From a virus (lineage: Duplodnaviria; Caudoviricetes), in the IMG/VR virus record IMGVR_UViG_3300031760_000009, positions 1 through 64,000 of that record: a stretch of 64,000 bases of DNA. One strand, 5' to 3'. Under the pieces are notes generated by a model that made no database searches, had not been told where the DNA came from, and saw nothing but the letters and a program-made list of their open reading frames with translations. Shown here in pieces: positions 1-64,000 of this stretch. Both the position numbers and the translations under genes were made by a program. Numbering within the stretch: the first letter of the stretch is position 1; each line of letters begins with the position of its first letter.

Positions 1-85
1 TATCTTTTTCAAAAAAAAAAAAAACACTTTAACTTCTGGTCTGTTCTTATTCTTTTCCAATTCACCTTCTAAAAGTTCTGCCTTA

Positions 86-286
86 TTATTTATCTCCAAT
101 CATTCGCCATACCTGACTTAGTGTTTCAGCGGCGATTACACACCGATTCACACTCTTGCAGTATTCTTCAATTTCAAGTTTGCTGAACTGATTATCAATC
201 GATGTTATCTTACGCCAACTGAATACCGCATGATTCTTTTCATCTACATACATTGATATACAAGCACGACCATTATTAAACCTCAT
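86..286 (-). CDS. hypothetical phage protein
   Basis: 66-aa ORF, same orientation as the tightly packed early ORFs; no recognisable motif. Confidence 0.4.
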   Translation of the reverse strand: MRFNNGRACISMYVDEKNHAVFSWRKITSIDNQFSKLEIEEYCKSVNRCVIAAETLSQVWRMIGDK

Positions 287-334
287 ATCCAGTATCTTGT
301 TAGCAATTTTTCAAATTCTTCTTTTGTCATAATA

Positions 335-586
335 TCAACCTTTATTATAAGTCAGCCAAAGCCAAGAAGTAGGTTTTAAACCTTTCAAATAACATTCACC
401 ATTTGCACAGAACTGACAATTTAAACATCCATTATCTTTATGTTTTATCTCACAATATTCTTTCAGTGCGATTGCACAATTCAACGCATATTTATCATGT
501 TCTTCTCGTTCATGTTTTTTACATTCACGTTCATCATCAGTCTGATAATCACAAAAGTAACATTTATACATCTTAATTTCTTGCAT
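335..586 (-). CDS. small zinc-finger protein
   Basis: YKCYFC..C..HE..EH (C2H2-like) plus a second CxxCxxC cluster; abuts the next ORF. Confidence 0.6.
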   Translation of the reverse strand: MQEIKMYKCYFCDYQTDDERECKKHEREEHDKYALNCAIALKEYCEIKHKDNGCLNCQFCANGECYLKGLKPTSWLWLTYNKG

Positions 587-587
587 A

Positions 588-815
588 TTATTTCCCTTTC
601 TTACATGGACATGATTCTGAATGAATAAAATAACCCTTACGAGTTAATGCCAGATATTCATGGTCTTCAAATTTCATTTTATAAAAGTAAACATCAATTA
701 CAGAATAATTATTATTTGATTCTTTATTTGATTGTGTATTTAATTGTGAATAAAAATAACATACAATAATTATAGTCAAACCAATCATTACCAAAAATTG
801 CTTATTATCATCCAT
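588..815 (-). CDS. small membrane-anchored hypothetical protein
   Basis: N-terminal hydrophobic helix; C-terminal HSESCPC; tightly packed with its neighbours. Confidence 0.6.
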   Translation of the reverse strand: MDDNKQFLVMIGLTIIIVCYFYSQLNTQSNKESNNNYSVIDVYFYKMKFEDHEYLALTRKGYFIHSESCPCKKGK

Positions 816-817
816 AT

Positions 818-1045
818 TTATTTGCCTTTCTCAATCACTGTTTTACAGTTACAGTTCTTCATATGTTTATCGAGTTTATTCTCTATAGACAAATTTGAAC
901 AATATACCATTATTGCTATAAATAAAGCTATTATAGCAAGAAATTCAACAAACCTTATATAGCCTTTCAATTCATAATAACGAGATATATTTTGTTTCTG
1001 ATAATTGTATAAATCATTCAAACTTTTTTCTATGTCAATTCCCAT
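818..1045 (-). CDS. small membrane protein
   Basis: single TM segment FVEFLAIIALFIAIMVY; start overlaps the upstream stop. Confidence 0.6.
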   Translation of the reverse strand: MGIDIEKSLNDLYNYQKQNISRYYELKGYIRFVEFLAIIALFIAIMVYCSNLSIENKLDKHMKNCNCKTVIEKGK

Positions 1046-1773
1046 TATTCAAGTTCTCCATATTTCATCTTATACTGCTTGAGTTCCATCAGCCATTCCA
1101 TTAGCTGTAGATGGTCTTTACAGCAGGTATCAATAAAACCAGCAGAGATTCTATCTTTATTACTTATTTCACATTGATTTGCAATCTCTCTGCAATGTTC
1201 AATAGCTTCATCAAGTTTCATCGCATCCCTTAACGAATGATGCCTACAGAACTTTTCAACTTCACCTAGCAGATAAGTTATATAGACATTCAATTTAGTA
1301 TCCGTTATCTGCTCAAGAGTATGAGTAAAACGTAATTTCTTATTATTTCTAGTCTTAATCCATATAGAATAATATGAACCGACTAGTTCTGGTGGCTGTG
1401 CTGGATATACGCCAAAATTTTCAAGTTCCATTCTGGCATATATGTTATATTCCTTGAAATCATTCAATGCCAGTATAATCCAATCATCAGCATTACCATT
1501 TCTAATATTCTTATCATATTCAATACCACGATGACCGTGATTGATATGATACTTAATGTTTTCAGATGGTAAATTATTCAATACATCTGTCATTAAATCT
1601 ATATTTTCATGACAACAATCCTTGTATAACTGCCATATATCAGAACCACATATATTATATCTTTCAAGAATATCTATACATTCAATATTGATAAATAGTA
1701 GTCTTTCCAATATCGTCAATGCACCGGGATTACCTTGACATAATTTTGTTATTTTTTCATTTAATTCTTTCAT
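1045..1773 (-). CDS. hypothetical phage protein
   Basis: 242-aa ORF, translationally coupled at both ends; GNPGAL N-terminus. Confidence 0.7.
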   Translation of the reverse strand: MKELNEKITKLCQGNPGALTILERLLFINIECIDILERYNICGSDIWQLYKDCCHENIDLMTDVLNNLPSENIKYHINHGHRGIEYDKNIRNGNADDWIILALNDFKEYNIYARMELENFGVYPAQPPELVGSYYSIWIKTRNNKKLRFTHTLEQITDTKLNVYITYLLGEVEKFCRHHSLRDAMKLDEAIEHCREIANQCEISNKDRISAGFIDTCCKDHLQLMEWLMELKQYKMKYGELE

Positions 1774-1967
1774 TATTTTTCATTTCTTATACATTCAAAA
1801 CAAAGAACGCTTGCTTTATGAACAGACCATCCAGCAATTTCAGCAATATTCCTCATCTCGGAAAGTGTTCGGAAACCATATTCGTAATCCAATGGTGATA
1901 AACGTCTGCCACATTTATCACATGTTACGACATACATTTTATTGATACTCATATACAGCCTCCACAA
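1773..1967 (-). CDS. small zinc-binding protein (paralog of 4449-4703)
   Basis: TCDKCG...GW.V...LCxxC pattern. Confidence 0.6.
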   Translation of the reverse strand: MWRLYMSINKMYVVTCDKCGRRLSPLDYEYGFRTLSEMRNIAEIAGWSVHKASVLCFECIRNEK

Positions 1968-2230
1968 CAGCCATGTTCGACATTCTCATTTGCAATCTTT
2001 TCTATTTCGTCTTTATATGGTTGTAAATCTTCTGGTAATTCTTCTTCATTAATATACCAGTCGCCTTCACCTGCTATGTAATCCATATCCCCAATATAAA
2101 AACAGGAACCACCGCTATGAAGAATATTACCAAGATTACGCTCAATACCATTAATACGTAATATTAGATTACCAGCACACAAACAGGGATATTTACCATC
2201 AAACGAAACAAATTTAATTACTGGTTTCAA
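1949..2230 (-). CDS. hypothetical phage protein
   Basis: YPCLCAG and C-terminal GCCGGCI; GGGG RBS upstream of a TTG start. Confidence 0.65.
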   Translation of the reverse strand: MKPVIKFVSFDGKYPCLCAGNLILRINGIERNLGNILHSGGSCFYIGDMDYIAGEGDWYINEEELPEDLQPYKDEIEKIANENVEHGCCGGCI

Positions 2231-2244
2231 TTTAAATCCCCCTA

Positions 2245-3192
2245 TTAAAACAATTCAGATTTCAGTTCCTTTATCTGTTTATACACTTCCACTTGTAGCG
2301 ACTTGAAATTAATACTAGGATTCTTCTGGTCTTTGAGTATCTGCCACATACATTCTGTTATAAAATCGTGATATACAGTTCCTAACAACTGAGGTATCAT
2401 CTTATTATTCCAACACGCTTTATCAATCATTAACTTCGCATATACTTTATTCACAATATCCAAAGTCAGATATTTTTCTGCAATTTCCTGTTCTAATGAA
2501 TATTTCTCTTTTTCATCTTTTACATGTTTCTTCTGCTTGAAGTCTGAAGTGACAATCTTAGCCCATACTCTTCTTCCATATCTGTTTGTGAAATCAAGAT
2601 TCTTTATGACAATTCCTTCTCCGATAAAACTATTATCTGGAAATAGGAAATGATTCTGTTTTACAAGCTCAATAATATCTTCTACTTTCGGATATTTCAA
2701 TTTAGACATAACAGGAATATAATCGATTCCATATTCTTTACAAGCCTTTTCTATTTCAATATAATCAGTATAAAATTCAGACTGCGAAACTATATCAAAA
2801 ACATAGAATTTATTATAGGCATCTTTCCTATAAGTCTTAATCGTATGAGGAATAAGCCATTCACCATAAACAATACAGTTAGGAAATCTATTTAATAAGT
2901 TTAAATATTTTTCTTGATTGTCATAGATATATTTCATAAAACCTGCGTGGTCATAATCAAAGGTCAGTTCTCTGTTTCTTGAACCACAATAAATAACACC
3001 ATCTTCAAACCAAATACAACAGTTAGAACCGTCTATTTTCGGCTGTACAAAAACAGTTCCATTAAGAATACCTTCGGTTTCATCATAGTTAGACAGTTTT
3101 TCTATATGTTGATATTTAACAAAATTAGCCATTTTTGACATCCTCTTTTCTATATGTTGATATTTAACAAAATTAGCCATTTTTGACATCAT
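2245..3192 (-). CDS. ATP-dependent RNA ligase, Rnl2-like (true start probably MANF at ~3132)
   Basis: Nucleotidyltransferase motifs: I (KIDGSN), SRN, III (YGEW), IIIa (FYVFDI), IV (EGIVIK), V (AKIV). Confidence 0.8.
   Translation of the reverse strand: MMSKMANFVKYQHIEKRMSKMANFVKYQHIEKLSNYDETEGILNGTVFVQPKIDGSNCCIWFEDGVIYCGSRNRELTFDYDHAGFMKYIYDNQEKYLNLLNRFPNCIVYGEWLIPHTIKTYRKDAYNKFYVFDIVSQSEFYTDYIEIEKACKEYGIDYIPVMSKLKYPKVEDIIELVKQNHFLFPDNSFIGEGIVIKNLDFTNRYGRRVWAKIVTSDFKQKKHVKDEKEKYSLEQEIAEKYLTLDIVNKVYAKLMIDKACWNNKMIPQLLGTVYHDFITECMWQILKDQKNPSINFKSLQVEVYKQIKELKSELF
3098..3190. repeat. 45-bp direct repeat, 2 copies, period 48 bp
   Basis: ttttctatatgttgatatttaacaaaattagccatttttgacatc at 3098-3142 and 3146-3190; produces the duplicated peptide MSKMANFVKYQHIEK. 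Confidence 0.95.
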
Positions 3193-3260
3193 CCCACGGC
3201 TGAAGCCGATGGGATTCCCTTATTCGGCGTTAGATGCCCCTAACGGAACTCAGGATATTG
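3183..3260 (-). ncRNA. IS200/IS605 right end / 3' part of TnpB omega(re)RNA scaffold
   Basis: Minus strand GGAATCCCATCGGCTTCAGCCGTGGGATGATGTCAA: subterminal hairpin ending in TCAA immediately after the tnpB stop; upstream boundary not determined. Confidence 0.75.
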
Positions 3261-4240
3261 ATTGCGGCATTTACATCACGATGATGGTGGCTACCGCAAA
3301 TCGGACAATCCCAAGCTCTTACCCCCAAGCCACTTAGTCCACTCGGACCAGTCTTTTCATGACAGACCGAGCAAGTAACAGTGGAGAACTTTTCCGAAAC
3401 TATTAGCACGTCCATACAGTGCCTAATGGCTTTATACGACAGCATGGACTTTATCTGAAAGGTGGCTACGTCAAAAATGGACTTAGCCATCCTAGTCTTA
3501 CATAATCCTTTTGCTATGATATTTCCAACAACAACTAGTTTTGATGTACGGCAAATATCAGTAGTTACTTTATTGTTCCAGTCATTTCTGATATTCTTGA
3601 TTTTCCTGTGTATCTTAGTGACCTGACGTTTCTTTCTAGCTCTTTGTGCTGTAGCCAGTTTATCCGCAAATTTCCTAGTCAGATTCTCACGTTCGTACAC
3701 AACTCCATCAGAACATGTAATCTGTTCCTTACAACCCAAGTCTATTCCAATCTCTCTGTCGCATACACGTTCCTTTTCTATAACAGCATCCGTAGTTATA
3801 TTCAGAAACCAATGACCAGAAGCATCCTGATTGAAAGAACCACATAGAACATTTCCATCAACTTTCTGTGAATACCATAACTTGAAGCTACGCTTCATAT
3901 ATGTGGCTGTTCCAGTTTCATAATCAAACAGAAAATTTCTTTTATCAAATGGAATCCAACCGAGAGATTTCCTAGATGTCCTCCATTTAAGTTTGAGTTT
4001 CTTGAACTGTTTGGATTTCTGGATATAATTCTTAATCACCAGCTGTACTGTAGCTGAATTAATATTCTGAAATTTACATATTTTATGAATATCATATTCT
4101 GAAAATAAATCTCCGAATAAGTTATAGAAACTAAGACGAAATGACTGTACCTCGTTCCAGATGTGATTAACAATACCAGCTTTCTTACAAAGCCAGTTAA
4201 TATGTGTAGAATCCTTTATTCTGAAATGGTACGTCTGCAT
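3230..4240 (-). CDS. tnpB: TnpB-family RNA-guided nuclease with atypical RuvC-II
   Basis: RuvC-I GIDLG; RuvC-II reads VVVGNI (Glu replaced by Gly) with a downstream VSEKFST; Zn finger CSVC..CPIC; RuvC-III HRDVNAAINI; no tnpA nearby. Confidence 0.9.
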   Translation of the reverse strand: MQTYHFRIKDSTHINWLCKKAGIVNHIWNEVQSFRLSFYNLFGDLFSEYDIHKICKFQNINSATVQLVIKNYIQKSKQFKKLKLKWRTSRKSLGWIPFDKRNFLFDYETGTATYMKRSFKLWYSQKVDGNVLCGSFNQDASGHWFLNITTDAVIEKERVCDREIGIDLGCKEQITCSDGVVYERENLTRKFADKLATAQRARKKRQVTKIHRKIKNIRNDWNNKVTTDICRTSKLVVVGNIIAKGLCKTRMAKSIFDVATFQIKSMLSYKAIRHCMDVLIVSEKFSTVTCSVCHEKTGPSGLSGLGVRAWDCPICGSHHHRDVNAAINILSSVRGI

Positions 4241-4241
4241 A

Positions 4242-4409
4242 TCAGTTCCTTTTCTGGTCTTCTATATATTTCTTTAAACTTTCATATTCCTTATCAATTA
4301 AAATCTGTATGATTACAGACTTGTTCATAGATTTAATTTCACTTAATTCCTGTAATTTCTTTAAATGTTGTTCACTTAAAGAAATAGTAGTTGTTTTTCG
4401 TTTAATCAT
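4242..4409 (-). CDS. ribbon-helix-helix (CopG-like) protein, 55 aa, absent from the ORF track
   Basis: My translation: MIKRKTTTISLSEQHLKKLQELSEIKSMNKSVIIQILIDKEY...; GGAG RBS; stop is 1 nt before the tnpB ATG. Confidence 0.75.
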   Translation of the reverse strand: MIKRKTTTISLSEQHLKKLQELSEIKSMNKSVIIQILIDKEYESLKKYIEDQKRN

Positions 4410-4431
4410 ATTTTATTCACTCCATAAATAT

Positions 4432-4460
4432 ATTGTAACACAAAATAATTAAAATGTCAA
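4432..4460 (-). promoter_or_regulatory. sigma70-type promoter for RHH-tnpB
   Basis: TTGACA-N17-TACAAT. Confidence 0.7.
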
Positions 4461-4703
4461 TATTACATTTACTATATTTTTATTAAAATAGTCACACTGT
4501 ATTAAACCAACACCAGCACAATTACAACATAAGAAAACTTTTTTACCTGTATTATGAATTTCAACAACTTTCCAACCACATTCATCAAGTCTGTGTATAA
4601 TTTCTTTCATATTATCAAAATCAATATGTTCTCCGACATTTTCCAATATATTACCACACTTATCACATGTACAACGAAAATAATGAATTTCTTTTATACT
4701 CAT
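4449..4703 (-). CDS. small zinc-binding protein (paralog of 1773-1967)
   Basis: TCDKCG...GWKV...LCCNC. Confidence 0.6.
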   Translation of the reverse strand: MSIKEIHYFRCTCDKCGNILENVGEHIDFDNMKEIIHRLDECGWKVVEIHNTGKKVFLCCNCAGVGLIQCDYFNKNIVNVILTF

Positions 4704-4716
4704 TTTAATTATCCTT

Positions 4717-4980
4717 CTATTGTTTTTTATTTTTGTTTAAAAGTTCGTTCGGAATTTTTATATCACTATCAATAGGTTCATATAGTTGCACTTCTACAGC
4801 GTTTTTAAAAGCTTTTATAAACATTTCACAAGTTTCAATCTCATAATTACCTGCAAGCAATATATTGTGTTTATCAATCCTGTCTTTTGTATCGTGTAAA
4901 AGCCGTTGAAAACAATCTTCAAATCTATTATTAATGAAATCTAATCCAAATTCAGATGGAATTTCTATAAGCAGTTTCAT
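4717..4980 (-). CDS. hypothetical phage protein
   Basis: 87-aa ORF in packed operon. Confidence 0.6.
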   Translation of the reverse strand: MKLLIEIPSEFGLDFINNRFEDCFQRLLHDTKDRIDKHNILLAGNYEIETCEMFIKAFKNAVEVQLYEPIDSDIKIPNELLNKNKKQ

Positions 4981-4986
4981 TCTTCT

Positions 4987-5325
4987 TCATTCTCCTGTTT
5001 CTGGAACATCAATACCTTTCATCGCCCACAAAAGACGTTCAACCCATTCTGGCAATGTCAGTTTCAAATATAATTTTCCTGTTAATTGGGAATATTTCTT
5101 TGTTACTTCTGACCAGATTTCAGCTTTTCTCGGATTAGGTTTTAAATCAAACCATTCACGAATATCAGAAATTCCGTCACGCAATTCAAGAATCAGTTTG
5201 TTTATCTTGTGTTCTTTTTCATAATAAGAAAGTTTGTCATTTTCCATAACATTATTTAAATTATTAGTAAAATCTAATAATAGTTTCTGACACCATGTTG
5301 GAATCTCATGTAAAATATAATTCAT
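4987..5325 (-). CDS. hypothetical phage protein
   Basis: 112-aa ORF in packed operon. Confidence 0.6.
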   Translation of the reverse strand: MNYILHEIPTWCQKLLLDFTNNLNNVMENDKLSYYEKEHKINKLILELRDGISDIREWFDLKPNPRKAEIWSEVTKKYSQLTGKLYLKLTLPEWVERLLWAMKGIDVPETGE

Positions 5326-5521
5326 TCTTTATTCTCCTGTATTCAGCATAACATTTTCTGGAACAGAACCGTCTGACAAGATGAGCCTTAGTCTGCCACT
5401 TGTCTTTCTGTTCTATCTCTTTTCCACAAATGATACAACGTACGTTATAGAATGTATCAGTTATCTCTGAAGAAATTTCGTTCATCAGCTTTTCTGTCCT
5501 GCAATTCAAGAATCCATTCAT
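5306..5521 (-). CDS. small zinc-finger protein
   Basis: CIICGK...RRFCSRKC. Confidence 0.55.
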   Translation of the reverse strand: MNGFLNCRTEKLMNEISSEITDTFYNVRCIICGKEIEQKDKWQTKAHLVRRFCSRKCYAEYRRIKNELYFT

Positions 5522-5705
5522 CTATGAAATCCGATGCTTCATCACGTGTTTCACCATCAAATGATACATTACAATATTCTTCGATTTCTCGAATAAGTTC
5601 CATTTGCTTTTCAGTCGGTTTCTTCTTGAATTTCAAATCCTTAGCACTTTTCATTTTTATTCTCCTTTTCAATATACCATTCTGGTTTCCAGTCTGGATT
5701 ATCAA
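5457..5705 (-). CDS. hypothetical protein (likely start MKSAK)
   Basis: PTEKQ...TRDEASDFID short helical motif; AGGAG RBS before MKSAK. Confidence 0.55.
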   Translation of the reverse strand: MIIQTGNQNGILKRRIKMKSAKDLKFKKKPTEKQMELIREIEEYCNVSFDGETRDEASDFIDEWILELQDRKADERNFFRDN

Positions 5706-5997
5706 TTAATTTCCAACATACACCTTTTTCAAAGCAATACGTCTTAAACTTACGCCATTGTTCTTTAGTTAATCCACTATTCAATATTGTTTCATCATAT
5801 TCAAAAGGGTCGATTATACTAAATGATTTTTTAACACCAGTTTCAATCTCTGTTACTCTCCATCTAAGCGGTCTGGTATTAACTCTACGCATCGAAACAA
5901 TGTGTTCTGGTTTGTAATCAAAGCACTTAACACAGATTTCCATTATTTCTTCTTTGGTTAAATCAGTTATTGGTTTAAATTTTCTTACCATTTTCAC
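5641..5997 (-). CDS. hypothetical phage protein
   Basis: 118-aa ORF overlapping both neighbours. Confidence 0.55.
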   Translation of the reverse strand: MKMVRKFKPITDLTKEEIMEICVKCFDYKPEHIVSMRRVNTRPLRWRVTEIETGVKKSFSIIDPFEYDETILNSGLTKEQWRKFKTYCFEKGVCWKLIDNPDWKPEWYIEKENKNEKC

Positions 5998-6244
5998 AGT
6001 CCTTTCCTAAAAACCAGTTCTGTTTTGCAATACTTTCAAATCTTTTTATCAACTTTTCTTCTACACTTCCATGATAATACAAAAATTTCAAAACATCATA
6101 TAAACAGCATCGTACAACATTAAGTTCTTCTTTTGACATTCTAACTTCATATTCAATGTAAGCATCTTCGGCATTGTTAATCTGATGAGGTTTTGCGAAC
6201 ATCAAATTATATAAAATATGTTCAATTATATCTTTGTCATTCAT
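5975..6244 (-). CDS. hypothetical phage protein
   Basis: 89-aa ORF, ATGA overlap with the helicase stop. Confidence 0.6.
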   Translation of the reverse strand: MNDKDIIEHILYNLMFAKPHQINNAEDAYIEYEVRMSKEELNVVRCCLYDVLKFLYYHGSVEEKLIKRFESIAKQNWFLGKDCENGKKI

Positions 6245-8004
6245 TTCAAACTATCTACAACTTTCTTTTCAATATCTTTCACAATATCATCAAGAGCAGT
6301 ATCAGAACTGCCATCAGCCAAAGATTCAATAACCTTTTCGATTACATCTTTCTTCATCTCAAGCTGTTCGTGTATAACCTGTTCTACAGTTCCAAGCGTA
6401 GTAAAGCTATATGCGTGAACATCATCATTCTGACCAGACCTGTAACATCTTCCGATTCTCTGCATAGATGTAGTAGGTTTTATGGGTTTCTCCCATTCGA
6501 TTACAATCTTTGCGAACTGTATATTATGACCATAATTGATTTTATCAGTCGTAATAAGGCACTTCATATCTGGGTCATCCTTGAATCTTCTGATTACGTC
6601 AAATGCATCAGTTCCATCACCACCCATACAGGTGATACACTTGTAACCATGTTCAACAAGCCATTTCTCAATAGCACGAATAGAACATTTATAGAAACTG
6701 AATATGACTACCTTTGAACTTGTCTGTGATACAATGTTTTCAAGATATTCAAACTTCGGATTATCATCATAACCCTCTCTTGAAGTATCACACAGAAATT
6801 GTCGTACGGCGTGGTACCTTTTCGTACCCTCTTCATATGAAAGTTTAACTTTTTCATATTCTGCCATAAATTTCTTGTCTGGTTCTATCATAACGTCATG
6901 TGTATATAAACCTGCTGGCAAATCAAGTTTCTTACGTATGACATATGGTGCTATAAGTGACTTAACATAGTTATGATTCTTAAATCCTACAGGTATCTGT
7001 TTTTCAACAACACGTATTCCAAATCTCGTTTTAAGTCTTAATCTCTGAGTAGCAAACTCAACAAAATTACTTTCAAAGAATTTTTCACCGCCAAGAATCA
7101 TTCCATCATCAATAAGCTTGAATACAGGGTAAATATCAAACAGTCTGTTTTCAATAGGTGTTCCAGACATAGGAAATACAGCATTTGGTTTCCAGACATT
7201 CTGTGCCAAATCAAAAAAATTCTTAGACATCTGTGCTTCTTTAAAATGTTTCATTCTATGAAATTCATCAACGATAATAATATCAAATTCCAAATCCTTC
7301 AGACGTTCATAATCAACCCTGCATTTTTCATAGTTTGTCACTAGAAATTTCAGACCATTATGTGTCTTGAACGTCTGATACAATGTACTTCTTTTTGAAG
7401 CAGATTCTGTACTTACAAACATCATCTGACCATCATGATAAAACTTGCAGTAGTCATTATAAAAATTCTTTGCAAGTGAAGCTGGTAATAAAATAATTGT
7501 CTTACCATATCCAAGACGTTCCATCAGATATTTTGCAATCACGATTGAAACAAGAGTCTTACCTGTTCCAATATCGTTAGCAATAACAACACGTTTACCT
7601 ACAATTCCATATATTATTGAATCTATCTGATTTCCGTAAAAGCCGTTAAATTCTTTAAAATTCTTTTTTATGATATCATTTTGCTGATTCATAAATTCTA
7701 CAATATCATCAAGACCTGCACTTGCAGTATCATATTCACGATTTTTAAGACTTTCAAGAAGTTTTCTTCTATTCAGAAACTTTGTATGAAACTTCTTTAA
7801 ATTATCTCCTATCTCAAGATTGAAATTATTGGCACGTATTATCTTTGTAATAATAGGATATGCTATATATGGAATCCTGTATATACCATTCTTGAGTTTA
7901 AAACACAATGTATATTTTGTACTATCCTGTACTGACAGAAGAGATTCATTTGATTCTTCTGTAATCATTATCTGGTTTGTTTTGTTATCAAAATCTAGTT
8001 TCAT
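6241..8004 (-). CDS. SNF2-family (SF2) helicase/ATPase
   Basis: Walker A NDIGTGKT, DEFH box, motif III MSGTPIENR, motif VI QRIGRCYR. Confidence 0.9.
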   Translation of the reverse strand: MKLDFDNKTNQIMITEESNESLLSVQDSTKYTLCFKLKNGIYRIPYIAYPIITKIIRANNFNLEIGDNLKKFHTKFLNRRKLLESLKNREYDTASAGLDDIVEFMNQQNDIIKKNFKEFNGFYGNQIDSIIYGIVGKRVVIANDIGTGKTLVSIVIAKYLMERLGYGKTIILLPASLAKNFYNDYCKFYHDGQMMFVSTESASKRSTLYQTFKTHNGLKFLVTNYEKCRVDYERLKDLEFDIIIVDEFHRMKHFKEAQMSKNFFDLAQNVWKPNAVFPMSGTPIENRLFDIYPVFKLIDDGMILGGEKFFESNFVEFATQRLRLKTRFGIRVVEKQIPVGFKNHNYVKSLIAPYVIRKKLDLPAGLYTHDVMIEPDKKFMAEYEKVKLSYEEGTKRYHAVRQFLCDTSREGYDDNPKFEYLENIVSQTSSKVVIFSFYKCSIRAIEKWLVEHGYKCITCMGGDGTDAFDVIRRFKDDPDMKCLITTDKINYGHNIQFAKIVIEWEKPIKPTTSMQRIGRCYRSGQNDDVHAYSFTTLGTVEQVIHEQLEMKKDVIEKVIESLADGSSDTALDDIVKDIEKKVVDSLK

Positions 8005-8480
8005 AATACTTTCACGTCATAAAAATTGGATTTAACAATGTTTTCAGCTTTCATTCTTTTGAATATAAGAACTGTACCTTTTTTCAAAGTCAATGTATGA
8101 TTCTCTTTTGAAATTTCAATATTACCCTTTTTAAATATGACATTTGAATCCGTTATAATTCCATCATATGTTTCTGTTTCTGGTACTGCAAGAATCTTAC
8201 CCATTAGATAAAGAGGTTTGTCCTTTGCAACAATGTCATGTAACATTTTAACTTCTACATCTCCACGTGTAGAAGTTGTTTCATCTGTTTTTCCAAACAC
8301 ATCCATCATTATTTTTCTTACATTAGAAAGATATTCAACTGGTACAGCCCAGCATTTAGCCTGTGGAACATATAAACGACCAGGAATTGTCTCTTTTAAA
8401 GTCGTTACAAATTTATCACTATATGGTGTAAAAATAAACGCTGTATCATTTTCTATGACAACATCAAATTCGTTATCCAT
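8001..8480 (-). CDS. hypothetical protein with HARP-like N-terminus
   Basis: FTPYSDKFV..LK..IPGR.Y....KCW.VP pattern; coupled to the SNF2 gene. Confidence 0.55.
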   Translation of the reverse strand: MDNEFDVVIENDTAFIFTPYSDKFVTTLKETIPGRLYVPQAKCWAVPVEYLSNVRKIMMDVFGKTDETTSTRGDVEVKMLHDIVAKDKPLYLMGKILAVPETETYDGIITDSNVIFKKGNIEISKENHTLTLKKGTVLIFKRMKAENIVKSNFYDVKVL

Positions 8481-8524
8481 AGTACATACAAAGTCCTTTC
8501 TTTTTTAAAAGTATTATATTGTAT

Positions 8525-8553
8525 ATATTAACATACTTAAATATACTTGTCAA
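8525..8553 (-). promoter_or_regulatory. sigma70-type promoter
   Basis: TTGACA-N17-TAATAT with extended -10 TG. Confidence 0.7.
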
Positions 8554-8586
8554 CTGAATATTTTATTTATTTTGAGCAAGTTAAAG

Positions 8587-8960
8587 TTGTACATAATACG
8601 AGCCTGAATAATGGAAATCAACTGATAATCAATAGAATTACTTTTTGCGGTGGCAAAAAGTAATCAAAAAACACGTCTTCATAAAGCTTCGTTTACAGCC
8701 TTGTGAAATTTCATTTCACTTCGGCTTGTCCAGTAAACTCGCTTTATTCGACTTAAAAATCAGAAAACGGCGTAGCCTCATTGAACTTTCAGTTCAATTT
8801 CGGCTTGTCTGTACGCCTTTGTTTTCTGATTTTTAATTGCACATATATCTTTTATTTTGATTTTTGGAATATGAAAATCTTTATTCCAATTTATAAACTA
8901 ATTTGAAATAAGAGTATTAAATAAACTTAAAGATTTAAGCATATGCTTAAATCTTTAAGT
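8587..8960. other. hairpin/palindrome-rich non-coding element, putative replication origin (copy 1)
   Basis: 12-bp stem 8637-8664; nested stem ~8681-8747; 16-bp stem 8753-8768/8821-8836; perfect 36-bp palindrome 8925-8960; 22-mer shared with 58005-58026. Confidence 0.5.
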
Positions 8961-9056
8961 ACAATTAATAACCTTTTATTGAAAATTTATTCTAAAAGAG
9001 ACAGAGTTATTCTATATAGGCTTAAAATTCGGAAAATTCAGTTATAAAGATACAAA

Positions 9057-10127
9057 TCAGTAGAGTCTTATAGCTAATGTATTGCTTGTTACTGCATAGT
9101 TGTACTGATGGTTATATCTTCTCATATTTCTTTCTATAAGATGATTGCCCATAGTTACGCCGATACCGTCAGGAACATACTGTTTCCTGTTATTGACGAT
9201 ATTCTTGCAATTCTTTAGCTGACCCAGATTTGTAACCATAGCTAACATTTTCACGAAGGAAGAAGCCCTAGAAGCACGGTTGCCGTCTTTGTAACCAGTG
9301 ACTTGTCGTTTTGCATGGTAGACACGGGAAGTCTCCAATGCAGCATCGTCACTTAGCAACTTGTTCCATCTTCCGTTGTAGACACAGTAAGTCTTGGTTT
9401 CAAGCCTGTCGATTATTGAGGACATAGATTGTATGTCCTGTTTTCCATCGAAGTCCATAAACTGTACTCCAGTGCAGGATAATAATCGAAATCCTGTTTG
9501 TATGCTCCATCCCAGAAATCTGGAGAGCGTAAATACGTTCATGTCGAGTTCAAGGTCTTTTGCCTCCTGTATTCCGATTTTCCTGTAAACAGGTATTCGT
9601 TTGAAATATAATTTGATGTCATGTTTGGTAATTCCTAATATATTGTATAGAAGACCGCCGTCAAATTCTGCGTTCTTACAGTAGTTTAGAATCTGCACAA
9701 GAAAAGATATTATTGCGAACTTTCTCAGATTCTTTAAAGAACCATATTTTTCTATCTGTTCGTTTGAAAAGTCTACAGATAGATTTGTACCATAACAGGT
9801 TTTCATTATCATTGCATCTGGCACTTCTGAGATTCTGACCCAGTTATTGTCTATATCTGTCTTGTGTATTATCTTTCTGAATGTGAACTTTGTCCTGTCC
9901 TGTGAAAATGCGGAGAAAAGCTTTTCAAAATCAGCTCTTACTTCATGTTCGGACTTTTTCTGATATGATGTATATCGTTTCCATTTGTTGAAAAGGACAG
10001 ATTTTCTGATGATACAACCGCTGTATAAATGTAGTAATGTGAGGAAATCAGCTATCGCACCGCAGTTTTTCCCTGCTTTCTGTATCATTATTATGTGATT
10101 CAGTTGTACAGTTGAATTATTTGACAT
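9057..10127 (-). CDS. orphan 356-aa protein, possibly a replication initiator
   Basis: Long ORF with its own promoter; lies between the origin-like element and the HTH/ParB/primase operon; function inferred from context only. Confidence 0.6.
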   Translation of the reverse strand: MSNNSTVQLNHIIMIQKAGKNCGAIADFLTLLHLYSGCIIRKSVLFNKWKRYTSYQKKSEHEVRADFEKLFSAFSQDRTKFTFRKIIHKTDIDNNWVRISEVPDAMIMKTCYGTNLSVDFSNEQIEKYGSLKNLRKFAIISFLVQILNYCKNAEFDGGLLYNILGITKHDIKLYFKRIPVYRKIGIQEAKDLELDMNVFTLSRFLGWSIQTGFRLLSCTGVQFMDFDGKQDIQSMSSIIDRLETKTYCVYNGRWNKLLSDDAALETSRVYHAKRQVTGYKDGNRASRASSFVKMLAMVTNLGQLKNCKNIVNNRKQYVPDGIGVTMGNHLIERNMRRYNHQYNYAVTSNTLAIRLY

Positions 10128-10245
10128 GTGAACGTACTCTTTCTAAAAAAAAATAATACCACGGCGACTTAAAAATGTCAATAACCGTAGTATTAATTTA
10201 TTCACATGTCACATTTAGTATAGCAGACGTACTTATATATGTCAA
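10122..10245 (-). promoter_or_regulatory. promoter plus structured 5' leader (start-codon-sequestering inverted repeat and terminator-like hairpin)
   Basis: TTGACA(10245-10240)-N17-TATACT; 11-bp IR 10201-10211/10122-10132 covering the ATG; hairpin 10155-10194 followed by a T9 run. Confidence 0.6.
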
Positions 10246-10307
10246 TAAAAATTGTTGCATTTTGTAGCGTTTTGTGATATGGTTAAAATAGAAATGGAAG
10301 TATAAAC

Positions 10308-10586
10308 ATGAATGGAAAAAAAGTACAACTTGCAATAGAGTTATATAACAAACCATCGAATTATATATCACCGTCACAGGCGGCTGAATATCTTGGTGTT
10401 CATATTAATACGATATATAACTATATAAAAACAGATATACTTACGGCATATAGATTCAAAGATGGTGGCAATACGATTTTTATTGATAAAAATGAAATAA
10501 TACGAAAACTTGTTCCTATACCATCAGAAGAAATCAGAAAAACTTTAACTGGTGTGTACCCAGTAAAGAAAGTTTTATATGGCTGA
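10308..10586 (+). CDS. excisionase/MerR-like HTH protein (HTH_17 type)
   Basis: YISPSQAAEYLGVHINTIYNYIK..L.AYR. Confidence 0.8.
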   Translation: MNGKKVQLAIELYNKPSNYISPSQAAEYLGVHINTIYNYIKTDILTAYRFKDGGNTIFIDKNEIIRKLVPIPSEEIRKTLTGVYPVKKVLYG

Positions 10587-10869
10587 TAATCCAGAACAAT
10601 TTAAGAACTGGTTGGATTCTGTAGTCATAAACAATTATGGATATGTTGAAGTTACAGATTCAATAGATGGTTCAAATATACCTAAATCTTTTTATGATAT
10701 GTGTGTTCATTATGGTATTCCTGTGAATCATATGATTACTATTATCATATCTGATTTTATGATGCGTATGGAAAAAGGAAACATACATTATCAGAATGAT
10801 ATTCTGAACAGGATTATGAACAGTAATTTGGACAATAAGGATAAAATACTGGAGGTTATTTATGGGTAA
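10579..10869 (+). CDS. hypothetical protein
   Basis: 96-aa ORF overlapping both neighbours by 8 nt. Confidence 0.6.
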   Translation: MADNPEQFKNWLDSVVINNYGYVEVTDSIDGSNIPKSFYDMCVHYGIPVNHMITIIISDFMMRMEKGNIHYQNDILNRIMNSNLDNKDKILEVIYG

Positions 10870-11875
10870 GGTTACTTTGAGACTTATTCCTAATTTTGAT
10901 ATAAGTCCAGAAAATCTTGATATAGACACATATCAGGTAAGACGTACAAAACGTACACAGAAAGATTTGGACAGGTTGAAAGAACTTATTGTAGCACAGG
11001 GACAGGTTGAACCAATTCAGGTTCTTAAACGTGATAATAAATATTTTCTTATGGCTGGTGCTGGTCGTGTTACAGTACTAAGGTCGCTCGGAAAGACTGC
11101 TAGTGCGTTAGTATATGAAGGTCTTGAAAAAGAAGATATATACAAGATAGCAATTGGTACAAATGATGGTCGTACTGAAATGTCGGCTTGGGATAGAATC
11201 GTATCGGTTGGTGAATATGTTTCTCAAAATAACATGGATGGTTATAGTATTGATTCTTTTAAGAATGTTGTGAAAATATTCGGTCGTAATACATCAAGTC
11301 TTATCCGTGATTATGAATTATGGGAGTTTTATAGCAAGATTCCAGAGTTTGTAAGCTATTTTGAAAAGGTTAATGTTCCTTATTATGTTATGACTATTGT
11401 TGATGAAGTATTGAATCCATATAAGGAAAATATAACAGATTATGGAAAGATAGTTGATATTGTCAAATCAAATGCTACAAAACCTGGTATGACGATGAAA
11501 CTGTTTATGAATCTGTTTGTTAAGGATTTCACAAGGATTGCCGTAGACCTGAAAAACAAGGTGATGGAAGTTAATCGTGGAGATGGACTTACTGCTGAAG
11601 AAATATATGATATTGAAAACAATATACACAATGCGATTGTAGACAGGATTGAAAAGAAAGTAGTTACAAAGAAAAAGCCTGAAATAATAAAGGATGATAT
11701 TACATTAAAATGCGAACGTATAATGACGATTTTGATGAATCATTGTATGGGTGCTATAGAAAATATGAACAAACTTTTGAAACTTCCATATCGTGAACGT
11801 ATTCCGTCATCTATGATGCTGAAGCTTTCAAGACTGATAACAAAACTCAATCAGACAGGAGTAAAACTGCTTTGA
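10862..11875 (+). CDS. ParB/Srx N-terminal-domain protein
   Basis: YQVRR...L..LI..QGQVEPIQV...YFLMAGAGR..N..R pattern. Confidence 0.75.
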   Translation: MGKVTLRLIPNFDISPENLDIDTYQVRRTKRTQKDLDRLKELIVAQGQVEPIQVLKRDNKYFLMAGAGRVTVLRSLGKTASALVYEGLEKEDIYKIAIGTNDGRTEMSAWDRIVSVGEYVSQNNMDGYSIDSFKNVVKIFGRNTSSLIRDYELWEFYSKIPEFVSYFEKVNVPYYVMTIVDEVLNPYKENITDYGKIVDIVKSNATKPGMTMKLFMNLFVKDFTRIAVDLKNKVMEVNRGDGLTAEEIYDIENNIHNAIVDRIEKKVVTKKKPEIIKDDITLKCERIMTILMNHCMGAIENMNKLLKLPYRERIPSSMMLKLSRLITKLNQTGVKLL

Positions 11876-12840
11876 ATGTTGAAAGCATATTAACCAAACT
11901 GAACATACCGTATAAAACAATCAAAGGCGGTCGTGAACTACAGTTCAGATGTATATGTCCTAATCATAATGACAGACATGCATCGGCGTGTATCAGTACC
12001 GAAAGTGGATTGTGGCATTGTTTCAGTTGTGGTGAGTCTGGAAATCTGCGTTCATTTGTAAAAATCGCTGGTGGTGATGGTATAGATGTCCGTAACTTTG
12101 TTACACAAACAGATGATTTGAAAATGCGTATGAGCAAGATATATAGAGAATCTGCAAAGAACATTCTTAAATATGAAAATGATTTAAAATTTGAAGAACA
12201 GTTTAGAGTAGAATGTGTCGATAATTTTGTAGATGCATTTACTAATAAACTTTCATATAATTATTTATGTAAAAAACGCAAGCTTACTCTTGAAACCATA
12301 CAGAAATTCAATCTTATGTATTCTGTAAGTGGGCAGTATTCAAATCGTGTAATTATACCATATTGTGAAAATGGTGATATAATCGGGTTTAACAGCAGAT
12401 ATATCGGCAAATGTGAGTCTTCTTACAGATACAGATATAATATTAATACGACACGGTTTGAATCGTATCTGTATAATTTTGAAAATGTAGAAAGTTATGA
12501 TTATTGTATTCTTGTAGAAGGACCGTTTGATTTAATGTATATGGTACAATGCGGTTTCAAGAATGTAATATCTACATTAAATACAAGAGTATCGTTGGGT
12601 CATATTAAAAAACTAATAAAATTTAAAAAAATCATATTCTGTTTTGATAACGATATTGAAACTCATGCAGGTCAAAATGCTGTTATGAAGCACGCTTCCG
12701 AAATCCTGTCATTGTGTCCTAGTGCTAATCTTTATATGGTTAAACTGCCCGAAGGAAAAGACCCAAACGAATGTACGTCTGAAGAACTTCATGAATCTTT
12801 CAGACACATACACAGGATTAAAATTGACAATGATGTTTAA
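11872..12840 (+). CDS. DnaG-like DNA primase (CHC2 Zn finger + TOPRIM)
   Basis: C..PNH.D..S...WHCFSC; LVEGPFD; FCFDND; KDPNE. Confidence 0.9.
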   Translation: MNVESILTKLNIPYKTIKGGRELQFRCICPNHNDRHASACISTESGLWHCFSCGESGNLRSFVKIAGGDGIDVRNFVTQTDDLKMRMSKIYRESAKNILKYENDLKFEEQFRVECVDNFVDAFTNKLSYNYLCKKRKLTLETIQKFNLMYSVSGQYSNRVIIPYCENGDIIGFNSRYIGKCESSYRYRYNINTTRFESYLYNFENVESYDYCILVEGPFDLMYMVQCGFKNVISTLNTRVSLGHIKKLIKFKKIIFCFDNDIETHAGQNAVMKHASEILSLCPSANLYMVKLPEGKDPNECTSEELHESFRHIHRIKIDNDV

Positions 12841-13348
12841 GACGCATGATAAAAGCCTGTAGATTTGCACCAGGACAGGAAGTAAATTCCTTGTCACGAT
12901 GGCAGAATATGTTTTCTGGTGCTTTTATTGTTTTATAATCATGTACAAGCTTTCTTACAAGCCATACTATTGATACTTTCATTTCATCTGGAACCTGTTC
13001 GGAATTGAAATTACCGAAACACATAATTGCAATAGAACCTTTATCATACATATTACAGTGTTTGCCCATCGCATCTGGTGGTCTTCCTTCGTAAATATCA
13101 CCATTTGGTACGATTATATAATGGAACGGAATATCTATGAGACCTTCTTTATGCAAAGCCTTGTCCTGTATATAACGGATAGAATTGTCATCGTTGAAAA
13201 TCTGTGTAGCTTTAAAATTGGAATTTGATGAAGAAAATCCGTAATGATGGAATATTATATATTTTGGTATCTGTGGGAAGTATATATTTGTAGGTTCTGA
13301 CGCACCCCACATTTCCCTTGTTATAATATTAGGCTGTTTAAAATTCAT
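12818..13348 (-). CDS. N-acetylmuramoyl-L-alanine amidase (Amidase_2/PGRP-like endolysin)
   Basis: IITREMWGA, IIFHH, DIPFHYII, EGR, GNF, CHRD..TSCPG. Confidence 0.88.
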   Translation of the reverse strand: MNFKQPNIITREMWGASEPTNIYFPQIPKYIIFHHYGFSSSNSNFKATQIFNDDNSIRYIQDKALHKEGLIDIPFHYIIVPNGDIYEGRPPDAMGKHCNMYDKGSIAIMCFGNFNSEQVPDEMKVSIVWLVRKLVHDYKTIKAPENIFCHRDKEFTSCPGANLQAFIMRLKHHCQF

Positions 13349-13803
13349 TTCGTTGCGATAAAAATAGATAATCCCAGAACAAGAATATTTTTAATTCTGT
13401 TCGCCGCTTTCGATTTTCTCAACGAGCGAGATACATTCTTCAATGATTTGTCCTGCTGTTCCAGTAAGTCCGATTGACCTTTCAGTTGAATCCTGTACTG
13501 CTGACAGTCCTTTTTCGATTCTTCCAGCAGTTCCGATACCCGTATCAAGTTCTCTTCTGACAGTTCCAATGTCCGTTCTGACATTATCAACTGTTGTCTT
13601 AGCTCCTGCAATTCGTTTCTCTGTTTCTCTAATTCTTCTCTGGAGTTCCTTAGTTCGTCTTGCAAGTTCCCTGTTATTCTCCTCAATAGTATCAAGCGTT
13701 CTTTCAACTTCTGAATATTGCTGTTCTGTTGTGACAAATCCTGCGATAAAGCCGAGTGCGACAAACAGAACAATAATAGGAATAATACTATGATTCTTTT
13801 CAT
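13345..13803 (-). CDS. spanin-like coiled-coil protein (signal peptide + C-terminal hydrophobic tail)
   Basis: MKRIIVLFLLLFC..., long heptad coiled coil, ILVLGLSIFIA at the C-terminus; ATGA-coupled to the amidase. Confidence 0.55.
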   Translation of the reverse strand: MKRIIVLFLLLFCLSHSALSQDLSQQNSNIQKLKERLILLRRITGNLQDELRNSREELEKQRNELQELRQQLIMSERTLELSEENLIRVSELLEESKKDCQQYRIQLKGQSDLLEQQDKSLKNVSRSLRKSKAANRIKNILVLGLSIFIATK

Positions 13804-13807
13804 TCAT
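13391..13807 (-). CDS. i-spanin (Rz)-like protein
   Basis: N-terminal TM helix followed by coiled coil; almost fully overlaps 13345-13803 in another frame, inside the lysis cassette. Confidence 0.55.
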   Translation of the reverse strand: MNEKNHSIIPIIVLFVALGFIAGFVTTEQQYSEVERTLDTIEENNRELARRTKELQRRIRETEKRIAGAKTTVDNVRTDIGTVRRELDTGIGTAGRIEKGLSAVQDSTERSIGLTGTAGQIIEECISLVEKIESGEQN

Positions 13808-13854
13808 GGTCCACCAGTAATGACATTATGAAATACGAATAAGCTGTTATAAAG

Positions 13855-14112
13855 TTATAGAGATGCTGATTGTCCATCGTTATTACTTCCTTTACAGTTA
13901 TAGTGCTTGTCAAGAACACGGATTCCAGCGGAAGAACCAGCGGCTAGAATAGAGAACGTAGTATAATCGAATTTTTCTGGAGATACTTTCAGAATAATTA
14001 TAGATACTATAAGGAATGTCATATAACCTGCGAAAGCCATAACCTTACTTAAAGACAGATAACCGTCTTTGCCATAAAAACTACCAATTATTCCATTAAA
14101 AAACTGTTTCAT
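13855..14112 (-). CDS. putative holin (2 TM), start MKQFF
   Basis: AAGGA RBS; LSLSKVMAFAGYMTFLIVSIIIL and a second hydrophobic stretch; lysis context. Confidence 0.55.
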   Translation of the reverse strand: MKQFFNGIIGSFYGKDGYLSLSKVMAFAGYMTFLIVSIIILKVSPEKFDYTTFSILAAGSSAGIRVLDKHYNCKGSNNDGQSASL

Positions 14113-14123
14113 ATAAACATTCC

Positions 14124-14546
14124 TTAAATAATGTATAATTCTACACTTCCTGTTTTTGGGAAGATTTTCATAAGCTTCATGAAAGCATTTCTGCTTTCTG
14201 TTATGTCTGTTATTCCGTCTCCGTTGATGTCCGAAAAGTCTGTACCAACGAGAATACATCCTGATGTATCAGTGAATCTGTTACCAATGTGCATTAGAAT
14301 CGCATCCCGATTCGGAACACCATTTACTAGAATATGTTCGTAGTTGAATTTCTGTGTCGGATTTCTTCTTGTACATAAATATCGACCTGTGGGGATGCAG
14401 CTTATATTACGCTGGTTTGAAAGGTTTGGTTTTTCCAAAGTGCTGAATACGCCTAGCGTTGTTTTGTTATCCATGATGTACAACCAGCCTAGCGTTTCTT
14501 TTTCTCCGTATTCAAAACGTCTTAGAATCATTACAATATCATTCAT
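14124..14546 (-). CDS. DUF5675-like (L,D-transpeptidase-fold) cell-wall enzyme
   Basis: TLE.P...SCIP.G.Y...VPNR..ILMH.GN...DTSGCILVG...SR.AF. Confidence 0.8.
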   Translation of the reverse strand: MNDIVMILRRFEYGEKETLGWLYIMDNKTTLGVFSTLEKPNLSNQRNISCIPTGRYLCTRRNPTQKFNYEHILVNGVPNRDAILMHIGNRFTDTSGCILVGTDFSDINGDGITDITESRNAFMKLMKIFPKTGSVELYII

Positions 14547-14863
14547 ATGTTATCTCCGTTCATTCTATCTGCTCGACTGTTTGTGAATTTCATATTGATG
14601 TTGTAATCATTACCACAATCACCACATCTATACCAGTGCTGTTCGTTCAATTTTATCTCGAACAGATAACCACCACAAGGACAATAATGGTAAATCTTAC
14701 CGTCAAACATTTTGCTCGTACATAGGCTTGATGACGGTAATTCCTGTTCGTCCAAAAAGACCAAGTTGTTGTGGTTTTGTCGGATTTCCGAGTATATTCC
14801 ACCAGTAATGTCGTTCTGATATTCTTTCAGATTTCCTTTTTGAACTTTCTTTTTCTTTGCCAT
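14543..14863 (-). CDS. Zn-ribbon hypothetical protein
   Basis: CPCGG...CGDCG. Confidence 0.6.
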   Translation of the reverse strand: MAKKKKVQKGNLKEYQNDITGGIYSEIRQNHNNLVFLDEQELPSSSLCTSKMFDGKIYHYCPCGGYLFEIKLNEQHWYRCGDCGNDYNINMKFTNSRADRMNGDNI

Positions 14864-14866
14864 TCA

Positions 14867-15127
14867 TTATCGCACATAAGCTGTTATAAGGCAACCTACA
14901 ACAGAACCAAGAGTGCTTACAATCGTTCCAACGAACGCAAATACTGCTAATATAATCTTTTCTCTTGATTCAAGCCTAATCATATCTGTTTTCAAATTGC
15001 TGACACTTTCTGTAAGTTCTTTCATAGTTTTGTTCGACTCCTTTATAGATTCCTGTAGGTGTTCTATTTCAACTACTAGCTTACCGTGGTCAGGGCAATT
15101 TGTACATTCAACAGGCATAACAATCAC
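14867..15127 (-). CDS. coiled-coil + C-terminal TM protein (XhlA/holin-like)
   Basis: coiled coil followed by IILAVFAFVGTIV... Confidence 0.55.
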   Translation of the reverse strand: MIVMPVECTNCPDHGKLVVEIEHLQESIKESNKTMKELTESVSNLKTDMIRLESREKIILAVFAFVGTIVSTLGSVVGCLITAYVR

Positions 15128-15150
15128 CTACTTTCTAAAATAAAACAGAA

Positions 15151-15489
15151 CTATTGCTGTTGTTCAGTTTCGACAATAGTTCCGTTTGCGTATCTTGAAT
15201 CGTGAGCTATAAGATATGTATATACAGCTTTTTCAATCTGTTTATACGGGTTTGTGATTGTTGTATCAAGTTCAAGTTCGTTCTTTGGAATTGAAAAACC
15301 ATAATCATCAATTTGTCGTCCATCATCTTGATAGCCGTTAAAATTATATGCAGTCAAGTCTGCATAGCTTCTTATAGTGCCGTTTACCAAATCCTGTAAT
15401 ATATTATATTCAAAAATCTTATGAATACCGTTTGGAAATTCGGCATATTTCTGATTCATATTTCTTGAAATCGATTTCTGTATGTGCAT
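15151..15489 (-). CDS. hypothetical tail-associated protein
   Basis: GGAG RBS; position after the fibre module. Confidence 0.55.
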   Translation of the reverse strand: MHIQKSISRNMNQKYAEFPNGIHKIFEYNILQDLVNGTIRSYADLTAYNFNGYQDDGRQIDDYGFSIPKNELELDTTITNPYKQIEKAVYTYLIAHDSRYANGTIVETEQQQ

Positions 15490-15568
15490 AATATTTTCTC
15501 CGTTTATCAGATATATTCTATATTAACAATAGCACAGCGATGACAAAAAGTCAAAGCTGTGCTGTAGA

Positions 15569-16108
15569 TTAAGGTTCGCTTGGTTCAGTGTTTGTATTCT
15601 CATCTCCACCAGTGTTATCACCTGTGTTGTCATCATTACCGTTTGTATTATCGCCACCAGTATTGTCATCTCCACCTGTGTTATCTCCAGTGTTATCTCC
15701 AGTATTATCATCTGGGTCTGGTGTAGGTTCTGGAGTTGGTTCAGGTTCAGTATTTGTGGGTAATACTTCTGACAGGTCGAATAATATTGGACTTTCGTAT
15801 GGTATTACTATAGGTTTAGAAGGTTCAGCGAATGTTACTGTAGAGCCTGTTACGATATTCAGCTTCTTGTATTTGCTGTCACTTATGATAAGATTTATGT
15901 CATATGTACCAGTGCCGTTTATCAGACTTTCAGACGACCTTAGATTCACCTGTAATGGAAATTCAGGATTTACGTATGTCTTGATTACAGTACCCATCAG
16001 AATTTCAAGCTTTTTTATATTGAACGTAGGGTTACTGTAGTCAATCTTGAAAAGACCGCCGTTGAACGAATCAGTATCATCGCCACGATGTAGAGTTACG
16101 TTAGCCAT
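15569..16108 (-). CDS. virion-associated protein, paralog of 27003-27311, with low-complexity acidic tail
   Basis: RGDDTDSF N-terminus shared with 27003-27311; PEPT and GDNTG repeats; AGGAG RBS. Confidence 0.7.
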   Translation of the reverse strand: MANVTLHRGDDTDSFNGGLFKIDYSNPTFNIKKLEILMGTVIKTYVNPEFPLQVNLRSSESLINGTGTYDINLIISDSKYKKLNIVTGSTVTFAEPSKPIVIPYESPILFDLSEVLPTNTEPEPTPEPTPDPDDNTGDNTGDNTGGDDNTGGDNTNGNDDNTGDNTGGDENTNTEPSEP

Positions 16109-16134
16109 TTTATTTTCTCCTTTGGATTAATGAA

Positions 16135-16172
16135 AAACACTGTACACAAGGTTTAGTCATGTACAGTGTTTT
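16135..16172. terminator. hairpin, probable intrinsic terminator
   Basis: aaaacactgtaca...tgtacagtgtttt. Confidence 0.55.
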
Positions 16173-16199
16173 GTATATGAATCGTCTGATGACGAAGAA

Positions 16200-16427
16200 T
16201 TACTTGACCATCAAAGGATTCAACTTATTAGGTTCACGAACCATAACGATTGCTGTTTCAGAATCTTTAACGACCTTGATACAGTCTTTCATGTCGTCAA
16301 ATGCCTGTGAAAGCATACACTGGCTCATTGTTTCCCAATGCTTTTCGATTTCTGACTTGATGTAACAGGCTTTGTTCAACGCAAATTCCTGTATGTCTTC
16401 AAGTTTTGCAATATGTTCTTCTGTCAT
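16200..16427 (-). CDS. hypothetical protein (moron-like, own promoter)
   Basis: 75-aa ORF between a promoter at ~16530-16565 and a hairpin. Confidence 0.5.
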   Translation of the reverse strand: MTEEHIAKLEDIQEFALNKACYIKSEIEKHWETMSQCMLSQAFDDMKDCIKVVKDSETAIVMVREPNKLNPLMVK

Positions 16428-16529
16428 GACTTAATTCACCATTATGCACCAGCGGTAGCTGTAGTTTAACAAGGATGTTATTATCCATAACAGTTAACTC
16501 CGTCACTAGATTGCTTCATATACAAATAT

Positions 16530-16567
16530 AGTATAAACAATCAGATGTCAAATGTCAAATGTCAAAT
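16530..16567 (-). promoter_or_regulatory. promoter with three tandem -35 boxes
   Basis: TTGACA three times at 7-bp period; middle TTGACA-N17-TATACT. Confidence 0.6.
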
Positions 16568-16581
16568 AATTTTGTACAAAA

Positions 16582-16609
16582 ATAATACGGATTTTTAAAT
16601 CCGTATTAT
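16582..16609. terminator. palindromic hairpin
   Basis: ataatacggatttt/taaatccgtattat. Confidence 0.55.
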
Positions 16610-16671
16610 CTTATGGAAAAATAAAGAAAGGAATGATTGAAAATTATATTAGAAATAAATAATTAAAAAAA

Positions 16672-16989
16672 TTATTTACCGGAATTTTCCTCAATCTGTT
16701 TGGGTTTTTCTGGTTCATGTTGTTCTTGCTGTTGAGGAATGAGAAGTCTTGCAAGGTTCTGTAACAAGTCCATCGCCGTATCACGCTGTAACTGTATTGT
16801 GATAATAGGGTCAACGTATATTTCTGTAGGCTGACCGTTTACTGCCGCCTTGAAAGTCTTTTTATAATCAATAGAGTTCAAATCAAGAACGATTTCGGAT
16901 GCTATAGGGTATAACTGGAAGTTGTTTATATAAACTGGTTTTTCGCCGTCTTTGTTATAAATTATAGGCATCGGTTTGGGTTCGTTCAT
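16672..16989 (-). CDS. DUF3467-like hypothetical protein
   Basis: PVYINNF.....SEIVLDL....I.L....A..L...L pattern; GGAG RBS. Confidence 0.5.
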   Translation of the reverse strand: MNEPKPMPIIYNKDGEKPVYINNFQLYPIASEIVLDLNSIDYKKTFKAAVNGQPTEIYVDPIITIQLQRDTAMDLLQNLARLLIPQQQEQHEPEKPKQIEENSGK

Positions 16990-17046
16990 ATGATTGCTCC
17001 GATTGAAATTGATTTCAATTTATATAACACGAAATAATATATCAAG

Positions 17047-17619
17047 TCAAGAAACTTTTTGTTTAATTCTGTAGCACGTTGCATAAATTCTACATTTCCA
17101 ATATCTTTCAAGCTGTACCTTGCTTAGAACGTGACCCATAAGACCGTCTCCGAAATTCCAATTATCACCCTTGATATGACCTATCCAATGCTGGTATAGA
17201 AGATGTTTAAGACCACCTGTGTACCAGTGCATAAGAAGAATAACAGTATCGTTATCTTCGATTTCATTCGGGTGTATCTTTTCTACATCATATCCAAGTT
17301 CTTCCAAAGCACATCTTACATTAAGAGGGTTTCCATATATGGGATTCTGAATGAAACCAAGACATTCACAGCGTAACAATGCACAGTTTATTCTGTCATA
17401 AATAGAATACAGTTCTAATATTTCAACATGATGACATATCTCAGTCATAATAGCTATGTTCTCACAGTCGTAATCTGTGTTCATAACGTATATATCACGA
17501 CCATCATGTGATTTTACAGATTTTAAATCTATGTAATGTTTATTGAATCTTGATAATATTATGAATAACGGTTTTAATATAAATAACCGTATCAGTTTCC
17601 ATAGTAGATATAAAAACAT
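17047..17619 (-). CDS. papain-like (C39-like) peptidase candidate with N-terminal hydrophobic segment
   Basis: TDYDC catalytic-Cys-like motif, QHWI His, downstream Asp. Confidence 0.45.
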   Translation of the reverse strand: MFLYLLWKLIRLFILKPLFIILSRFNKHYIDLKSVKSHDGRDIYVMNTDYDCENIAIMTEICHHVEILELYSIYDRINCALLRCECLGFIQNPIYGNPLNVRCALEELGYDVEKIHPNEIEDNDTVILLMHWYTGGLKHLLYQHWIGHIKGDNWNFGDGLMGHVLSKVQLERYWKCRIYATCYRIKQKVS

Positions 17620-17684
17620 AATTCAAACTCCTTTAAAGTGAAGTTGAAATTATATATTCTACTATGGAATATAAATTAAGTCAA

Positions 17685-20600
17685 TTATGATGTCTGACAT
17701 GTATTTTGATATAATTCTAATGCTTCTGAATCACTTAATGCTCTGGAATACATACGAATATCATCAATATACCCATTCCAATATTGACCTGTAGAATAAC
17801 GACCAACTTCTATAGAACGAATATCTGTTGTTATAACACCTGTTGTTGTAGTATTAACCTGATTTAATATGGAACCGTCTTTATATACTGTCATTTTTCC
17901 TGTTGTATAATTTAAAGTAACTATAAAATGATACATAGTATTTATTTGTAGTGTTGTTGTTATAGATGCTTTTGTTTCACCACTAATTTTTCGACTTGCA
18001 ATTGTCAATGTTGAACCTTCAAGAACAAGTTCCATTATTATAAATCCTGTAGAATCTATAAGTATACTAAATGCACTTCTTTTACCAGAATTTACATTAT
18101 TTGTCATCAATTTCATAGAAACTGAATATTGCGACTGACTTTTGATAATATTTAATATTCCAGATTTTGTTGAACGTATATAATCATTTGTACCATCAAA
18201 ACTAAATACATCACAACCAAATGTTGCATTATTAACAACACCAACACCACCAAATCCAGTACCTTCATTATTATTTTCAGACCTATCTGTTACACCATCT
18301 GTTTGTGCAATGTCTTCTGTGGTAAGCCCATCTGCAAGATATATAACAGTTGCCTGATTTGGAGAATCAAAATCCCAAATTTGTGGTGCCGGTGGTTCTC
18401 CACCATCTTTACAATATAAATTATAATTTACACCGTTTATTGTTAATACCCCAAGTTTAACACCAGAAGTTAATGTTGGTGTAAATGAAACTGCGGTAGC
18501 ACCTGTAGATATACCATTCAACTTAACTTTATCCTGTGCACTCATATATCCATTTTGTGAAGTTGTAACTGTTGGTAAATTACAATTAGAAGCACTACCA
18601 TTTACTAAATATATTGGTGTTGTTTCGCTACCACCACTGATTTTATCCATTTTTGTCGATAAAAGTCCAGCAATATAATTTTTAATTTTAGATAAAAATT
18701 GAACAAGTCCGTAATAATCTAAAAATCTTGTTGGATAACCACCTTTAAACAATGCTTGATACATTGAATTTCTTGTTACAAGAACGTATCTTGGATTTGT
18801 TTTTATTCCATCTGACCATCCTTCAAATGAGTTACCACTTAAAGTTATAGCTGTTATCTGAACGATTGTATCTCTTGGATATTCACCACCACCTGTAACA
18901 ATACCATATTCTTCATTTGAAGATGTTACAATAAGACTAAGTAAACCTTCTTCATAATTATTTTTAAGTTTTGGTCTACCTGCGGAATAATCCATCTCCC
19001 ATATATTAACAAAATCAAAACCATTAAATGCAGAAGGTAAAGAAAAATCAAGAGCAGTTAATTCGATACCACCACCAGCATTTTCACAGCTACCTTCCAA
19101 ATAATAACAATTTTGTACTGTATTTGTTGTTATATAAGATGATATTGCACCTGTTGTTTCACTTGGACCAGTAATTTGTCCATAATTATATGATGATAAT
19201 GGTGAATTTGTAACATTATCACGACTTGCTAAAATACCTGCACAAAATGATTTTGAATTATATTCACTAGTATCCGTCAATGTAATATTACCAACATTAT
19301 AACAATTTTTAATTATATGTGAACCTGCACCAATACCACCAACATGAATACGTCCACTATAACGATCTCTTTGACATGGAACACTAATATTCATTTTATT
19401 ATAACATTCTTGAACATCATAATAACCATTACATGCAACAATTCCTGCTATATATGGCACAAAATCATTTCCAAGTTTGTAATTATTTATTTCAATCGAA
19501 CCAAGTGTTGTACAATTTTTAATAATACCTGTTGATTGATTTTCATTATAACAAAATCCAGCAACAATTCCAGCAATTGCAATGGGTCTACTTATATCTG
19601 TACCAATTGTTACTTTTATTTCTCCATCAAATATACAATGTTCTATTCGTGGATTTATTGGTGCACTACTGGCACCAAATGAACAAAATCCACCAACTGA
19701 TAATAAACTTGGATACCTACTTTGTTTATTAACAATAATTTTACCATGAAATTTACAATTCAAAACAACAGCATTTTCTGCTGAACAAAATCCCATAATA
19801 TCTTTATAACATTGTGAATTAATATTTAAAACACTATTATCAATTGTTAAATTTTTTATAACATGTTTCTTATCATATGCACCATAATAAAGTGAATACA
19901 TAAATAATCCATCAAAACTAGTATTATCCTCACTTGAAGATGGTGTTTGTGTTTGTTTTCTATATAATCCAGAAATTGTATGATTATCACCATCAAATTC
20001 ACCATAAAACTGTTGAATTGGTGTAAATGATTCTTCTGCATCAGTAGTTTCCCATTGTTCCCATAAAGTATCATCTTGATACTGTATATCATCTGTAAGT
20101 TTTACATACATATATGGTTGAGATGAACCTAATGATTGTCTAAGACTATTTATTCTCGTTGAAAATAAATCTAATTCAGCTTTATCATGAATTAAAAATG
20201 GAGAATCTTCTGAACCATTACCTTCAAAATCATTTAATTTTGGATAGACATTTACATGCAAATAAAAATCATCATTAAACGTGAATGTTCTTGACAACGT
20301 ATCAGAATTATTATCACACCATAATGTTTTTAAATATGTTTGATTGCTCAATGTCAATGTTATTGTCATTGTATGATTTTGATTATCTTTTTCAATCAAT
20401 CTACCACCAGTCTGTGTGATTGTTTCATTATTACTAAATTCATTATTTGTTACAACATATGCCATAATAAATCGTTTAGGTCTGTTTTTAAAATTAGGAT
20501 ATTTTGAACCCATTGAAAACACATTTGTAAAATCTAATGCTGTATATAAACTTTGATTTGTTGAATTATCGTCTTCAATAACTGTTAATCCTGTTACAGG

Positions 20601-22748
20601 TTCACATAATAATGAACTTTTTATTATATAAGAATCTGTAATTGAAATATCTGTATCATCAAAACCACAATAACGACCATAAAATACACATCTATTAAAT
20701 GACAAAGTTAATGAATTTGAGCTGGACAATGTTCTAAAATTTGCACAAGTATTAATAACGCAATCTTCAAATAAAATTGAGCTATAATCTGTGTACCAAT
20801 CATTACTATTCCATTGAGATTCAATAAATGAAATTTGGTTATTATTTGTATAATTATATGCCCACATAGAACCCATAGAAGACAAGTTTGGTACATTAGT
20901 GTTATACAAATTATAACCAATATACCCATATGTTCCACTGAAGGAAAAACAAGACATCAGATTTATATAGCATTTCTTTATATTAATAATACCTTCACGA
21001 CCTGCTATAAAAAGAAAACCGTTAAATTCACAATTTTCTATAACTTGATTTGAATTATTTGTTACACCAATTTTTGATAAAATATAATCAAACTTTATAT
21101 TTTTTATGTGACACGTTGCCTTTGATATTAAACCATCTGCATATAAACCAATTATCTTATGATTATTTCCTTCAATATAACCACAAAATCCAGTACAATA
21201 GTCATTTATTATATTTGATGGTTGTGTTGTATTCCATGATAAAAAATCTGTAACATCGTTACATATAATATCATTTGTTATACTCGAATATATATTTGAT
21301 AAATTAATATTATAATTTGTAAAATAATTTTTCCAATAAAATCCCAAAAGATATGAAACCAAATTTTGATAATTTGAAATTAAATATGGGTCATTAACTG
21401 TTCCAGAACCAGATGTTAAATTAATTTCTATTGTATATGCAGAAATTATATTTGTTTGTATATTTTGATACAATGTATTATCATCACCAATATTTCCAGT
21501 AGTTAAATTAGTGATTTTCAGAATATTAAATACGTTTGATACCCTTGCACTCGTTAATCCAAACTGTAAATTTGAACCTCTTGGAACCAATCCACAACGC
21601 CCATATGTCTTATAAAGGGCATCAGAACTTGAATAATAAGTATCTGGAATAGCTTGATTTGTATCAATTTCTGATGCATTACCATTGTATTTAGCAAATA
21701 CCAACACATATTGTTCAGCAAAGTTTTTTGGAACGGCAACATTTAAAGCACTATCAATTGAAAAATCATTTATAAAATCTAAATTAGAATAATTTGATGC
21801 AGTTTTTGCGGCGGTTGTTGATAAATATGTCCATTGTCCAGACGGAAATATACTTGTATAATTAGAAGCAGGACCATCATAAATAAAATAATTATGGTAT
21901 TCTGAATTTGCATCTGGAATTGTACAATCACTATAACTACTTGTATTAGGATAATGATAAAGTATATATATAATATTTTTTTGTATATTATAATTGATTG
22001 TTCCTTTAAATTGTTGTCTGCTTGGTGTTGGACGTGTGGGAGCATTTATAAACAATGAATTTATTAAAGTATAATTTAGTGTTACTACAGATGACGTAGA
22101 ATTATAAGGACTACGTAAGAATATATATGAATCAGGAGATTGTCCTTTCAAATTACTTTGACTATATAAACGATTAAAAATACAAGAATCAATTTGTATA
22201 TTTATAGTAAATGTTTTTGTCGTATCTGTTAATGGATATGTATTGATTTGTATTGGTCGTCTGGAACTAGGCATTTGAAAAATACAATTTTTTATTGTAC
22301 ATCCATATGTTCCACTTGAAATAGAACTACCGATTGTATATACAATACTAAATTCATAATCAGTATTTGGAGAATAAAAAACACAATTTTCAATTTTAGC
22401 ATTTTTACCACATCGTATAAGTCCATTATTATAATAATCTGAAAGAGTAGAATATATGTATAGATGATGATTGTTACCATTAAAATTACCAGAAAAAAAT
22501 AAATCTGTGGTACCATTATAATAACCAATTGAATAACTGCCAATACGTTCAGGAAATATACTGGAATCATTTCTATTTGCCATATCGGAAAAATCTGGTG
22601 TTCCAATATCAGCACTAAGTTCGACATATTCGCCTTCCATATCATTACCTGCTAAGACATACGAAGACCATTCTTTCCAACCATTTACATCGGATATTAC
22701 ATAAGGATTTGCCTGTGTACCACTACCAGTTATATATGTAAAAGACAT
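17685..22748 (-). CDS. large tail fibre/receptor-binding adhesin (GLUG-like beta-helix repeats, C-terminal LamG)
   Basis: Three GSG(T/S)..(N/D/S)P(Y/F).I modules, F.G.FDG.NH.I, GGIxG/CYN.G repeats, GGGEY..FEGWSDG repeat domain, LamG-like FDGTNDY...WNGYIDDIRMYSRALS. Confidence 0.8.
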   Translation of the reverse strand: MSFTYITGSGTQANPYVISDVNGWKEWSSYVLAGNDMEGEYVELSADIGTPDFSDMANRNDSSIFPERIGSYSIGYYNGTTDLFFSGNFNGNNHHLYIYSTLSDYYNNGLIRCGKNAKIENCVFYSPNTDYEFSIVYTIGSSISSGTYGCTIKNCIFQMPSSRRPIQINTYPLTDTTKTFTINIQIDSCIFNRLYSQSNLKGQSPDSYIFLRSPYNSTSSVVTLNYTLINSLFINAPTRPTPSRQQFKGTINYNIQKNIIYILYHYPNTSSYSDCTIPDANSEYHNYFIYDGPASNYTSIFPSGQWTYLSTTAAKTASNYSNLDFINDFSIDSALNVAVPKNFAEQYVLVFAKYNGNASEIDTNQAIPDTYYSSSDALYKTYGRCGLVPRGSNLQFGLTSARVSNVFNILKITNLTTGNIGDDNTLYQNIQTNIISAYTIEINLTSGSGTVNDPYLISNYQNLVSYLLGFYWKNYFTNYNINLSNIYSSITNDIICNDVTDFLSWNTTQPSNIINDYCTGFCGYIEGNNHKIIGLYADGLISKATCHIKNIKFDYILSKIGVTNNSNQVIENCEFNGFLFIAGREGIINIKKCYINLMSCFSFSGTYGYIGYNLYNTNVPNLSSMGSMWAYNYTNNNQISFIESQWNSNDWYTDYSSILFEDCVINTCANFRTLSSSNSLTLSFNRCVFYGRYCGFDDTDISITDSYIIKSSLLCEPVTGLTVIEDDNSTNQSLYTALDFTNVFSMGSKYPNFKNRPKRFIMAYVVTNNEFSNNETITQTGGRLIEKDNQNHTMTITLTLSNQTYLKTLWCDNNSDTLSRTFTFNDDFYLHVNVYPKLNDFEGNGSEDSPFLIHDKAELDLFSTRINSLRQSLGSSQPYMYVKLTDDIQYQDDTLWEQWETTDAEESFTPIQQFYGEFDGDNHTISGLYRKQTQTPSSSEDNTSFDGLFMYSLYYGAYDKKHVIKNLTIDNSVLNINSQCYKDIMGFCSAENAVVLNCKFHGKIIVNKQSRYPSLLSVGGFCSFGASSAPINPRIEHCIFDGEIKVTIGTDISRPIAIAGIVAGFCYNENQSTGIIKNCTTLGSIEINNYKLGNDFVPYIAGIVACNGYYDVQECYNKMNISVPCQRDRYSGRIHVGGIGAGSHIIKNCYNVGNITLTDTSEYNSKSFCAGILASRDNVTNSPLSSYNYGQITGPSETTGAISSYITTNTVQNCYYLEGSCENAGGGIELTALDFSLPSAFNGFDFVNIWEMDYSAGRPKLKNNYEEGLLSLIVTSSNEEYGIVTGGGEYPRDTIVQITAITLSGNSFEGWSDGIKTNPRYVLVTRNSMYQALFKGGYPTRFLDYYGLVQFLSKIKNYIAGLLSTKMDKISGGSETTPIYLVNGSASNCNLPTVTTSQNGYMSAQDKVKLNGISTGATAVSFTPTLTSGVKLGVLTINGVNYNLYCKDGGEPPAPQIWDFDSPNQATVIYLADGLTTEDIAQTDGVTDRSENNNEGTGFGGVGVVNNATFGCDVFSFDGTNDYIRSTKSGILNIIKSQSQYSVSMKLMTNNVNSGKRSAFSILIDSTGFIIMELVLEGSTLTIASRKISGETKASITTTLQINTMYHFIVTLNYTTGKMTVYKDGSILNQVNTTTTGVITTDIRSIEVGRYSTGQYWNGYIDDIRMYSRALSDSEALELYQNTCQTS

Positions 22749-22767
22749 TTTTTATACTCCAATTTTT

Positions 22768-25323
22768 TTAACTCTGCTCAAATAACGCATTGATTTCAGG
22801 AATTGTTATAACCGCATAAGGAGCCGCACTCGGAACATCATCTCCAATATCATCTGGAGTTATTTTACTACAAGTTGCTGAAACTTTTGGTGATGTATAT
22901 GGTGACTTATTTCCCCAAGCATCATATGCACGAACACTGTAATAATATGGATGATTATAACCAGGTACAGTATCGTCTGTTATTCGTCCAGTACCATCGG
23001 CACTTGAAGCACATGTTCCTACTTTAACACCGTGGTCAAGTTCATCTGTATTATCACTTCTCCACAATTCAAATCCTGCTAAATCAATTGGTGGATTTTG
23101 TAATACTATTTCTGCAATAACAGATTTAAGATATGTTGTCAATAGAAAATTTGGTGCCTGTGGTGGTGTAGCATCACCATTTGCTTGAATAACACTACTT
23201 GTAAGAGTTTCCGAAACACCATTATTATTAACTGTAAAAACTTTAACTTTATAATAATGCCCAGCAGATAATCCTGTTATATTAAATGTATCACCGTCTA
23301 TATTTCCATAATCAATCCATTCAAGTTGGTCGTCTGGTGGAACTGGTAATGTTGTTCCACAATCTGCATACCTGATTGTTGTAAATAATTTATTACTATT
23401 TTCTGCATATTCGAGTGTTCCAGATATACCACAGATAGATGTAGAATCTGAAGATTTTGACTGCGTTGTTCTAAGAACCATTGTTTTTGGAATTTGTGGT
23501 TTTTGTTTACTTTCAATTTTTTCTGGAATTGGTTTTGGTGTAAATTGTGTATAACTATCCATTTCAAATATAGCTGGGTCATATTCTACAAATTCCATGT
23601 TTGTCAATTCGCCACCATGACTTATACTTGTTATTTGAAACAATTTACCATGACTCTGTGTTTCACCATACCAATCAAATTGTTTTGAACGAACTTCTAT
23701 TAAATCACCAGCATTTAATGATTGTGCATGTTCATTTGAACAACTGAGTTTTCCTGTTACATGTTGAAGTGTTTTCTTTCTTAAATAATATATGGCTAGT
23801 TTATGTGCAGTTGCCATATCTGAAACAAATTTCAATTCTATTTCTTCAGTATTCCATTTTTGTATTTTCAACGCATGGTTTGAATCCTGAAGATACAAAT
23901 CATAATTTTTTTCGGTTGTATAATCTGGAGATTCATGATTTGCATCAGGTTTTTTATTATACTTTTTAAATTCCTGTGACCAATCATAATTCAATCTTAC
24001 ACGATTTGTTTGCGAATCTATATCTGGTTCTTTCCATTCTTCAAGATTACAATCAAATCCATATATACCTTCTTCATCAAATATTGGAAGATTTGAAGTT
24101 GGTTTTTCTTTATCTATTTTTAATGTTATTTTTCCATTTTCTTCTACTATAAATCCACGACAACAATATAATATTTTTTTCAGCGATTCTGAAAATTGTC
24201 CACCTGTATCAAATGAACCATCTATTCGTAGTCCAATTGTATCACAATCTGTTATTGCTTGTTGAAAATCCGTTTGGGATTCTGGATAATTCCATCCAAT
24301 TGCACAAGGTCCCTGTGATACCAATTGTGGATTACAAAAAAGCATCTTGATGATTCTAGCAGGATTTGTTATTGCCGTATTTCCATATATATATCCACCT
24401 TGTCCATCACTTGTTACTGAAACAATACCATCAATATCAACATAAACTTGTCCAATTTGACCGTCTTTATTATATGGATATGCTGGTATTTCATAACCAT
24501 TTTTATCTGTACTATATAATTGAATGTATGCAAAACCACCCCATTGTGATATATGAATTACATTATCACCACTTATTATTTCTCTCATACTATCAATAGT
24601 TTCCGGTCTTGATTGGTCTGTAATACGTTCTTCATGACCGGGTGAATCATATCCAACACCTTTAAAAATTCTAACTTTTATAGGTAAACTATCTGTAGAT
24701 GGTTGATATTCAATTGTGTTATCTTCATAATCATAAATAACTTCTTCATCAATATAAACTTTTGTTACCCTCATAATTGGTCCAGAACCAATTATATATT
24801 CGGAATAAAAACTATTGACCCAAGATAATGGTATTCTATTTACATGACCAAAATGTATTGGAATACAATTCCAACTTTCGTTTATACCATTCTGTGAATA
24901 ATAATCATATGCAATTTGTGCATCTGGAAATGTATTTTCAAGATATTCATAACCCAATTCTCGTAATGTAAGTCTAACTGTTGAACCCATACTATCAACG
25001 GATTGGATTTTACCTGTAAATGTTTTAGATACACCTGCATTATCATAGTACAATGTCATTAAATTATTTAATAATGAAGTTGTTTTTGTCATAAATTTAT
25101 TAAAAAATTTATCATTATTATCAAGATTTAATGACATTGTACGTATTCTATTACTAGTATCAAGTTCAACATTAAAGAAATCTTCTATTTCAAAGAAATC
25201 TGTTATTCTTGGTTCCCAATATATATTATTATAATCAAGTGGTTCTGTTGAAAAATAATATTCACCATTTAAAGTTGATGATTGATTTAATATATCTAAA
25301 TACGTGAACTTGATTCTTAACAT
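22768..25323 (-). CDS. tail tip / central fibre protein (lambda J-like, FN3 domains)
   Basis: IPIHFG, NPARII, L.AGDLI.V...FQITSI...EYDP; FN3 motifs GLSAGHYYKVKV and YYYSVRAYD.WGN.S. Confidence 0.75.
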   Translation of the reverse strand: MLRIKFTYLDILNQSSTLNGEYYFSTEPLDYNNIYWEPRITDFFEIEDFFNVELDTSNRIRTMSLNLDNNDKFFNKFMTKTTSLLNNLMTLYYDNAGVSKTFTGKIQSVDSMGSTVRLTLRELGYEYLENTFPDAQIAYDYYSQNGINESWNCIPIHFGHVNRIPLSWVNSFYSEYIIGSGPIMRVTKVYIDEEVIYDYEDNTIEYQPSTDSLPIKVRIFKGVGYDSPGHEERITDQSRPETIDSMREIISGDNVIHISQWGGFAYIQLYSTDKNGYEIPAYPYNKDGQIGQVYVDIDGIVSVTSDGQGGYIYGNTAITNPARIIKMLFCNPQLVSQGPCAIGWNYPESQTDFQQAITDCDTIGLRIDGSFDTGGQFSESLKKILYCCRGFIVEENGKITLKIDKEKPTSNLPIFDEEGIYGFDCNLEEWKEPDIDSQTNRVRLNYDWSQEFKKYNKKPDANHESPDYTTEKNYDLYLQDSNHALKIQKWNTEEIELKFVSDMATAHKLAIYYLRKKTLQHVTGKLSCSNEHAQSLNAGDLIEVRSKQFDWYGETQSHGKLFQITSISHGGELTNMEFVEYDPAIFEMDSYTQFTPKPIPEKIESKQKPQIPKTMVLRTTQSKSSDSTSICGISGTLEYAENSNKLFTTIRYADCGTTLPVPPDDQLEWIDYGNIDGDTFNITGLSAGHYYKVKVFTVNNNGVSETLTSSVIQANGDATPPQAPNFLLTTYLKSVIAEIVLQNPPIDLAGFELWRSDNTDELDHGVKVGTCASSADGTGRITDDTVPGYNHPYYYSVRAYDAWGNKSPYTSPKVSATCSKITPDDIGDDVPSAAPYAVITIPEINALFEQS

Positions 25324-25341
25324 TTGTTGATTCCTTTATAA

Positions 25342-26625
25342 TTAACTTATTCCAGATATAATATAACCTTTTGCTGTAGCAATTGAAACATCTGCACCTT
25401 GTGCTGTAGACGGCATTGTTATCGTGACTTCATTATTCGTCATTTTTGCATCTAAAGATTGGAAAAATAGTTCAGCGTTTTCTGGAGTAATATGTGTAAT
25501 ACTAAGGTCAAGTGAGGCATTACAGGAGCCTCCCCATAATACCTTTACTACTTCGTAGTTTGCACCTGCTGAATTTGTAGTGCCTTCAAAGGTACTATCA
25601 AAAGAAGACACATAGCTTAAATCCCATGTAGATAAGTCGATGACAGGAGTTTTTAAATTATAAAAAGCATAATCCATATTCTGTAGATTAGATACATTCC
25701 ATCCTGATATATCCAGTTCAAGAATTTTAAAAGGGTAACTATAATTATCAGCAAACATATCATACATATCTTTTAATTTTCTGGTGTCCCAATTACTCAT
25801 ATTAAGCTTTTTTAAGACCTTACTATATCCCCTTGCAAATAGATATCTGAACGATTTTACATTACTAACGTCCCAACCAGACAAGTCTAATTCCATATTG
25901 TCTGTTGTGGTGAAACAGTCTTCAAATAGTCTATATAAAGACTGAAATCTACTGACATCCAAGTGTTCTATTACATATATAGTATCCTGTGACCAGCCAT
26001 CCGCAGTTTCTACAGAATCAAGACAACCCATGAAATCCTCCCCCGAAATTGTATAATCATTGTTGTTATCTTTGATATTAAGACGCGGACACATAAAATC
26101 AGGATATATGTTTACATTAGGATACTGATGTCCACTAGGTCTTATTATTTCTTCTACACCATTCAGTATATCGCTTTTTAATTGTTCAACATCAATTGAA
26201 TTTCCACCCAATGCGTTTATAGCGGCAATCAATTCAGATTTTTTATTTAAAATATCATCAAGTATTGATTGTGTTTTTGTATTTATATGACCATTAACTG
26301 CTGTCTGCAAAGCAGAAATTTCAGAATCAGTATGATTATTAACTGCTGTCTGCAAAGCAGAAATTTCAGAATCAGTATGATTATTAACTGCTGTCTGCAA
26401 AGCAGAAATTTCAGAATCAGTATGATTATTAACAGAAGATACCATTTCTGATTGATTTATAGAATTTAATTTCTCTTTATCTTCATTACTATAATCATTA
26501 CTACTTAATCCTTTTCCATCTTCATTATGAACATAATTTTCATCAATTTTACGATTATTAAGTTTAAAAACATCAATTATATCATTTGTAGAAAGTGCCA
26601 TTTTAATTACCTCCCCATAATTCAT
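25342..26625 (-). CDS. tail-associated protein with BspA/DUF285-like LRRs
   Basis: GKGLSSNDYS.EDKEKL motif; repeated LDLSGWDVSNV/WDTRKL units. Confidence 0.75.
   Translation of the reverse strand: MNYGEVIKMALSTNDIIDVFKLNNRKIDENYVHNEDGKGLSSNDYSNEDKEKLNSINQSEMVSSVNNHTDSEISALQTAVNNHTDSEISALQTAVNNHTDSEISALQTAVNGHINTKTQSILDDILNKKSELIAAINALGGNSIDVEQLKSDILNGVEEIIRPSGHQYPNVNIYPDFMCPRLNIKDNNNDYTISGEDFMGCLDSVETADGWSQDTIYVIEHLDVSRFQSLYRLFEDCFTTTDNMELDLSGWDVSNVKSFRYLFARGYSKVLKKLNMSNWDTRKLKDMYDMFADNYSYPFKILELDISGWNVSNLQNMDYAFYNLKTPVIDLSTWDLSYVSSFDSTFEGTTNSAGANYEVVKVLWGGSCNASLDLSITHITPENAELFFQSLDAKMTNNEVTITMPSTAQGADVSIATAKGYIISGIS
26293..26433. repeat. 45-bp tandem repeat x3 (NNHTDSEISALQTAV)
   Basis: three identical in-frame copies. 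Confidence 0.95.
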
Positions 26626-26998
26626 TTATAACATCAGTTACTTCAGGATTTTCAGGAATAATTTCCTGTTGAGATTCCAACGATTCATCATCTTGCCAAA
26701 TTTCGTCCACAATAGATTCAATATCGGAATGAGACATATTTGAATGTTCTTGTGAAATAACATTAACAACAATTTTACCAATTCCATAAAAATCTTTTGA
26801 TGGTAAATATTCACCATTTTCTGTTATTGTTATTTCTTCAAGTGGTGGATTTACATTTACTGTAACGGTTCCTAATCCATCTGCACTTCCGTCAGCAGTA
26901 TATTCGCCATTTTCAGTGACTTCAATGTCCTGTAATGTAGGTGGATTCAACAGTATTCTAGGAGTAATCGTTATGATATTGTCATTCTGTACGTCCAT
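26603..26998 (-). CDS. virion structural protein
   Basis: two L..I.(V/I)TENGEY...DG.G.V.VNV repeats. Confidence 0.65.
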   Translation of the reverse strand: MDVQNDNIITITPRILLNPPTLQDIEVTENGEYTADGSADGLGTVTVNVNPPLEEITITENGEYLPSKDFYGIGKIVVNVISQEHSNMSHSDIESIVDEIWQDDESLESQQEIIPENPEVTDVINELWGGN

Positions 26999-27002
26999 AA
27001 TA

Positions 27003-27311
27003 TCAGCTCCTATCTTTAAATAATACGTTTATATCACTCTTGAATGTCTTAATTTTATCATTATCATCGTAAAGAGTGACATAAACAGGATACATTTTAC
27101 ATTCTTCAACATTAGTAGTTTCTTCCGCTGTCAACGATACTTCCAACGGGAATGTTGGATTTATATATGTCTTAACTATGTTTGCAACAGAAACTTCAAG
27201 CTTGTTTACATTGTAAATAGCTTTCTGTGCAGGTTCTAAATCTATTTTAATAAAGGTGCTATCGAAAGAATCTGTATCATCACCTCTATAGACAATAATA
27301 CTCTTAGCCAT
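27003..27311 (-). CDS. baseplate/fibre-anchor (BppU-like) protein
   Basis: IIVYRGDDTDSF; tail module position. Confidence 0.55.
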   Translation of the reverse strand: MAKSIIVYRGDDTDSFDSTFIKIDLEPAQKAIYNVNKLEVSVANIVKTYINPTFPLEVSLTAEETTNVEECKMYPVYVTLYDDNDKIKTFKSDINVLFKDRS

Positions 27312-28069
27312 TATACAATTTCCTCCAATGTAAAATTCATACTTTTAACTTTTGCAAAATCATAGCTTTGTGAAAATTCTGATGTGTTCATAACAAGATA
27401 GCAATCTGTACTTTTTGTAGTATAATCAAACCATACTACAAATGGTTTATATGTTAGTTTAAATTTATTTAAAATTTCGGTATTTAATTTATCAAAATCT
27501 CCATTAAACGAGCGTCTTGTTCTACCAAGTTTTTCACGACTTATAAAACCAGATTTGAATGTGTTTATATTCATAGTTGGAATATATTTTACATTAAATC
27601 CGTTCTTTGGATTCATCATTTCAATACTTTTTCCTATAAACACATTACCTATTTTATAATATGATGTTTCAAATACGGCTTTATTTGCAGGAATGGATAT
27701 TTTTATATATCTTGCTGTTACTGGTGAATTGAGTACATGTATATTATGTATATATTCTTCTTCTTCTATTTCATCAATTTTAAGTCCAGAAGCAGATGCA
27801 AAATTTGTCCACGTACTATTATTTGTACTATATTGAATTGTATATTCAGAAAAATTAATTCTATTTAAAAACACAGTATCTATCTGTTTTGAAGATTTTA
27901 AATCGACAACAAGTGTTGTCGCTGTAACACCACCAGTTTTAAAACTGCGTACAGGTTCAATATAGAACAGATTTGCTGTTGTAAATTGTGTTGGTGATGT
28001 ACCACTATATGTAAATGTTACAGATGTTGTATCACCAATCTTAGGATAAAAGTCATATAATATTTTCAT
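27311..28069 (-). CDS. distal tail / minor tail protein (start MKILY)
   Basis: Directly after the TMP; discoidin-like VDL...Y.IQYS...W...ARYIKI; ends FTLEEIV. Confidence 0.65.
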   Translation of the reverse strand: MKILYDFYPKIGDTTSVTFTYSGTSPTQFTTANLFYIEPVRSFKTGGVTATTLVVDLKSSKQIDTVFLNRINFSEYTIQYSTNNSTWTNFASASGLKIDEIEEEEYIHNIHVLNSPVTARYIKISIPANKAVFETSYYKIGNVFIGKSIEMMNPKNGFNVKYIPTMNINTFKSGFISREKLGRTRRSFNGDFDKLNTEILNKFKLTYKPFVVWFDYTTKSTDCYLVMNTSEFSQSYDFAKVKSMNFTLEEIV

Positions 28070-28122
28070 TATATAATCTCCTATATACAATAATATATTA
28101 TTTATCATTGATTTACAATATA

Positions 28123-31100
28123 TTATCTACCACCTATAAGTTTTTGACGCATTTCATTGACAAGTTTTTGTGCGTTCGGGTCATTTGTCTTAATAGCCTG
28201 TAACATATTGTTAATCATTGTACCACTATTTCTAGTTGCACCCAAGTCAAAGAAGATTACATCACCTTTTTGACTTTTTGCTTCTTCAGCGACTCTCATT
28301 CTTGAAGTTTCTTCTATTTTTCCAAGCATAGCTTCAATACTCTTAGTAGTTTCTTCTGCTTTTTTCTTAACATTTTCAGCATTTTGTTTCATAAGATTCC
28401 ATAAATCCAATTCTGCCTGATACCATTCTTCAGAACCTTCTTCTTCGTTTTCAATACGTTGCATTATATTTTTCTTTTGCCATTCGTAATACATTTTTGT
28501 TGGGTCATCACCAGATTCTATACCTGCAATTCCTGTCATTGCGGCGATATTGTCTGATGAAAAATCACCTTTAAGACCAATCAGATTTTTCATTGCATTG
28601 TCTCCAAGTGTTGCGTTAAATTCCTTTAATGCTGTATTTGCAATTTCATAATCATCAAAACCGGAAATAGACCCAAGAATGTCTTCTCTTGCATTTGAAG
28701 TCATTAATAACTTCATAGCATCATTATATTTCTGTTTCGTATCTGCAATAATTGCACCCTTTTCACCAATGAGTTTTAACATACTATCCATAGCTTCTAC
28801 CGCTTCAATTGGGTCATTGTTTTCAATCGCTTGAAAATATGCAGTTTGATATTGATTCATACTATTAAATACCGATTCAAAGTTATCCATTTCACCAGAA
28901 CCAAACGCAGTGCTGGCAAATCCTGAATTATATAATTTTTCATAGACACCGGCAATTTGTTCAAAACCATTTCCAACATTTTGAATTAATGGTGTAATAA
29001 CTTCTGATTGTAATTTATCATAAGATTCATAACCAGCATCTAAAAAATCCTGACTGTTATTATTAACAGTTGCAATGGATTCTATATTTTTAATAATATT
29101 GTCCATTATATTATCATTGGTATGATTCATTATTTTTTCAAGATTTGTTTTTATATCATCTGTTGTATTTTGATATTCCGTCATTGCAAGTTTATGTTCA
29201 AGATTGCTACTTACCAAGTCGGAATATTGCATTATTCCTTCATTTACAAGTGTAAATAAATCATCCAATGTTACATCTGCTCTTAATGCGTAATCATCAA
29301 CTTTAAATTCAGTGCTTGCATAATCCATATATTCTTCTAATGTTTTTCCATAAACATCTTCTATGAATTTACTAGCTTCTTCTTGTGTAAATTGATAAAG
29401 TTGATAATTACCCATAGCACCACCAGCATTATACAAGTATTTATCACCTTTTTGTGTAAGACTACCAATTTCTGCACCATAACCTGCTTCTGTTATTGAT
29501 TTTAAGTAAGCATCACTTGCGTCAGAAGCCATTTGTCTTTTCTGGTCAGCACTATAGACATCATGCCAGTGTCTTGAGTGGAATCGTTTTTTAGTACTAT
29601 ATCGTCTATTAGATTCATTAATTACATTTTGATATGCTGTTGTTGCATCTTTTAATGATGTATCTGCACCAATATCTTCTAAGAACATTTTACCACGTTC
29701 GGTATCTAATGCTTCTGAAATATCAGCACCAAGTTTTTCAGTATTAACTGTACCACGTGAAGTATCATATAATGTTGCATATGTTCCTTCTTTTGTGAAA
29801 TAATCCTGCCAGTTAAGTCTGTTCCCTGTTGCTTCATTATATTCAGACATCATATTGACCATCTGTGTATAAGCACCTTTTGCAATCGGTGATGTTCCAC
29901 TGTATGTATGTTCTACATCTTTATATATATCTTTAAACATTGGAACTTGTTGGGTATGTCGTCCACCAAAAAATCTACTACCAGTTTTTTTGGTATAATA
30001 TCCTACAAGTTCACGACCTACTAATTCTGATTCCGCAACAGTTTCAGTCAATTCTGTAGGATTCATCATGGCACGAAGATTTCCACTTTCAAGACCAAGA
30101 CGTTCACCCATTGTTTTTGTTCTATAAAGATTTGCAATATCATGTACTTGTTTTTCGTTATATGTACCGTCTGAATGTTGTATGCGTTTTAATGTATCAA
30201 TCCAATCACTTGTTATAGATATTTTAAGATTTTTTGTTGCTTCTTCAAGATTTTCTGTAGCCTGTAACATTCTGGTTTGCCAATCATACCATTCTTTTGT
30301 TTCTGGTACATAACCTTTACCATCATTAACAGAATACCATTCATTATTCAGTTTTTGAATTTCATTTCTATATGAAATCAATGGGTCATTTTTACCATAT
30401 TTTGCAGTTTCATAATCAAGTTTTGCATTTTCAGTATCTAATTTTTCCTTTATTATAGCATCTGTGTTTTCAGCTACGGCATTTTTAGCATTACCTAATT
30501 CATCTGTAAGATTCATTATCTTTTCATTCAATTCTGTTAATGTATATGATTTACCATCGAATAAAGTTTGTGTAAAACCAGTATCATGACCATAATATTT
30601 TGAAGCTTGTGATTTATATTGGTCAAGTTCAGATTTAATCATATCAACCTTATCTTGTTCATGAACACCCATTTCAGTTAAATACTGCATATAATTGGTG
30701 TTTTGTAATTTATTAAGTCTTCTTTGTGAAGCATTATGTTCATCAGAAGCTTCACCAACAAGATTCCAGTATCTTTGAAGGGATTTTACAAATGAAGTTG
30801 CATCTGTGTTCATAATGGTTCGTTTAGTACCTTTCCATTTATGACCACGTTTACTTGTCCACATTGCAACGTCACCAAACTGATAATTCTTCAAAGCATC
30901 AAGCATTTCTGAATCTGCAAGATAATAATTACTAGCAAGTGTATTTCTATTTGCTACAAGTGAACTTCTGAGTGAATTAAATTCATCTCCACGTGCACGA
31001 CCTTCGGCGGTTCTGTCTTTGGCTCCACCAAACCAGCCTTTTTTGCCAAGAACACTTGCAACTGCACCAACTACAGGTATTGCAGTACCAAGACTAGCTC

Positions 31101-34100
31101 CAAGAATCTTAGTTCCTGTTAATTTTGCGGCAACTTTAGCACCAGCAGTTTTACCAAACAATGTAGAAGTTAATCCAGTAGCAACTTTTGTAAATGAATT
31201 TGCACCTTTAAGGCTTTCAAATGTATCTGCTCCAATAGTACTTGCTGATGCAAGAGAATCTACAATGCCTTTACCAGACATCATATTACCTAAGAATGAA
31301 CCTACAGAAGCACCACCGAATTTTGATTCTACATTTTCAACTGTACCGAACAATGTTCCAAATATGCCTTTTAATGGTGTTTGTTTTTCAGCACTATTAC
31401 CACCATATTCAGTTAATGCTTTTTTACCACTAAACATATTAACAATGTTACCAACGCCTGGTAATGCTTTTGATGCAAGCTGAACATATTTATTTCCAGA
31501 AATACCGCTTGCAATACCACTTATAGGATTTGAACTACCAAGCATACTTGGCATATCGAATCCACCAAATGCGTCTGTAATTGTTTCTACTCCAGATATT
31601 CCTGATGTAATATTGTTTATAACTGGAGCATATACAGATACAGTTGATTGAACACCGTCTTTAACAGCTTCAAATATACCTTTCACATAACTTAATTCTT
31701 CTTTATTAACATTAACTATATCATTATTTTCAATTTGACCTGTTCTTGATATACTTTCAAAATTTGAACTTGGTTCTGTATAACCACCAAATTTTTTATA
31801 ATAACCCATAACTTTCTTAACATAATCTTGGGTTTCTTTAAATGGTGGAATTTGACCATTACGTAATGATTCTCTGTCTGGTCCAGCATTATATGCGGCT
31901 AATGCCAAATCAACTCTTCCAAATCGTCTAAGCTGTTTACCAAGATATTTTGTACCACCTTTTATATTATCTTCTGGGTCAAAACTGTTTTTAACACCAA
32001 GTATTTTTGCTGTTTCAGGCATTAATTGCATTAATCCAACAGCACCTTTATTTGAAACAGAATTTGGATTAAATGAAGATTCCTGTTGTATTACCGCACG
32101 TATTAGATTTTCAGGTACACCTTCTTTTATCGAAGCTTCACGAATATATTCATCATATCTATGATTTTTTGAAACCTTACTTGATGTTCTTGTTATATTT
32201 GGGTTTTCAAAAGCATCCAACATAGAACCCATCTTTTCCTGATGTTGTACACTTCCATGAATCAATGTTTGTTCTTCTTTGTTTTCAATACGTTCTGCAA
32301 CTTCTCTAATCTTATCAAGACTTGTGATAACAGTTAAAAAATTCTTATCATTTTCAACTTGGAACTTTTTAATATCATTAGATGTATTTACATTGAGTTC
32401 AGCAATAGAATTTTCAACACCAGCCATCGGATTTTCTTTTTCAGCGTTCATTGAAGAACCATATACAAATGACGTAAGCTGATTTGCTATTTCATTTGTA
32501 TAAATTCCTACATAATTCTTTTTTATAGTATCACCAATATCTTTGAATGATTGTTTGAAAGAACCACCTTCCATAACCATTTTATCAAGACCATTCTTAA
32601 TTGTCTGCTGTGTTAATTTCACAATTTCCTGAACGGCGTTGATTACCGCAGTTTTCATATCTGTGAATGAATTGATTGCTATATCACGTACCTTACGTAC
32701 CATAGAACCAACATCATCACGTTCAAGACCTTCGTTTATTATATCTGTATAACGGCTACCTGCGGCATCACGGACTTTCTTATAAGGACTGTTCATCAAT
32801 GAAGTCCAGTTCTGCTTGATTGCACCAAGACCCATCTTTCCGATATTCTTATTCTGGGCTTCTATATACATTCTCTGACTTACAAGATTATCATAGTATG
32901 CACGTTCTGCATTATAACGATTTGCAAGTTCTGTTAAAATCTGTTTTCCTGTGTCTGATAAATTCTTGTAATTTATATTACCTTCAGAAACATCAGTCAT
33001 CATCTTATTCAAATCATCTTTGTATTCTCTCTGCATTTCATTCAGATATTCTGAAAATTCGTTTGTAGTAGAGAAATAAACAGAATACTGCAACATAAGA
33101 CTGTCTGAAATGTCTGAGAACAATTCGTCTTCCATAGCCTTGCGTTTTGTCATTATGTAATTTACAATATCTGTCGGTGTGTATGTAGATGATTTCTTGG
33201 CAAGTGTTTCACGCATTATATCTACAGATTTAACAACCGTATCATAAATCATTCCATCTATGGACATTGCTTTATTAACAGCGTTGATACCAGCTATCGG
33301 AATCGTGAACATTGATTTATATACATTTGGTTCTGGTGTCTTTGCCATACTTTTCATTACATTAAAGATACTGCCAAAACTTTCAATACGTTTTATATTA
33401 AGTTCATCAATACCTTTTGCACCAAAATTACCGTAAGATGTTGTAAATGCCTTATCCATACTATCGGTTTTTATTCTTGTAGCAAATGCACTGCCACGCT
33501 GATATGCAATATCACTTATATTCTTTGCTATAGAATTTAACTGTTTGTCATAATTCAATGGTTCTGGGTCTGCGGCAACTCTATCAAGATGTATTTTATC
33601 AATACCATCTTTGATACCTGTAAGCTTAACAAGACCTGCTTTTATATCATTTTCAAATCGTTCATAATCAAATTCACCTTTTTCATTTTTATAAGATTCT
33701 AGTTGTTTATTGAAATCTTTTAATGCTTGTTCTGCTGTTTTTGAAGCAGTTTGTGCACCTTCAAGTCCTTTACTATCGCCTGTAAATAAACTTTTAACAA
33801 AATCAATTCCACCACCGATACCATTAAATGCACCACTTATTGCATTTATACCTGTTCCGATTTTTGTCTGACCAAACAATTTTGAGCGTTCTTCAGCAAG
33901 TTTTTCACGCTTCTGTCTGGCAATCATATCAACACTAACATCATCTGTTAAACCGTTTAAATATTCTGCAAATTGTTTTAAATAAAAAGTTTCTTTTTCA
34001 AATTTAACAGATTCTTTATAATCATTTCCTGAATATGTTCTTTCTGATACTTGATATTGTCCATTTGAATAATAAATGTCATTTTTGTTCTGTTTAATTA

Positions 34101-37100
34101 TGTTAGAAAGAGATTCATCAGTTATTGTTTTAATATTTCCAGTGTTCCAAAAACTATTTGCATATTTTAAATAATTTTCTAAATCATTTTTTATAACATC
34201 GTCTACAGAACCACGATAACTAATATCACTACCTTCTATTAATCTGGTTTTTGCGGCATTTGAACCAGGAAGACCCATTTCTACAATCATTTGGTCAAAT
34301 TCAACTTTTAATGAATCAATTATCGTATCAAAAATTTTACTATATGTATCAAAAGAAGAAATTAAATCATACAATGCTGTAGCCAATGCGGTTACACTTC
34401 CGACAATCAATACAAGTTTTGCACTTGCAATACCAACAAACCCTGCAACCGAACTGAATCCTTTTGCAAGTAAACCAACACTTATAACACTTGCAGTAAT
34501 ACCAGATGTAATGGCACCAATACCATTACCAATCAAAGATATTACATTTCCTGGTCCAAACAACCAAAGATAGAATAAACCTTTATCATTAAGACCTGTT
34601 TTCTTCAATGCTCCTACAACATCACCAATAACGTCCAATACAGTAATTGAAAAATTCAGAACCGTTTTTATAACTTCTGTAATCTTCTTTTTTATGGTAT
34701 CAATCATAGGTTCAACAATTTTCTTTAATTCTTCAACACTTTCCAGAAGTTTCTGAACATAATCTACAACTGTTTTAACGTCCAATAAGTTATCAACATA
34801 CTTAACAGATTTTGCAAAAAATTCCAAAGCAGATGTAAACATTTCTGGCAATGAATCAAATTTAACATCAAATATCTGTGAAAATATATCTTTTATTTTC
34901 ATAGCCATATCTTTGATGGAATTATATACATTGGAGAATACGTCTGAAAGTCTTTGTGCAAATGATTTACCAGAATCACTGGTTACAAAATCCAATACAA
35001 GATTACGTATCTTTCTGAAATCTTTTGCAACTAAATCATAAAATCCAGAATTACCTATATTTGCTTTAAATAAATCGATAGCACCTTTTATTTTTTCAAT
35101 TATGACTGATATAGTATCAGAAACTTTATTTATAGTCGATACGTCCAAGAATGTGTCAAAATAATTTTCAAGAGAATCCAACAATGCCATTGGGTCAGTC
35201 TTTACAGCGGCAAGACCCATTGTACCACGAACATTCATTATATTTGCAGTCGGCAAGTCGAATCTTCTCTGTAATGAACGCAGGTCACCAGCAAATGCGT
35301 TTCTCAATGAGAATATGGCATCTGATGATTTCTGGTCTGGACGCATTGTTGTCATTGCTGTGATTACCTTGAACATCTTGGTCATCAATGCATCTGATTT
35401 TTCTCTGTCATTTGATTTCAATATTGTCTGAAGTGTAGGGATTGCAGACATTTCACTCAATGTTTTCACAGCCTGTGTATAATCAATAGGCATACCTCTT
35501 GTTATGCTATATACAGAATTTATCATCTGATTTGATTTTGTTGGTGATTGATAAACACCTGTAATTGCGATTGTCTGTTTTCTGTATATATCTGTTGCAC
35601 CAACTATAGATTTACCCATCGCAGCAAATCCTACAACAAACCCTGTAACTGCGGCAGTCACAGTTGCAACAGCACCAGTTATAGCGATTGTTATATTCTT
35701 GATTACAGTGCTGACAATACCATAAATCTTGCTGAAAGCAGATTCAAGCATCTTGACACCGCTTGAAAACATACCTTTGACACTGCTTACAAAACCAGAT
35801 AATGATTTCTTCAGATTAGCAAAGTTGAATACCTTGTTGAACATAGTATCTAAATCTATGAATTTAGATAATTCCTTTAATTTACCAAAACCACCCTGTC
35901 TGACTTGTTCATAATCAATATCAGCATTTGTATTAAAGATATGACCGATATTGTGATTGAATTTTTCCATTGCTGGAATTACTTTCTGTTTATATTTATC
36001 TTCAAGTTTAGCAATTTCTTTAGCACGTTCTGCAATTGTACCAGTAATATAATTGTCCAACTCTGCATTTAACTTATCAATTTCTCCTCTTAGGTATTCT
36101 TGATTTGCTTTTGTTTTTGTTGTACCAAGCAATGATTCTTGAAATTTTAAAGCATTTTTTATTCTTTCAACTTCTGTTTTTTCTATATCTGTTAATGAAA
36201 ATTTACCACTTCTGCTGAGTTCAGGTATTTTATACTTGCCGAATATAGATTTATAAGTAGAATCTCCAGCAAGCATCTTATCTGCCTGTTTAATACCTGA
36301 TTTGATTTCTTTTTTAGAATCTCTTGTCATTTTTTCGATTTCTTTTTCCTGACGTTTTGCTTCTTTTGCAGTATCGCTTTCAGACATTTTGATTCTACGT
36401 GCAGATTCTTTATATGCGTTGATTGCTTCTACAATACCTTTAACTGCCTGTTTAAATTCTTCATCGCTTGCATTTAAAAGAGTGTCAGCAGTATTAAACA
36501 TATCACTGATATGTCTAAGTTCCGCAACATCTCCAAATTGCCCCATTTTGACTATATTATTATTAGCATCATGCACATTCTTGTCATTAAAATCACCAAG
36601 AGAGCGTTTTAATTTATCAAGTGTTTCATTTCTAGTTAATGTTACTTTTTCAGATTTTTCATCTTTTCTTCTTTGATTTTCCTGTTCTCTGAATAATTCA
36701 CGTTCGGCTTTGATAAGTTCTTTTGTTCGGAATACCATCTGTGCTTTTATTTCAGCCTGTTCTTCCAACAATTTCAAAGTCTGCATTGGATTTGTACCTT
36801 CAATATTTGCTTTTGCTATCTTATCTCCAATTGAATTAAATTGTTCTTGTAATATTAATAAATTTAAATCAGCACGTCCATTATTCTCATCTATAAAATC
36901 TCTATAACTTCTTTGTTCATTACCTATTTTATAATTCTGAGAAAAATATCCATAATCGTTATCAAATAGTTTTGTATCTAATCTACCAGAACGATATTTA
37001 TATGTAATATTCTGCCATTCCATCGGTGTAACTTCTGGATTTGATGAATTATTAAATTGGAACTTATAAAAATCACTCATATGTTTCAATATATGAGTTG

Positions 37101-39990
37101 CTGTTTCATTCAGTTCCATTATTTGTTTTAAAGTAGCAAGACTATTATCTTTATTAACATCACCGAGGTTTATTTTCCATTCCTGTGCATTTTTATCAAA
37201 TTTTATAATAGCACCAGTGTTTGTTAGCGGTTTATCATGTTCTGCATTAATAGGTCTACTGTTTTCATCTTGACCTGCAATTATAAATTTATTTGAATTA
37301 ACACCTTGATTTGTATTTCTTGCTGTATTTCCAAAATATTCAACTGGGAAATTCTGACCAGTATATTTTGTTGGTGGTTTCTGTTCTTTCGGAGGTTCAT
37401 TTCCACCTTTGCCAGAATCACCTGTACCACTTTCTATAGTTTTCTTTGTGTTATTAACAGCATTATTTATAATTTCTTCGGTCTTTTTAACTGTATCTGC
37501 ACTATTAACAGTTTCCTTAACAGTGTCTTTAACAGTTTCACTTATCTGTTTAGCATTTGCAACAGCACTTTTTAAATCTTCTATAAATTCATTAGCTTTG
37601 TTTATATCTTCTTGTAAAGGATTATCGACAGATAGTTTATTAAATAATTCTTGACGTTGATTTTTAAAACTATTTTTTAAATCAGATTCTTTAATCTGAT
37701 TCATCAAATCTCGTACACTATTAAACCAGTTATCAACATCAAATCCACTTGGAACAACTTGTGTCTGTTCGTCTACTACAGAAGATTTAAATATTGTTAA
37801 TGCGTTCTGAACATAATCTTTCTGATATGAATCCATTACAGACTGTTTTTTCTTTTCATCACCTGTAGATACAGCATCATTCATATTTTTTATGAATCTT
37901 TGAAAATTAATTTTATCTAATCCTTTTAATTGTTTTTCTATATTTTCTGACGTAACATATTGATTTATTTCTTTAACAACTTCTTCAAATGTAACTTTTT
38001 TATTATTTCCAGATGAATGTTCAGCCATAATCATTTCTTGTTTATAGCCACCAGTAGAACCATTAACTATAAATGGATTCTTACCAGAATTTACACGAGC
38101 CAATACATCACCATAAGATGTTATAGCTGATTCAAATGCTAGTTTAAATGCGTTTGCACTATTGTCAATAGCTGATTCAAACTGGGTTTTAAATGTATCT
38201 GCAAGTGATTTTATACAGGTTTCAAAATTATTAATTCCTGCACATTGTTCTTTAACTTTATCAGAAAATTCTGCACGTATTTTTTCATCAGAATTAGCAC
38301 TTGGTATTCTTCCCAATGCACCTTTTAATGATGATTCTAAATTTTTAAAATCTTCTTTTGATTCTGGGTCTAATGAATCATATACTTCTAATAATGTATC
38401 TATATCAAATTTTGAAAGATTATCATAACCAATTTTACGTAAAGTTTCTGATATATTTTTAAGATTTTTAATTTTATCAGTTGTATTATCATAAGGTAAA
38501 TTACCTATTTTTTTACCCAATTCTTCAACTTCTTTAAATTTATTTAATTTTTCTTCCGAATCTCCAGTAAAAAAATTATAAAGTTTGTTTTTATAGCGTT
38601 CATTTTTTGTATCTGTACCAAATGTCCAAGCGTTCATAATATATTCTATATCAAAAGGTGAATAATTAAAATCAGTAACGTCTATATTGTTTTCTTTAAA
38701 CATCTTTTTAACATACTGTAATTGTAATAATGCACTGGAGAAGTCATTATTTTGATTTATATTATCAATTATTCTTATAATTTCACTAGAAGTTATACCT
38801 TTTTTTAATTTATGCTGACCCAAATTTTTAATAAGCATATCTTGAGACGCTACTATATTTTCACCATTCATCAATCCAAACAATGACGCAAATGATTTAA
38901 GTGTTTCATCATTAATTGAACGTGTATATTTTCTATCAATCAATGTATCATTAACTCGCTTACCGCCAGTAATATTTGACAATCCAGATACATAGTTTTT
39001 AAAACTTCTTGCAAATACTTCATGAGCATCATTAATATAACCATGATGTTTAACATTAGATTCTGCATATTTTGATGTTGAACGTGTATCAATATTTTCA
39101 AAAACATGTAATAATGCTTCTGCTTTTGTTATTGATGTATTATATATTTCATCAATTTCCTTAGACTGTTTATTAAATTGTTCTTGAGTAATTTTGCCAG
39201 ATAATTGTTTATCAAGTAATGAATTTTTTTCAATCTCATATTCCGAATCTTTATTTTTTTTAAGATAATTTATTTTACCTTTTAATTTATAAATCATTTC
39301 TTCAACAGTCATTTCATCTTTATATTCTACACCAATATCATTTAAAATTTTTTGTAATATCAGATGTCCATATTCATGAAATAATGTTGAATTTAAATCA
39401 TCAGGACGGTATTTATCTCGTTTAGTTGAAGCAATTACAGAATTTCCTAATCGTACAAATCCAGCAACATCACTGTCTTCATCTTTCTTTTTATACCCAC
39501 GTTTATCAATAACACCATTTTCAAATCCTATAACTTTTACAGCTTGGTCTAAATATCCTTTTTCTCCTTCTTTACCAACAACAAGCTTTAAATGTTTGTT
39601 ATTTAAAGAAGTCAATGTACCTAATAATTTGGGGTCTTTATTTAATGCTTTTGCTAATAATGCCAACTGGTCGTATATTGCATCTTTTTCAGCACGGTCT
39701 TTATTTGCTTCGTCTTGACCAAATGCACTGCTGTCAAGTTCTACACCAAAGGTCTTCCAAATGTCAAAAGCACCCTTATGCTGATTTACACCTCTGTCAA
39801 GAGTATCAAGAGTTTCATCAATGGCTTTATTCAGACTTACAAATTGATTATCTATTTTTTCTGTATTTGCAGTAACTTCTGCTTGAACATGTATTGTTTC
39901 ATTAGTAAGTCCTGCATTATCTATAGAATTTATCAACTTTTCATAGGTATTCTTTTCTTCATTTGTTAAAAGTCCGTCATTATCAGCCAT
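28123..39990 (-). CDS. giant tape measure protein with N-terminal zincin-like metallopeptidase and internal SLT lytic transglycosylase
   Basis: Start MADND after GGAG; HEYGH...HEVFARSF; TMP-like helical and amphipathic regions; SLT AVIQQESSFNP...GAVGLMQLMPETA...LALAAYNAG...ETQDYV; follows the tail chaperones. Confidence 0.88.
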   Translation of the reverse strand: MADNDGLLTNEEKNTYEKLINSIDNAGLTNETIHVQAEVTANTEKIDNQFVSLNKAIDETLDTLDRGVNQHKGAFDIWKTFGVELDSSAFGQDEANKDRAEKDAIYDQLALLAKALNKDPKLLGTLTSLNNKHLKLVVGKEGEKGYLDQAVKVIGFENGVIDKRGYKKKDEDSDVAGFVRLGNSVIASTKRDKYRPDDLNSTLFHEYGHLILQKILNDIGVEYKDEMTVEEMIYKLKGKINYLKKNKDSEYEIEKNSLLDKQLSGKITQEQFNKQSKEIDEIYNTSITKAEALLHVFENIDTRSTSKYAESNVKHHGYINDAHEVFARSFKNYVSGLSNITGGKRVNDTLIDRKYTRSINDETLKSFASLFGLMNGENIVASQDMLIKNLGQHKLKKGITSSEIIRIIDNINQNNDFSSALLQLQYVKKMFKENNIDVTDFNYSPFDIEYIMNAWTFGTDTKNERYKNKLYNFFTGDSEEKLNKFKEVEELGKKIGNLPYDNTTDKIKNLKNISETLRKIGYDNLSKFDIDTLLEVYDSLDPESKEDFKNLESSLKGALGRIPSANSDEKIRAEFSDKVKEQCAGINNFETCIKSLADTFKTQFESAIDNSANAFKLAFESAITSYGDVLARVNSGKNPFIVNGSTGGYKQEMIMAEHSSGNNKKVTFEEVVKEINQYVTSENIEKQLKGLDKINFQRFIKNMNDAVSTGDEKKKQSVMDSYQKDYVQNALTIFKSSVVDEQTQVVPSGFDVDNWFNSVRDLMNQIKESDLKNSFKNQRQELFNKLSVDNPLQEDINKANEFIEDLKSAVANAKQISETVKDTVKETVNSADTVKKTEEIINNAVNNTKKTIESGTGDSGKGGNEPPKEQKPPTKYTGQNFPVEYFGNTARNTNQGVNSNKFIIAGQDENSRPINAEHDKPLTNTGAIIKFDKNAQEWKINLGDVNKDNSLATLKQIMELNETATHILKHMSDFYKFQFNNSSNPEVTPMEWQNITYKYRSGRLDTKLFDNDYGYFSQNYKIGNEQRSYRDFIDENNGRADLNLLILQEQFNSIGDKIAKANIEGTNPMQTLKLLEEQAEIKAQMVFRTKELIKAERELFREQENQRRKDEKSEKVTLTRNETLDKLKRSLGDFNDKNVHDANNNIVKMGQFGDVAELRHISDMFNTADTLLNASDEEFKQAVKGIVEAINAYKESARRIKMSESDTAKEAKRQEKEIEKMTRDSKKEIKSGIKQADKMLAGDSTYKSIFGKYKIPELSRSGKFSLTDIEKTEVERIKNALKFQESLLGTTKTKANQEYLRGEIDKLNAELDNYITGTIAERAKEIAKLEDKYKQKVIPAMEKFNHNIGHIFNTNADIDYEQVRQGGFGKLKELSKFIDLDTMFNKVFNFANLKKSLSGFVSSVKGMFSSGVKMLESAFSKIYGIVSTVIKNITIAITGAVATVTAAVTGFVVGFAAMGKSIVGATDIYRKQTIAITGVYQSPTKSNQMINSVYSITRGMPIDYTQAVKTLSEMSAIPTLQTILKSNDREKSDALMTKMFKVITAMTTMRPDQKSSDAIFSLRNAFAGDLRSLQRRFDLPTANIMNVRGTMGLAAVKTDPMALLDSLENYFDTFLDVSTINKVSDTISVIIEKIKGAIDLFKANIGNSGFYDLVAKDFRKIRNLVLDFVTSDSGKSFAQRLSDVFSNVYNSIKDMAMKIKDIFSQIFDVKFDSLPEMFTSALEFFAKSVKYVDNLLDVKTVVDYVQKLLESVEELKKIVEPMIDTIKKKITEVIKTVLNFSITVLDVIGDVVGALKKTGLNDKGLFYLWLFGPGNVISLIGNGIGAITSGITASVISVGLLAKGFSSVAGFVGIASAKLVLIVGSVTALATALYDLISSFDTYSKIFDTIIDSLKVEFDQMIVEMGLPGSNAAKTRLIEGSDISYRGSVDDVIKNDLENYLKYANSFWNTGNIKTITDESLSNIIKQNKNDIYYSNGQYQVSERTYSGNDYKESVKFEKETFYLKQFAEYLNGLTDDVSVDMIARQKREKLAEERSKLFGQTKIGTGINAISGAFNGIGGGIDFVKSLFTGDSKGLEGAQTASKTAEQALKDFNKQLESYKNEKGEFDYERFENDIKAGLVKLTGIKDGIDKIHLDRVAADPEPLNYDKQLNSIAKNISDIAYQRGSAFATRIKTDSMDKAFTTSYGNFGAKGIDELNIKRIESFGSIFNVMKSMAKTPEPNVYKSMFTIPIAGINAVNKAMSIDGMIYDTVVKSVDIMRETLAKKSSTYTPTDIVNYIMTKRKAMEDELFSDISDSLMLQYSVYFSTTNEFSEYLNEMQREYKDDLNKMMTDVSEGNINYKNLSDTGKQILTELANRYNAERAYYDNLVSQRMYIEAQNKNIGKMGLGAIKQNWTSLMNSPYKKVRDAAGSRYTDIINEGLERDDVGSMVRKVRDIAINSFTDMKTAVINAVQEIVKLTQQTIKNGLDKMVMEGGSFKQSFKDIGDTIKKNYVGIYTNEIANQLTSFVYGSSMNAEKENPMAGVENSIAELNVNTSNDIKKFQVENDKNFLTVITSLDKIREVAERIENKEEQTLIHGSVQHQEKMGSMLDAFENPNITRTSSKVSKNHRYDEYIREASIKEGVPENLIRAVIQQESSFNPNSVSNKGAVGLMQLMPETAKILGVKNSFDPEDNIKGGTKYLGKQLRRFGRVDLALAAYNAGPDRESLRNGQIPPFKETQDYVKKVMGYYKKFGGYTEPSSNFESISRTGQIENNDIVNVNKEELSYVKGIFEAVKDGVQSTVSVYAPVINNITSGISGVETITDAFGGFDMPSMLGSSNPISGIASGISGNKYVQLASKALPGVGNIVNMFSGKKALTEYGGNSAEKQTPLKGIFGTLFGTVENVESKFGGASVGSFLGNMMSGKGIVDSLASASTIGADTFESLKGANSFTKVATGLTSTLFGKTAGAKVAAKLTGTKILGASLGTAIPVVGAVASVLGKKGWFGGAKDRTAEGRARGDEFNSLRSSLVANRNTLASNYYLADSEMLDALKNYQFGDVAMWTSKRGHKWKGTKRTIMNTDATSFVKSLQRYWNLVGEASDEHNASQRRLNKLQNTNYMQYLTEMGVHEQDKVDMIKSELDQYKSQASKYYGHDTGFTQTLFDGKSYTLTELNEKIMNLTDELGNAKNAVAENTDAIIKEKLDTENAKLDYETAKYGKNDPLISYRNEIQKLNNEWYSVNDGKGYVPETKEWYDWQTRMLQATENLEEATKNLKISITSDWIDTLKRIQHSDGTYNEKQVHDIANLYRTKTMGERLGLESGNLRAMMNPTELTETVAESELVGRELVGYYTKKTGSRFFGGRHTQQVPMFKDIYKDVEHTYSGTSPIAKGAYTQMVNMMSEYNEATGNRLNWQDYFTKEGTYATLYDTSRGTVNTEKLGADISEALDTERGKMFLEDIGADTSLKDATTAYQNVINESNRRYSTKKRFHSRHWHDVYSADQKRQMASDASDAYLKSITEAGYGAEIGSLTQKGDKYLYNAGGAMGNYQLYQFTQEEASKFIEDVYGKTLEEYMDYASTEFKVDDYALRADVTLDDLFTLVNEGIMQYSDLVSSNLEHKLAMTEYQNTTDDIKTNLEKIMNHTNDNIMDNIIKNIESIATVNNNSQDFLDAGYESYDKLQSEVITPLIQNVGNGFEQIAGVYEKLYNSGFASTAFGSGEMDNFESVFNSMNQYQTAYFQAIENNDPIEAVEAMDSMLKLIGEKGAIIADTKQKYNDAMKLLMTSNAREDILGSISGFDDYEIANTALKEFNATLGDNAMKNLIGLKGDFSSDNIAAMTGIAGIESGDDPTKMYYEWQKKNIMQRIENEEEGSEEWYQAELDLWNLMKQNAENVKKKAEETTKSIEAMLGKIEETSRMRVAEEAKSQKGDVIFFDLGATRNSGTMINNMLQAIKTNDPNAQKLVNEMRQKLIGGR

Positions 39991-40076
39991 TTTAAATTCT
40001 CCAATATCTAAAATCAAATTAGGCTTCATATATGGTCATATAATGCTTATCCGCATTTATAACCACGATATGAAGC

Positions 40077-40927
40077 CTAATGTTTCTTTGCCTTTCTCCG
40101 TGCGGTTTCAAGTTCACGTTCAGTCTTCTTACGCTGTGCAAGAATCCTTACACGGTCTACGGTCATAATTTTCTCGAATAAGCATTGTCTATCCCACTCA
40201 TCTTCAATTTTATACAAATTAAAAATAAAGTCAATAGCACTAAAACTTATGCCGAGAACTTCACCCATACCAGCAACGATTACCTGGTTTGAACATTCCT
40301 GAAACAGTTGCCAAGCATATATATTACTAGCCCATAAATCTGGTTTACCGTATGGACATATTTTATCTTTTGATGGGTCTTCGCATGGTGGAACGTCATT
40401 TTTAACATCCCACCAATAATGCTGACAAGATTCACAATCTGTAGCATTTTCTCGAAAAACCCATTCGGCAAATGCTTTTAGTTTTTTACCTGTTCCTTTT
40501 GAGCAACAATCCCTTTAAAGTTTTCAGGGTCACGAACCTGTTCAAGAATCCAAGTATCAATACCATTACCAGAAGATACAAGTTCTTTTAGATTTTCTTC
40601 GTCAAAATCTATTTCTGTATCAATACCATTTTTCTTTACAACTTCGGGGTCGATTGGCATCTGTGTCTGTAACCATCCAAGAGTAACGCCTTTCCAGCCT
40701 GTTACACAGGTACGGCAGATTTCATCACGCAAAGCTTCATAATCTACAGATTCTTCTTTCTGATGTGTCTTAGGATTAAACTTAGTCTTTGTGAACTGTT
40801 TGTTCAAATCGTTAAGTTTCTTTCTATCGACATATTTTAATGTGAAAGAAATATTTCTGGAATCGTCATAGACGACTTCGGTTTCGTTTACGCTTTTAGC
40901 TTTGATGTCACTAAGATTTAGCTTCAT
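40077..40927 (-). CDS. tail assembly chaperone gpG/gpGT with -1 programmed frameshift
   Basis: ORF 40478-40927 ends GTA AAA AAC TAA (slippery A AAA AAC, 40481-40487); the -1 frame is open (KLKAFAEWVF...) and runs into ORF 40077-40268. Confidence 0.85.
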
Positions 40928-40941
40928 ATCAAATTCTCCTA

Positions 40942-40989
40942 AAATAAAATCTGGTTGCAGTATTAATATACCACAACCAGATTTTATTT
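40942..40989 (-). terminator. intrinsic terminator after tail tube gene
   Basis: aaataaaatctggttg...caaccagattttattt. Confidence 0.7.
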
Positions 40990-41023
40990 GCAACCCAAAT
41001 TTTATTAGGTTTTAGCAAACTTA

Positions 41024-42160
41024 TTATGAACCAGCAACTTCAGTTGGCTGACCTTCAAGTGCAGTTTCAGTTGTATTTACAAATTCTACAATTACATCTG
41101 TACCATCTTGGTCGTCTGAAGTATCATCATCAAAATATTTTGCTTGGAATGTCAGATTTAAATTGATTCCTGAAGGAGAATCGATTGTTGGTGAATCACC
41201 ACCAAGTTTTACACTTGGAAATGTAAATCTAATCTTTTCTTCATTAGGATTTTCAAATACAAACATCAATGAACATTCAAGACCTTTCTGATAAATTCTA
41301 TAAAGGTCTACATCTTCAAAGAACATAGTCCAAGAACCAGTACACTGTCTTGTTCCATATTCAGCAGATGCTCTTTCATCTGAACCAATTACATACCCAT
41401 CGGTTTCAACATTGTTTGTAATTGTAATATTACCATTTGTAATATTACCAAGAAGTTCCCAATGTTCATCTGCGGCAATTTGTGTTGTTCCATCTTGAGC
41501 AATACGTGCAGGACGTTTAATATATACCTTTGCTTGATAACCTGTATAACCATCTTTAAAAGAATATGAAGCAGTTTTACCAGCAAATTCATCTGATGTA
41601 TTTACTTCTTCACCTGTACCTATAAAATTCCAAGTAATATCATGAAATCCTTCCTGAATTATATTCAGTGTCATACTGTTTACACGGCATCCACGATATA
41701 CAAATCTTTGTCCAAGTGATGTAAATTCTTTTTGAATACATAATCCTTCAAGTGTATCGGCTCTACCTTTTAATGTAAGAATCTTTTTAGAAGATTCGTC
41801 ACCAAGAGCAGGTTCATAATTTGCTGTATCACTAGAATCTGTATGGTCTACACCAGTAGTTCTTGATATATCACCATCGCCATTTTTACCCAATAAATGA
41901 TGAAAAAGAACTTCCTGACCTTCTGGTAAAAAGTCTGTTACAATATCACCTTCAACGGCTTTATTACCTTCACCAAGACCTACAACGGTTCTCTTGTCGT
42001 TGATTGTTTCAGACTGGAACTGATTCTTGGTACCGCCAAGAGAACAAGAACGAATATTTAAACCATAAACATTGCCCAAAGGATGGGTTGTATCGAATTT
42101 ATGTTTCCAAACGACTTCCTGGGCAAACTTAACACTGGTCTTTGCACCACTGGCTCTCAT
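41024..42160 (-). CDS. major tail tube protein (non-contractile tail type)
   Basis: Position before chaperones and TMP; YRGCRVNSMTLN, ITITNN, GTRQCTGSWT. Confidence 0.8.
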   Translation of the reverse strand: MRASGAKTSVKFAQEVVWKHKFDTTHPLGNVYGLNIRSCSLGGTKNQFQSETINDKRTVVGLGEGNKAVEGDIVTDFLPEGQEVLFHHLLGKNGDGDISRTTGVDHTDSSDTANYEPALGDESSKKILTLKGRADTLEGLCIQKEFTSLGQRFVYRGCRVNSMTLNIIQEGFHDITWNFIGTGEEVNTSDEFAGKTASYSFKDGYTGYQAKVYIKRPARIAQDGTTQIAADEHWELLGNITNGNITITNNVETDGYVIGSDERASAEYGTRQCTGSWTMFFEDVDLYRIYQKGLECSLMFVFENPNEEKIRFTFPSVKLGGDSPTIDSPSGINLNLTFQAKYFDDDTSDDQDGTDVIVEFVNTTETALEGQPTEVAGS

Positions 42161-42184
42161 ATTATATCTCCTTGTTTAAAAATA

Positions 42185-42709
42185 TTAGAAATCCAAATTG
42201 TCATGTGCCACATAAACTATCTCGAAGTTCATCATGACACCACCATACGGATAAATCATATTATCAACTGGGTATTCCGAGAGTGGAACTATGTAACTGC
42301 ACATATTACCGAGTTCCACGTCTTTAAGTATAGCAGTAAAAACATCTTTTTGCAAAGAGTTCATCAATGTAGACAGATTTTCGCCCTGTTTCTGAACGCA
42401 TACAAAACCTACAATTTGAATTTGAAGCTTGTTTTCAAATCCTCCCCCAACTAGTTGTTGCCATTTATGTGACTTTTCATTAATAATAATCCAGTTGTAC
42501 CCGTTCTTTTTTATATCATCTTGTGTTATATTCTCAAATTGTCTGTCTATATATCCTACATCGTTATTATAATGGTAATTAACGCCTGTAACCTTATCTG
42601 TAAAAGCTACATTCTTTTTCTTAATTGTACCCATCAATTTTTCGATATATGCAAGAATTGTTTCTTTCTTTGATTGGACAATTCCATTTGTACTTTTGGT
42701 TCTAGCCAT
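42185..42709 (-). CDS. tail terminator/completion protein
   Basis: size and synteny, directly upstream of the tail tube. Confidence 0.6.
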   Translation of the reverse strand: MARTKSTNGIVQSKKETILAYIEKLMGTIKKKNVAFTDKVTGVNYHYNNDVGYIDRQFENITQDDIKKNGYNWIIINEKSHKWQQLVGGGFENKLQIQIVGFVCVQKQGENLSTLMNSLQKDVFTAILKDVELGNMCSYIVPLSEYPVDNMIYPYGGVMMNFEIVYVAHDNLDF

Positions 42710-42724
42710 TTTATATACTCCTGA

Positions 42725-45184
42725 TTAGATTTTTTTATAAAGTTCATCAAGTTCTTTTTGATATGATTTAATTCTATTTGCTTGCATCCTATTAATAATA
42801 GGATTTTTAGATGGTTTTTGACTCATTAAATCATCTATCATACGTGATAATTCAGTTATTCGATTTGATATTTTTATAAATTCATCATCAATTTCTTCTT
42901 CAATTTCGGTTTGAACTTCTTCTTTTACTTCTTCAACTGCTGTTTCAACAGCTTCTTTTTTAGCTTCTGTTTTTATAATTTTAACTTCTGGAAGTTTCTT
43001 TTCAAGGTTTTTAGCTTTCTCAGAAACTTCTTCCTTTTTAACTTGAACACCCTGTTTTAAACGTCTTTTTTCTTCTCTTAGTTCGGCATTACGTTTTTCC
43101 AATGCTTTAACACGGTCTTCTCTTTGTGGTGACTGGTCTATATCAGCACGTAATCTTTCAAGTGTATTTATCGTTCTATTTTTTTCTTCAATATTCTTAC
43201 GTTTGATTTCTGCATTTTGTTCATCATGTTCTTCGTGAAATTTTTTATATTTCTGATATTTCTTATTCTTTGGAATAGTTTCCAATGCTTTTTTTCGTTC
43301 GGCTGTAAGCTTTTTACGATTCATCTCCATATATTTTTCTTTTGCTTCAACTCTTAATCGTTCAGTCTTTTCTTCCAATTCTGCTATATAGTCCATCTGT
43401 TCTTTATAATTACCAAGCCATTGCTGGTATTTACGTTTTTCATGTAGTTTTTCATTTATCTTTTTTGTTTTTTCTGTATCAATTCTGTTTGCTTCATTCA
43501 AATCATCAAGTTTCTTCTGTAAGTCTTCCATTGATTTATCAATCATAAGTAATTCTTTACTTATTCTTGTTGATTTTCTTTTACAGCTTGTAATTATATT
43601 TGTATTATTTTTTATTGTACTTTCCAAATTTATTGATTTAAGTTCTTTATTACATCTTATGATTATTTTATTTTCTTTATCTATATCTTTTCTAAGATTA
43701 TCTAAAATAGAATTTGCTTCATTTCTATATTTTTCAATAGTTTCTCTTACAAATGTACGTAATCCTATACCAAAATAACCTTCTGTTGAAGCTTCAATTT
43801 CAACATCATCAGGATAAACTGCACCAACAAATTTACCTGTTTCATCATAAGTCTTACTGTTTTTAACAAGTTCTGCACCAGGAATAGAAATCTTTTTTGA
43901 AGCACTGTGTCTACCTGCATGTGCCACATAAGCATTACGACCACGTTCTGCCATCTCAATAATACCATGCGAACTAAGCATGTAGTTCATTATCTTACGT
44001 GGACCTTTTGGATATTCAACTTCATAATCCATACAGAATTTCTGATTTTCAAACAAACCCCATCCATCACCCTCTTTATCATAATATTCGATATGTTTCG
44101 TTTTCTTATCATAATATAATTTATGTGAGTTTGCATACGTCATAAAAATACGTGGTATTGTAAATCCACCACAAGATTTTTTTATAAAGTTAAAAATCTC
44201 TTTGTATATTTCAAAGTTTCGTTCATTAATCTGACTACTATCACCAACTATTTTAGTTGTTTGTACACTATGTTCTATCAGAACATCACCACGATATATT
44301 GTTGTTTCTATATAATCTTCTTTATCAAGTTCGATTGTTTTCTTAGCAAGCCAACCTGCCTTTTCTTCATTTAATGGTTTCTTTCTTTTCTGTGCTTCTA
44401 ATTTTTCAAGTTCTAATGTATTAACTCTGTTTCTAATATCTATATTGTTATTTTCTGCTTTCTCTCGTTTATCATTAGTTGCTTTCTGTTCTTTTTCCAA
44501 CTTATCTTTCTGTTGTTGATATGTATTTAATTTTGCAGAAAGTCCACGCACCTGTTTTTCATATATACTTGTATCACTACCAAGCAATTTTCTTAGTTCT
44601 GGTGGTATTTTTTCGATTTCTTTTTTATATTCTCCGATTTCTTTTTCCAACTGAACAATTTTATTTGGATAATATTGAACTTTTTTATATACACCAGAGC
44701 CACTGAATCCTTTTTCTTTTAACGAAGCCTTTGCGTTATCCAATTCTTTTTTAGATTCTGTATATTTTGTATATAATGGATTTTTATCTTTATCTGTATA
44801 ACCATATTGTGCTTGTATATCAGTTACTTCATCATGTGCGTGATTAAGCTTATATACAAATTCTCTATATTCTTTTTCCTGTTTTTCTGTTAAAGTAACA
44901 AGACCAGCATTAACATCAATCTTATATGCCTCTTGCAACTGACTATTAATATTTTTTAACTGCTCTTTCTGTGTTAATTTACTCTCTTTGATACTTTTTA
45001 TTATATTTTCATTTGTTTTTAATTCTTTATTAATTTCTTTAATTTTCTTTTTGGCATCATCGTCCAATTTAATAAGTTCTTCTGCCGATTTTTTAACATC
45101 TGATGCATCTTTTGCAACAGGGTTTTTTACGACAGAAGAAACTTTCTTAGTCTTGGAATTTATTTTTTTAACAACTTTAGCCAC
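42725..45184 (-). CDS. 819-aa Lys/Glu-rich coiled-coil protein in the neck module
   Basis: two long coiled-coil arms around a globular core (~aa 295-490). Confidence 0.7.
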   Translation of the reverse strand: MAKVVKKINSKTKKVSSVVKNPVAKDASDVKKSAEELIKLDDDAKKKIKEINKELKTNENIIKSIKESKLTQKEQLKNINSQLQEAYKIDVNAGLVTLTEKQEKEYREFVYKLNHAHDEVTDIQAQYGYTDKDKNPLYTKYTESKKELDNAKASLKEKGFSGSGVYKKVQYYPNKIVQLEKEIGEYKKEIEKIPPELRKLLGSDTSIYEKQVRGLSAKLNTYQQQKDKLEKEQKATNDKREKAENNNIDIRNRVNTLELEKLEAQKRKKPLNEEKAGWLAKKTIELDKEDYIETTIYRGDVLIEHSVQTTKIVGDSSQINERNFEIYKEIFNFIKKSCGGFTIPRIFMTYANSHKLYYDKKTKHIEYYDKEGDGWGLFENQKFCMDYEVEYPKGPRKIMNYMLSSHGIIEMAERGRNAYVAHAGRHSASKKISIPGAELVKNSKTYDETGKFVGAVYPDDVEIEASTEGYFGIGLRTFVRETIEKYRNEANSILDNLRKDIDKENKIIIRCNKELKSINLESTIKNNTNIITSCKRKSTRISKELLMIDKSMEDLQKKLDDLNEANRIDTEKTKKINEKLHEKRKYQQWLGNYKEQMDYIAELEEKTERLRVEAKEKYMEMNRKKLTAERKKALETIPKNKKYQKYKKFHEEHDEQNAEIKRKNIEEKNRTINTLERLRADIDQSPQREDRVKALEKRNAELREEKRRLKQGVQVKKEEVSEKAKNLEKKLPEVKIIKTEAKKEAVETAVEEVKEEVQTEIEEEIDDEFIKISNRITELSRMIDDLMSQKPSKNPIINRMQANRIKSYQKELDELYKKI

Positions 45185-45185
45185 A

Positions 45186-45878
45186 TCAAGCCATCCTATT
45201 TACAATATTCTGTAAGTTCGTAATAATTGCATTATATTCAACTGCTCTTGCAAGCTGACGTTCATCTTTTCTATTAGTTTCAGAAACACCCATACCACGT
45301 CTGTCAAAATAGAAGTTATTGCCGTTATTCGCTTTTAATGCCTGTTTATATTGTCCGTCACGTTCAAAGAACGAGAAAAAGTCAAACAATACAGGTTTAA
45401 ATATTTCAGGTATTTCTTCTATTGTTCGATATGCTTCGTATTCATACGGAATTTCAACACCATCATAATCTGGAGCAGGTAACAGTTCAAAATTACAGTA
45501 ATCTAGCATATTGGCTTCATAAGGAATAATCTTACGCCACAAATGCTTGGTATATAGATTTGTATAAGCCTCCATTACACTAGGCTGTGTAACACTACTA
45601 TCAACCATATTCAGCGTATCTGTACCCAATCCTGTATTTGCAGGATTATGCTGTTTAACGTCCTTATTATAGAATATCTGACGTAACTTGATTATATCTT
45701 CTTCTTCAGCTTTATATCGTTCTTGTCCAGCTACGCTTATAACAAAACCTTGAGAAATCTTTGGATAGGCTTCGCTAATAACACGTACACACTGGTCAAA
45801 ATACACATCATTCGGACTTTCTGTTATATCAACACCATAAATTTCGTTAAATTCTGTTATAAGCGTATCTTTATTCAT
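45186..45878 (-). CDS. head-tail adaptor/neck protein
   Basis: SVAGQERY, LLPAPD, EIPE motifs; synteny. Confidence 0.6.
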   Translation of the reverse strand: MNKDTLITEFNEIYGVDITESPNDVYFDQCVRVISEAYPKISQGFVISVAGQERYKAEEEDIIKLRQIFYNKDVKQHNPANTGLGTDTLNMVDSSVTQPSVMEAYTNLYTKHLWRKIIPYEANMLDYCNFELLPAPDYDGVEIPYEYEAYRTIEEIPEIFKPVLFDFFSFFERDGQYKQALKANNGNNFYFDRRGMGVSETNRKDERQLARAVEYNAIITNLQNIVNRMA

Positions 45879-46374
45879 TTGATTTCCTCTTTCTAATAAT
45901 CAATATTGACATATTACAATGTGTTTTAAAAAAATTCATTTTTGAACTCAGTTGTAATAATCGTTCACATTTACCACAATAAACAACATTAAATGTTTTT
46001 AACACGCTAAATAAATGTTGCATATGATTATAATTTTTATCAACAAATATAATTGTACCATTATCAGCAATTGAATTTATAATATGTTCAATATATTTTA
46101 ACGGATTTTTATAATTACTTATTATATTATAACATTGAATTGCTTCAATATTATGCTGATTATACTTATTTATATCCATATCAAATATATTATCATTAAC
46201 GCAATATTCACCAGCATTATAAACTTTTTGTATATCAACAAAATAGCCTATAACCGAACGATATTCTTCTGATAATATATTTGAATTTGAATCATATATT
46301 TTATTATTATTTTCTACATTATTGATTTCAACAGTATCAATTGAATTATTTTTACGAGTCATATTAAACTCCAA
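45871..46374 (-). CDS. degenerate class I methyltransferase-like protein (paralog of 47413-48057 C-terminus)
   Basis: EAIQCYNII...NGTIIFVD versus EAVHCYNMI...GGKCFIVD. Confidence 0.5.
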   Translation of the reverse strand: MEFNMTRKNNSIDTVEINNVENNNKIYDSNSNILSEEYRSVIGYFVDIQKVYNAGEYCVNDNIFDMDINKYNQHNIEAIQCYNIISNYKNPLKYIEHIINSIADNGTIIFVDKNYNHMQHLFSVLKTFNVVYCGKCERLLQLSSKMNFFKTHCNMSILIIRKRKSNE

Positions 46375-47431
46375 TTAATTTTGTTAATTTATATGATATA
46401 TCATTCAAAACACTTTCTTCATTAAAATGATGAAAACATTTACCAGTCCATTTACATTGACTACCCGTTCCACAACAATGTTCGTTACATCCACAATATG
46501 TTTTCATATCAATATATAAAACAGAATTATCTTTATACAATGGATGATAATTTAATCGTTCTTCTGGTCTTGTAGAACCAAATATACACAATGTAGGTGT
46601 TTTTGTGAAATGTGTTATCCAAAACGCACTACTATCATATGTAATACATGCTTTCATACGTTTAATATTTCCAAATAATTCTTTTACAGTCAATTTTCCA
46701 CAAGAATTAATAATGTTATCAGATTCCCAACCATAATTACAATCAGCATCAAATATCATACATTTATATCCATTTGATACAATTCGACTTGCTATTTTTT
46801 TAACAAATCCAGTATCAAACATTCTAACTTTATTCATCGCACGAATCTGTAATCCGACAACAATATCTTCATCGTCAAACAGAATATTTGAATTATCATC
46901 GTCAAATGACCAATCCAATTTTACTGTTTGTGGAAGTTCAAGAAAATCTTGATATATTTGAACCCTATTTATATAACTATACACACTTCCAATTTCGTGG
47001 TCACGCTCAAGAACATTATTTAATTTCAATATGAAATCATATTTTTCAGGACATTCATTTACAAAATTTATATCTTTAAATATATCATTTATTACATTAT
47101 AATATCTGTTTGTTTGATAATAAACATTTTTAATATTATAAAATTTTTTTAATTGCCGTAACACAGGAATTGCTAATATAACATCACCAAGTCCTGCATC
47201 ACGATGAAACACGACTTTGTTTGCATTTTTTAATATTTTACCATCTAAAAATGGTTTAAATAATTTATCATAATTAATACTATATTTATTTGAAACTGGA
47301 AAAATTGAATTTGATTCGACACGTCCAAATTCGTATAAATTACTCATTGACGGCAATAATATACTCTTTCCAAAATTAATATATTTATCATGTTTAAATT
47401 GCATAATTAGAATTATCCTTTTGTTATCCAT
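46364..47431 (-). CDS. glycosyltransferase family 9 (heptosyltransferase-like)
   Basis: GLGDVILAIPVLRQLK; ITYDSSAFWITH..TPTLCIFGST; Cys-rich tail. Confidence 0.85.
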   Translation of the reverse strand: MDNKRIILIMQFKHDKYINFGKSILLPSMSNLYEFGRVESNSIFPVSNKYSINYDKLFKPFLDGKILKNANKVVFHRDAGLGDVILAIPVLRQLKKFYNIKNVYYQTNRYYNVINDIFKDINFVNECPEKYDFILKLNNVLERDHEIGSVYSYINRVQIYQDFLELPQTVKLDWSFDDDNSNILFDDEDIVVGLQIRAMNKVRMFDTGFVKKIASRIVSNGYKCMIFDADCNYGWESDNIINSCGKLTVKELFGNIKRMKACITYDSSAFWITHFTKTPTLCIFGSTRPEERLNYHPLYKDNSVLYIDMKTYCGCNEHCCGTGSQCKWTGKCFHHFNEESVLNDISYKLTKLIGV

Positions 47432-48057
47432 GCAATAGAAATATTCTTATGGTCGTGCCAGTATTTATGATTGAATAATCTATATCCATAATCACATAAT
47501 CTTACATGCACACCTACCATGTTATTTACAGTATTTCTTAAATCAGCAGAAGTATCTACAATAAAACATTTACCGCCAAGTTTCAATTTTAAAAGAACTT
47601 TCTGAATCATTTCAGGTTTCTGTTCTGAAATCATATTGTAGCAATGTACTGCTTCAAGACTACCATCAGCAACCTTATCAAGTTCGCTGTAATCAAGGGT
47701 CTTGAAACTGCCTACACTATATTTACCTATGGAAACACCATTTTTGACTGGTACAAATTTTCTTGCAAGAACACAGTATTCGTCTGGAAGTACAGTTGGT
47801 GTATTCATTTCCAATTTACTTCCATCTTTCTTTTCAGCAGTAAATTTACCTGTACTTTCGTCATATGAATGTTTTACAGCAGGGTTTTCTACTTTCTTTG
47901 GTTTTATAGGTTCATCTTCATCTAAATCTATACTAATTATTTCATCAGCAACTTCAATAACTGGCTGTGCTGATTCAGTCTTTTCGACTGGTACAACATT
48001 TTCTACCTGATTATTAACTGTCTGTTTTCTTCTTCTTGGAGCCATTTTAATTCTCAA
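47413..48057 (-). CDS. protein with disordered N-terminus and methyltransferase-like C-terminus
   Basis: VADGSLEAVHCYNMI...LKLGGKCFIVD. Confidence 0.55.
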   Translation of the reverse strand: MRIKMAPRRRKQTVNNQVENVVPVEKTESAQPVIEVADEIISIDLDEDEPIKPKKVENPAVKHSYDESTGKFTAEKKDGSKLEMNTPTVLPDEYCVLARKFVPVKNGVSIGKYSVGSFKTLDYSELDKVADGSLEAVHCYNMISEQKPEMIQKVLLKLKLGGKCFIVDTSADLRNTVNNMVGVHVRLCDYGYRLFNHKYWHDHKNISIAWITKG

Positions 48058-49081
48058 CTTTCATAATTTTATCAATATCAGTTGCGATTTCTTCAAGAAC
48101 CTTACCGTAACTGAAATTATTCATACAGATTGCGTGCTTGAGGCAGTAATTGCCAGTACCACCACAATCATATTTACAACCGCAATATTTACGCATATCA
48201 ACACCCAAAGCCTTTCCAAACTTCTTTAAAGGGTGATATTCCATACGTACACATTTCGGTGTAGAACCAGCGATAACAATAGTTGGAACTTTCGCATAAT
48301 GTGAAAACCATAAAGAACCTGTATCTATCGTTATACACATCTTACAGTATTTCATATTGGTAATCGCCTGTTGTACCGTAGTTTTTCCGTGTGCATATAT
48401 GGCATCAATATCTTTCATTACAGGAACATCATCTACAAAGAGAAGTTTATAACCCAAGAAATTCAGATATTTTGCAAGATACCACACAAATGATTCAGAC
48501 AGTTTACGAACAACAGTTGTTGAATACAACGCAAGAAATACAACTTTATCCTTAACAGGGTCGAACAGCATTTTTGATTTGTCTTCTTTGAAAGAGAAAT
48601 CTAATTCCTTTACTTCAGGCAGTCCAAGAAATCTCTGATATAGTGTGAATCTTGGAACATCTGTAAGACCAAGCAACAAACTATGGTCTTGTTCAAGTAA
48701 TCCGTTCTCTCCGTCTATATAATAGTCATATTCTCCATCATATACCTTAACGACTTCCAAATCAGGAAACATATCGGGTTCTATCACGTGTTTTGTCGTT
48801 CCAAATTCAAGTATAACACGGCGTATATTATAATGCTTCTTCATCTGTCGCAAGACAGGAATACACATAAGAATGTCACCTACTGCGTGAAATCGGTTAA
48901 AAACAACGGTATCGGCATTATACAGACAGTTATGGTCGAATACTTCAAAACCAGCTTTAAGATAACTTTCTTCATGCTTGCCATAAAGAACATGATTATG
49001 CTTCACAGTCTTATGTTCAAACAATGCAATTATCTTGTCTGGTATCGGTTTTACACCACCTCTGTTTATATAATAACCCAT
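48047..49081 (-). CDS. glycosyltransferase family 9 (heptosyltransferase-like)
   Basis: AVGDILMCIPVLRQMK; ITIDTGSLWFSH..VPTIVIAGST; Cys-rich tail. Confidence 0.85.
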   Translation of the reverse strand: MGYYINRGGVKPIPDKIIALFEHKTVKHNHVLYGKHEESYLKAGFEVFDHNCLYNADTVVFNRFHAVGDILMCIPVLRQMKKHYNIRRVILEFGTTKHVIEPDMFPDLEVVKVYDGEYDYYIDGENGLLEQDHSLLLGLTDVPRFTLYQRFLGLPEVKELDFSFKEDKSKMLFDPVKDKVVFLALYSTTVVRKLSESFVWYLAKYLNFLGYKLLFVDDVPVMKDIDAIYAHGKTTVQQAITNMKYCKMCITIDTGSLWFSHYAKVPTIVIAGSTPKCVRMEYHPLKKFGKALGVDMRKYCGCKYDCGGTGNYCLKHAICMNNFSYGKVLEEIATDIDKIMKVEN

Positions 49082-49102
49082 TCTCTATGTTCCCCTTATA
49101 TC

Positions 49103-49144
49103 AAAAAGCCCTACGGCTTACTTAATTGTAAACCATAGGGCTTT
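49103..49144 (-). terminator. intrinsic terminator after major capsid gene
   Basis: minus strand aaagccctatgg...ccgtagggcttttt. Confidence 0.7.
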
Positions 49145-49164
49145 GTTTAGTCAACCATCAATTA

Positions 49165-50595
49165 TTATGATAGAGGTTCTTCGATAAGCTTGATTACACC
49201 GTAGCAGTCAGGAGCGATACATTCCATAGCGGCTCTTGACATCATAGCCTGTGTCTGTCTGAATGTGTTAGGATTCAAAACAACAGGAGTCATATATGCA
49301 AGTTCGTATGGAGAGAATACGAAACCGCTATCCATCCAACTTGTACCATTGTAACCTACGAGAACGTCTTTTGCATGAACGTCAACATAGACTTTGCATA
49401 CATTCTTGAATGTACCTGCTAAGTATCTGCCAGTAGTGATATTACCACTTTCCATAGTCATTTCTGTATCAAAAGCGTGTAATTTTCTGAATAATGCTCC
49501 AAGTTTTACAGGAATTACTATGAAGTTAGGTCTTACATAGCGTTTTTTGTAAATTTCAGTTGCAACATCTTCAAATACTTCATAGAAAGTATTGAGATAA
49601 GCTTCACGGTCAGCCCAAGAAGCTGTGTAGTCAGACAACTGATTTCCACGATAATCCATATCGAAAGTCTTTACGATTGGAGTTCTGCTTACAGTAACGG
49701 GTGAACCAGCCTGTGCAGATGCAAGTCTTGATTTGAGAGCGTCTGAATTAGAAAGTGCGGCTTTATACATTCCTGCTATAATGTTGGTGTCCCATTCTCT
49801 AGCGATTTCCTTAGAGAGTTCTCCACCCATTATGCTCATGGCGTTCATTCCATGATAAGCCATTAAATCCTGTTGAACTTCCATAGTGACGTTTACTTTG
49901 AGTTTCTTTTCTTTTGTGAAAACGTCTACATTGGAGAGTTCCATTCTCAATTCACGAATATCTGGGTCTTCTTTGCCAGTTGAAGCATCGTAACCTACAT
50001 ATTCGTAGCTGTCTGCATAGTTTCCAGCACCAACAATACCTTCATTTGTTTTCTGACCAGCGGCGATGTTTTCTACATCATTTCCTTCGTAATCACCAGC
50101 ATTGGTGTAAGCATTAGAACGAAGAATATCCATATAGAATATCTTGTATGATGGCTGTGGAATTGGTTGTACAGAAACGATTTCACGAGCAATCATGTTG
50201 GGGAACATCTGAGTAATCATAGCAACAGTGTTCTTGATTATGAAAGCTCTGCCTTTACCGTATGGGTCTGCACCAGTACCACCAATACCTACTGGATTGG
50301 TAACACCACCGATTGTACCAGAACCACCAACAGCAGTCTGACCACTGGCGGCAGTTGTAGCTTCGGTTACTTGATTAAGGTCGAATGTTGCGTAGTCAAC
50401 TCCGTATCTGCGGCAACCTTCTTTTACAGTGTTGTCGATTAATACTGCGAGTTTGTTCTGTTCAAGTTCGGTTTCATGAGCATCGCCACTTGGATGTTTG
50501 ATGCCGTCAATGAGATGTCCGTACTTTTCCATTAAACGTGGATTTCTTTCTAGGAAAGAGGGATTCTTAATGTCGTAAATATCAGCGTATGACAT
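49165..50595 (-). CDS. major capsid protein, T4 gp23-like
   Basis: MIAREIVSVQPIPQP..IFYM; QQDL.AYHGM.A...ELS.EI.RE.D; GFVFSPY; strong codon bias. Confidence 0.88.
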   Translation of the reverse strand: MSYADIYDIKNPSFLERNPRLMEKYGHLIDGIKHPSGDAHETELEQNKLAVLIDNTVKEGCRRYGVDYATFDLNQVTEATTAASGQTAVGGSGTIGGVTNPVGIGGTGADPYGKGRAFIIKNTVAMITQMFPNMIAREIVSVQPIPQPSYKIFYMDILRSNAYTNAGDYEGNDVENIAAGQKTNEGIVGAGNYADSYEYVGYDASTGKEDPDIRELRMELSNVDVFTKEKKLKVNVTMEVQQDLMAYHGMNAMSIMGGELSKEIAREWDTNIIAGMYKAALSNSDALKSRLASAQAGSPVTVSRTPIVKTFDMDYRGNQLSDYTASWADREAYLNTFYEVFEDVATEIYKKRYVRPNFIVIPVKLGALFRKLHAFDTEMTMESGNITTGRYLAGTFKNVCKVYVDVHAKDVLVGYNGTSWMDSGFVFSPYELAYMTPVVLNPNTFRQTQAMMSRAAMECIAPDCYGVIKLIEEPLS

Positions 50596-50618
50596 ATTTG
50601 TAGTTTCCTTTCGTAAAA

Positions 50619-51899
50619 TTATTTAACTTTGGCACCAAAATTGGCTAAATAATAATCTTTAGTCATTGGGGCGAGTCCTGAAATATGACGCATTTCGTTT
50701 CTACCATTAAAATCGGCATACTGTGCTGGATTCAAACCATCATGTAGATTTTCTTCCTTCTTTTCTGCTGATTCGTCAGTCTGCAAAGTCTTACCAGTTG
50801 CAGGAACAGTAGATTTTTCTTTCATTTCTTTAACAATTTTGGAATTGTTTTCGTAAACGGTTTTGACATCTTCTTTTGAAACACAGTTGTCAAAAACATT
50901 CTTGAAAGATTCAAGTGCGAAGAAATCTGGGTCAGAAACTTTCAACTGTTCGATGTAAGCTTCTTTTTCTTTTTTCGCAAACTCGATTTTACTGTCATTA
51001 ATCTGTTTTTCAAGACTTTCGACTTTCTTAGTTGCTTCTTCAAGCTTCTTGTTCAATTCGGTAATTTCGGCATCTTTAGCCTGAAGTGCTTCGGATTCCT
51101 GAATTACTGTGAACTTGTCTGGAGCCAATTCTTTAACAGATTCTACAAGTTTGTCAAATGCTTGTGATTTAGCATTAACAGATTCGTTGGCTGTCTTAAC
51201 ATTGGCTTCGAGGTCTGTTATTTTGGTTTCAAACTCTTTTTTAACATCGGCACAGGCTGATTCTGCAATCTGTTTGCAAAATTCAGGATATTCCGATTTA
51301 AGTTCTTCTATGTTTTTAGCCATCGAAGATGTTCTCCTTTGTAAAGATTCCATGTGCAGTTTCATATACATCTCGGTGTCGAGAACCGCAGGGTCATCGA
51401 CAAAATCAACAGACTGTAATTCCCAGTTGGTTATTTTTTCTACTGTCTGTTTGTTACCATTAGAATCAACCCATTCGTAATCTTCTGATTCACCTGTTCC
51501 ACGAGTGGAAACACCAATCTTGGAACCAGCATCCAGAATAGCCTTTAAATTACGTCCACTGTCTGTGTCTAATATCTGTGCAGTATAATAGGCATAGCCA
51601 TCGTCCTGAACATCTGTTATGGATAACAATAATCCAGCAGAGCGTTCAAGGCTTGGACCTTCAAAGAATCCCGGATGGTCGCAAAGCATACGAATACGCT
51701 TTTCTTCAACCATAGGTCGAAGTTTTGCGATTGCGGCATTTGCAACTTCTTTTGGATAAATTCTATGATTACGATTAGGTATATCGACTCTTGTAAAAGG
51801 TCCAGAAATTATATACTTACTAGGTGCTTTCGCATCAGTCTTATTTGCTTCTTCGACCTTTTTTATATCAAGCCAATATATTTCATGCAGTTCTTTCAT
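50619..51899 (-). CDS. prohead protease (T4 gp21-like) fused to coiled-coil scaffold
   Basis: NRNHRIYP, DHP, T.SG..L, IGVSTRGTG, DFVDDPA; C-terminal coiled coil. Confidence 0.88.
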   Translation of the reverse strand: MKELHEIYWLDIKKVEEANKTDAKAPSKYIISGPFTRVDIPNRNHRIYPKEVANAAIAKLRPMVEEKRIRMLCDHPGFFEGPSLERSAGLLLSITDVQDDGYAYYTAQILDTDSGRNLKAILDAGSKIGVSTRGTGESEDYEWVDSNGNKQTVEKITNWELQSVDFVDDPAVLDTEMYMKLHMESLQRRTSSMAKNIEELKSEYPEFCKQIAESACADVKKEFETKITDLEANVKTANESVNAKSQAFDKLVESVKELAPDKFTVIQESEALQAKDAEITELNKKLEEATKKVESLEKQINDSKIEFAKKEKEAYIEQLKVSDPDFFALESFKNVFDNCVSKEDVKTVYENNSKIVKEMKEKSTVPATGKTLQTDESAEKKEENLHDGLNPAQYADFNGRNEMRHISGLAPMTKDYYLANFGAKVK

Positions 51900-51938
51900 A
51901 ATGATTAATCTCCATTAATTATACTAATAAATTATAAT

Positions 51939-52094
51939 CTATTTGTCAAATTTTTTAATTCTGACAAACGTGTAATATAAAGGATTTGGTATATTTGCAA
52001 TTACAGAAGCTTTATAAATACGCATAAATTCATCAATATATTTATCGTTAAAGCCCTGTTCTTTCAATCGTTGTTTAATAAGGCTATCTCTCAT
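51939..52094 (-). CDS. possible 51-aa hypothetical protein (not in ORF track)
   Basis: MRDSLIKQRLKEQGFNDKYIDEFMRIYK...; GGAG RBS; overlaps the upstream stop. Confidence 0.4.
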   Translation of the reverse strand: MRDSLIKQRLKEQGFNDKYIDEFMRIYKASVIANIPNPLYYTFVRIKKFDK

Positions 52095-53202
52095 CTATAT
52101 TGCTCCTGTCAACAAATACGTGCATTGTGTCTTGATTTAATGTTATACGTTCACCAGTAAGTGTCATACATACAACATTACCAGCATTGTGATAATCGAC
52201 TTTTGCATAAATCTGTTCATTTTTATGAAAGACTGATACAATATCACCGTGATTTAATCCAGAATAATCAGTTATATATTCAAAGTTTTCCGACTTCATA
52301 AATGTATTAAATTCGGATAAATATGTAGAAACAGGCAGTTTTATATTAATTGCAAGGTCATTGAAATTTATATAACCTTTCATAATATCTTTAACATTAT
52401 TTGCAAACCTGTTATATTTCGGGTCTTTTGTCCGTGCATACTCACCCTTATAGTAATAATACTGTTCAAGCCAAGTATTTATACTGTCATATTCATAATC
52501 CTGTGGTACATTCTTCCTACCATTAACAGAATTGAAATTATTAAGTACAAAATCAAGATATTCACTGTTGTTATCATATCTTAATCTGCATTTACAATTA
52601 CATAAACATTCTGTATATCCAGACTTGGGTATCGTAGGCAACGCCTTTTTCGTATATGGACTGTTGTGTGCCAATGACAGACAGCTATGACAATGCTTGT
52701 CAGTACTCCCTAATATCCAGTATATATGTGAATCTTCTGCAAGATATGCTATGTTTCCGAATGTAAAAAGACTGACAAGACTGTCTGAATACATCTTCAA
52801 ACGTCTGTTATATGGCATTTTACCACCACCAGACAATACATCATCGGCAAACTTTTCCATAAACCTACATTCAGAAGATACAAGACTCGAAAGCATACGG
52901 TTTTCATATTCTGTAAGATTCTTTTCTGTCTGCTGTGAATAAAGTTTACCTAAAAGGTAAGCATTTTTGAATGACGTGCTGATTGCTTCTTTCTGCATTG
53001 AAAGATATTCAGAACGGTTCAGCTTACCTTTTATGAAACTATTAAGATTACGACTTAAATCAAGAGAGTAATTCTGTCTAACTCTGTTAAATGTAGACAG
53101 ACAGGAAATCTTCGATGTAGAGGAACTGTTGACTGTCGTACCGACAGACAAGTTCCTTTTCATCGCAGATTTAGAAAATTTCTGTTCTTCAATTTCCATC
53201 AT
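52084..53202 (-). CDS. head morphogenesis protein (MuF/SPP1 gp7-like)
   Basis: W......HCHSC..LA...PY....P..P.....CLCNCKCRL; follows the portal. Confidence 0.7.
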   Translation of the reverse strand: MMEIEEQKFSKSAMKRNLSVGTTVNSSSTSKISCLSTFNRVRQNYSLDLSRNLNSFIKGKLNRSEYLSMQKEAISTSFKNAYLLGKLYSQQTEKNLTEYENRMLSSLVSSECRFMEKFADDVLSGGGKMPYNRRLKMYSDSLVSLFTFGNIAYLAEDSHIYWILGSTDKHCHSCLSLAHNSPYTKKALPTIPKSGYTECLCNCKCRLRYDNNSEYLDFVLNNFNSVNGRKNVPQDYEYDSINTWLEQYYYYKGEYARTKDPKYNRFANNVKDIMKGYINFNDLAINIKLPVSTYLSEFNTFMKSENFEYITDYSGLNHGDIVSVFHKNEQIYAKVDYHNAGNVVCMTLTGERITLNQDTMHVFVDRSNIDER

Positions 53203-54925
53203 AGCTTTGTAATATGTCTATAAGTGCTGTAACACTAGCCATCAGATTAGGATTCTTCTTGCACATTTCCATATGTTCCTGCCAAGACTTGAACTGTTCT
53301 GGAGTAAGCTTGTTTTCCATAATCTTCATCAGTTTTTCCTGATTCAATGATTCACGACCATGTTCACGGTTCCACTTAGCCCAACCGCTTTCATCATCAC
53401 CTTCACCAGTCTTGTTCTTATTTGTATTTGGTGCAGAATTTGGATTTTCTTTATTTTTAGCCTGAATTTCAGCTTGTGCTTCTGACTGTCTCAAACGGCG
53501 TTCATCTTCTTCATCACGCATTACTTCGACTCGTGATTTCAAATCTTCGGCTTCTGCATCAGTCATACCAAGTATCTTGGTATATACATACATATCATCA
53601 ACAACCTGCATATTCGTTTTAAGAATTTCAGCAACCTGTGCACGAAGTTTTGCGATTGTAGCCTTTCTTTCTTCATCGACTGTCAGACCTGTTGGATATG
53701 ATATTCTCAAATCGTTTTCATTAACATCAACACCTTCTATAAGAAGTATATTCTTATACAGTTTCTTAATCTGTGGTGCAATTATTGTCTGGATTCTTCG
53801 TATTCTTCTAAGGAAACCTGCAACCTGATTATCTGAAGTTGATTTGGAGTTCAAGTCGTTTTCCTTACCAATTAGAAGTTTCGGAGTTCCTGTAGAATAT
53901 ATCAGCTTATCCTGACAATACTTGATGTCATCAATATCTTTCAATGAATTACCTGTATTTGTCAATGGAATTACATTACCACCAGAACCCTGACGTGTTG
54001 GAACCATTATATCTTCTATAATAGACAATGGGTTATAATCCCAGTTGAATTTACCTGTTCTTGGGTCGTAATATTTCCTACGCATTATACGTTTCTTGTA
54101 CATATCCAAGAAATCCAATGCTTCTTTACCCTGTAATTCACCAACGTCAACTATCATTGCATAGTTCTGATTCGCTCTTGAAAGACGGGTAATCATCATA
54201 CCTTCTTCCATAAGCTTGACCTGTTTATACAGAGTTCTTGAATTTTCAAGCATCGACTGACCTTTACCGTATTTGGTAAATCTTTCACGGTCTGTATTAA
54301 GACAGAGATGGAAAATTTCAGTGTCCTGAAATACTGAATGTACCTGACCATCGATTTCCTGTACAAGAACATCTCCGACTGTTGCTGGAAATCCATTAAC
54401 AAGTATTGGAATACAGGTCTTTATAGGTATATTTCTGAATCCAAGAAACTTGTTTCCTGTTACATTAGTAACAAGTTCCTCGAAATTATCGCCATATTTG
54501 AGCATTGCACGTACCATTGGGAAAAGCTTTTCCTGTAGAGAAACACGTGTTTCAATCTCATCTATCTTAGCCTGTACATTCGGGTCATCATGCATTACCT
54601 TTACAACACGGCTTTCATCGTCATCGGTATTCGGATATATGATATAATCTGCATTAACATCAAGAGCCGCCTTTATTTCAGGAACTTCCAAATCCATCTG
54701 ATTAAACTCTTCATATCGTACACCGTCTTTACCATCGACATAAAGTTCTTTCTTTATCTTGTTACCCCAATAGTCATTCATCTGTATATATGCGTAATCA
54801 TCGGGATTACTAACAGAACGACCACTATCGGGCTTTTCGTCACGGTCGTTTTTACTGACGGGTTGTTTTTTATCTTCGATACGGCTATATCCAAAATAGC
54901 CAAAAAGATTATCAATTAATCCCAT
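53189..54925 (-). CDS. portal protein, T4 gp20-like
   Basis: PEI..ALD; LMEE.MMI.RLSRA..VDVGEL....A; EDI.VP.R.G; DIDDIKY.QDKL. Confidence 0.88.
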   Translation of the reverse strand: MGLIDNLFGYFGYSRIEDKKQPVSKNDRDEKPDSGRSVSNPDDYAYIQMNDYWGNKIKKELYVDGKDGVRYEEFNQMDLEVPEIKAALDVNADYIIYPNTDDDESRVVKVMHDDPNVQAKIDEIETRVSLQEKLFPMVRAMLKYGDNFEELVTNVTGNKFLGFRNIPIKTCIPILVNGFPATVGDVLVQEIDGQVHSVFQDTEIFHLCLNTDRERFTKYGKGQSMLENSRTLYKQVKLMEEGMMITRLSRANQNYAMIVDVGELQGKEALDFLDMYKKRIMRRKYYDPRTGKFNWDYNPLSIIEDIMVPTRQGSGGNVIPLTNTGNSLKDIDDIKYCQDKLIYSTGTPKLLIGKENDLNSKSTSDNQVAGFLRRIRRIQTIIAPQIKKLYKNILLIEGVDVNENDLRISYPTGLTVDEERKATIAKLRAQVAEILKTNMQVVDDMYVYTKILGMTDAEAEDLKSRVEVMRDEEDERRLRQSEAQAEIQAKNKENPNSAPNTNKNKTGEGDDESGWAKWNREHGRESLNQEKLMKIMENKLTPEQFKSWQEHMEMCKKNPNLMASVTALIDILQSYDGN

Positions 54926-54964
54926 AAAAATTTACTCCTTTTATTACACATACTAACAGATAAT

Positions 54965-56932
54965 TCAATGGGTGTAAAGATATTGAAGCAATCTATCCTT
55001 TGCCTCATCACCTGTATTGAAAAGATTATTCTGATTCCTGTACGCTTCTGCATCATCTGTTTCAACAAACGACATCAGCAGGTCTTCATTACCATAACAG
55101 GGGTCAACGTGCATATTGTATATCAGCGAACCGAGAGCATCGGCAACGTCCTTGCTACCCATTACAGGGTGGTCAATCTTGTTCCTTACATAGTCACGTT
55201 CAAGTTCGTTAAGCTCAATTTCGACCTTTTCATGATATACACAACGGATTCTACCTTCATACAACGCACCTCTGAATGTTTCATACGGTTCTGTCGTCTT
55301 ATCCATTGATATATACGACATCTTGATACCCATGCGTTTCAACTGCTGTTCCATATCCTTAGACTGGAATCCGTCTGCCGAACCACGTCTTATAGAATAT
55401 CCACGCTTTCTCAACTGCTGAATCATATATCTCGCACGAGAAAGTTCAACTTCACCAAATTCCTTTTCTGGTCTTATTTCAAGTAACATTTCAACAACAC
55501 ACAGGGGCATCTTTTCATCTACATATTCAATCTGATTTGTTTCTGGATTGAATATCTCACGTTTTATATACTTGTATCCTTCTATATAACCACATGCAAA
55601 TCCCATACTGTCATGAGATATACCGATATCCATCGCTATATATCTTGGTTTTTCAGGGCACTTCGGTTTTGACATTATATATTCAGCGGCAACCCATTCT
55701 GGTTTAGGACTCAATGTTGCCTTATCAACCGAGAATACTCTTGGTAATGAACTGTCAAACATTTCGACAATCTTATCCTTGTTTCCGATGAATGGTTGTA
55801 CTGCATGTATGCCAAGACCTGCAATATCACGCATTGCGTTTTCAATGTCGCTGTCAAACTTGTCGTAAAAATCCATAGGAACATTTATTACATTTCCTTC
55901 AGGCACATCACCATCGTGTAATATTCTCGAACGTCTGTTCAAATCACCGACTTCAACTTGGAACTCTTCTTTTGAATATGCCTGTCTGTTGACTTTCCAC
56001 TGATTATAATCCATTATATAGACTTTCTGTACTCCAGTCTTACGTTCAGTTTCCAGACATTCTGCAATATGTTCTGATGTAAAATCATTTGGATATACAC
56101 GAGAAGAACCAAGATACAGGATTCCTGGCTTCTTATTGTATTTCATAAAACGTGAATCAAGTCTTCTTCTTAAACTTCTATATAATGTTCTTGCAGCATC
56201 GAACATGCCACCACTTTCACCCTCAGAACGTCTTGAGTTCTTGATTTTTCTGAAGAAGTTAGCTTCGTCCATTGCTCCAGAAAACAGGTTCAACCCTATG
56301 TTTGCACTATGCGAACTTGATGCAGGGAACAATTCTATCTTATTAGGAAACAAAAGAGAATCTGTAGATTTTCTTTTATTGAACATAAAGTTATCACGAA
56401 AATACGGTATATTCTCTATCATACCTTTAACAGTCTGGAATATGTTCTTCTTACCCTGTGTTTCAGTAACAGACACGATGATTATACCGATAGGAGAATC
56501 TGGAGCAAGCATATAGAATCTCTGAGGTGACTTGAAACAGCTAAGATAATACAACTGCCACAAGATACCGATTTCCATAAAGAAAGACTTACCCCAACCG
56601 ATTGAACCAGTCAGTACAACTTCCTGTATCGTTGATTCTGGAGAGTGTATCTTTATGAAATCTTCTTTCAGCTTCGGATACATAGATTCAACGACACCGA
56701 TACCTGTCTGTGGATTCACACCGCAATAATAAGGGTCTTCCAAGAACTGTTTAGGACTGACCATCTCCCATTTATAAGGGTCAGCTTCTTTTATAATTTC
56801 TCCATACAATTCCTGAATAGTTGACAAAACAAGTTCCTCATTACCTTTATATTCGGTAAGGAGCTGGTCGATGAAATCCTTATGAATCGTTTTCATAAGG
56901 GTATTTTTAATCGTTTCTAATTCCTTATTCAT
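54965..56932 (-). CDS. terminase large subunit
   Basis: Walker A GSIGWGKS, Walker B AMDEANF, nuclease IAMDIG, DGFQS, KIDHP..GSKDVADA. Confidence 0.9.
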   Translation of the reverse strand: MNKELETIKNTLMKTIHKDFIDQLLTEYKGNEELVLSTIQELYGEIIKEADPYKWEMVSPKQFLEDPYYCGVNPQTGIGVVESMYPKLKEDFIKIHSPESTIQEVVLTGSIGWGKSFFMEIGILWQLYYLSCFKSPQRFYMLAPDSPIGIIIVSVTETQGKKNIFQTVKGMIENIPYFRDNFMFNKRKSTDSLLFPNKIELFPASSSHSANIGLNLFSGAMDEANFFRKIKNSRRSEGESGGMFDAARTLYRSLRRRLDSRFMKYNKKPGILYLGSSRVYPNDFTSEHIAECLETERKTGVQKVYIMDYNQWKVNRQAYSKEEFQVEVGDLNRRSRILHDGDVPEGNVINVPMDFYDKFDSDIENAMRDIAGLGIHAVQPFIGNKDKIVEMFDSSLPRVFSVDKATLSPKPEWVAAEYIMSKPKCPEKPRYIAMDIGISHDSMGFACGYIEGYKYIKREIFNPETNQIEYVDEKMPLCVVEMLLEIRPEKEFGEVELSRARYMIQQLRKRGYSIRRGSADGFQSKDMEQQLKRMGIKMSYISMDKTTEPYETFRGALYEGRIRCVYHEKVEIELNELERDYVRNKIDHPVMGSKDVADALGSLIYNMHVDPCYGNEDLLMSFVETDDAEAYRNQNNLFNTGDEAKDRLLQYLYTH

Positions 56933-56984
56933 ACTTAAAATTTAACACAAAAATAAAATTTTGTAAAATGTTTAAATTTTTTTG

Positions 56985-57013
56985 TTGACTTGAAAAATTA
57001 ACTATGATAATAT
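56985..57013 (+). promoter_or_regulatory. sigma70-type promoter for the non-coding unit
   Basis: TTGACT-N17-TAATAT with TGn extension; same form as the promoter at 8525-8553. Confidence 0.7.
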
Positions 57014-57018
57014 GACAT

Positions 57019-57850
57019 TATGCGAATGGGAAATATGTGTCGCATTTATTTAATGTAGGTATATCCTGTTAAAGAACACATATAGAACACTTGCATACGA
57101 GGCGTAGTCTTGGACATACAGCTACTAGTGATGCTGTTACGGCACTTGCAGGGCGTACGTAACATTTCGACAAGCTAGGTTCGATTCATTGGCAACAATG
57201 ACTTAGACTGTTAAGTTCCTACTGCAAGACGATACTCTTCAAAGTTATAGTGTGTATGAGGTTGCAAACTCATACACACAACACCACACAGTAATGTGTG
57301 AAGTTCAAATATCAACTTTGATAAATATAAGACTTTGATAAATAGCTAATAAAATTTTCGGGGTTTCAATCTCTGCATTGGTAATTCAATGGGTTGAACG
57401 GATGGTAAAACATCTCTGTAGTCGAAATAAAAACGACACTACCTGAATTTCAACAGAAAACTACGGTTTTACTGTATTATCATCATTAATTTATATTTCT
57501 GATGATAAGTTCCATAAACACATGACCATACCTGAAATATGGAATCATTATTGTTTATAGAATTGATTAACAATGTCTTTATGACAATAACCATATCTTA
57601 ATTGATATGTACAGAGAAATTATTGTTTTATGCCTTGTAAAACATATATTTCAAGTACGTTATTATTATGACTGATTTTCAATAAAATTATTCATATATT
57701 GTTAATCTACTTTAAAACTGTATTTTTCATTGAAATTCAAACCCCGAAAATTTTACCTATATAAATCTTATTATGTCTTGTTAACTACTTTCATATAATA
57801 AATTCCTTTTCTTTTAAAAAAGAGTTAAGCATGAGCTTAACTTTTTTTTT
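57019..57850 (+). ncRNA. putative large structured non-coding RNA (~830 nt)
   Basis: No ORF >=60 aa; >15 stems; GNRA and cUACGg loops on the + strand; long-range stems; promoter and terminator at its ends. Confidence 0.65.
57816..57850 (+). terminator. intrinsic terminator-like hairpin
   Basis: aaaaaagagttaagc-atga-gcttaac followed by T9. Confidence 0.65.
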
Positions 57851-58026
57851 AATTTTAGTTTTAATTGATTTTTAATGATTTTTAAAGATATATACGTTTT
57901 ACACGAGCGTGCACAGCTAAAGCTGTAGCGAGTGTAAAACTTCCCCTTGAGGGGTTAGGGGTGGTATTTTTGGTTACTTTTTTAAAAAGTAACATCAAAG
58001 ATTCTTCAGGCTCGAATTATGTACAA
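57816..58026 (+). other. origin-like element (copy 2, inverted relative to 8587-8960)
   Basis: Same motif order: ttaagc..gcttaa palindrome, T-rich tract, aaagatatat, hairpin, ttacttttt/aaaaagtaa hairpin, 22-mer. Confidence 0.5.
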
Positions 58027-58126
58027 ATCGTACATACATATCAAAATTCTACAACATAGAATCAAAGTTTATTAAAATACGCACATTGTGAAAAATTTCA
58101 CATGTTTTAAAAACAAAAACAAAAAA

Positions 58127-58162
58127 AAATAAAAGGCTATAAAATATATAGCCTTTTATTTT
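58127..58162. terminator. bidirectional terminator
   Basis: aaataaaaggctata...tatagccttttattt. Confidence 0.7.
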
Positions 58163-58168
58163 GATATC

Positions 58169-58570
58169 TTATAGAAATTTACCTGTTTTCAGAATAGTAT
58201 CTTTTATTTCATTATCTTCTTTTTCTTTTTTCATCATAGCTTTTATCTTTTCAGATTCATTATATGCTTCTTTTGTTATAAATTCTTTTTCTTCATCTGT
58301 AAGCATAAGATATGCGTATGCTGTTCTAAATAGATTTGCCTGTCGTTTACGGCATTTTCCACATTCGTCATTACATGTATCACATTTTTTCATATCTTCT
58401 AAGATTCCTGTCTGTGAAAGACCTGCGGCAATACCACTCATAACACCTTTGTAGAATATTTCGGCGTTCAGTGGATTAGAAAACAATTCACTGTCAGCAG
58501 TTCTTATTGCGTTTATTGTGCAGTTACCGATTATATGCAGAACGTCCAAATGTGTCAGTTTATTCATCAA
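58169..58570 (-). CDS. hypothetical protein
   Basis: 133 aa, CDTC...CGKC; AGGAAG RBS. Confidence 0.6.
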   Translation of the reverse strand: MMNKLTHLDVLHIIGNCTINAIRTADSELFSNPLNAEIFYKGVMSGIAAGLSQTGILEDMKKCDTCNDECGKCRKRQANLFRTAYAYLMLTDEEKEFITKEAYNESEKIKAMMKKEKEDNEIKDTILKTGKFL

Positions 58571-59009
58571 ATTTTACTTCCTTTCTTAATTTTTTAAGTT
58601 CTTTCATAGATTCCCTGTAGCGTATGTACTTTTCAGCACGTTTTCTGTCTACATATACATGAATACCTATTTTTAGTTTATCTCCAAACATACCAAGATT
58701 TATCTGATGTGATATATATGTATCATCGCATCCGCTACGAGCAACAAGTTCCTGTCTGCTAATGTAACCATCTACATTTGGTGCTTCTGCTTGACATCGC
58801 TGTTTTCTTGTTATTTCCTGAACTTCTTCAATTGGTATAAACCAGCAATGTTTGATGAAAACCGCATTTGGATATACACCCTGTTTAATACGATTTTTGA
58901 CTGTAACCATATTGACACCATACTTTTCAGCAATTTCACGCAATGTCATATATTTGGTTCGGTCTATTTCATAATTCCTGGACCATTTTTGTTTTGTTTG
59001 TTGTTCCAT
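58560..59009 (-). CDS. tandem HTH DNA-binding protein (start MEQQT)
   Basis: YMTLREIAEKYGVN..TV..RI..G...A...W.IP and a second YIS..EL...SG unit. Confidence 0.7.
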   Translation of the reverse strand: MEQQTKQKWSRNYEIDRTKYMTLREIAEKYGVNMVTVKNRIKQGVYPNAVFIKHCWFIPIEEVQEITRKQRCQAEAPNVDGYISRQELVARSGCDDTYISHQINLGMFGDKLKIGIHVYVDRKRAEKYIRYRESMKELKKLRKEVKFDE

Positions 59010-59042
59010 TTGAAATTCCCCTTTCCGTATTTTCATAATTAT

Positions 59043-59126
59043 AATATAGCATAACTCATTTAGTAATGTCAACATATTTTTTAAATTATTTTATCATTGA
59101 CAAAGACCTTTTTAAAATGCTATAGT
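59043..59126. promoter_or_regulatory. divergent sigma70 promoters
   Basis: TTGACA on both strands (59067-59072 minus, 59097-59102 plus) with TATATT/TATAGT at 18-nt spacing. Confidence 0.55.
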
Positions 59127-59187
59127 ATTACCAATTTTAAAACACGTTATAACTTTTATATATTGTCTTATACGGAAAGGACATAAA

Positions 59188-59526
59188 ATGAGTTTCAGTT
59201 ATAAACCTCTATGGAAAAAACTTATCGACCTTGATATGAGACGTTCGGATATTCCTAAATTTGCTGGTGTGAACAATGTTCAACTGTCAAAAATGGTCAA
59301 AGGTGAATGTATAGATATGAAATATATTCATAAATTATGTGAAGCTTTTGACTGCAATATAGAAGGAATTGTTGAATTTGTTAATGATGGTCAGCTTGTA
59401 AGACCATCTGAAGAATATCGAAGACGTAGCGAAGGATTCAAGAACAGTGCTTATTATAAGCAAAAGATGGAAGAACGTGAGAAAAACAGTGGTGATTGGC
59501 TACCAGAACTGGAGCTTGATGACTAA
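59188..59526 (+). CDS. Cro/CI-type HTH regulator (HTH_26-like)
   Basis: SYKPLWKKLID..M....KLCEAFDCNIEGIVEF. Confidence 0.8.
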   Translation: MSFSYKPLWKKLIDLDMRRSDIPKFAGVNNVQLSKMVKGECIDMKYIHKLCEAFDCNIEGIVEFVNDGQLVRPSEEYRRRSEGFKNSAYYKQKMEEREKNSGDWLPELELDD

Positions 59527-60407
59527 TGACATACAAATCACCGATTATCTATTTTGGTAGCAAATATCGAATCATAGATGAAATTATAAGATATTGCCCC
59601 GAAAACATACATACTGTACACGATGTATTTGCAGGTGCTTTCAATGTCGGTGCAAACATTCCAGCCAAGATTCATGTCTGTAATGATGTTGATACTAGGA
59701 TTACGGAAGTCCTGAAGTTGTTCAGGGATTTCACAGGCGAAGCAATGTGCAAGATGATTGAAAAACGTATAGAACAGTTCAATCTTACAAGTATGGGTCA
59801 GGACGCATACAATGTATTCAGAAAGGAATACAATTCATCTCCAAATCCGTTAGACCTGTTCGTATTGCATATATTCAGCTTTTGTCATGCAATACGCTTC
59901 AATTCCAAAGGCGAGTTCAATATGCCTATTGGAAAAGGCTACTTCAATGACGAAATCCGTCAGAACGTAAAGGACTTCTGTATATGGCTGAATATGATAA
60001 AGGTAAGATTCACGAACATGGACTATGCCACATATATACGTTCTATGGATATAACAAAGAACGACTTGGTATATTGTGACCCTCCGTATCTGATTTCAGA
60101 TGCACCATATAACTGTGTATGGAATGAAGATAAAGAAAGACTTCTGTATAGATGTCTTGATGAACTTTCAGGATTCGGCAACAGATTTATGCTTTCAAAC
60201 ATTCTGTTCCACAAGGGTCACAAAAATGAAATACTTGAGGATTTCATAAACCGTGGCAATTATTATGTAGCACATCTTGATATTCAGATGTACAACAAGA
60301 ATTTCTGTAATACAGACGTAGAACAGGCGACAGATACAGATGAAGTAATTGTTACAAACTATGATATAACAAAAATGTTACCAAAGAAACCTAGAAATTT
60401 ATGGTAA
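59526..60407 (+). CDS. D12-class N6-adenine DNA methyltransferase (Dam-like)
   Basis: YFGSKY, DVFAGAFNV, RFNSKGEFNMP.G, YCDPPY, FMLSN. Confidence 0.88.
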   Translation: MTYKSPIIYFGSKYRIIDEIIRYCPENIHTVHDVFAGAFNVGANIPAKIHVCNDVDTRITEVLKLFRDFTGEAMCKMIEKRIEQFNLTSMGQDAYNVFRKEYNSSPNPLDLFVLHIFSFCHAIRFNSKGEFNMPIGKGYFNDEIRQNVKDFCIWLNMIKVRFTNMDYATYIRSMDITKNDLVYCDPPYLISDAPYNCVWNEDKERLLYRCLDELSGFGNRFMLSNILFHKGHKNEILEDFINRGNYYVAHLDIQMYNKNFCNTDVEQATDTDEVIVTNYDITKMLPKKPRNLW

Positions 60408-60422
60408 TGGAAAGGATTTTTT

Positions 60423-60956
60423 ATGAATCATCATCTATATGACGATATTTTAAATCAGATACATGATAACAAGATACGTGATTTTACAATAAAGTGTCTT
60501 GATGACGCACCAGCAGAACTTGACGTAATACCTGCATCAAAATCAGGTAAATATCATCCAGAAGAAGCCTGTAAGGAAGGTGGTCTTGTATGGCACGTAC
60601 AGCGTGCCTGTTGGTTTGGTTATCAGTTTATAGAAGCTTTTCAATGGGATAAGGACGATATTCGTGGTGATATAGTTCTTTCTGCATTATTACTGCATGA
60701 TATAGGTAAGAAGTCAAACTATGCAAAATACTGGGAATATGTAGACCATCCTAAGACTGCCGCATCTATGATTTCAAAACATAAGAACATACTAGACCCG
60801 AAAATATTTGCGACAATAAGCGGTTGTGTGCTTCATCATATGGGTCCCTTCGGTGGCAAGTTCTGGAAAAAGCCTATAACAAAATATAATATTCTTGAAC
60901 TTACAGTATATAATGCTGATTTTCTAGCTTCAAGAAAGACTCTTAAAATCGTATGA
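60423..60956 (+). CDS. HD-domain phosphohydrolase
   Basis: PAS.SGKYH, GGLVWH, LLHDIGK, HHMG, ADFLAS. Confidence 0.85.
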   Translation: MNHHLYDDILNQIHDNKIRDFTIKCLDDAPAELDVIPASKSGKYHPEEACKEGGLVWHVQRACWFGYQFIEAFQWDKDDIRGDIVLSALLLHDIGKKSNYAKYWEYVDHPKTAASMISKHKNILDPKIFATISGCVLHHMGPFGGKFWKKPITKYNILELTVYNADFLASRKTLKIV

Positions 60957-61225
60957 ACAATGCAAAAACAGTTGTAAAAACGGATAATCCTGGTTTTGTT
61001 CTGTCAAGTCAGTTCAAAACCCTGATTCTCGGATATATGTCAACACATCACATAAGAACCAGCGATTTGGCTAAACGAATGAACAGCAAGATTTCAAACA
61101 TAAGTATGCTGTTGTCTGGGCGACACGCACTGTCTATGAACAATCTGGCTAAGTTATGCGATGCGTTGGACATAGATATACATATAACACTAGTTAAAAG
61201 AAAGAAGGTCAAACAAATCGAATGA
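60953..61225 (+). CDS. XRE-family HTH protein
   Basis: DLAKRM....NIS.LLSG...LS...L.KLCDALD. Confidence 0.75.
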   Translation: MNNAKTVVKTDNPGFVLSSQFKTLILGYMSTHHIRTSDLAKRMNSKISNISMLLSGRHALSMNNLAKLCDALDIDIHITLVKRKKVKQIE

Positions 61226-61818
61226 AATGGGATAACAACAAACCTAAGATAATAGGATTCTGTGGTTTTGCAAGAACTGGCAAGAATACTGCCGCTGAAC
61301 ATCTTGGAATGATGATTTCAGACGTATTCAACTACGATATGATACGTTATGTAGGATTCGCTGATATTCTCAAGAATGATTTGAAATCTCTTGTGGATAA
61401 GTGTGTCGATTCTGGTTGTGATACAATAACAGCAGATTTCAAGGAAAAATTTCGACCTATGTATGTTGAATGGTCTAAAGTTTACAAGAAGATTACAGGT
61501 AATGACGAGATATGGTGTGACCTGCTTTTTAAGAAGATTGAAAACTGCAAACATTCACTTACGATGATAACAGATGTCCGTTATGACTACGAAATTCGCA
61601 GAATCAAAGCAAACAACGGTGTTGTCATATATATTGACAGACCCGGATTCGACCCTGCAAATGACGAGGAAGAACAAAGCTTCAACAGGATTTACGAACA
61701 GTATGAATCTACATTTGACGGTAACGATTCCGATTTGATAATAGTAAAAAATGATAGTACAAAGCTGGATTTGGGTGTGAAATGCTTTGAAAGTCTAAGA
61801 CAGAAAGGGATAATATAA
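61222..61818 (+). CDS. deoxynucleoside monophosphate kinase
   Basis: IIGFCGFARTGKNT, FAD.LK, ITDVRY..E. Confidence 0.85.
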   Translation: MKWDNNKPKIIGFCGFARTGKNTAAEHLGMMISDVFNYDMIRYVGFADILKNDLKSLVDKCVDSGCDTITADFKEKFRPMYVEWSKVYKKITGNDEIWCDLLFKKIENCKHSLTMITDVRYDYEIRRIKANNGVVIYIDRPGFDPANDEEEQSFNRIYEQYESTFDGNDSDLIIVKNDSTKLDLGVKCFESLRQKGII

Positions 61819-61820
61819 TC

Positions 61821-64000
61821 ATGGAAATCAAAGAATGGCTTGGTAAGGATAACCAAGCTGGTTTTAACATATGGACAAACAAGTACCAGTATAATGGTGA
61901 AAACTTTGAGCAATGGCTTGAACGTGTTTCTGGTGGTGACCATGAAGTAATGAGACTTATTCGTGAGAAGAAGTTTTTATTCGGCGGTCGTGTATTGGCT
62001 GGAAGAGGTGTTAATGCAAAGCAGAGTTATAGCAACTGTTATGTATGCAATGCTCCTGAAGACAATATCGAAAGCATCTTTGCAACGTGTACACAAATGG
62101 CAAGGACGTATAGCTATGGTGGTGGATGTGGTGTGGATATATCCAAGCTTAGACCCAATGGTGCAAAGGTCAACAATGCCGCAAAGACAAGTTCTGGAGC
62201 CTGTTCTTTTATGGATTTACTAAGCACTGTTACTGATACGATTTGTCAAGATGGAAGACGTGGAGCCTTGATGATTTCAATAGCATGTAACCATCCTGAC
62301 ATCGAGGAGTTCATACATATAAAATCAAATTTGGAAAGAGTGCAGAAAGCGAATATCTCAATAAGATTTTCTGATTTATTTCTTGAATCTGTTGAAAATG
62401 ATAGAGTTTACAGATTATCTTTCAAGAATGACAAATGTGAAGTATCTAAGGATATAAACGCAAGAAACTTCTTCAAGGAATTTGCAAGAATGAACTGGGA
62501 TTATGCTGAACCGGGCTGTCTTTTCTGGGATAGAATCGAACATTATCATTTTCTTGACCATGAGCCAAAATTTAAGTATGGAGGTACTAACCCTTGTGCT
62601 GAAGAGCCTTTGCCAACTTTTGGTGCTTGTAATCTTGGTTCAATCAATCTTTCAGAATATGTAACAATGGATTTCAGCATAAATGGAACGGAACATAACA
62701 GTTTCGACATAGAAACATTCGCAAAAGACGTAAGAACTTGTGTTATGGCGTTGAATGACGTTCTTGCAGAAGGGATTCCTAGACATCCATTGAAAGAACA
62801 ACAGGAAACTGTTATAAAATTAAGACAGATTGGTCTTGGAATAATGGGTCTTGGTGATATGCTGGTCAAGCTTCATATACGTTATGGTTCTCCGAAAGCT
62901 ATCGCAATATGTAATAAAATAGCACATACTATGATTAATGAAGCGGTTAAAGCTTCTGTAGATTACAGGTTGCAACAACAAAGTAATCTTAGAATACATG
63001 ACCCGCATATATTCTGGAGTGAAAAAACTTTCAGAGCGTCTAATTTCGTTAAAGGTGCATTAGATACAGAAACAATAGAATATGTATGCGATAATGGCGG
63101 TATGTTCAATTCACAGCTTCTAACCTGTGCACCTACAGGCTCGCTGTCTACAATGCTCGGTGTCAGTGGTGGCATAGAACCGTTCTTTGCGTTCACATAC
63201 ACAAGAAAGACTGAATCATTGCATGACAAGCCTGTATATTACACGATGTTCACACCGATTGTACAGGAATATATGGACAAGCATAACATCAAGAATGAAT
63301 CTGAACTTCCAGATTTCTTTGTGAAAGCACACGATATTCCGTGGCAGGAACGTGTAGATATGCAGTCTGTATGGCAGAAATACATAGACGCATCGATTTC
63401 TTCGACTGTAAATCTTCCAAACGAAGCAACTGTTGATGATGTTATGGAATTGTATTTATATGCTTGGAAGAAAGGATTGAAAGGTATTACGATATACCGT
63501 GACGGCTGTGCCAGAACACCAGTTCTTTCAGAAAAGCCCAAGAAAGAATCCAATTCTCCTGAAGAAAAATCAGAAGAAAAAGATTTGAAACGTGGAGATG
63601 TAGTGAAAACACATGACCTTTTCGGTCTGAAACGTACAATCGAGGGTGGTTGTGGAAGAATCCATGTAGCAGCATACTTTGACAGGAATACTGGAGAGTT
63701 TCTTGAACTGTTCTTAGGTAAGGGTTCTGAAGGAGGTTGTCTGTCCAATCTGAACGCACTTGCCAGAATGGTTTCACTATCAGCACGTGGCGGTGTACCT
63801 CTGGACAAGATAATCGACCAGTTGAAATCTGCAAATGTATGTCCGTCATATGCTGTAAGAACGGCAGTCCATAAGGACACGTCAAAAGGTTCTTCATGCC
63901 CTTCAGCCATAGCCAACGCACTCATAGACATGGATGCCGAGATGAAGACATATCTCAAATCACAGACGGAATATAGAATTTCAGATATAAAGCTGTACAA
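61821..64000 (+). CDS. nrdJ: class II (adenosylcobalamin-dependent) ribonucleotide reductase, 3'-truncated by the window edge; missing from the ORF track
   Basis: My translation MEIKEWLG...FLFGGR..SNCYV..GGGCG..RRGALM..TNPCAEEPL..CNLGSINL..APTGS..GIEP..SISSTVNL..KGITIYRDG, then a TSCPD-like C-terminal domain. Confidence 0.9.
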   Translation, partial: MEIKEWLGKDNQAGFNIWTNKYQYNGENFEQWLERVSGGDHEVMRLIREKKFLFGGRVLAGRGVNAKQSYSNCYVCNAPEDNIESIFATCTQMARTYSYGGGCGVDISKLRPNGAKVNNAAKTSSGACSFMDLLSTVTDTICQDGRRGALMISIACNHPDIEEFIHIKSNLERVQKANISIRFSDLFLESVENDRVYRLSFKNDKCEVSKDINARNFFKEFARMNWDYAEPGCLFWDRIEHYHFLDHEPKFKYGGTNPCAEEPLPTFGACNLGSINLSEYVTMDFSINGTEHNSFDIETFAKDVRTCVMALNDVLAEGIPRHPLKEQQETVIKLRQIGLGIMGLGDMLVKLHIRYGSPKAIAICNKIAHTMINEAVKASVDYRLQQQSNLRIHDPHIFWSEKTFRASNFVKGALDTETIEYVCDNGGMFNSQLLTCAPTGSLSTMLGVSGGIEPFFAFTYTRKTESLHDKPVYYTMFTPIVQEYMDKHNIKNESELPDFFVKAHDIPWQERVDMQSVWQKYIDASISSTVNLPNEATVDDVMELYLYAWKKGLKGITIYRDGCARTPVLSEKPKKESNSPEEKSEEKDLKRGDVVKTHDLFGLKRTIEGGCGRIHVAAYFDRNTGEFLELFLGKGSEGGCLSNLNALARMVSLSARGGVPLDKIIDQLKSANVCPSYAVRTAVHKDTSKGSSCPSAIANALIDMDAEMKTYLKSQTEYRISDIKLY

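Follow-up and report, generated by a model that had tools for sequence, protein, structure and literature searches.

Two non-coding regions of this phage genome, 49 kb apart and in opposite orientation, raise the question of what a large virus does with a paired element that encodes no protein. The first-pass annotation of the window (the whole stretch of 64,000 nt that was analysed, part of a genome of 123,353 bp) described the regions as homologous, inverted and composed of the same motifs in the same order, and this description was borne out. Site A lies 3' of an orphan gene for a 356-aa protein, and site B lies 3' of a structured unit free of open reading frames, here called the large ncRNA unit (Table 1). 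Both sites carry a 22-mer, TTCAGGCTCGWATTATGTACAA, whose two copies are mutually inverted and identical at 21 of 22 positions. When up to three mismatches are allowed, the window holds 2 matches and 100 shuffles hold 0; a search of the whole genome at the same threshold found the same two matches only, and a reversed-pattern control found 0; chance alone would predict none. The inverted repeat around the 22-mer reaches 26 nt, with 92% identity. Homology between the sites begins about 80-100 nt upstream of the boundaries first proposed, at TTCCGAA..CCTATATA in site A and at CCGAAAATTTTACCTATATA in site B. The order common to both is a CCGAA..CCTATATA word, a terminator palindrome, an A/T tract with AAAGATATAT, co-varying hairpins, an GTTACTTTT/AAAAGTAAC hairpin (the A/T hairpin) and, last, the 22-mer.

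Outside the 22-mer, the likeness was assessed by the best collinear chain of exact 8-mers, which scores 52 between the two sites, a value that none of 500 shuffles reached (26.7 +/- 8). Two of about 540 other genome windows also score >=52, so that the likeness outside the 22-mer and the A/T hairpin is only moderate in statistical terms. The other motifs of the shared order are rare in the genome (AAAGATATAT, 6 copies; TTAAGCAT, 6; TTACTTTTT, 8; AGCGAGT, 3). TGATTTTT is common (44 copies), and the words TTAAAAA and GTAAAAC are enriched. TGATTTTTAA occurs twice at each site in unlike arrangements, as direct copies 10 nt apart at site B and as inverted copies at site A. The word AGCGAGT, initially listed among the shared motifs, is doubtful as one: it lies in a 5' stem arm at site A and in a 3' internal loop at site B, it reads AGCGAAG in the relative L024, and its match is probably due to chance. 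The likeness becomes convincing because each sub-motif stays at its own site in related phages, and conservation of this kind had been set beforehand as a check. Judged by sequence, a single module, conserved, non-coding and about 280-450 nt long, is present in two paralogous copies at sites A and B.

Table 1. Coordinates in the window of the features at and around sites A and B.
Feature	Position	Strand	Remark
Site A			
356-aa orphan gene (P0001), N-terminal winged-helix domain	9057..10127	-	protein partner accompanying the module
TTCCGAA..CCTATATA word	9013..9034	-	right after the stop codon; kept in L017, L018, L019 and L049, also at site B
Intrinsic terminator of the 356-aa gene, core TTAAGCATATGCTTAA	8925..8960	-	perfect palindrome with 16-bp stem, plus T-run; terminator scan
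A/T-rich tract, 3' end AAAGATATAT (8843-8852)	8843..8924	-	
Two nested hairpins (8753-8836 and 8675-8752)	8675..8836	-	RNA fold
A/T hairpin ATTACTTTTTGC-CACC-GCAAAAAGTAAT	8636..8665	-	preceded by a T-run
22-mer, site A	8587..8608	-	
Sigma-70-type promoter TTGACA-17-TAATAT of the 159-aa/SNF2-helicase operon	8525..8553	-	neighbour, outside the module
Site B			
ORF-free structured unit (large ncRNA), promoter to terminator	56985..57850	+	upstream of site B
CCGAAAATTTTACCTATATA word (57744-57763) and proximal TATTATGT half-copy of the 22-mer	57744..57776	+	like the arrangement in L049
Bidirectional intrinsic terminator, core TTAAGCATGAGCTTAA	57816..57849	+ (also on -)	terminator scan
A/T-rich tract with two TGATTTTTAA (57866, 57876) and AAAGATATAT (57884-57893)	57850..57893	+	
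Hairpin GTTTTACAC...GTGTAAAAC with inner ACAGCT/AGCTGT stem (57896-57940), then CCCCTTGAGGGG-TTAGGGG (57942-57965)	57896..57965	+	
A/T hairpin GTTACTTTTT-T-AAAAAGTAAC, 3' of TATTTTTG	57973..57993	+	
22-mer, site B	58005..58026	+	
Bidirectional terminator of the convergent 133-aa gene	58126..58162	.	closes the far side of the site B island

Evidence that the module matters to the phage came from comparison with relatives. The site B core is 87% identical to that of L024, against 68% and 66% for the DNA of the two neighbouring genes, and 94% identical to that of L023, against 90% and 80% for these genes. The few letter differences between site A and its counterpart in L020 all fall in loops or bulges. 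Two distant homologues of the 356-aa protein, with 44% and 47% identity, lie in a different gene neighbourhood and are followed by non-coding regions of 660 and 517 nt that contain the same ordered parts: a TATATA word, a terminator palindrome, an A/T tract, CCCCC..GGGGG-TTTAGGGG, a TGAAA-loop hairpin, the GTTACTTTT/AAAAGTAAC hairpin and a 22-mer homologue. The A/T tract is longer in the distant relatives L048 and L049, which also carry the CCCC/GGGG-TTAGGGG element of site B. Relatives have a palindrome of different sequence at the position of the site A terminator, and the site B terminator core of L023 is identical to the core at site A. On these comparisons, the module is conserved more strongly than the coding sequence of its neighbours, and its pairing with the 356-aa gene persists to 44% protein identity, in agreement with the original assignment of one element to this gene.

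Changes within the stems preserve pairing. In the TGAAA-loop hairpin, L048 has the stem AACGGC/GCCGTT where L049 has CGAGGC/GCCTCG, so that both sides of three pairs have changed, and the site B hairpin of L024 has an extra base pair inserted on both arms, a compensatory change. In the A/T hairpin, GTTAC/GTAAC in site B corresponds to ATTAC/GTAAT in site A, a compensatory A-T to G-C change between the two sites. The stem of the site B A/T hairpin is invariant in L023, L024, L048 and L049, with differing loops. Arm-to-arm hairpin length is 21 nt in one form and 28 nt in the other, a variability expected of a strand that folds but not of an operator on duplex DNA. The two nested hairpins of site A share the inner frame GACAAGCC-GAA...RA-GGCT, their different stems each carry a TGAAA/GAA loop, and the RNA fold of this site reaches -85.8 kcal/mol. 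The forward strand folds better than its complement, by 2-12 kcal/mol, in seven of seven module versions.

The 356-aa protein has no match in Pfam or PHROG, and only 7 homologues were found among 5.8 billion proteins. In its AlphaFold model (pLDDT 71), residues 17-113 resemble winged-helix domains with a Z of about 8, a generic match in structural comparison. RepE-type initiators appeared only as weak Foldseek rows (E 0.25-2) and were absent after structural re-ranking, and no similarity was detected to SPP1 gp38 or to any initiator family. The homologues in L017-L019, L048 and L049 each have a long non-coding region 3' of the gene; the Logan contigs L017 and L019 end exactly at the site A palindrome. 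The gene and its homologues are always found among replication genes, which here encode a ParB-like protein, a DnaG primase and an SNF2 helicase and in L048 an SNF2 helicase, a 5'-3' exonuclease and a ligase. Together, the module and the winged-helix gene may make up a rep/ori-like cassette. At the other site, the last ~110 nt of the large ncRNA unit share homology with the sequence 3' of the 356-aa gene; the unit is no decayed copy of that gene.

The explanation that we favor, with somewhat less than even confidence, is that the module forms a pair of cis-acting, strand-specific replication elements, similar to oriL and oriR of phage SPP1. Such a module would act in cis on phage DNA, as an origin or secondary origin or else as a polar site to which protein binds. 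A protein, for which the 356-aa protein is the candidate, would recognise the asymmetric 22-mer by its sequence, and the A/T tract would melt. In vivo, the hairpins would form where the forward strand is exposed and act as structure-specific signals for loading or priming. Being inverted, the two copies would show the same face to forks, or to unwinding, moving outward from the 49-kb block. "Origin-like", the label originally attached to the sites, is fair because of the winged-helix domain and the location among replication genes, and SPP1 provides a precedent; it finds no support in base composition, where GC and AT skew track gene orientation only, with no turning point at the 8.6- or 58.0-kb sites. 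No clear iteron array was found at site A or site B. A competitor to the module, and a better-looking candidate for a classical origin, is the iteron-rich region at 75.8-77.9 kb, a 2.1-kb gene-free stretch of 21.6% GC at a divergent gene switch, which carries 12 of the 40 genome copies of the palindrome TTGATTAATCAA.

An alternative that we regard as possible, though on the unlikely side, is that the module is transcribed. The product would be a small structured ncRNA or a 3' tail processed from the upstream transcript, with protein-binding or stabilising hairpins, the 22-mer as a single-stranded seed or binding site, and the 356-aa protein as a possible RNA-binding partner. Consistent with this, the folds are strong (z -7.5 at site A and -3.2 at site B), stems co-vary while loops vary, and folding is better on the forward strand, where G-U pairs mainly lie. 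Loops are of the UGAAA/GAAA type, a hairpin is followed in every version by a terminator-like T-run (TTTTTG), and the weak fold matches of the protein include Roquin ROQ domains, winged helices that bind RNA stem-loops. However, the ~70 pairs of the site A stems are nearly all Watson-Crick, with a single G-U, and the 22-mer lies past the terminator-like T-run. A strong terminator stands upstream of the module, and no conserved sigma-70 promoter feeding it was found between that terminator and the hairpins or inside the module. AAAGATATAT, though conserved, is usable as a -10 hexamer in only one of four versions, and its spacing from the TTGATT word shifts from 17 to 20 nt in L024. Rfam 15 returned no gathering-score match in the window and, at E up to 5, chance-level rows only for either region. 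A TnpB/IscB omega RNA locus was considered and rejected: the 356-aa protein lacks OrfB/RuvC domains, and the 22-mer, which follows the scaffold, is conserved where a guide would vary. The TnpB gene of the phage lies apart from the module, at 3230-4240, and the hairpin is absent at its end.

We consider it distinctly unlikely that the modules work on duplex DNA as operators or insulators, where the 356-aa protein or some other regulator would bind to control transcription at gene-block boundaries, in the manner of lambda OL/OR. In favor of this are the asymmetry and conservation of the 22-mer, its position at site A some 45 nt upstream from the -35 box of the helicase-operon promoter, a Rex/CRP-type palindrome found with the module in four versions, and the fact that most winged-helix proteins are transcription factors. 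Yet a 33-nt copy of the helicase-operon promoter at 100699-100731 in the genome has no 22-mer, and an operator recurring at many promoters, which the first-pass annotation had named as a refuting outcome, does not agree with two genome copies. At site B and in L023, L024, L048 and L049, what the module points at is the end of a gene that converges on it, which leaves no operon to regulate. At site B and in L048 and L049, it is also flanked by a strong terminator upstream and the terminator of the convergent gene downstream. This placement indicates that at site B and in the distant relatives it is no operator for a downstream operon, and the co-variation of stems and the two arm-to-arm lengths are a further misfit with duplex operators.

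Quite improbable is an R-loop origin as known from ColE1 RNA II or T4 oriF/oriG, in which RNA of the 356-aa gene or the large ncRNA unit would prime the leading strand and the displaced forward strand would fold and load a primosome. The layout is suggestive: at both sites the module lies directly 3' of a promoter-driven unit in the same orientation, the A/T tract comes next, such a primer would displace the strand that folds better, and the phage encodes its own replisome, including a DnaG-type primase and a DnaB-type helicase. Nevertheless, both sites, like all relatives, have a strong intrinsic terminator that cuts the unit off from the A/T tract, and we know of no such terminator in R-loop origins. 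The palindrome cores noted at the outset are the intrinsic terminators of the upstream units, and they weaken the transcription-primed origin proposed by the first-pass annotation. Moreover, the large ncRNA unit is no general partner of the module, since the upstream unit in L048 and L049 is again the protein gene.

The A/T hairpin has a distribution of its own. GTTACTTTT-N-AAAAGTAAC occurs in 7 to 56 copies in each of five bacterial genomes of different phyla (0 for the reversed-pattern control), and at least 120 exact matches were counted across phyla against about 0.1 expected, by our own estimate from pattern length and library size. The bacteria range from Saccharibacteria to Acinetobacter. 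Most copies are intergenic (87 of 95), with no preference for gene orientation, and one MAG has the hairpin inside an ORF-less repeat of about 340 nt. The bacterial copies matched no Rfam family, no association with RAYT-type genes was seen, and a search of published text retrieved no paper with the hairpin sequence. Given this dispersal, the A/T hairpin may be general-purpose and unrelated to phage replication. A different possibility, which we hold to be unlikely, is that GTTACTTTT-loop-AAAAGTAAC is a cross-phylum folded-single-strand signal for a conserved replication, recombination or mobile-element enzyme, built by the phage clade, with its private 22-mer and winged-helix protein, into a duplicated origin or fork-control module. 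That part of the likeness between sites A and B reflects a widespread mobile or dispersed repeat (REP/MITE-like) present at both, and not common descent of a phage element, is very improbable: no 22-mer, CCCC/GGGG element, TATATA word or terminator core was found beside the bacterial hairpins, these being phage-only, and the hairpin holds its position in the module in relatives whose proteins are 44% identical.

Crossover sites inverting the 49-kb virion-gene block, or terminase recognition sites, both suggested by the first-pass annotation, are extremely improbable: the 26-nt repeats are inverted and site B has a terS-like HTH gene on one side and the large terminase gene on the other, but PF00239 and PF00589 (resolvase/invertase and tyrosine recombinase) had no match in the 123-kb genome while control genomes were positive, the module of distant relatives goes with the 356-aa gene and not with terminase, and we know of no use for a duplicated inverted packaging signal.

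To our knowledge, little has been learned about the cis signals and origins of uncultured large phages, and A/T-richness is mostly the sole basis on which they are guessed. The cis module described here is defined comparatively, by conservation above the coding level, co-varying stems and a deep link to an orphan winged-helix protein, and the resulting candidate protein/DNA (or protein/RNA) pair is directly testable by binding and replication assays. The exact, multi-copy A/T hairpin in very distant bacterial phyla raises the question of what conserved machinery reads it.

Several known systems resemble parts of this arrangement. The inverted sites of about 26 bp in the Gin/Hin/Cin inversion systems are matched here (26 nt, 92%), but no recombinase gene was detected in the 123-kb genome. 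Lambda nutL/nutR and HK022 putL/putR are paired inverted RNA elements, each with a linear box and hairpins, that are set within long operons, shortly after a promoter and ahead of terminators. The phage module likewise has two homologous, oppositely oriented elements with a linear box and hairpins, whereas it follows a terminator and for the most part points at a convergent gene. ColE1 RNA II with its primosome assembly site and the G4-type single-strand initiation signals of phages share with the module strand-specific hairpins 3' of a transcribed unit, and a better-folding strand that is the one displaced by leading-strand synthesis; here, in contrast, a strong terminator separates the transcribed unit from the hairpins, and there is no sequence similarity. 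The A/T hairpin alone is like a REP/REPIN element in being a short, intergenic, multi-copy hairpin with an invariant stem and a variable loop. REPs are species-specific, whereas this stem is letter-identical across many phyla and in the phage. The Ter sites of B. subtilis, with the 29-nt consensus KMACTAANWNNWCTATGTACYAAATNTTC (PMC3317982), are polar fork barriers bound by the winged-helix protein RTP. They too are asymmetric, inverted sites of about 22-30 bp, the phage has a winged-helix protein gene nearby, and the heptamer TATGTAC is common to the 22-mer (CTATGTAC in L023 and L049) and the Ter consensus. However, agreement is limited to that heptamer, RTP is absent among the structural matches, and hairpins are no part of Ter sites.

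For the replication element pair that we favor, the closest comparison is with SPP1, which has two similar origins, oriL in the initiator gene 38 and oriR in the late region; gp38 binds both and may stall forks at oriR (PMC6316719). Both phages have two similar, far-apart non-coding cis elements per genome, each with an A/T-rich tract, one tied to the gene of a DNA-binding-type protein in the replication module and the other placed among the late (virion) genes, where a long intergenic region breaks their series close to the packaging genes. In both, the host bacterium is apparently one with Firmicutes-type promoters. The SPP1 origins differ in being direct repeats (iterons) bound by gp38, none of which are clear here, and oriL lies inside gene 38, whereas the phage element follows its gene behind a terminator and is dominated by co-varying hairpins and a single asymmetric 22-mer. 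If the 356-aa protein is an initiator acting on two sites, the two-origin logic of SPP1 would extend to a new phage lineage, with hairpins replacing iterons.

The first-pass annotation had described two inverted copies of a 22-mer, and this pair was confirmed: exactly two copies are present in the phage genome, none being expected by chance, and over a longer span of 26 nt the inverted repeat is 92% identical. The same annotation had proposed that the regions around the copies share a longer series of ordered motifs, one lying 3' of the gene for a 356-aa protein (site A) and the other 3' of a large non-coding unit (site B). The listed motifs keep a common order at both sites and are rare in the genome, but one of them, AGCGAGT, is regarded as a likely chance match from its placement: at site A it falls in the 5' arm of a stem, at site B in an internal loop on the 3' side. 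It is also altered in L024, a relative of site B. With the 22-mer left out, a collinear chain of exact 8-mers between the sites scores 52, above 500/500 shuffles. Since 2 of ~540 other genome windows also score at least 52, homology beyond the 22-mer is only moderately supported by the statistics alone, and it is the relatives, which keep the sub-motifs at their own sites, that settle it. The word TTCCGAA..CCTATATA, which follows the stop codon, is found again at site B and at four loci with homologues of the 356-aa protein (L017, L018, L019 and L049), in the relative L023 the site B terminator has a core identical to the site A core, and the A/T hairpin and 22-mer are present in every module version compared. 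A check for a GC-skew inflection was negative, with GC and AT skew tracking gene strand only.

Features of the two sites and of the regions compared with them (window or genome positions unless a locus is named)
Feature	Position	Strand
22-mer, site A	8587-8608	-
A/T hairpin, site A	8636-8665	
33-nt promoter, two copies	8521-8553; 100699-100731	
36-nt perfect palindrome	8925-8960	
356-aa protein gene	9057-10127	-
Large terminase gene (virion gene)	54965-56932	-
Large non-coding unit	56985-57850	+
85-nt hairpin block	57245-57330	
24-nt complementarity	57351-57373 / 57732-57755	
A/T hairpin, site B	57973-57993	
22-mer, site B	58005-58026	+
Rex/CRP-type palindrome copies	58086-58103; L048:4503-4520; L022:6-23; L023	
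Further TGTGA-N6-TCACA site	79493	
Low-GC small-gene array (beyond window)	66-78 kb; L044:2000-14000	
13-bp tandem repeat	~67.9-68.25 kb	
Gene-free stretch	75.8-77.9 kb	
Contig-end repeat	123228-123353 = 16-141	
Palindromes upstream of terminase	L004:3232-3482; L016:3545-3850	
SANTOR1 intergenic region	L170:1190-1650; KX284704.1 36.3-36.7 kb	

Read in its own direction, the module begins with a conserved word directly after the upstream unit, followed by a long palindrome and T-run that form the intrinsic terminator of that unit. Next comes an A/T tract with the 3' end AAAGATATAT, which is kept in L020 (a relative of site A), L023 and L024. The hairpins that follow differ between the sites: site A has two nested hairpins with a common inner frame, GACAAGCC-GAA ... 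RA-GGCT, a TGAAA/GAA loop and unrelated stems, and site B has a GTTTTACAC/GTGTAAAAC hairpin plus a CCCC/GGGG-TTAGGGG element. The module ends with a T-run, the A/T hairpin GRTTACTTTT-loop-AAAAGTAAY and, after a spacer of 4-28 nt, the 22-mer. The earlier idea of a transcript-primed origin is weakened by this arrangement, because the terminator palindrome precedes the rest of the module and the upstream transcript should stop there. Three independent Logan contigs stop shortly past the 356-aa gene: L017 and L019 within the 36-nt perfect palindrome that comes next, and L018 ~55 nt past the stop codon. These breaks come from assembly, which fails at perfect palindromes that exceed the k-mer in length, and do not mark a genome end. 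Within the large non-coding unit, an 85-nt hairpin block is missing from the 92% relative L023, and a 24-nt long-range complementarity joins the middle of the unit to the CCGAAAATTTT word of site B.

Close relatives were reached via neighbouring proteins. The site B core is 94% identical in L023, where the flanking genes are 90% and 80% identical; in L024 it is 87% identical, and DNA identity of the two flanking genes falls to 68% and 66%. In L020, site A is changed only in one loop, one bulge and a few single letters. L048 and L049 differ at three pairs of the TGAAA-loop stem, in both partners of each pair, L024 has one extra base pair inserted on both arms of a stem, and GTTAC/GTAAC of the A/T hairpin becomes ATTAC/GTAAT at site A. 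Loops and spacers are free to vary: in the A/T hairpin the arm-to-arm length is 21 nt at B-type sites but 28 nt at site A. Stem co-variation together with variable loops and spacers is consistent with folding of a single strand and not with a duplex operator. Moreover, the forward strand folds better than its complement by 2-12 kcal/mol in 7/7 versions. In the A/T hairpin stem and the 22-mer, unlike the co-varying stems, it is the sequence that is conserved.

At site B and in L023, L024, L048 and L049 the next gene is convergent, with its 3' end towards the module, and the terminator of that gene visibly closes the module at site B and in L048. With a terminator on each side, the module in these cases is an island between two terminators. 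No conserved promoter was found inside it in either direction, at sites A and B or in the relatives, so any RNA product would be made without a visible promoter. The island position and the lack of a conserved promoter rule out a general operator or promoter role for a downstream operon. As a sigma-70 promoter, the 22-mer fits TTGATT-17-TATTAT at site A only and, on the opposite strand, TTGATA-17-CATAAT at site B only, and neither is kept in relatives. Service by a phage RNA polymerase or sigma factor was rejected, since no T7-type RNA polymerase was found in the phage genome (a weak answer, because the control matched in no genome) and no sigma-70 region 2 was detected. Gene promoters of the phage are of the TTGACA-17-TATAAT type, frequently with an extended TG. 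One 33-nt promoter, TTGACAAGTAT..TAAGTATGTTAATAT, occurs twice in the genome at 94% identity and is also kept in L022; its spacer contains AAGTAT twice, 10 nt apart, and this repeat may be an operator. A Rex/CRP-type palindrome, TTGTGAA-N4-TTCACA, lies 3' of the 22-mer in four module versions and is perfect in L048; elsewhere in the genome, TGTGA-N6-TCACA has a single further site.

The 356-aa protein has no match in Pfam, PHROG or PDB by sequence or profile. Only seven homologues were found, with none from a profile search of IMG/VR and none detectable in the 120-kb relative G001. The structural model (pLDDT 71) has an N-terminal winged-helix domain (residues 17-113) that scores Z ~8 against many winged helices, a generic match, and RepE54 and Roquin ROQ are among the weak Foldseek rows. 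As modelled, the protein is likely to bind nucleic acid; nothing more specific is suggested. Its homologues in L048 (44% identity) and L049 (47%) have gene neighbourhoods that differ from that in this phage, the L048 gene lying after an SNF2 helicase gene and convergent with exonuclease and ligase genes. The non-coding DNA 3' of these distant genes, 660 nt in L048 and 517 nt in L049, has the same ordered parts, including TTTTTGGTTACTTTT-loop-AAAAGTAACAT and TTCAGGCTTGTATTATGTCC. Since both versions are closer to site B than to site A, site B looks like a copy of an ancestral protein-linked module, relocated beside the terminase gene but lacking the protein gene. The ~800-nt structured unit upstream at site B was considered as a decayed 356-aa gene and rejected, with no residual similarity.

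Searches of a phage collection with both site regions gave no DNA match at E 1e-5, and a 91-nt core at E 10 gave chance-level rows and one borderline match (E 0.8). The latter is an iteron-rich divergent intergenic region of Enterococcus phage SANTOR1 with many GTCTACAC(TTTT) repeats and a hairpin, CACTTTTTT/AAAAAGTG, after CCCTTGAGAGAGTAAGGG and a T-run; its build resembles site B. The exact 22-mer, the CCCC/GGGG element and the A/T hairpin pattern each had 0 matches in IMG/VR, and the hairpin and 22-mer combined had 0 in JGI metagenomes. A degenerate 19-mer gave 18 metagenome matches and 1 viral match, all in coding or unrelated DNA and dismissed as chance. Relatives of the terminase (TerL) at 49-72% identity have no DNA similarity to site A or B. 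In the 72%-identity relatives, ~7 perfect palindrome copies, with the unit TACTCTTTACGTAAAGAGTA in L004 and of TGTGTTCTGGCATAC type in L016, lie upstream of the terminase, in place of the non-coding unit and site B.

The phage itself (a 123,353-bp IMG/VR contig, 32% G+C) looks like an uncultured siphovirus whose terminase shares no more than 35% identity with that of any isolated phage; the window covers its first 64 kb. The database record labels it linear and 75% complete. Because the final 126 nt are identical to a stretch near the start, the assembly is probably self-closing and the genome closed or terminally redundant. Its virion genes encode a T4-type portal, protease, major head protein, tape-measure-like proteins and a 3968-aa tail protein with a transglycosylase domain; this giant protein was rejected as an N4-type virion polymerase, being a tape-measure/transglycosylase tail protein. 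Replication genes encode a DnaG-type primase, ParB-like protein, two SNF2 helicases, DnaB-type helicase, DNA polymerase, clamp loader, ligase, SbcCD-like nuclease and RuvC-like resolvase. No serine or tyrosine recombinase was detected in the genome.

Functional statements about the module are inferred from sequence, context and comparison. A conserved gene-plus-site cassette in replication modules, insulation from transcription and strand-specific hairpins beside a unique asymmetric site together point to a cis-acting DNA element that would be used in replication, part of it recognised as a single strand in folded form. That it is an origin, a secondary origin or a polar barrier, taken as one family of readings, is held tentatively, at somewhat less than even confidence. 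Two lines of evidence cut against a simple origin story. One is a 2.1-kb gene-free stretch elsewhere in the genome, 21.6% G+C and between divergent gene blocks, which holds 12 copies of the palindrome TTGATTAATCAA; with up to 1 mismatch, 37 of the 40 genome copies fall within 68-78 kb. This stretch is a more classical-looking origin candidate than sites A and B, or may be a centromere or operator array. The small-gene array around it is low in GC, has repeated promoter units and also contains an 18-copy 13-bp tandem repeat.

The other is that the A/T hairpin also occurs outside the phage, being widespread in bacteria. The pattern TTGGTTACTTTT-N1-6-AAAAGTAACAT has at least 120 matches in bacterial genomes of many phyla; with 23 fixed letters, the author's estimate of the chance expectation is ~0.1 in 596 Gb. 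The form GTTACTTTT-loop-AAAAGTAAC is exact, multi-copy and intergenic in very distant phyla (loci L050-L129). Five genomes carry 7-56 copies each, against 0 for a reversed-pattern control: Saccharibacteria (56 in 1.4 Mb), a Gemmatimonadales-labelled MAG (26), Dehalococcoidia (12), Sphingobacterium (8) and Oscillospiraceae (7). The hairpin is present also in Acinetobacter and Campylobacterales. Bacterial copies are intergenic in 87/95 cases, with no gene-orientation bias, varying loops, unrelated housekeeping genes adjoining and no accompanying 22-mer; in one MAG the hairpin lies within a ~340-nt ORF-less repeat. No Rfam family overlies these copies, and a text search of the literature did not find the sequence. 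For the phage sites, a dif/Xer site was rejected because only the TTATGTA part is XerD-arm-like, by inspection, and a giant transposon with TG..CA ends because neither a target duplication nor a transposase is present and relatives have the sites at fixed places.

Among known systems, the Ter/RTP-like barrier is an attractive analogy, but the 22-mer agrees with the Ter consensus only at the heptamer TATGTAC (PMC3317982). The nearest documented arrangement to sites A and B with the 356-aa gene is that of phage SPP1, where the initiator gp38 binds oriL inside its own gene and also binds a similar oriR, located where a long intergenic stretch breaks up the late genes (PMC6316719). Once bound, oriR is proposed to halt forks and to bring about the change to concatemer synthesis (PMC6316719).

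Follow-up and report, generated by a model that had tools for sequence, protein, structure and literature searches.

The window analysed here, a stretch of 64 kb, represents the first part of a 123-kb IMG/VR phage record with an estimated completeness of 75%. The phage is T4-like by its portal, capsid and protease genes and its habitat is the cattle rumen; the sequencing run that best matches the record is a bovine gut metagenome. A gap in the gene map (positions 56933-58168) is flanked on both sides by - strand genes, with terL and a portal gene on the left and two small genes, p133 and p171, on the right (Table 1). Searches with p133 and p171 in Pfam, PHROG, NCBIfam, PADLOC and the PDB gave nothing informative except a helix-turn-helix (HTH), and the small-terminase PHROG match among these two neighbours is limited to the HTH. 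No defence-related neighbour was found near the locus, which lies at a gene-orientation switch and at the minimum of the cumulative GC skew (~58-59 kb). An earlier note on this DNA had proposed a large structured RNA in the gap and had placed it head-to-head with terL. The position next to terL stands and the orientation is refined: since terL and both right-hand genes lie on the - strand, an RNA read from the + strand is divergent from terL and convergent with p133.

The gap shows no sign of coding capacity. Its largest open reading frame is at most 41 residues under translation table 11, no long frame is present when TGA is read as Trp or when TAG or TAA is read as Gln, and the gene callers placed zero genes in the gap on all homologous contigs that were fetched. 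Indels of 1 and 2 nt occur within conserved blocks of the RNA region among the aligned variants. The description of the unit as free of open reading frames is thus upheld under four genetic codes.

Upstream of the unit, the previously proposed TTGACT-N17-TAATAT promoter is present, and the motif by itself is no more frequent than chance would predict (11 promoter-like sites found by motif alone versus 11.1 expected in this A+T-rich DNA). The support for the promoter comes from the variants, in which the block from -35 to -10 is near-invariant in an eight-variant alignment and many positions differ within the 50 nt that precede it, and from the ends of RNA-library contigs (see below). At the other end, the terminal hairpin and T-run described earlier were recovered at 57816-57849, with a stem exchange in one homologous locus (L033); the same hairpin is predicted to stop - strand transcription as well. 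Three phased 10-nt A/T repeats follow directly after the terminator and precede the highly conserved segment 57895-57990. The element within this segment carries an AGC/GCU to GGC/GCC compensatory change in three homologous loci (L038, L043 and L045) and a terminator-like site at 57944-57961.

Table 1. Features of the locus, with positions given in the window
Feature	Position	Strand	Description
T4-type portal gene	53189-54925	-	Left of the gap, past terL
terL	54965-56932	-	Left of the gap; PHROG terminase large subunit
Promoter, sigma-70 type (predicted)	56985-57013	+	TTGACT, 17-nt spacer, TG-extended TAATAT; predicted start ~57019-57021; motif match, conservation and contig ends
Whole RNA gene (candidate)	57019-57850	+	~830 nt here, ~770-920 nt in variants; ORF-free, z = -10, consensus fold, RNA contigs
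5' hairpin domain	57019-57097	+	Helices 57019-57028/57088-57097 and 57033-57040/57076-57083
Long-range helix closing the whole RNA body	57098-57108 with 57770-57780	+	11 pairs, 100% paired, 3-4 G.U
Conserved, G+C-richer core domain	57109-57236	+	Helix 57145-57151/57222-57228; helix 57169-57179/57202-57212 with UUCGAU bulge; GNRA-capped hairpin 57186-57201
Optional three-hairpin subdomain	57237-57338	+	Closing helix 57237-57244/57331-57338; hairpins 57250-57279 (loop GUUGCAAA) and 57285-57300
Multibranch 3' domain, ~400 nt	57350-57755	+	16-17-bp closing stem 57350-57365/57740-57755; nested long helices and local hairpins; variant inserts after 57571
Intrinsic terminator (predicted)	57816-57850	+	12-15-bp hairpin, then a run of nine T; motif search (hairpin and T-run 57816-57849); U-A to G-C compensatory change in L033; contig depth zero right of 57862
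Downstream element	57895-57975	+	Long hairpin with tandem G.A internal loop, then CCCC/GGGG terminator-like hairpin and T-run; possibly associated with the RNA; conservation 0.94
p133 (133-aa gene)	Right of gap	-	No match
p171 (171-aa gene)	Right of gap	-	Helix-turn-helix
HTH regulator, Dam methylase, HD protein	Beyond p133/p171	+	Early-type genes

Conservation and consensus fold of the RNA region

Homologous loci were taken from a 27-member cluster of TerL sequences (90% identity), the contigs of which were fetched. The homologous gap was found at eight loci representing about five sequence types (the window, L033, L038, L040/L047 and L043/L044/L045). Identity across the aligned gap is 80-90% versus 71-82% at the third codon positions of terL, and positions 57340-57540 are 100% identical in all eight sequences. 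Four blocks (57085-57240, 57340-57560, 57690-57790 and 57895-57990) are conserved at least as well as terL, and the dips between them correspond to clean insertions or deletions. In L038 and L045, p133/p171 share 25-27% identity and p112 43-47% identity with their counterparts in the window, compared with 80-87% for the RNA. As the neighbouring proteins have diverged while the RNA has been conserved, selection acts on the RNA region itself and not on its neighbourhood. Both loci also carry an insert of ~70 nt after 57571, and L045 combines an L043-type 5' part with the L038-type insert; frequent recombination among the variants may explain part of the invariance.

The comparison with dinucleotide shuffles that the earlier note had suggested gave a folding energy of -226 kcal/mol for the + strand of 57019-57850 (832 nt) versus -155 +/- 7 kcal/mol for the shuffles (z = -10); the - strand scored z = -6.8. 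The RNAalifold consensus of the eight-sequence alignment contains 222 pairs, with 98.5% of the consensus-structure cells paired. Double compensatory changes are present at 15 pairs, above both controls (7.6 +/- 1.8 in shuffled alignments, with none of 500 reaching 15, and 0-3 when the partners were slid by 1-3 columns), and these counts derive from about five independent sequence types of one narrow phage lineage, with shuffles that ignore relatedness. The covariation statistics on the RNA fold are therefore modest, and we regard them as supportive rather than conclusive. Many of the predicted helices are maintained through compensatory changes. The biggest helices are invariant, and covariation neither supports nor refutes them.

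The predicted fold consists of a 5' hairpin followed by a body that is closed by a long-range helix and contains a GNRA-capped core, a three-hairpin module that some variants lack and a multibranch domain of 400 nt (Table 1). In the 5' hairpin, the pair 57024/57092 is G.U in four variants, A-U in three and G-C in one, and the pair 57037/57079 alternates between G-C and A-U. This hairpin displaces two features that had been proposed from the single sequence. The L040 and L043 types disrupt the short first stem atgcga/tcgcat, with the conserved fold pairing 57019-57028 with 57088-57097, and the atatgtgt/acacatat pairing, read earlier as a possible pseudoknot, belongs to the one long conserved hairpin. 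The long-range helix shows three one-sided changes (GU/GC, CG/UG and GC/GU), all of which keep pairing only when the RNA is read as the + strand.

In the core, the tetraloop at 57192-57195 is only ever GCAA, GUAA or GUGA across the variants, and the pair 57169/57212 is U.G in some of them and G.U in others. A further helix may form (57138-57141/57158-57161), with two covarying pairs. In one RNA-library contig (run X24, described below) the core is interrupted by a 233-nt insert at 57189/57190. The closing helix of the three-hairpin subdomain reads UCAAAGUU/GACUUUGA in the window versus UCAACCA/UGGUUGA in the L043 type, and in L040 and L047 the whole subdomain is swapped for the capped stem UCAAAG-AUAA-CUUUGA. 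Hairpin 57250-57279 has three G-C/A-U compensatory pairs in the L043 type and a fourth (57251 T>G with 57278 A>C) contributed by an RNA-library contig. Its 8-nt loop GUUGCAAA (57261-57268), which includes the palindrome UUGCAA, is constant in three versions of this covarying stem; natural variants without the UUGCAA hairpin also exist. Hairpin 57285-57300 shows two compensatory exchanges, and an invariant loop, AGCUACUA, includes AGCU.

In the closing stem of the 3' domain, one pair is U-A, U.G or C-G across the variants and one G-C is changed to G.U. The perfect stem that had been described as closing this domain was confirmed as a 24-nt inverted repeat (57350-57373/57732-57755). A MITE or transposon was rejected as the identity of this repeat: no direct duplication flanks 57350/57755, no second copy is present in the phage genome and the repeat arms covary as an RNA helix. 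An 18-mer of the repeat has two matches in IMG/VR, neither with extended similarity. Among the smaller stems listed previously, tcattg-GCAA-caatga, gtgtgtatgag/ctcatacacac and cacaca-GTAA-tgtgtg are real, the last two with compensatory changes. The hairpin aaaac-TACG-gtttt competes with an invariant 28-bp long-range helix (57444-57476/57708-57739), and as nothing varies there the alignment favours neither.

Strand and transcription

Several features of the alignment point to the + strand as the one from which the RNA is read, namely the restriction of the core tetraloop to GNRA sequences, the U.G/G.U flip, the G.U-rich long-range helix, the wobbles in the closing stem, the conserved promoter, the terminator in place and the Alifold energy (-327.8 for the + strand versus -302.4 for the - strand). 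For helices predicted on both strands, the wobble count is 10 G.U versus 12 A.C cells, a balance that speaks for neither strand.

Six runs filed as RNA, from six studies, contain part of the stretch as judged by sampled words, and the contigs of X19 and X24 were aligned. As assembled contigs, which are without strand, exact ends or quantitative level, those of X19 (a metatranscriptome) cover 57033-57472 (depth 16.5, ~94% identity), 57473-57574 and 57632-57775, and those of X24 (size-fractionated RNA-seq) cover 57059-57282 (depth 15.4, with the 233-nt insert) and 57420-57574. One 587-nt RNA contig matches the stretch across 440 nt only. Run X3 contained 33% of the sampled words, yet only short low-complexity pieces of it aligned, and it was excluded from the distribution. 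The left ends of the RNA contigs (57033 and ~57043) lie 15-25 nt inside the predicted start, and the promoter is never entered. Depth is zero over terL (56400-56938) in both X19 and X24, which are separate studies. To the right of 57862, X24 has zero depth and X19 shows low-complexity matches at 58171-58324 and a trace of depth 3.3 at 58556-58632; no contig of either run covers 57863-58170, the downstream element included. DNA contamination of the RNA libraries would have covered terL too, and the terL-free cover thus argues against it. The proposal that the unit is transcribed is borne out by these contigs, which span 57033-57775 without terL or the 133-aa gene and are themselves strandless.

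These boundaries bear on a reading in which the region would be transcribed from the - strand as a long, structured 5' leader for the late operon of terL. It would fit the - strand orientation shared by terL and the two right-hand genes, the - strand promoter-like sites at 58044-58016 and 58075-58046 and the z score of -6.8 for the - strand fold. However, the RNA contigs stop ~15-25 nt inside the + strand start and never reach terL, and reading the - strand would turn the tetraloops into UUGC, UUAC and UCAC and every G.U pair into an A.C mismatch. Furthermore, hairpin 57816-57849 is predicted to terminate - strand transcription, and sister phages express terL without such a leader, so that a leader of this kind is barely credible.

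The region could instead act mainly at the level of DNA, with its inverted repeats serving, at a rearrangement junction, as pac or cruciform sites or as sites of protein binding or recombination, and with an incidental transcript. Both strands fold better than shuffles, most helices contain Watson-Crick pairs only and appear in the predictions for either strand (188 pairs in common), the gap lies at an inversion breakpoint relative to L019, L020 and L048, and several contigs end in or near it. The contig ends, however, are explained by the hypervariable p133/p171 alleles alongside. Loop changes that preserve GNRA, conserved G.U pairs and a U.G to G.U flip would be meaningless in duplex DNA, the covarying helices span distances of as much as 680 nt, the RNA libraries cover the unit specifically and no repeated binding-site family is found inside it. 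We therefore consider a mainly DNA-level element very improbable and retain the reading as a folded + strand RNA.

Known families and distribution

The Rfam search that the earlier note had envisaged returned no family for the window or for two variants. With Rfam 15 and cmscan at gathering scores the whole window had no match; at E values of up to 10 (56800-58300) and up to 5 (L038 and L040) the only matches were to eukaryotic snoRNAs and miRNAs at chance level. ROOL (RF03087), GOLLD (RF01998), pRNA, group I and II introns, RNase P, tmRNA and 6S RNA gave no match to their Rfam models, and with no match in the window or variants these families are excluded as detectable relatives. ARAGORN found no tRNA in the 64-kb window and no tmRNA in the window or the record; the 123-kb record has only two tRNA calls, both near 117 kb. 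An array of tRNA-like modules was also rejected, as ARAGORN at default settings called none in all eight variants, there was no RF00005 match, and the calls obtained with -ps80 were inconsistent and contained huge 'introns'. An RNA antisense to the phage's own genome was likewise discarded, with only chance-level matches of 14-19 nt. A literature search did not find the RNA family.

These searches weigh on the possibility of a modular decoy or anti-defence RNA, in which swappable inserts would mimic or sequester host factors, for example as antitoxin-like or tRNA-like modules. Modules are indeed gained and lost cleanly (the three-hairpin module, the ~70-nt insert after 57571 and the 233-nt insert at 57189/57190), and the RNA lies in an accessory mosaic region and is absent from sister phages. 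Against this, no Rfam antitoxin, tRNA or other match was obtained, the insert-bearing variant included, ARAGORN gave nothing at normal thresholds and inconsistent calls when relaxed, no defence-related neighbour was found, and it is the scaffold and not the inserts that is most conserved. A decoy function thus appears improbable.

As far as found, the RNA is narrowly distributed, in one phage lineage, from which it was recovered in at least a dozen independent assemblies. Searches of the gap with blastn and nhmmer against 26 loci with TerL identities of 40-84% (IMG/VR and JGI metagenomes) gave nothing, and public phage genomes contained no match to the RNA region. Three exact patterns from the conserved blocks occur in zero other IMG/VR records, and two exact patterns have zero matches in 185,579 species genomes. 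Within the same 90% TerL cluster, L042 (= L048) has its Dam, HD, HTH, dNMP kinase, RNR, dUTPase, ThyX and terL genes all in one direction and nothing that resembles the RNA across 8 kb upstream of terL. The 8.8-kb early block of the window is inverted relative to L042/L048, and the RNA sits at the junction. In relatives at 83-84% TerL identity, ribonucleotide reductase, dUTPase and ThyX lie immediately upstream of terL; in those at 70-72%, the slot upstream of terL holds repeated palindrome/iteron arrays, a consensus promoter and a small Cro-like gene.

This setting gives rise to the main rival reading, an origin transcript or primer RNA that would condition or prime replication at the A+T-rich repeats and conserved element (57850-57990), in the manner of ColE1 RNA II or T4 oriF/oriG. 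It is consistent with the gene-orientation switch and the cumulative GC skew minimum at ~58-59 kb, with the phased 10-nt A/T repeats and very conserved 57895-57990 segment right after the terminator, and with the palindrome/iteron arrays in the same slot of the 70-72% relatives. The structural genes are T4-like, and T4 origins use promoter transcripts. However, the RNA is set apart from the A+T-rich DNA by a strong intrinsic terminator, the RNA contigs stop there, and the RNA seems to build up as a species of its own. Extensive selection for pairing within the molecule and for the GNRA loop indicates a folded particle, gene orientation alone accounts for the GC-skew switch, and sister phages lack the RNA at this locus. 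On balance an origin transcript is unlikely.

Interpretation and comparison with known large RNAs

Taken together, we consider it likely (probability roughly 0.7) that 57019-57850 on the + strand is a stand-alone gene for an abundant ncRNA of ~830 nt that belongs to an uncatalogued family, is carried by one lineage of T4-like ruminant-gut phages and would form a folded particle resembling ROOL and GOLLD. The central claim of the earlier note, a transcribed and structured + strand RNA of ~0.8 kb that belongs to no known family, is supported by Rfam, folding, covariation and the RNA contigs. The RNA has the general features of large ornate ncRNAs: it exceeds 500 nt, is non-coding, has a multi-junction fold supported by covariation and forms its own transcription unit.

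Host RNA polymerase would start transcription at the conserved promoter and stop at the intrinsic terminator; with a promoter of the sigma-70 type, the RNA is probably made early or constitutively. Relatives have consensus TTGACA/TATAAT promoters together with Shine-Dalgarno sites, which suggests that the host, perhaps a Firmicute, uses promoters of the canonical sigma-70 kind. The RNA would then accumulate as a stable folded particle that acts in trans, by analogy with ROOL and GOLLD. It is grouped with these two on account of its size, its ornate and modular architecture, its occurrence in a phage and its rumen habitat. By the same analogy, self-association through the invariant palindromic loop UUGCAA is possible if doubtful. 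The RNA is missing from this locus in sister phages that share the 90% TerL cluster, which makes an essential pRNA-like role in packaging unlikely; the RNA would more probably provide an accessory function than an essential part of the packaging motor. A bolder and rather unlikely proposal is that it founds a new class of giant RNAs in phages. Such an RNA would either be catalytic or assemble into a multimer made only of RNA, by contacts that include the UUGCAA loop, and it would functionally replace the iteron/operator region found upstream of terL in relatives.

Bacteria and phages contain very few structured ncRNAs of more than 500 nt, with rRNA, group II introns, OLE, GOLLD, ROOL and raiA among those known, and the few large ncRNAs that have been studied are ribozymes or unprecedented RNA-only cages. 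An RNA of ~830 nt with a defined promoter and terminator, a covariation-backed fold, modular variants and signs of high abundance in rumen RNA libraries lends itself to study by cryo-EM, mass photometry and SHAPE. A natural experiment is additionally available, since some sister phages with near-identical packaging genes carry the RNA and others lack it.

ColE1 RNA II and the T4 origin transcripts resemble the present RNA as promoter-driven structured RNAs of several hundred nucleotides upstream of A+T-rich DNA. They differ in that here a terminator precedes the A+T-rich DNA and neither an antisense partner of the RNA I type nor an RNase H context was seen. The phi29 pRNA is likewise a phage-encoded structured RNA with its gene near packaging genes. 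It is ~170 nt long, is found in phi29-like podoviruses with protein-primed genomes and multimerises by loop-loop pairing. In contrast, the phage described here has T4-like structural genes, its RNA has no Rfam match and sister phages of the same cluster lack the RNA beside terL.

The closest parallels are ROOL and GOLLD. ROOL averages 581 nt, has an ornate multi-junction structure, was discovered in cow rumen metagenomes and often occurs in phages or prophages (Weinberg et al. 2017, PMC5737381). Both ROOL and GOLLD assemble into cages made of RNA alone, in which symmetric kissing loops with palindromic sequences provide part of the contacts (Kretsch et al., 10.1101/2024.12.08.627333). The present RNA resembles ROOL as a large ornate RNA made from a stand-alone transcription unit of a rumen phage, and it has an invariant palindromic loop. 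It is longer (~830 nt) and has no covariance-model match at E values of up to 10. ROOL typically adjoins tRNA genes and occurs in three phyla, whereas the nearest tRNA here is ~60 kb away and the RNA is so far confined to one narrow phage lineage. GOLLD is known from lake water and Lactobacillales, unlike the RNA described here, which also has no match to the GOLLD model and no adjacent or embedded tRNA. With GOLLD it nevertheless shares a length of ~800 nt, a phage-encoded gene, a variable modular part beside a conserved part and an abundant discrete transcript.

Elements 3′ of the RNA

The terminator of the structured RNA is closely followed by an element that is very highly conserved among the variants (the loci carrying the homologous gap). 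It consists of a long hairpin with arms GUUUUACA...UGUAAAAC, an internal part of which is a symmetric CGAGC/GCGAG pairing (tandem G·A), and a terminator-like CCCC-UUGA-GGGG hairpin that leads into a T-run. The apical stem of the long hairpin changes from AGC/GCU to GGC/GCC in three variants. The element has zero cover by the assembled contigs from RNA-library runs X19 and X24; possible readings are a site acting as DNA, an extension of the RNA by read-through, or another, small RNA. The A/T-rich repeats that precede it (TTTTAATTGA, TTTTTAATGA and TTTTTAAAGA) are incompletely conserved across the variants and resemble an unwinding element or a stretch of bent DNA. The hairpin near the 133-aa gene is retained as a hairpin in all variants with a different sequence in each, and its form looks like that of a bidirectional terminator.

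Features in the window, in loci of related phages (L) and in the whole 123-kb record (G000)
Feature	Coordinates	Position or remark
Long hairpin plus terminator-like hairpin	window 57895-57975	shortly 3′ of RNA terminator; mean identity 0.94 across variants
Three phased 10-nt direct repeats, A/T-rich	window 57858-57888	between RNA terminator and long-hairpin element
Perfect 16-bp hairpin, A-runs and T-runs at flanks	window 58126-58162	just after 133-aa gene
p133, p171 (HTH), divergent p112 (Cro/C1-type HTH)	window 58169-59526; L038:700-1710; L045:700-1690	hypervariable alleles
Inverted early block, ~8.8 kb	window 56933-64000, in G000 to 65697	
Palindrome/iteron arrays	L005:2782-3573; L006:2937-3746; L018:4244-5000; L007:1-727; L016:417-1079	upstream of terL; relatives at 70-72% TerL identity
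Much longer TerL reading frames	L007:722-3949; L016:1074-4301; L011:4992-7376; L012:1043-3427; L013:3837-6215	
tRNA calls	G000:C1:117029-117125 and 117509-117593	~60 kb from RNA

The terL region in relatives and tRNA calls

In the 70-72% relatives, the arrays contain 4-6 repeated palindromes or iterons (e.g. CTACTCTTTACGTAAAGAGTAG). Next come a promoter of consensus type, TTGACA-17-TATAAT, and a small gene for a Cro-like HTH protein; this region is possibly an origin or an array of operators. The TerL frames of some relatives reach 1075 and ~794 residues versus 655, which suggests either a fusion or the insertion of a homing element or intein. The only two tRNA calls of the whole record are a tRNA-Tyr and an unusual tRNA-like gene of 97 nt whose anticodon is unassigned.

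Inverted early block and variable neighbours

Compared with sister phages L019, L020 and L048, the early block is inverted; it contains the RNA, p133, p171, HTH, Dam, HD, HTH, RNR, dUTPase and ThyX. In these sister phages RNR, dUTPase and ThyX lead straight into terL. One breakpoint is the RNA gap. The neighbouring proteins p133 (which carries a CxxC...CxxC motif), p171 and p112 share only 25-47% amino-acid identity between phages with 75-100% identity in the RNA, Dam and TerL that flank them, an allele pattern that is reminiscent of swapped immunity or regulatory specificities.
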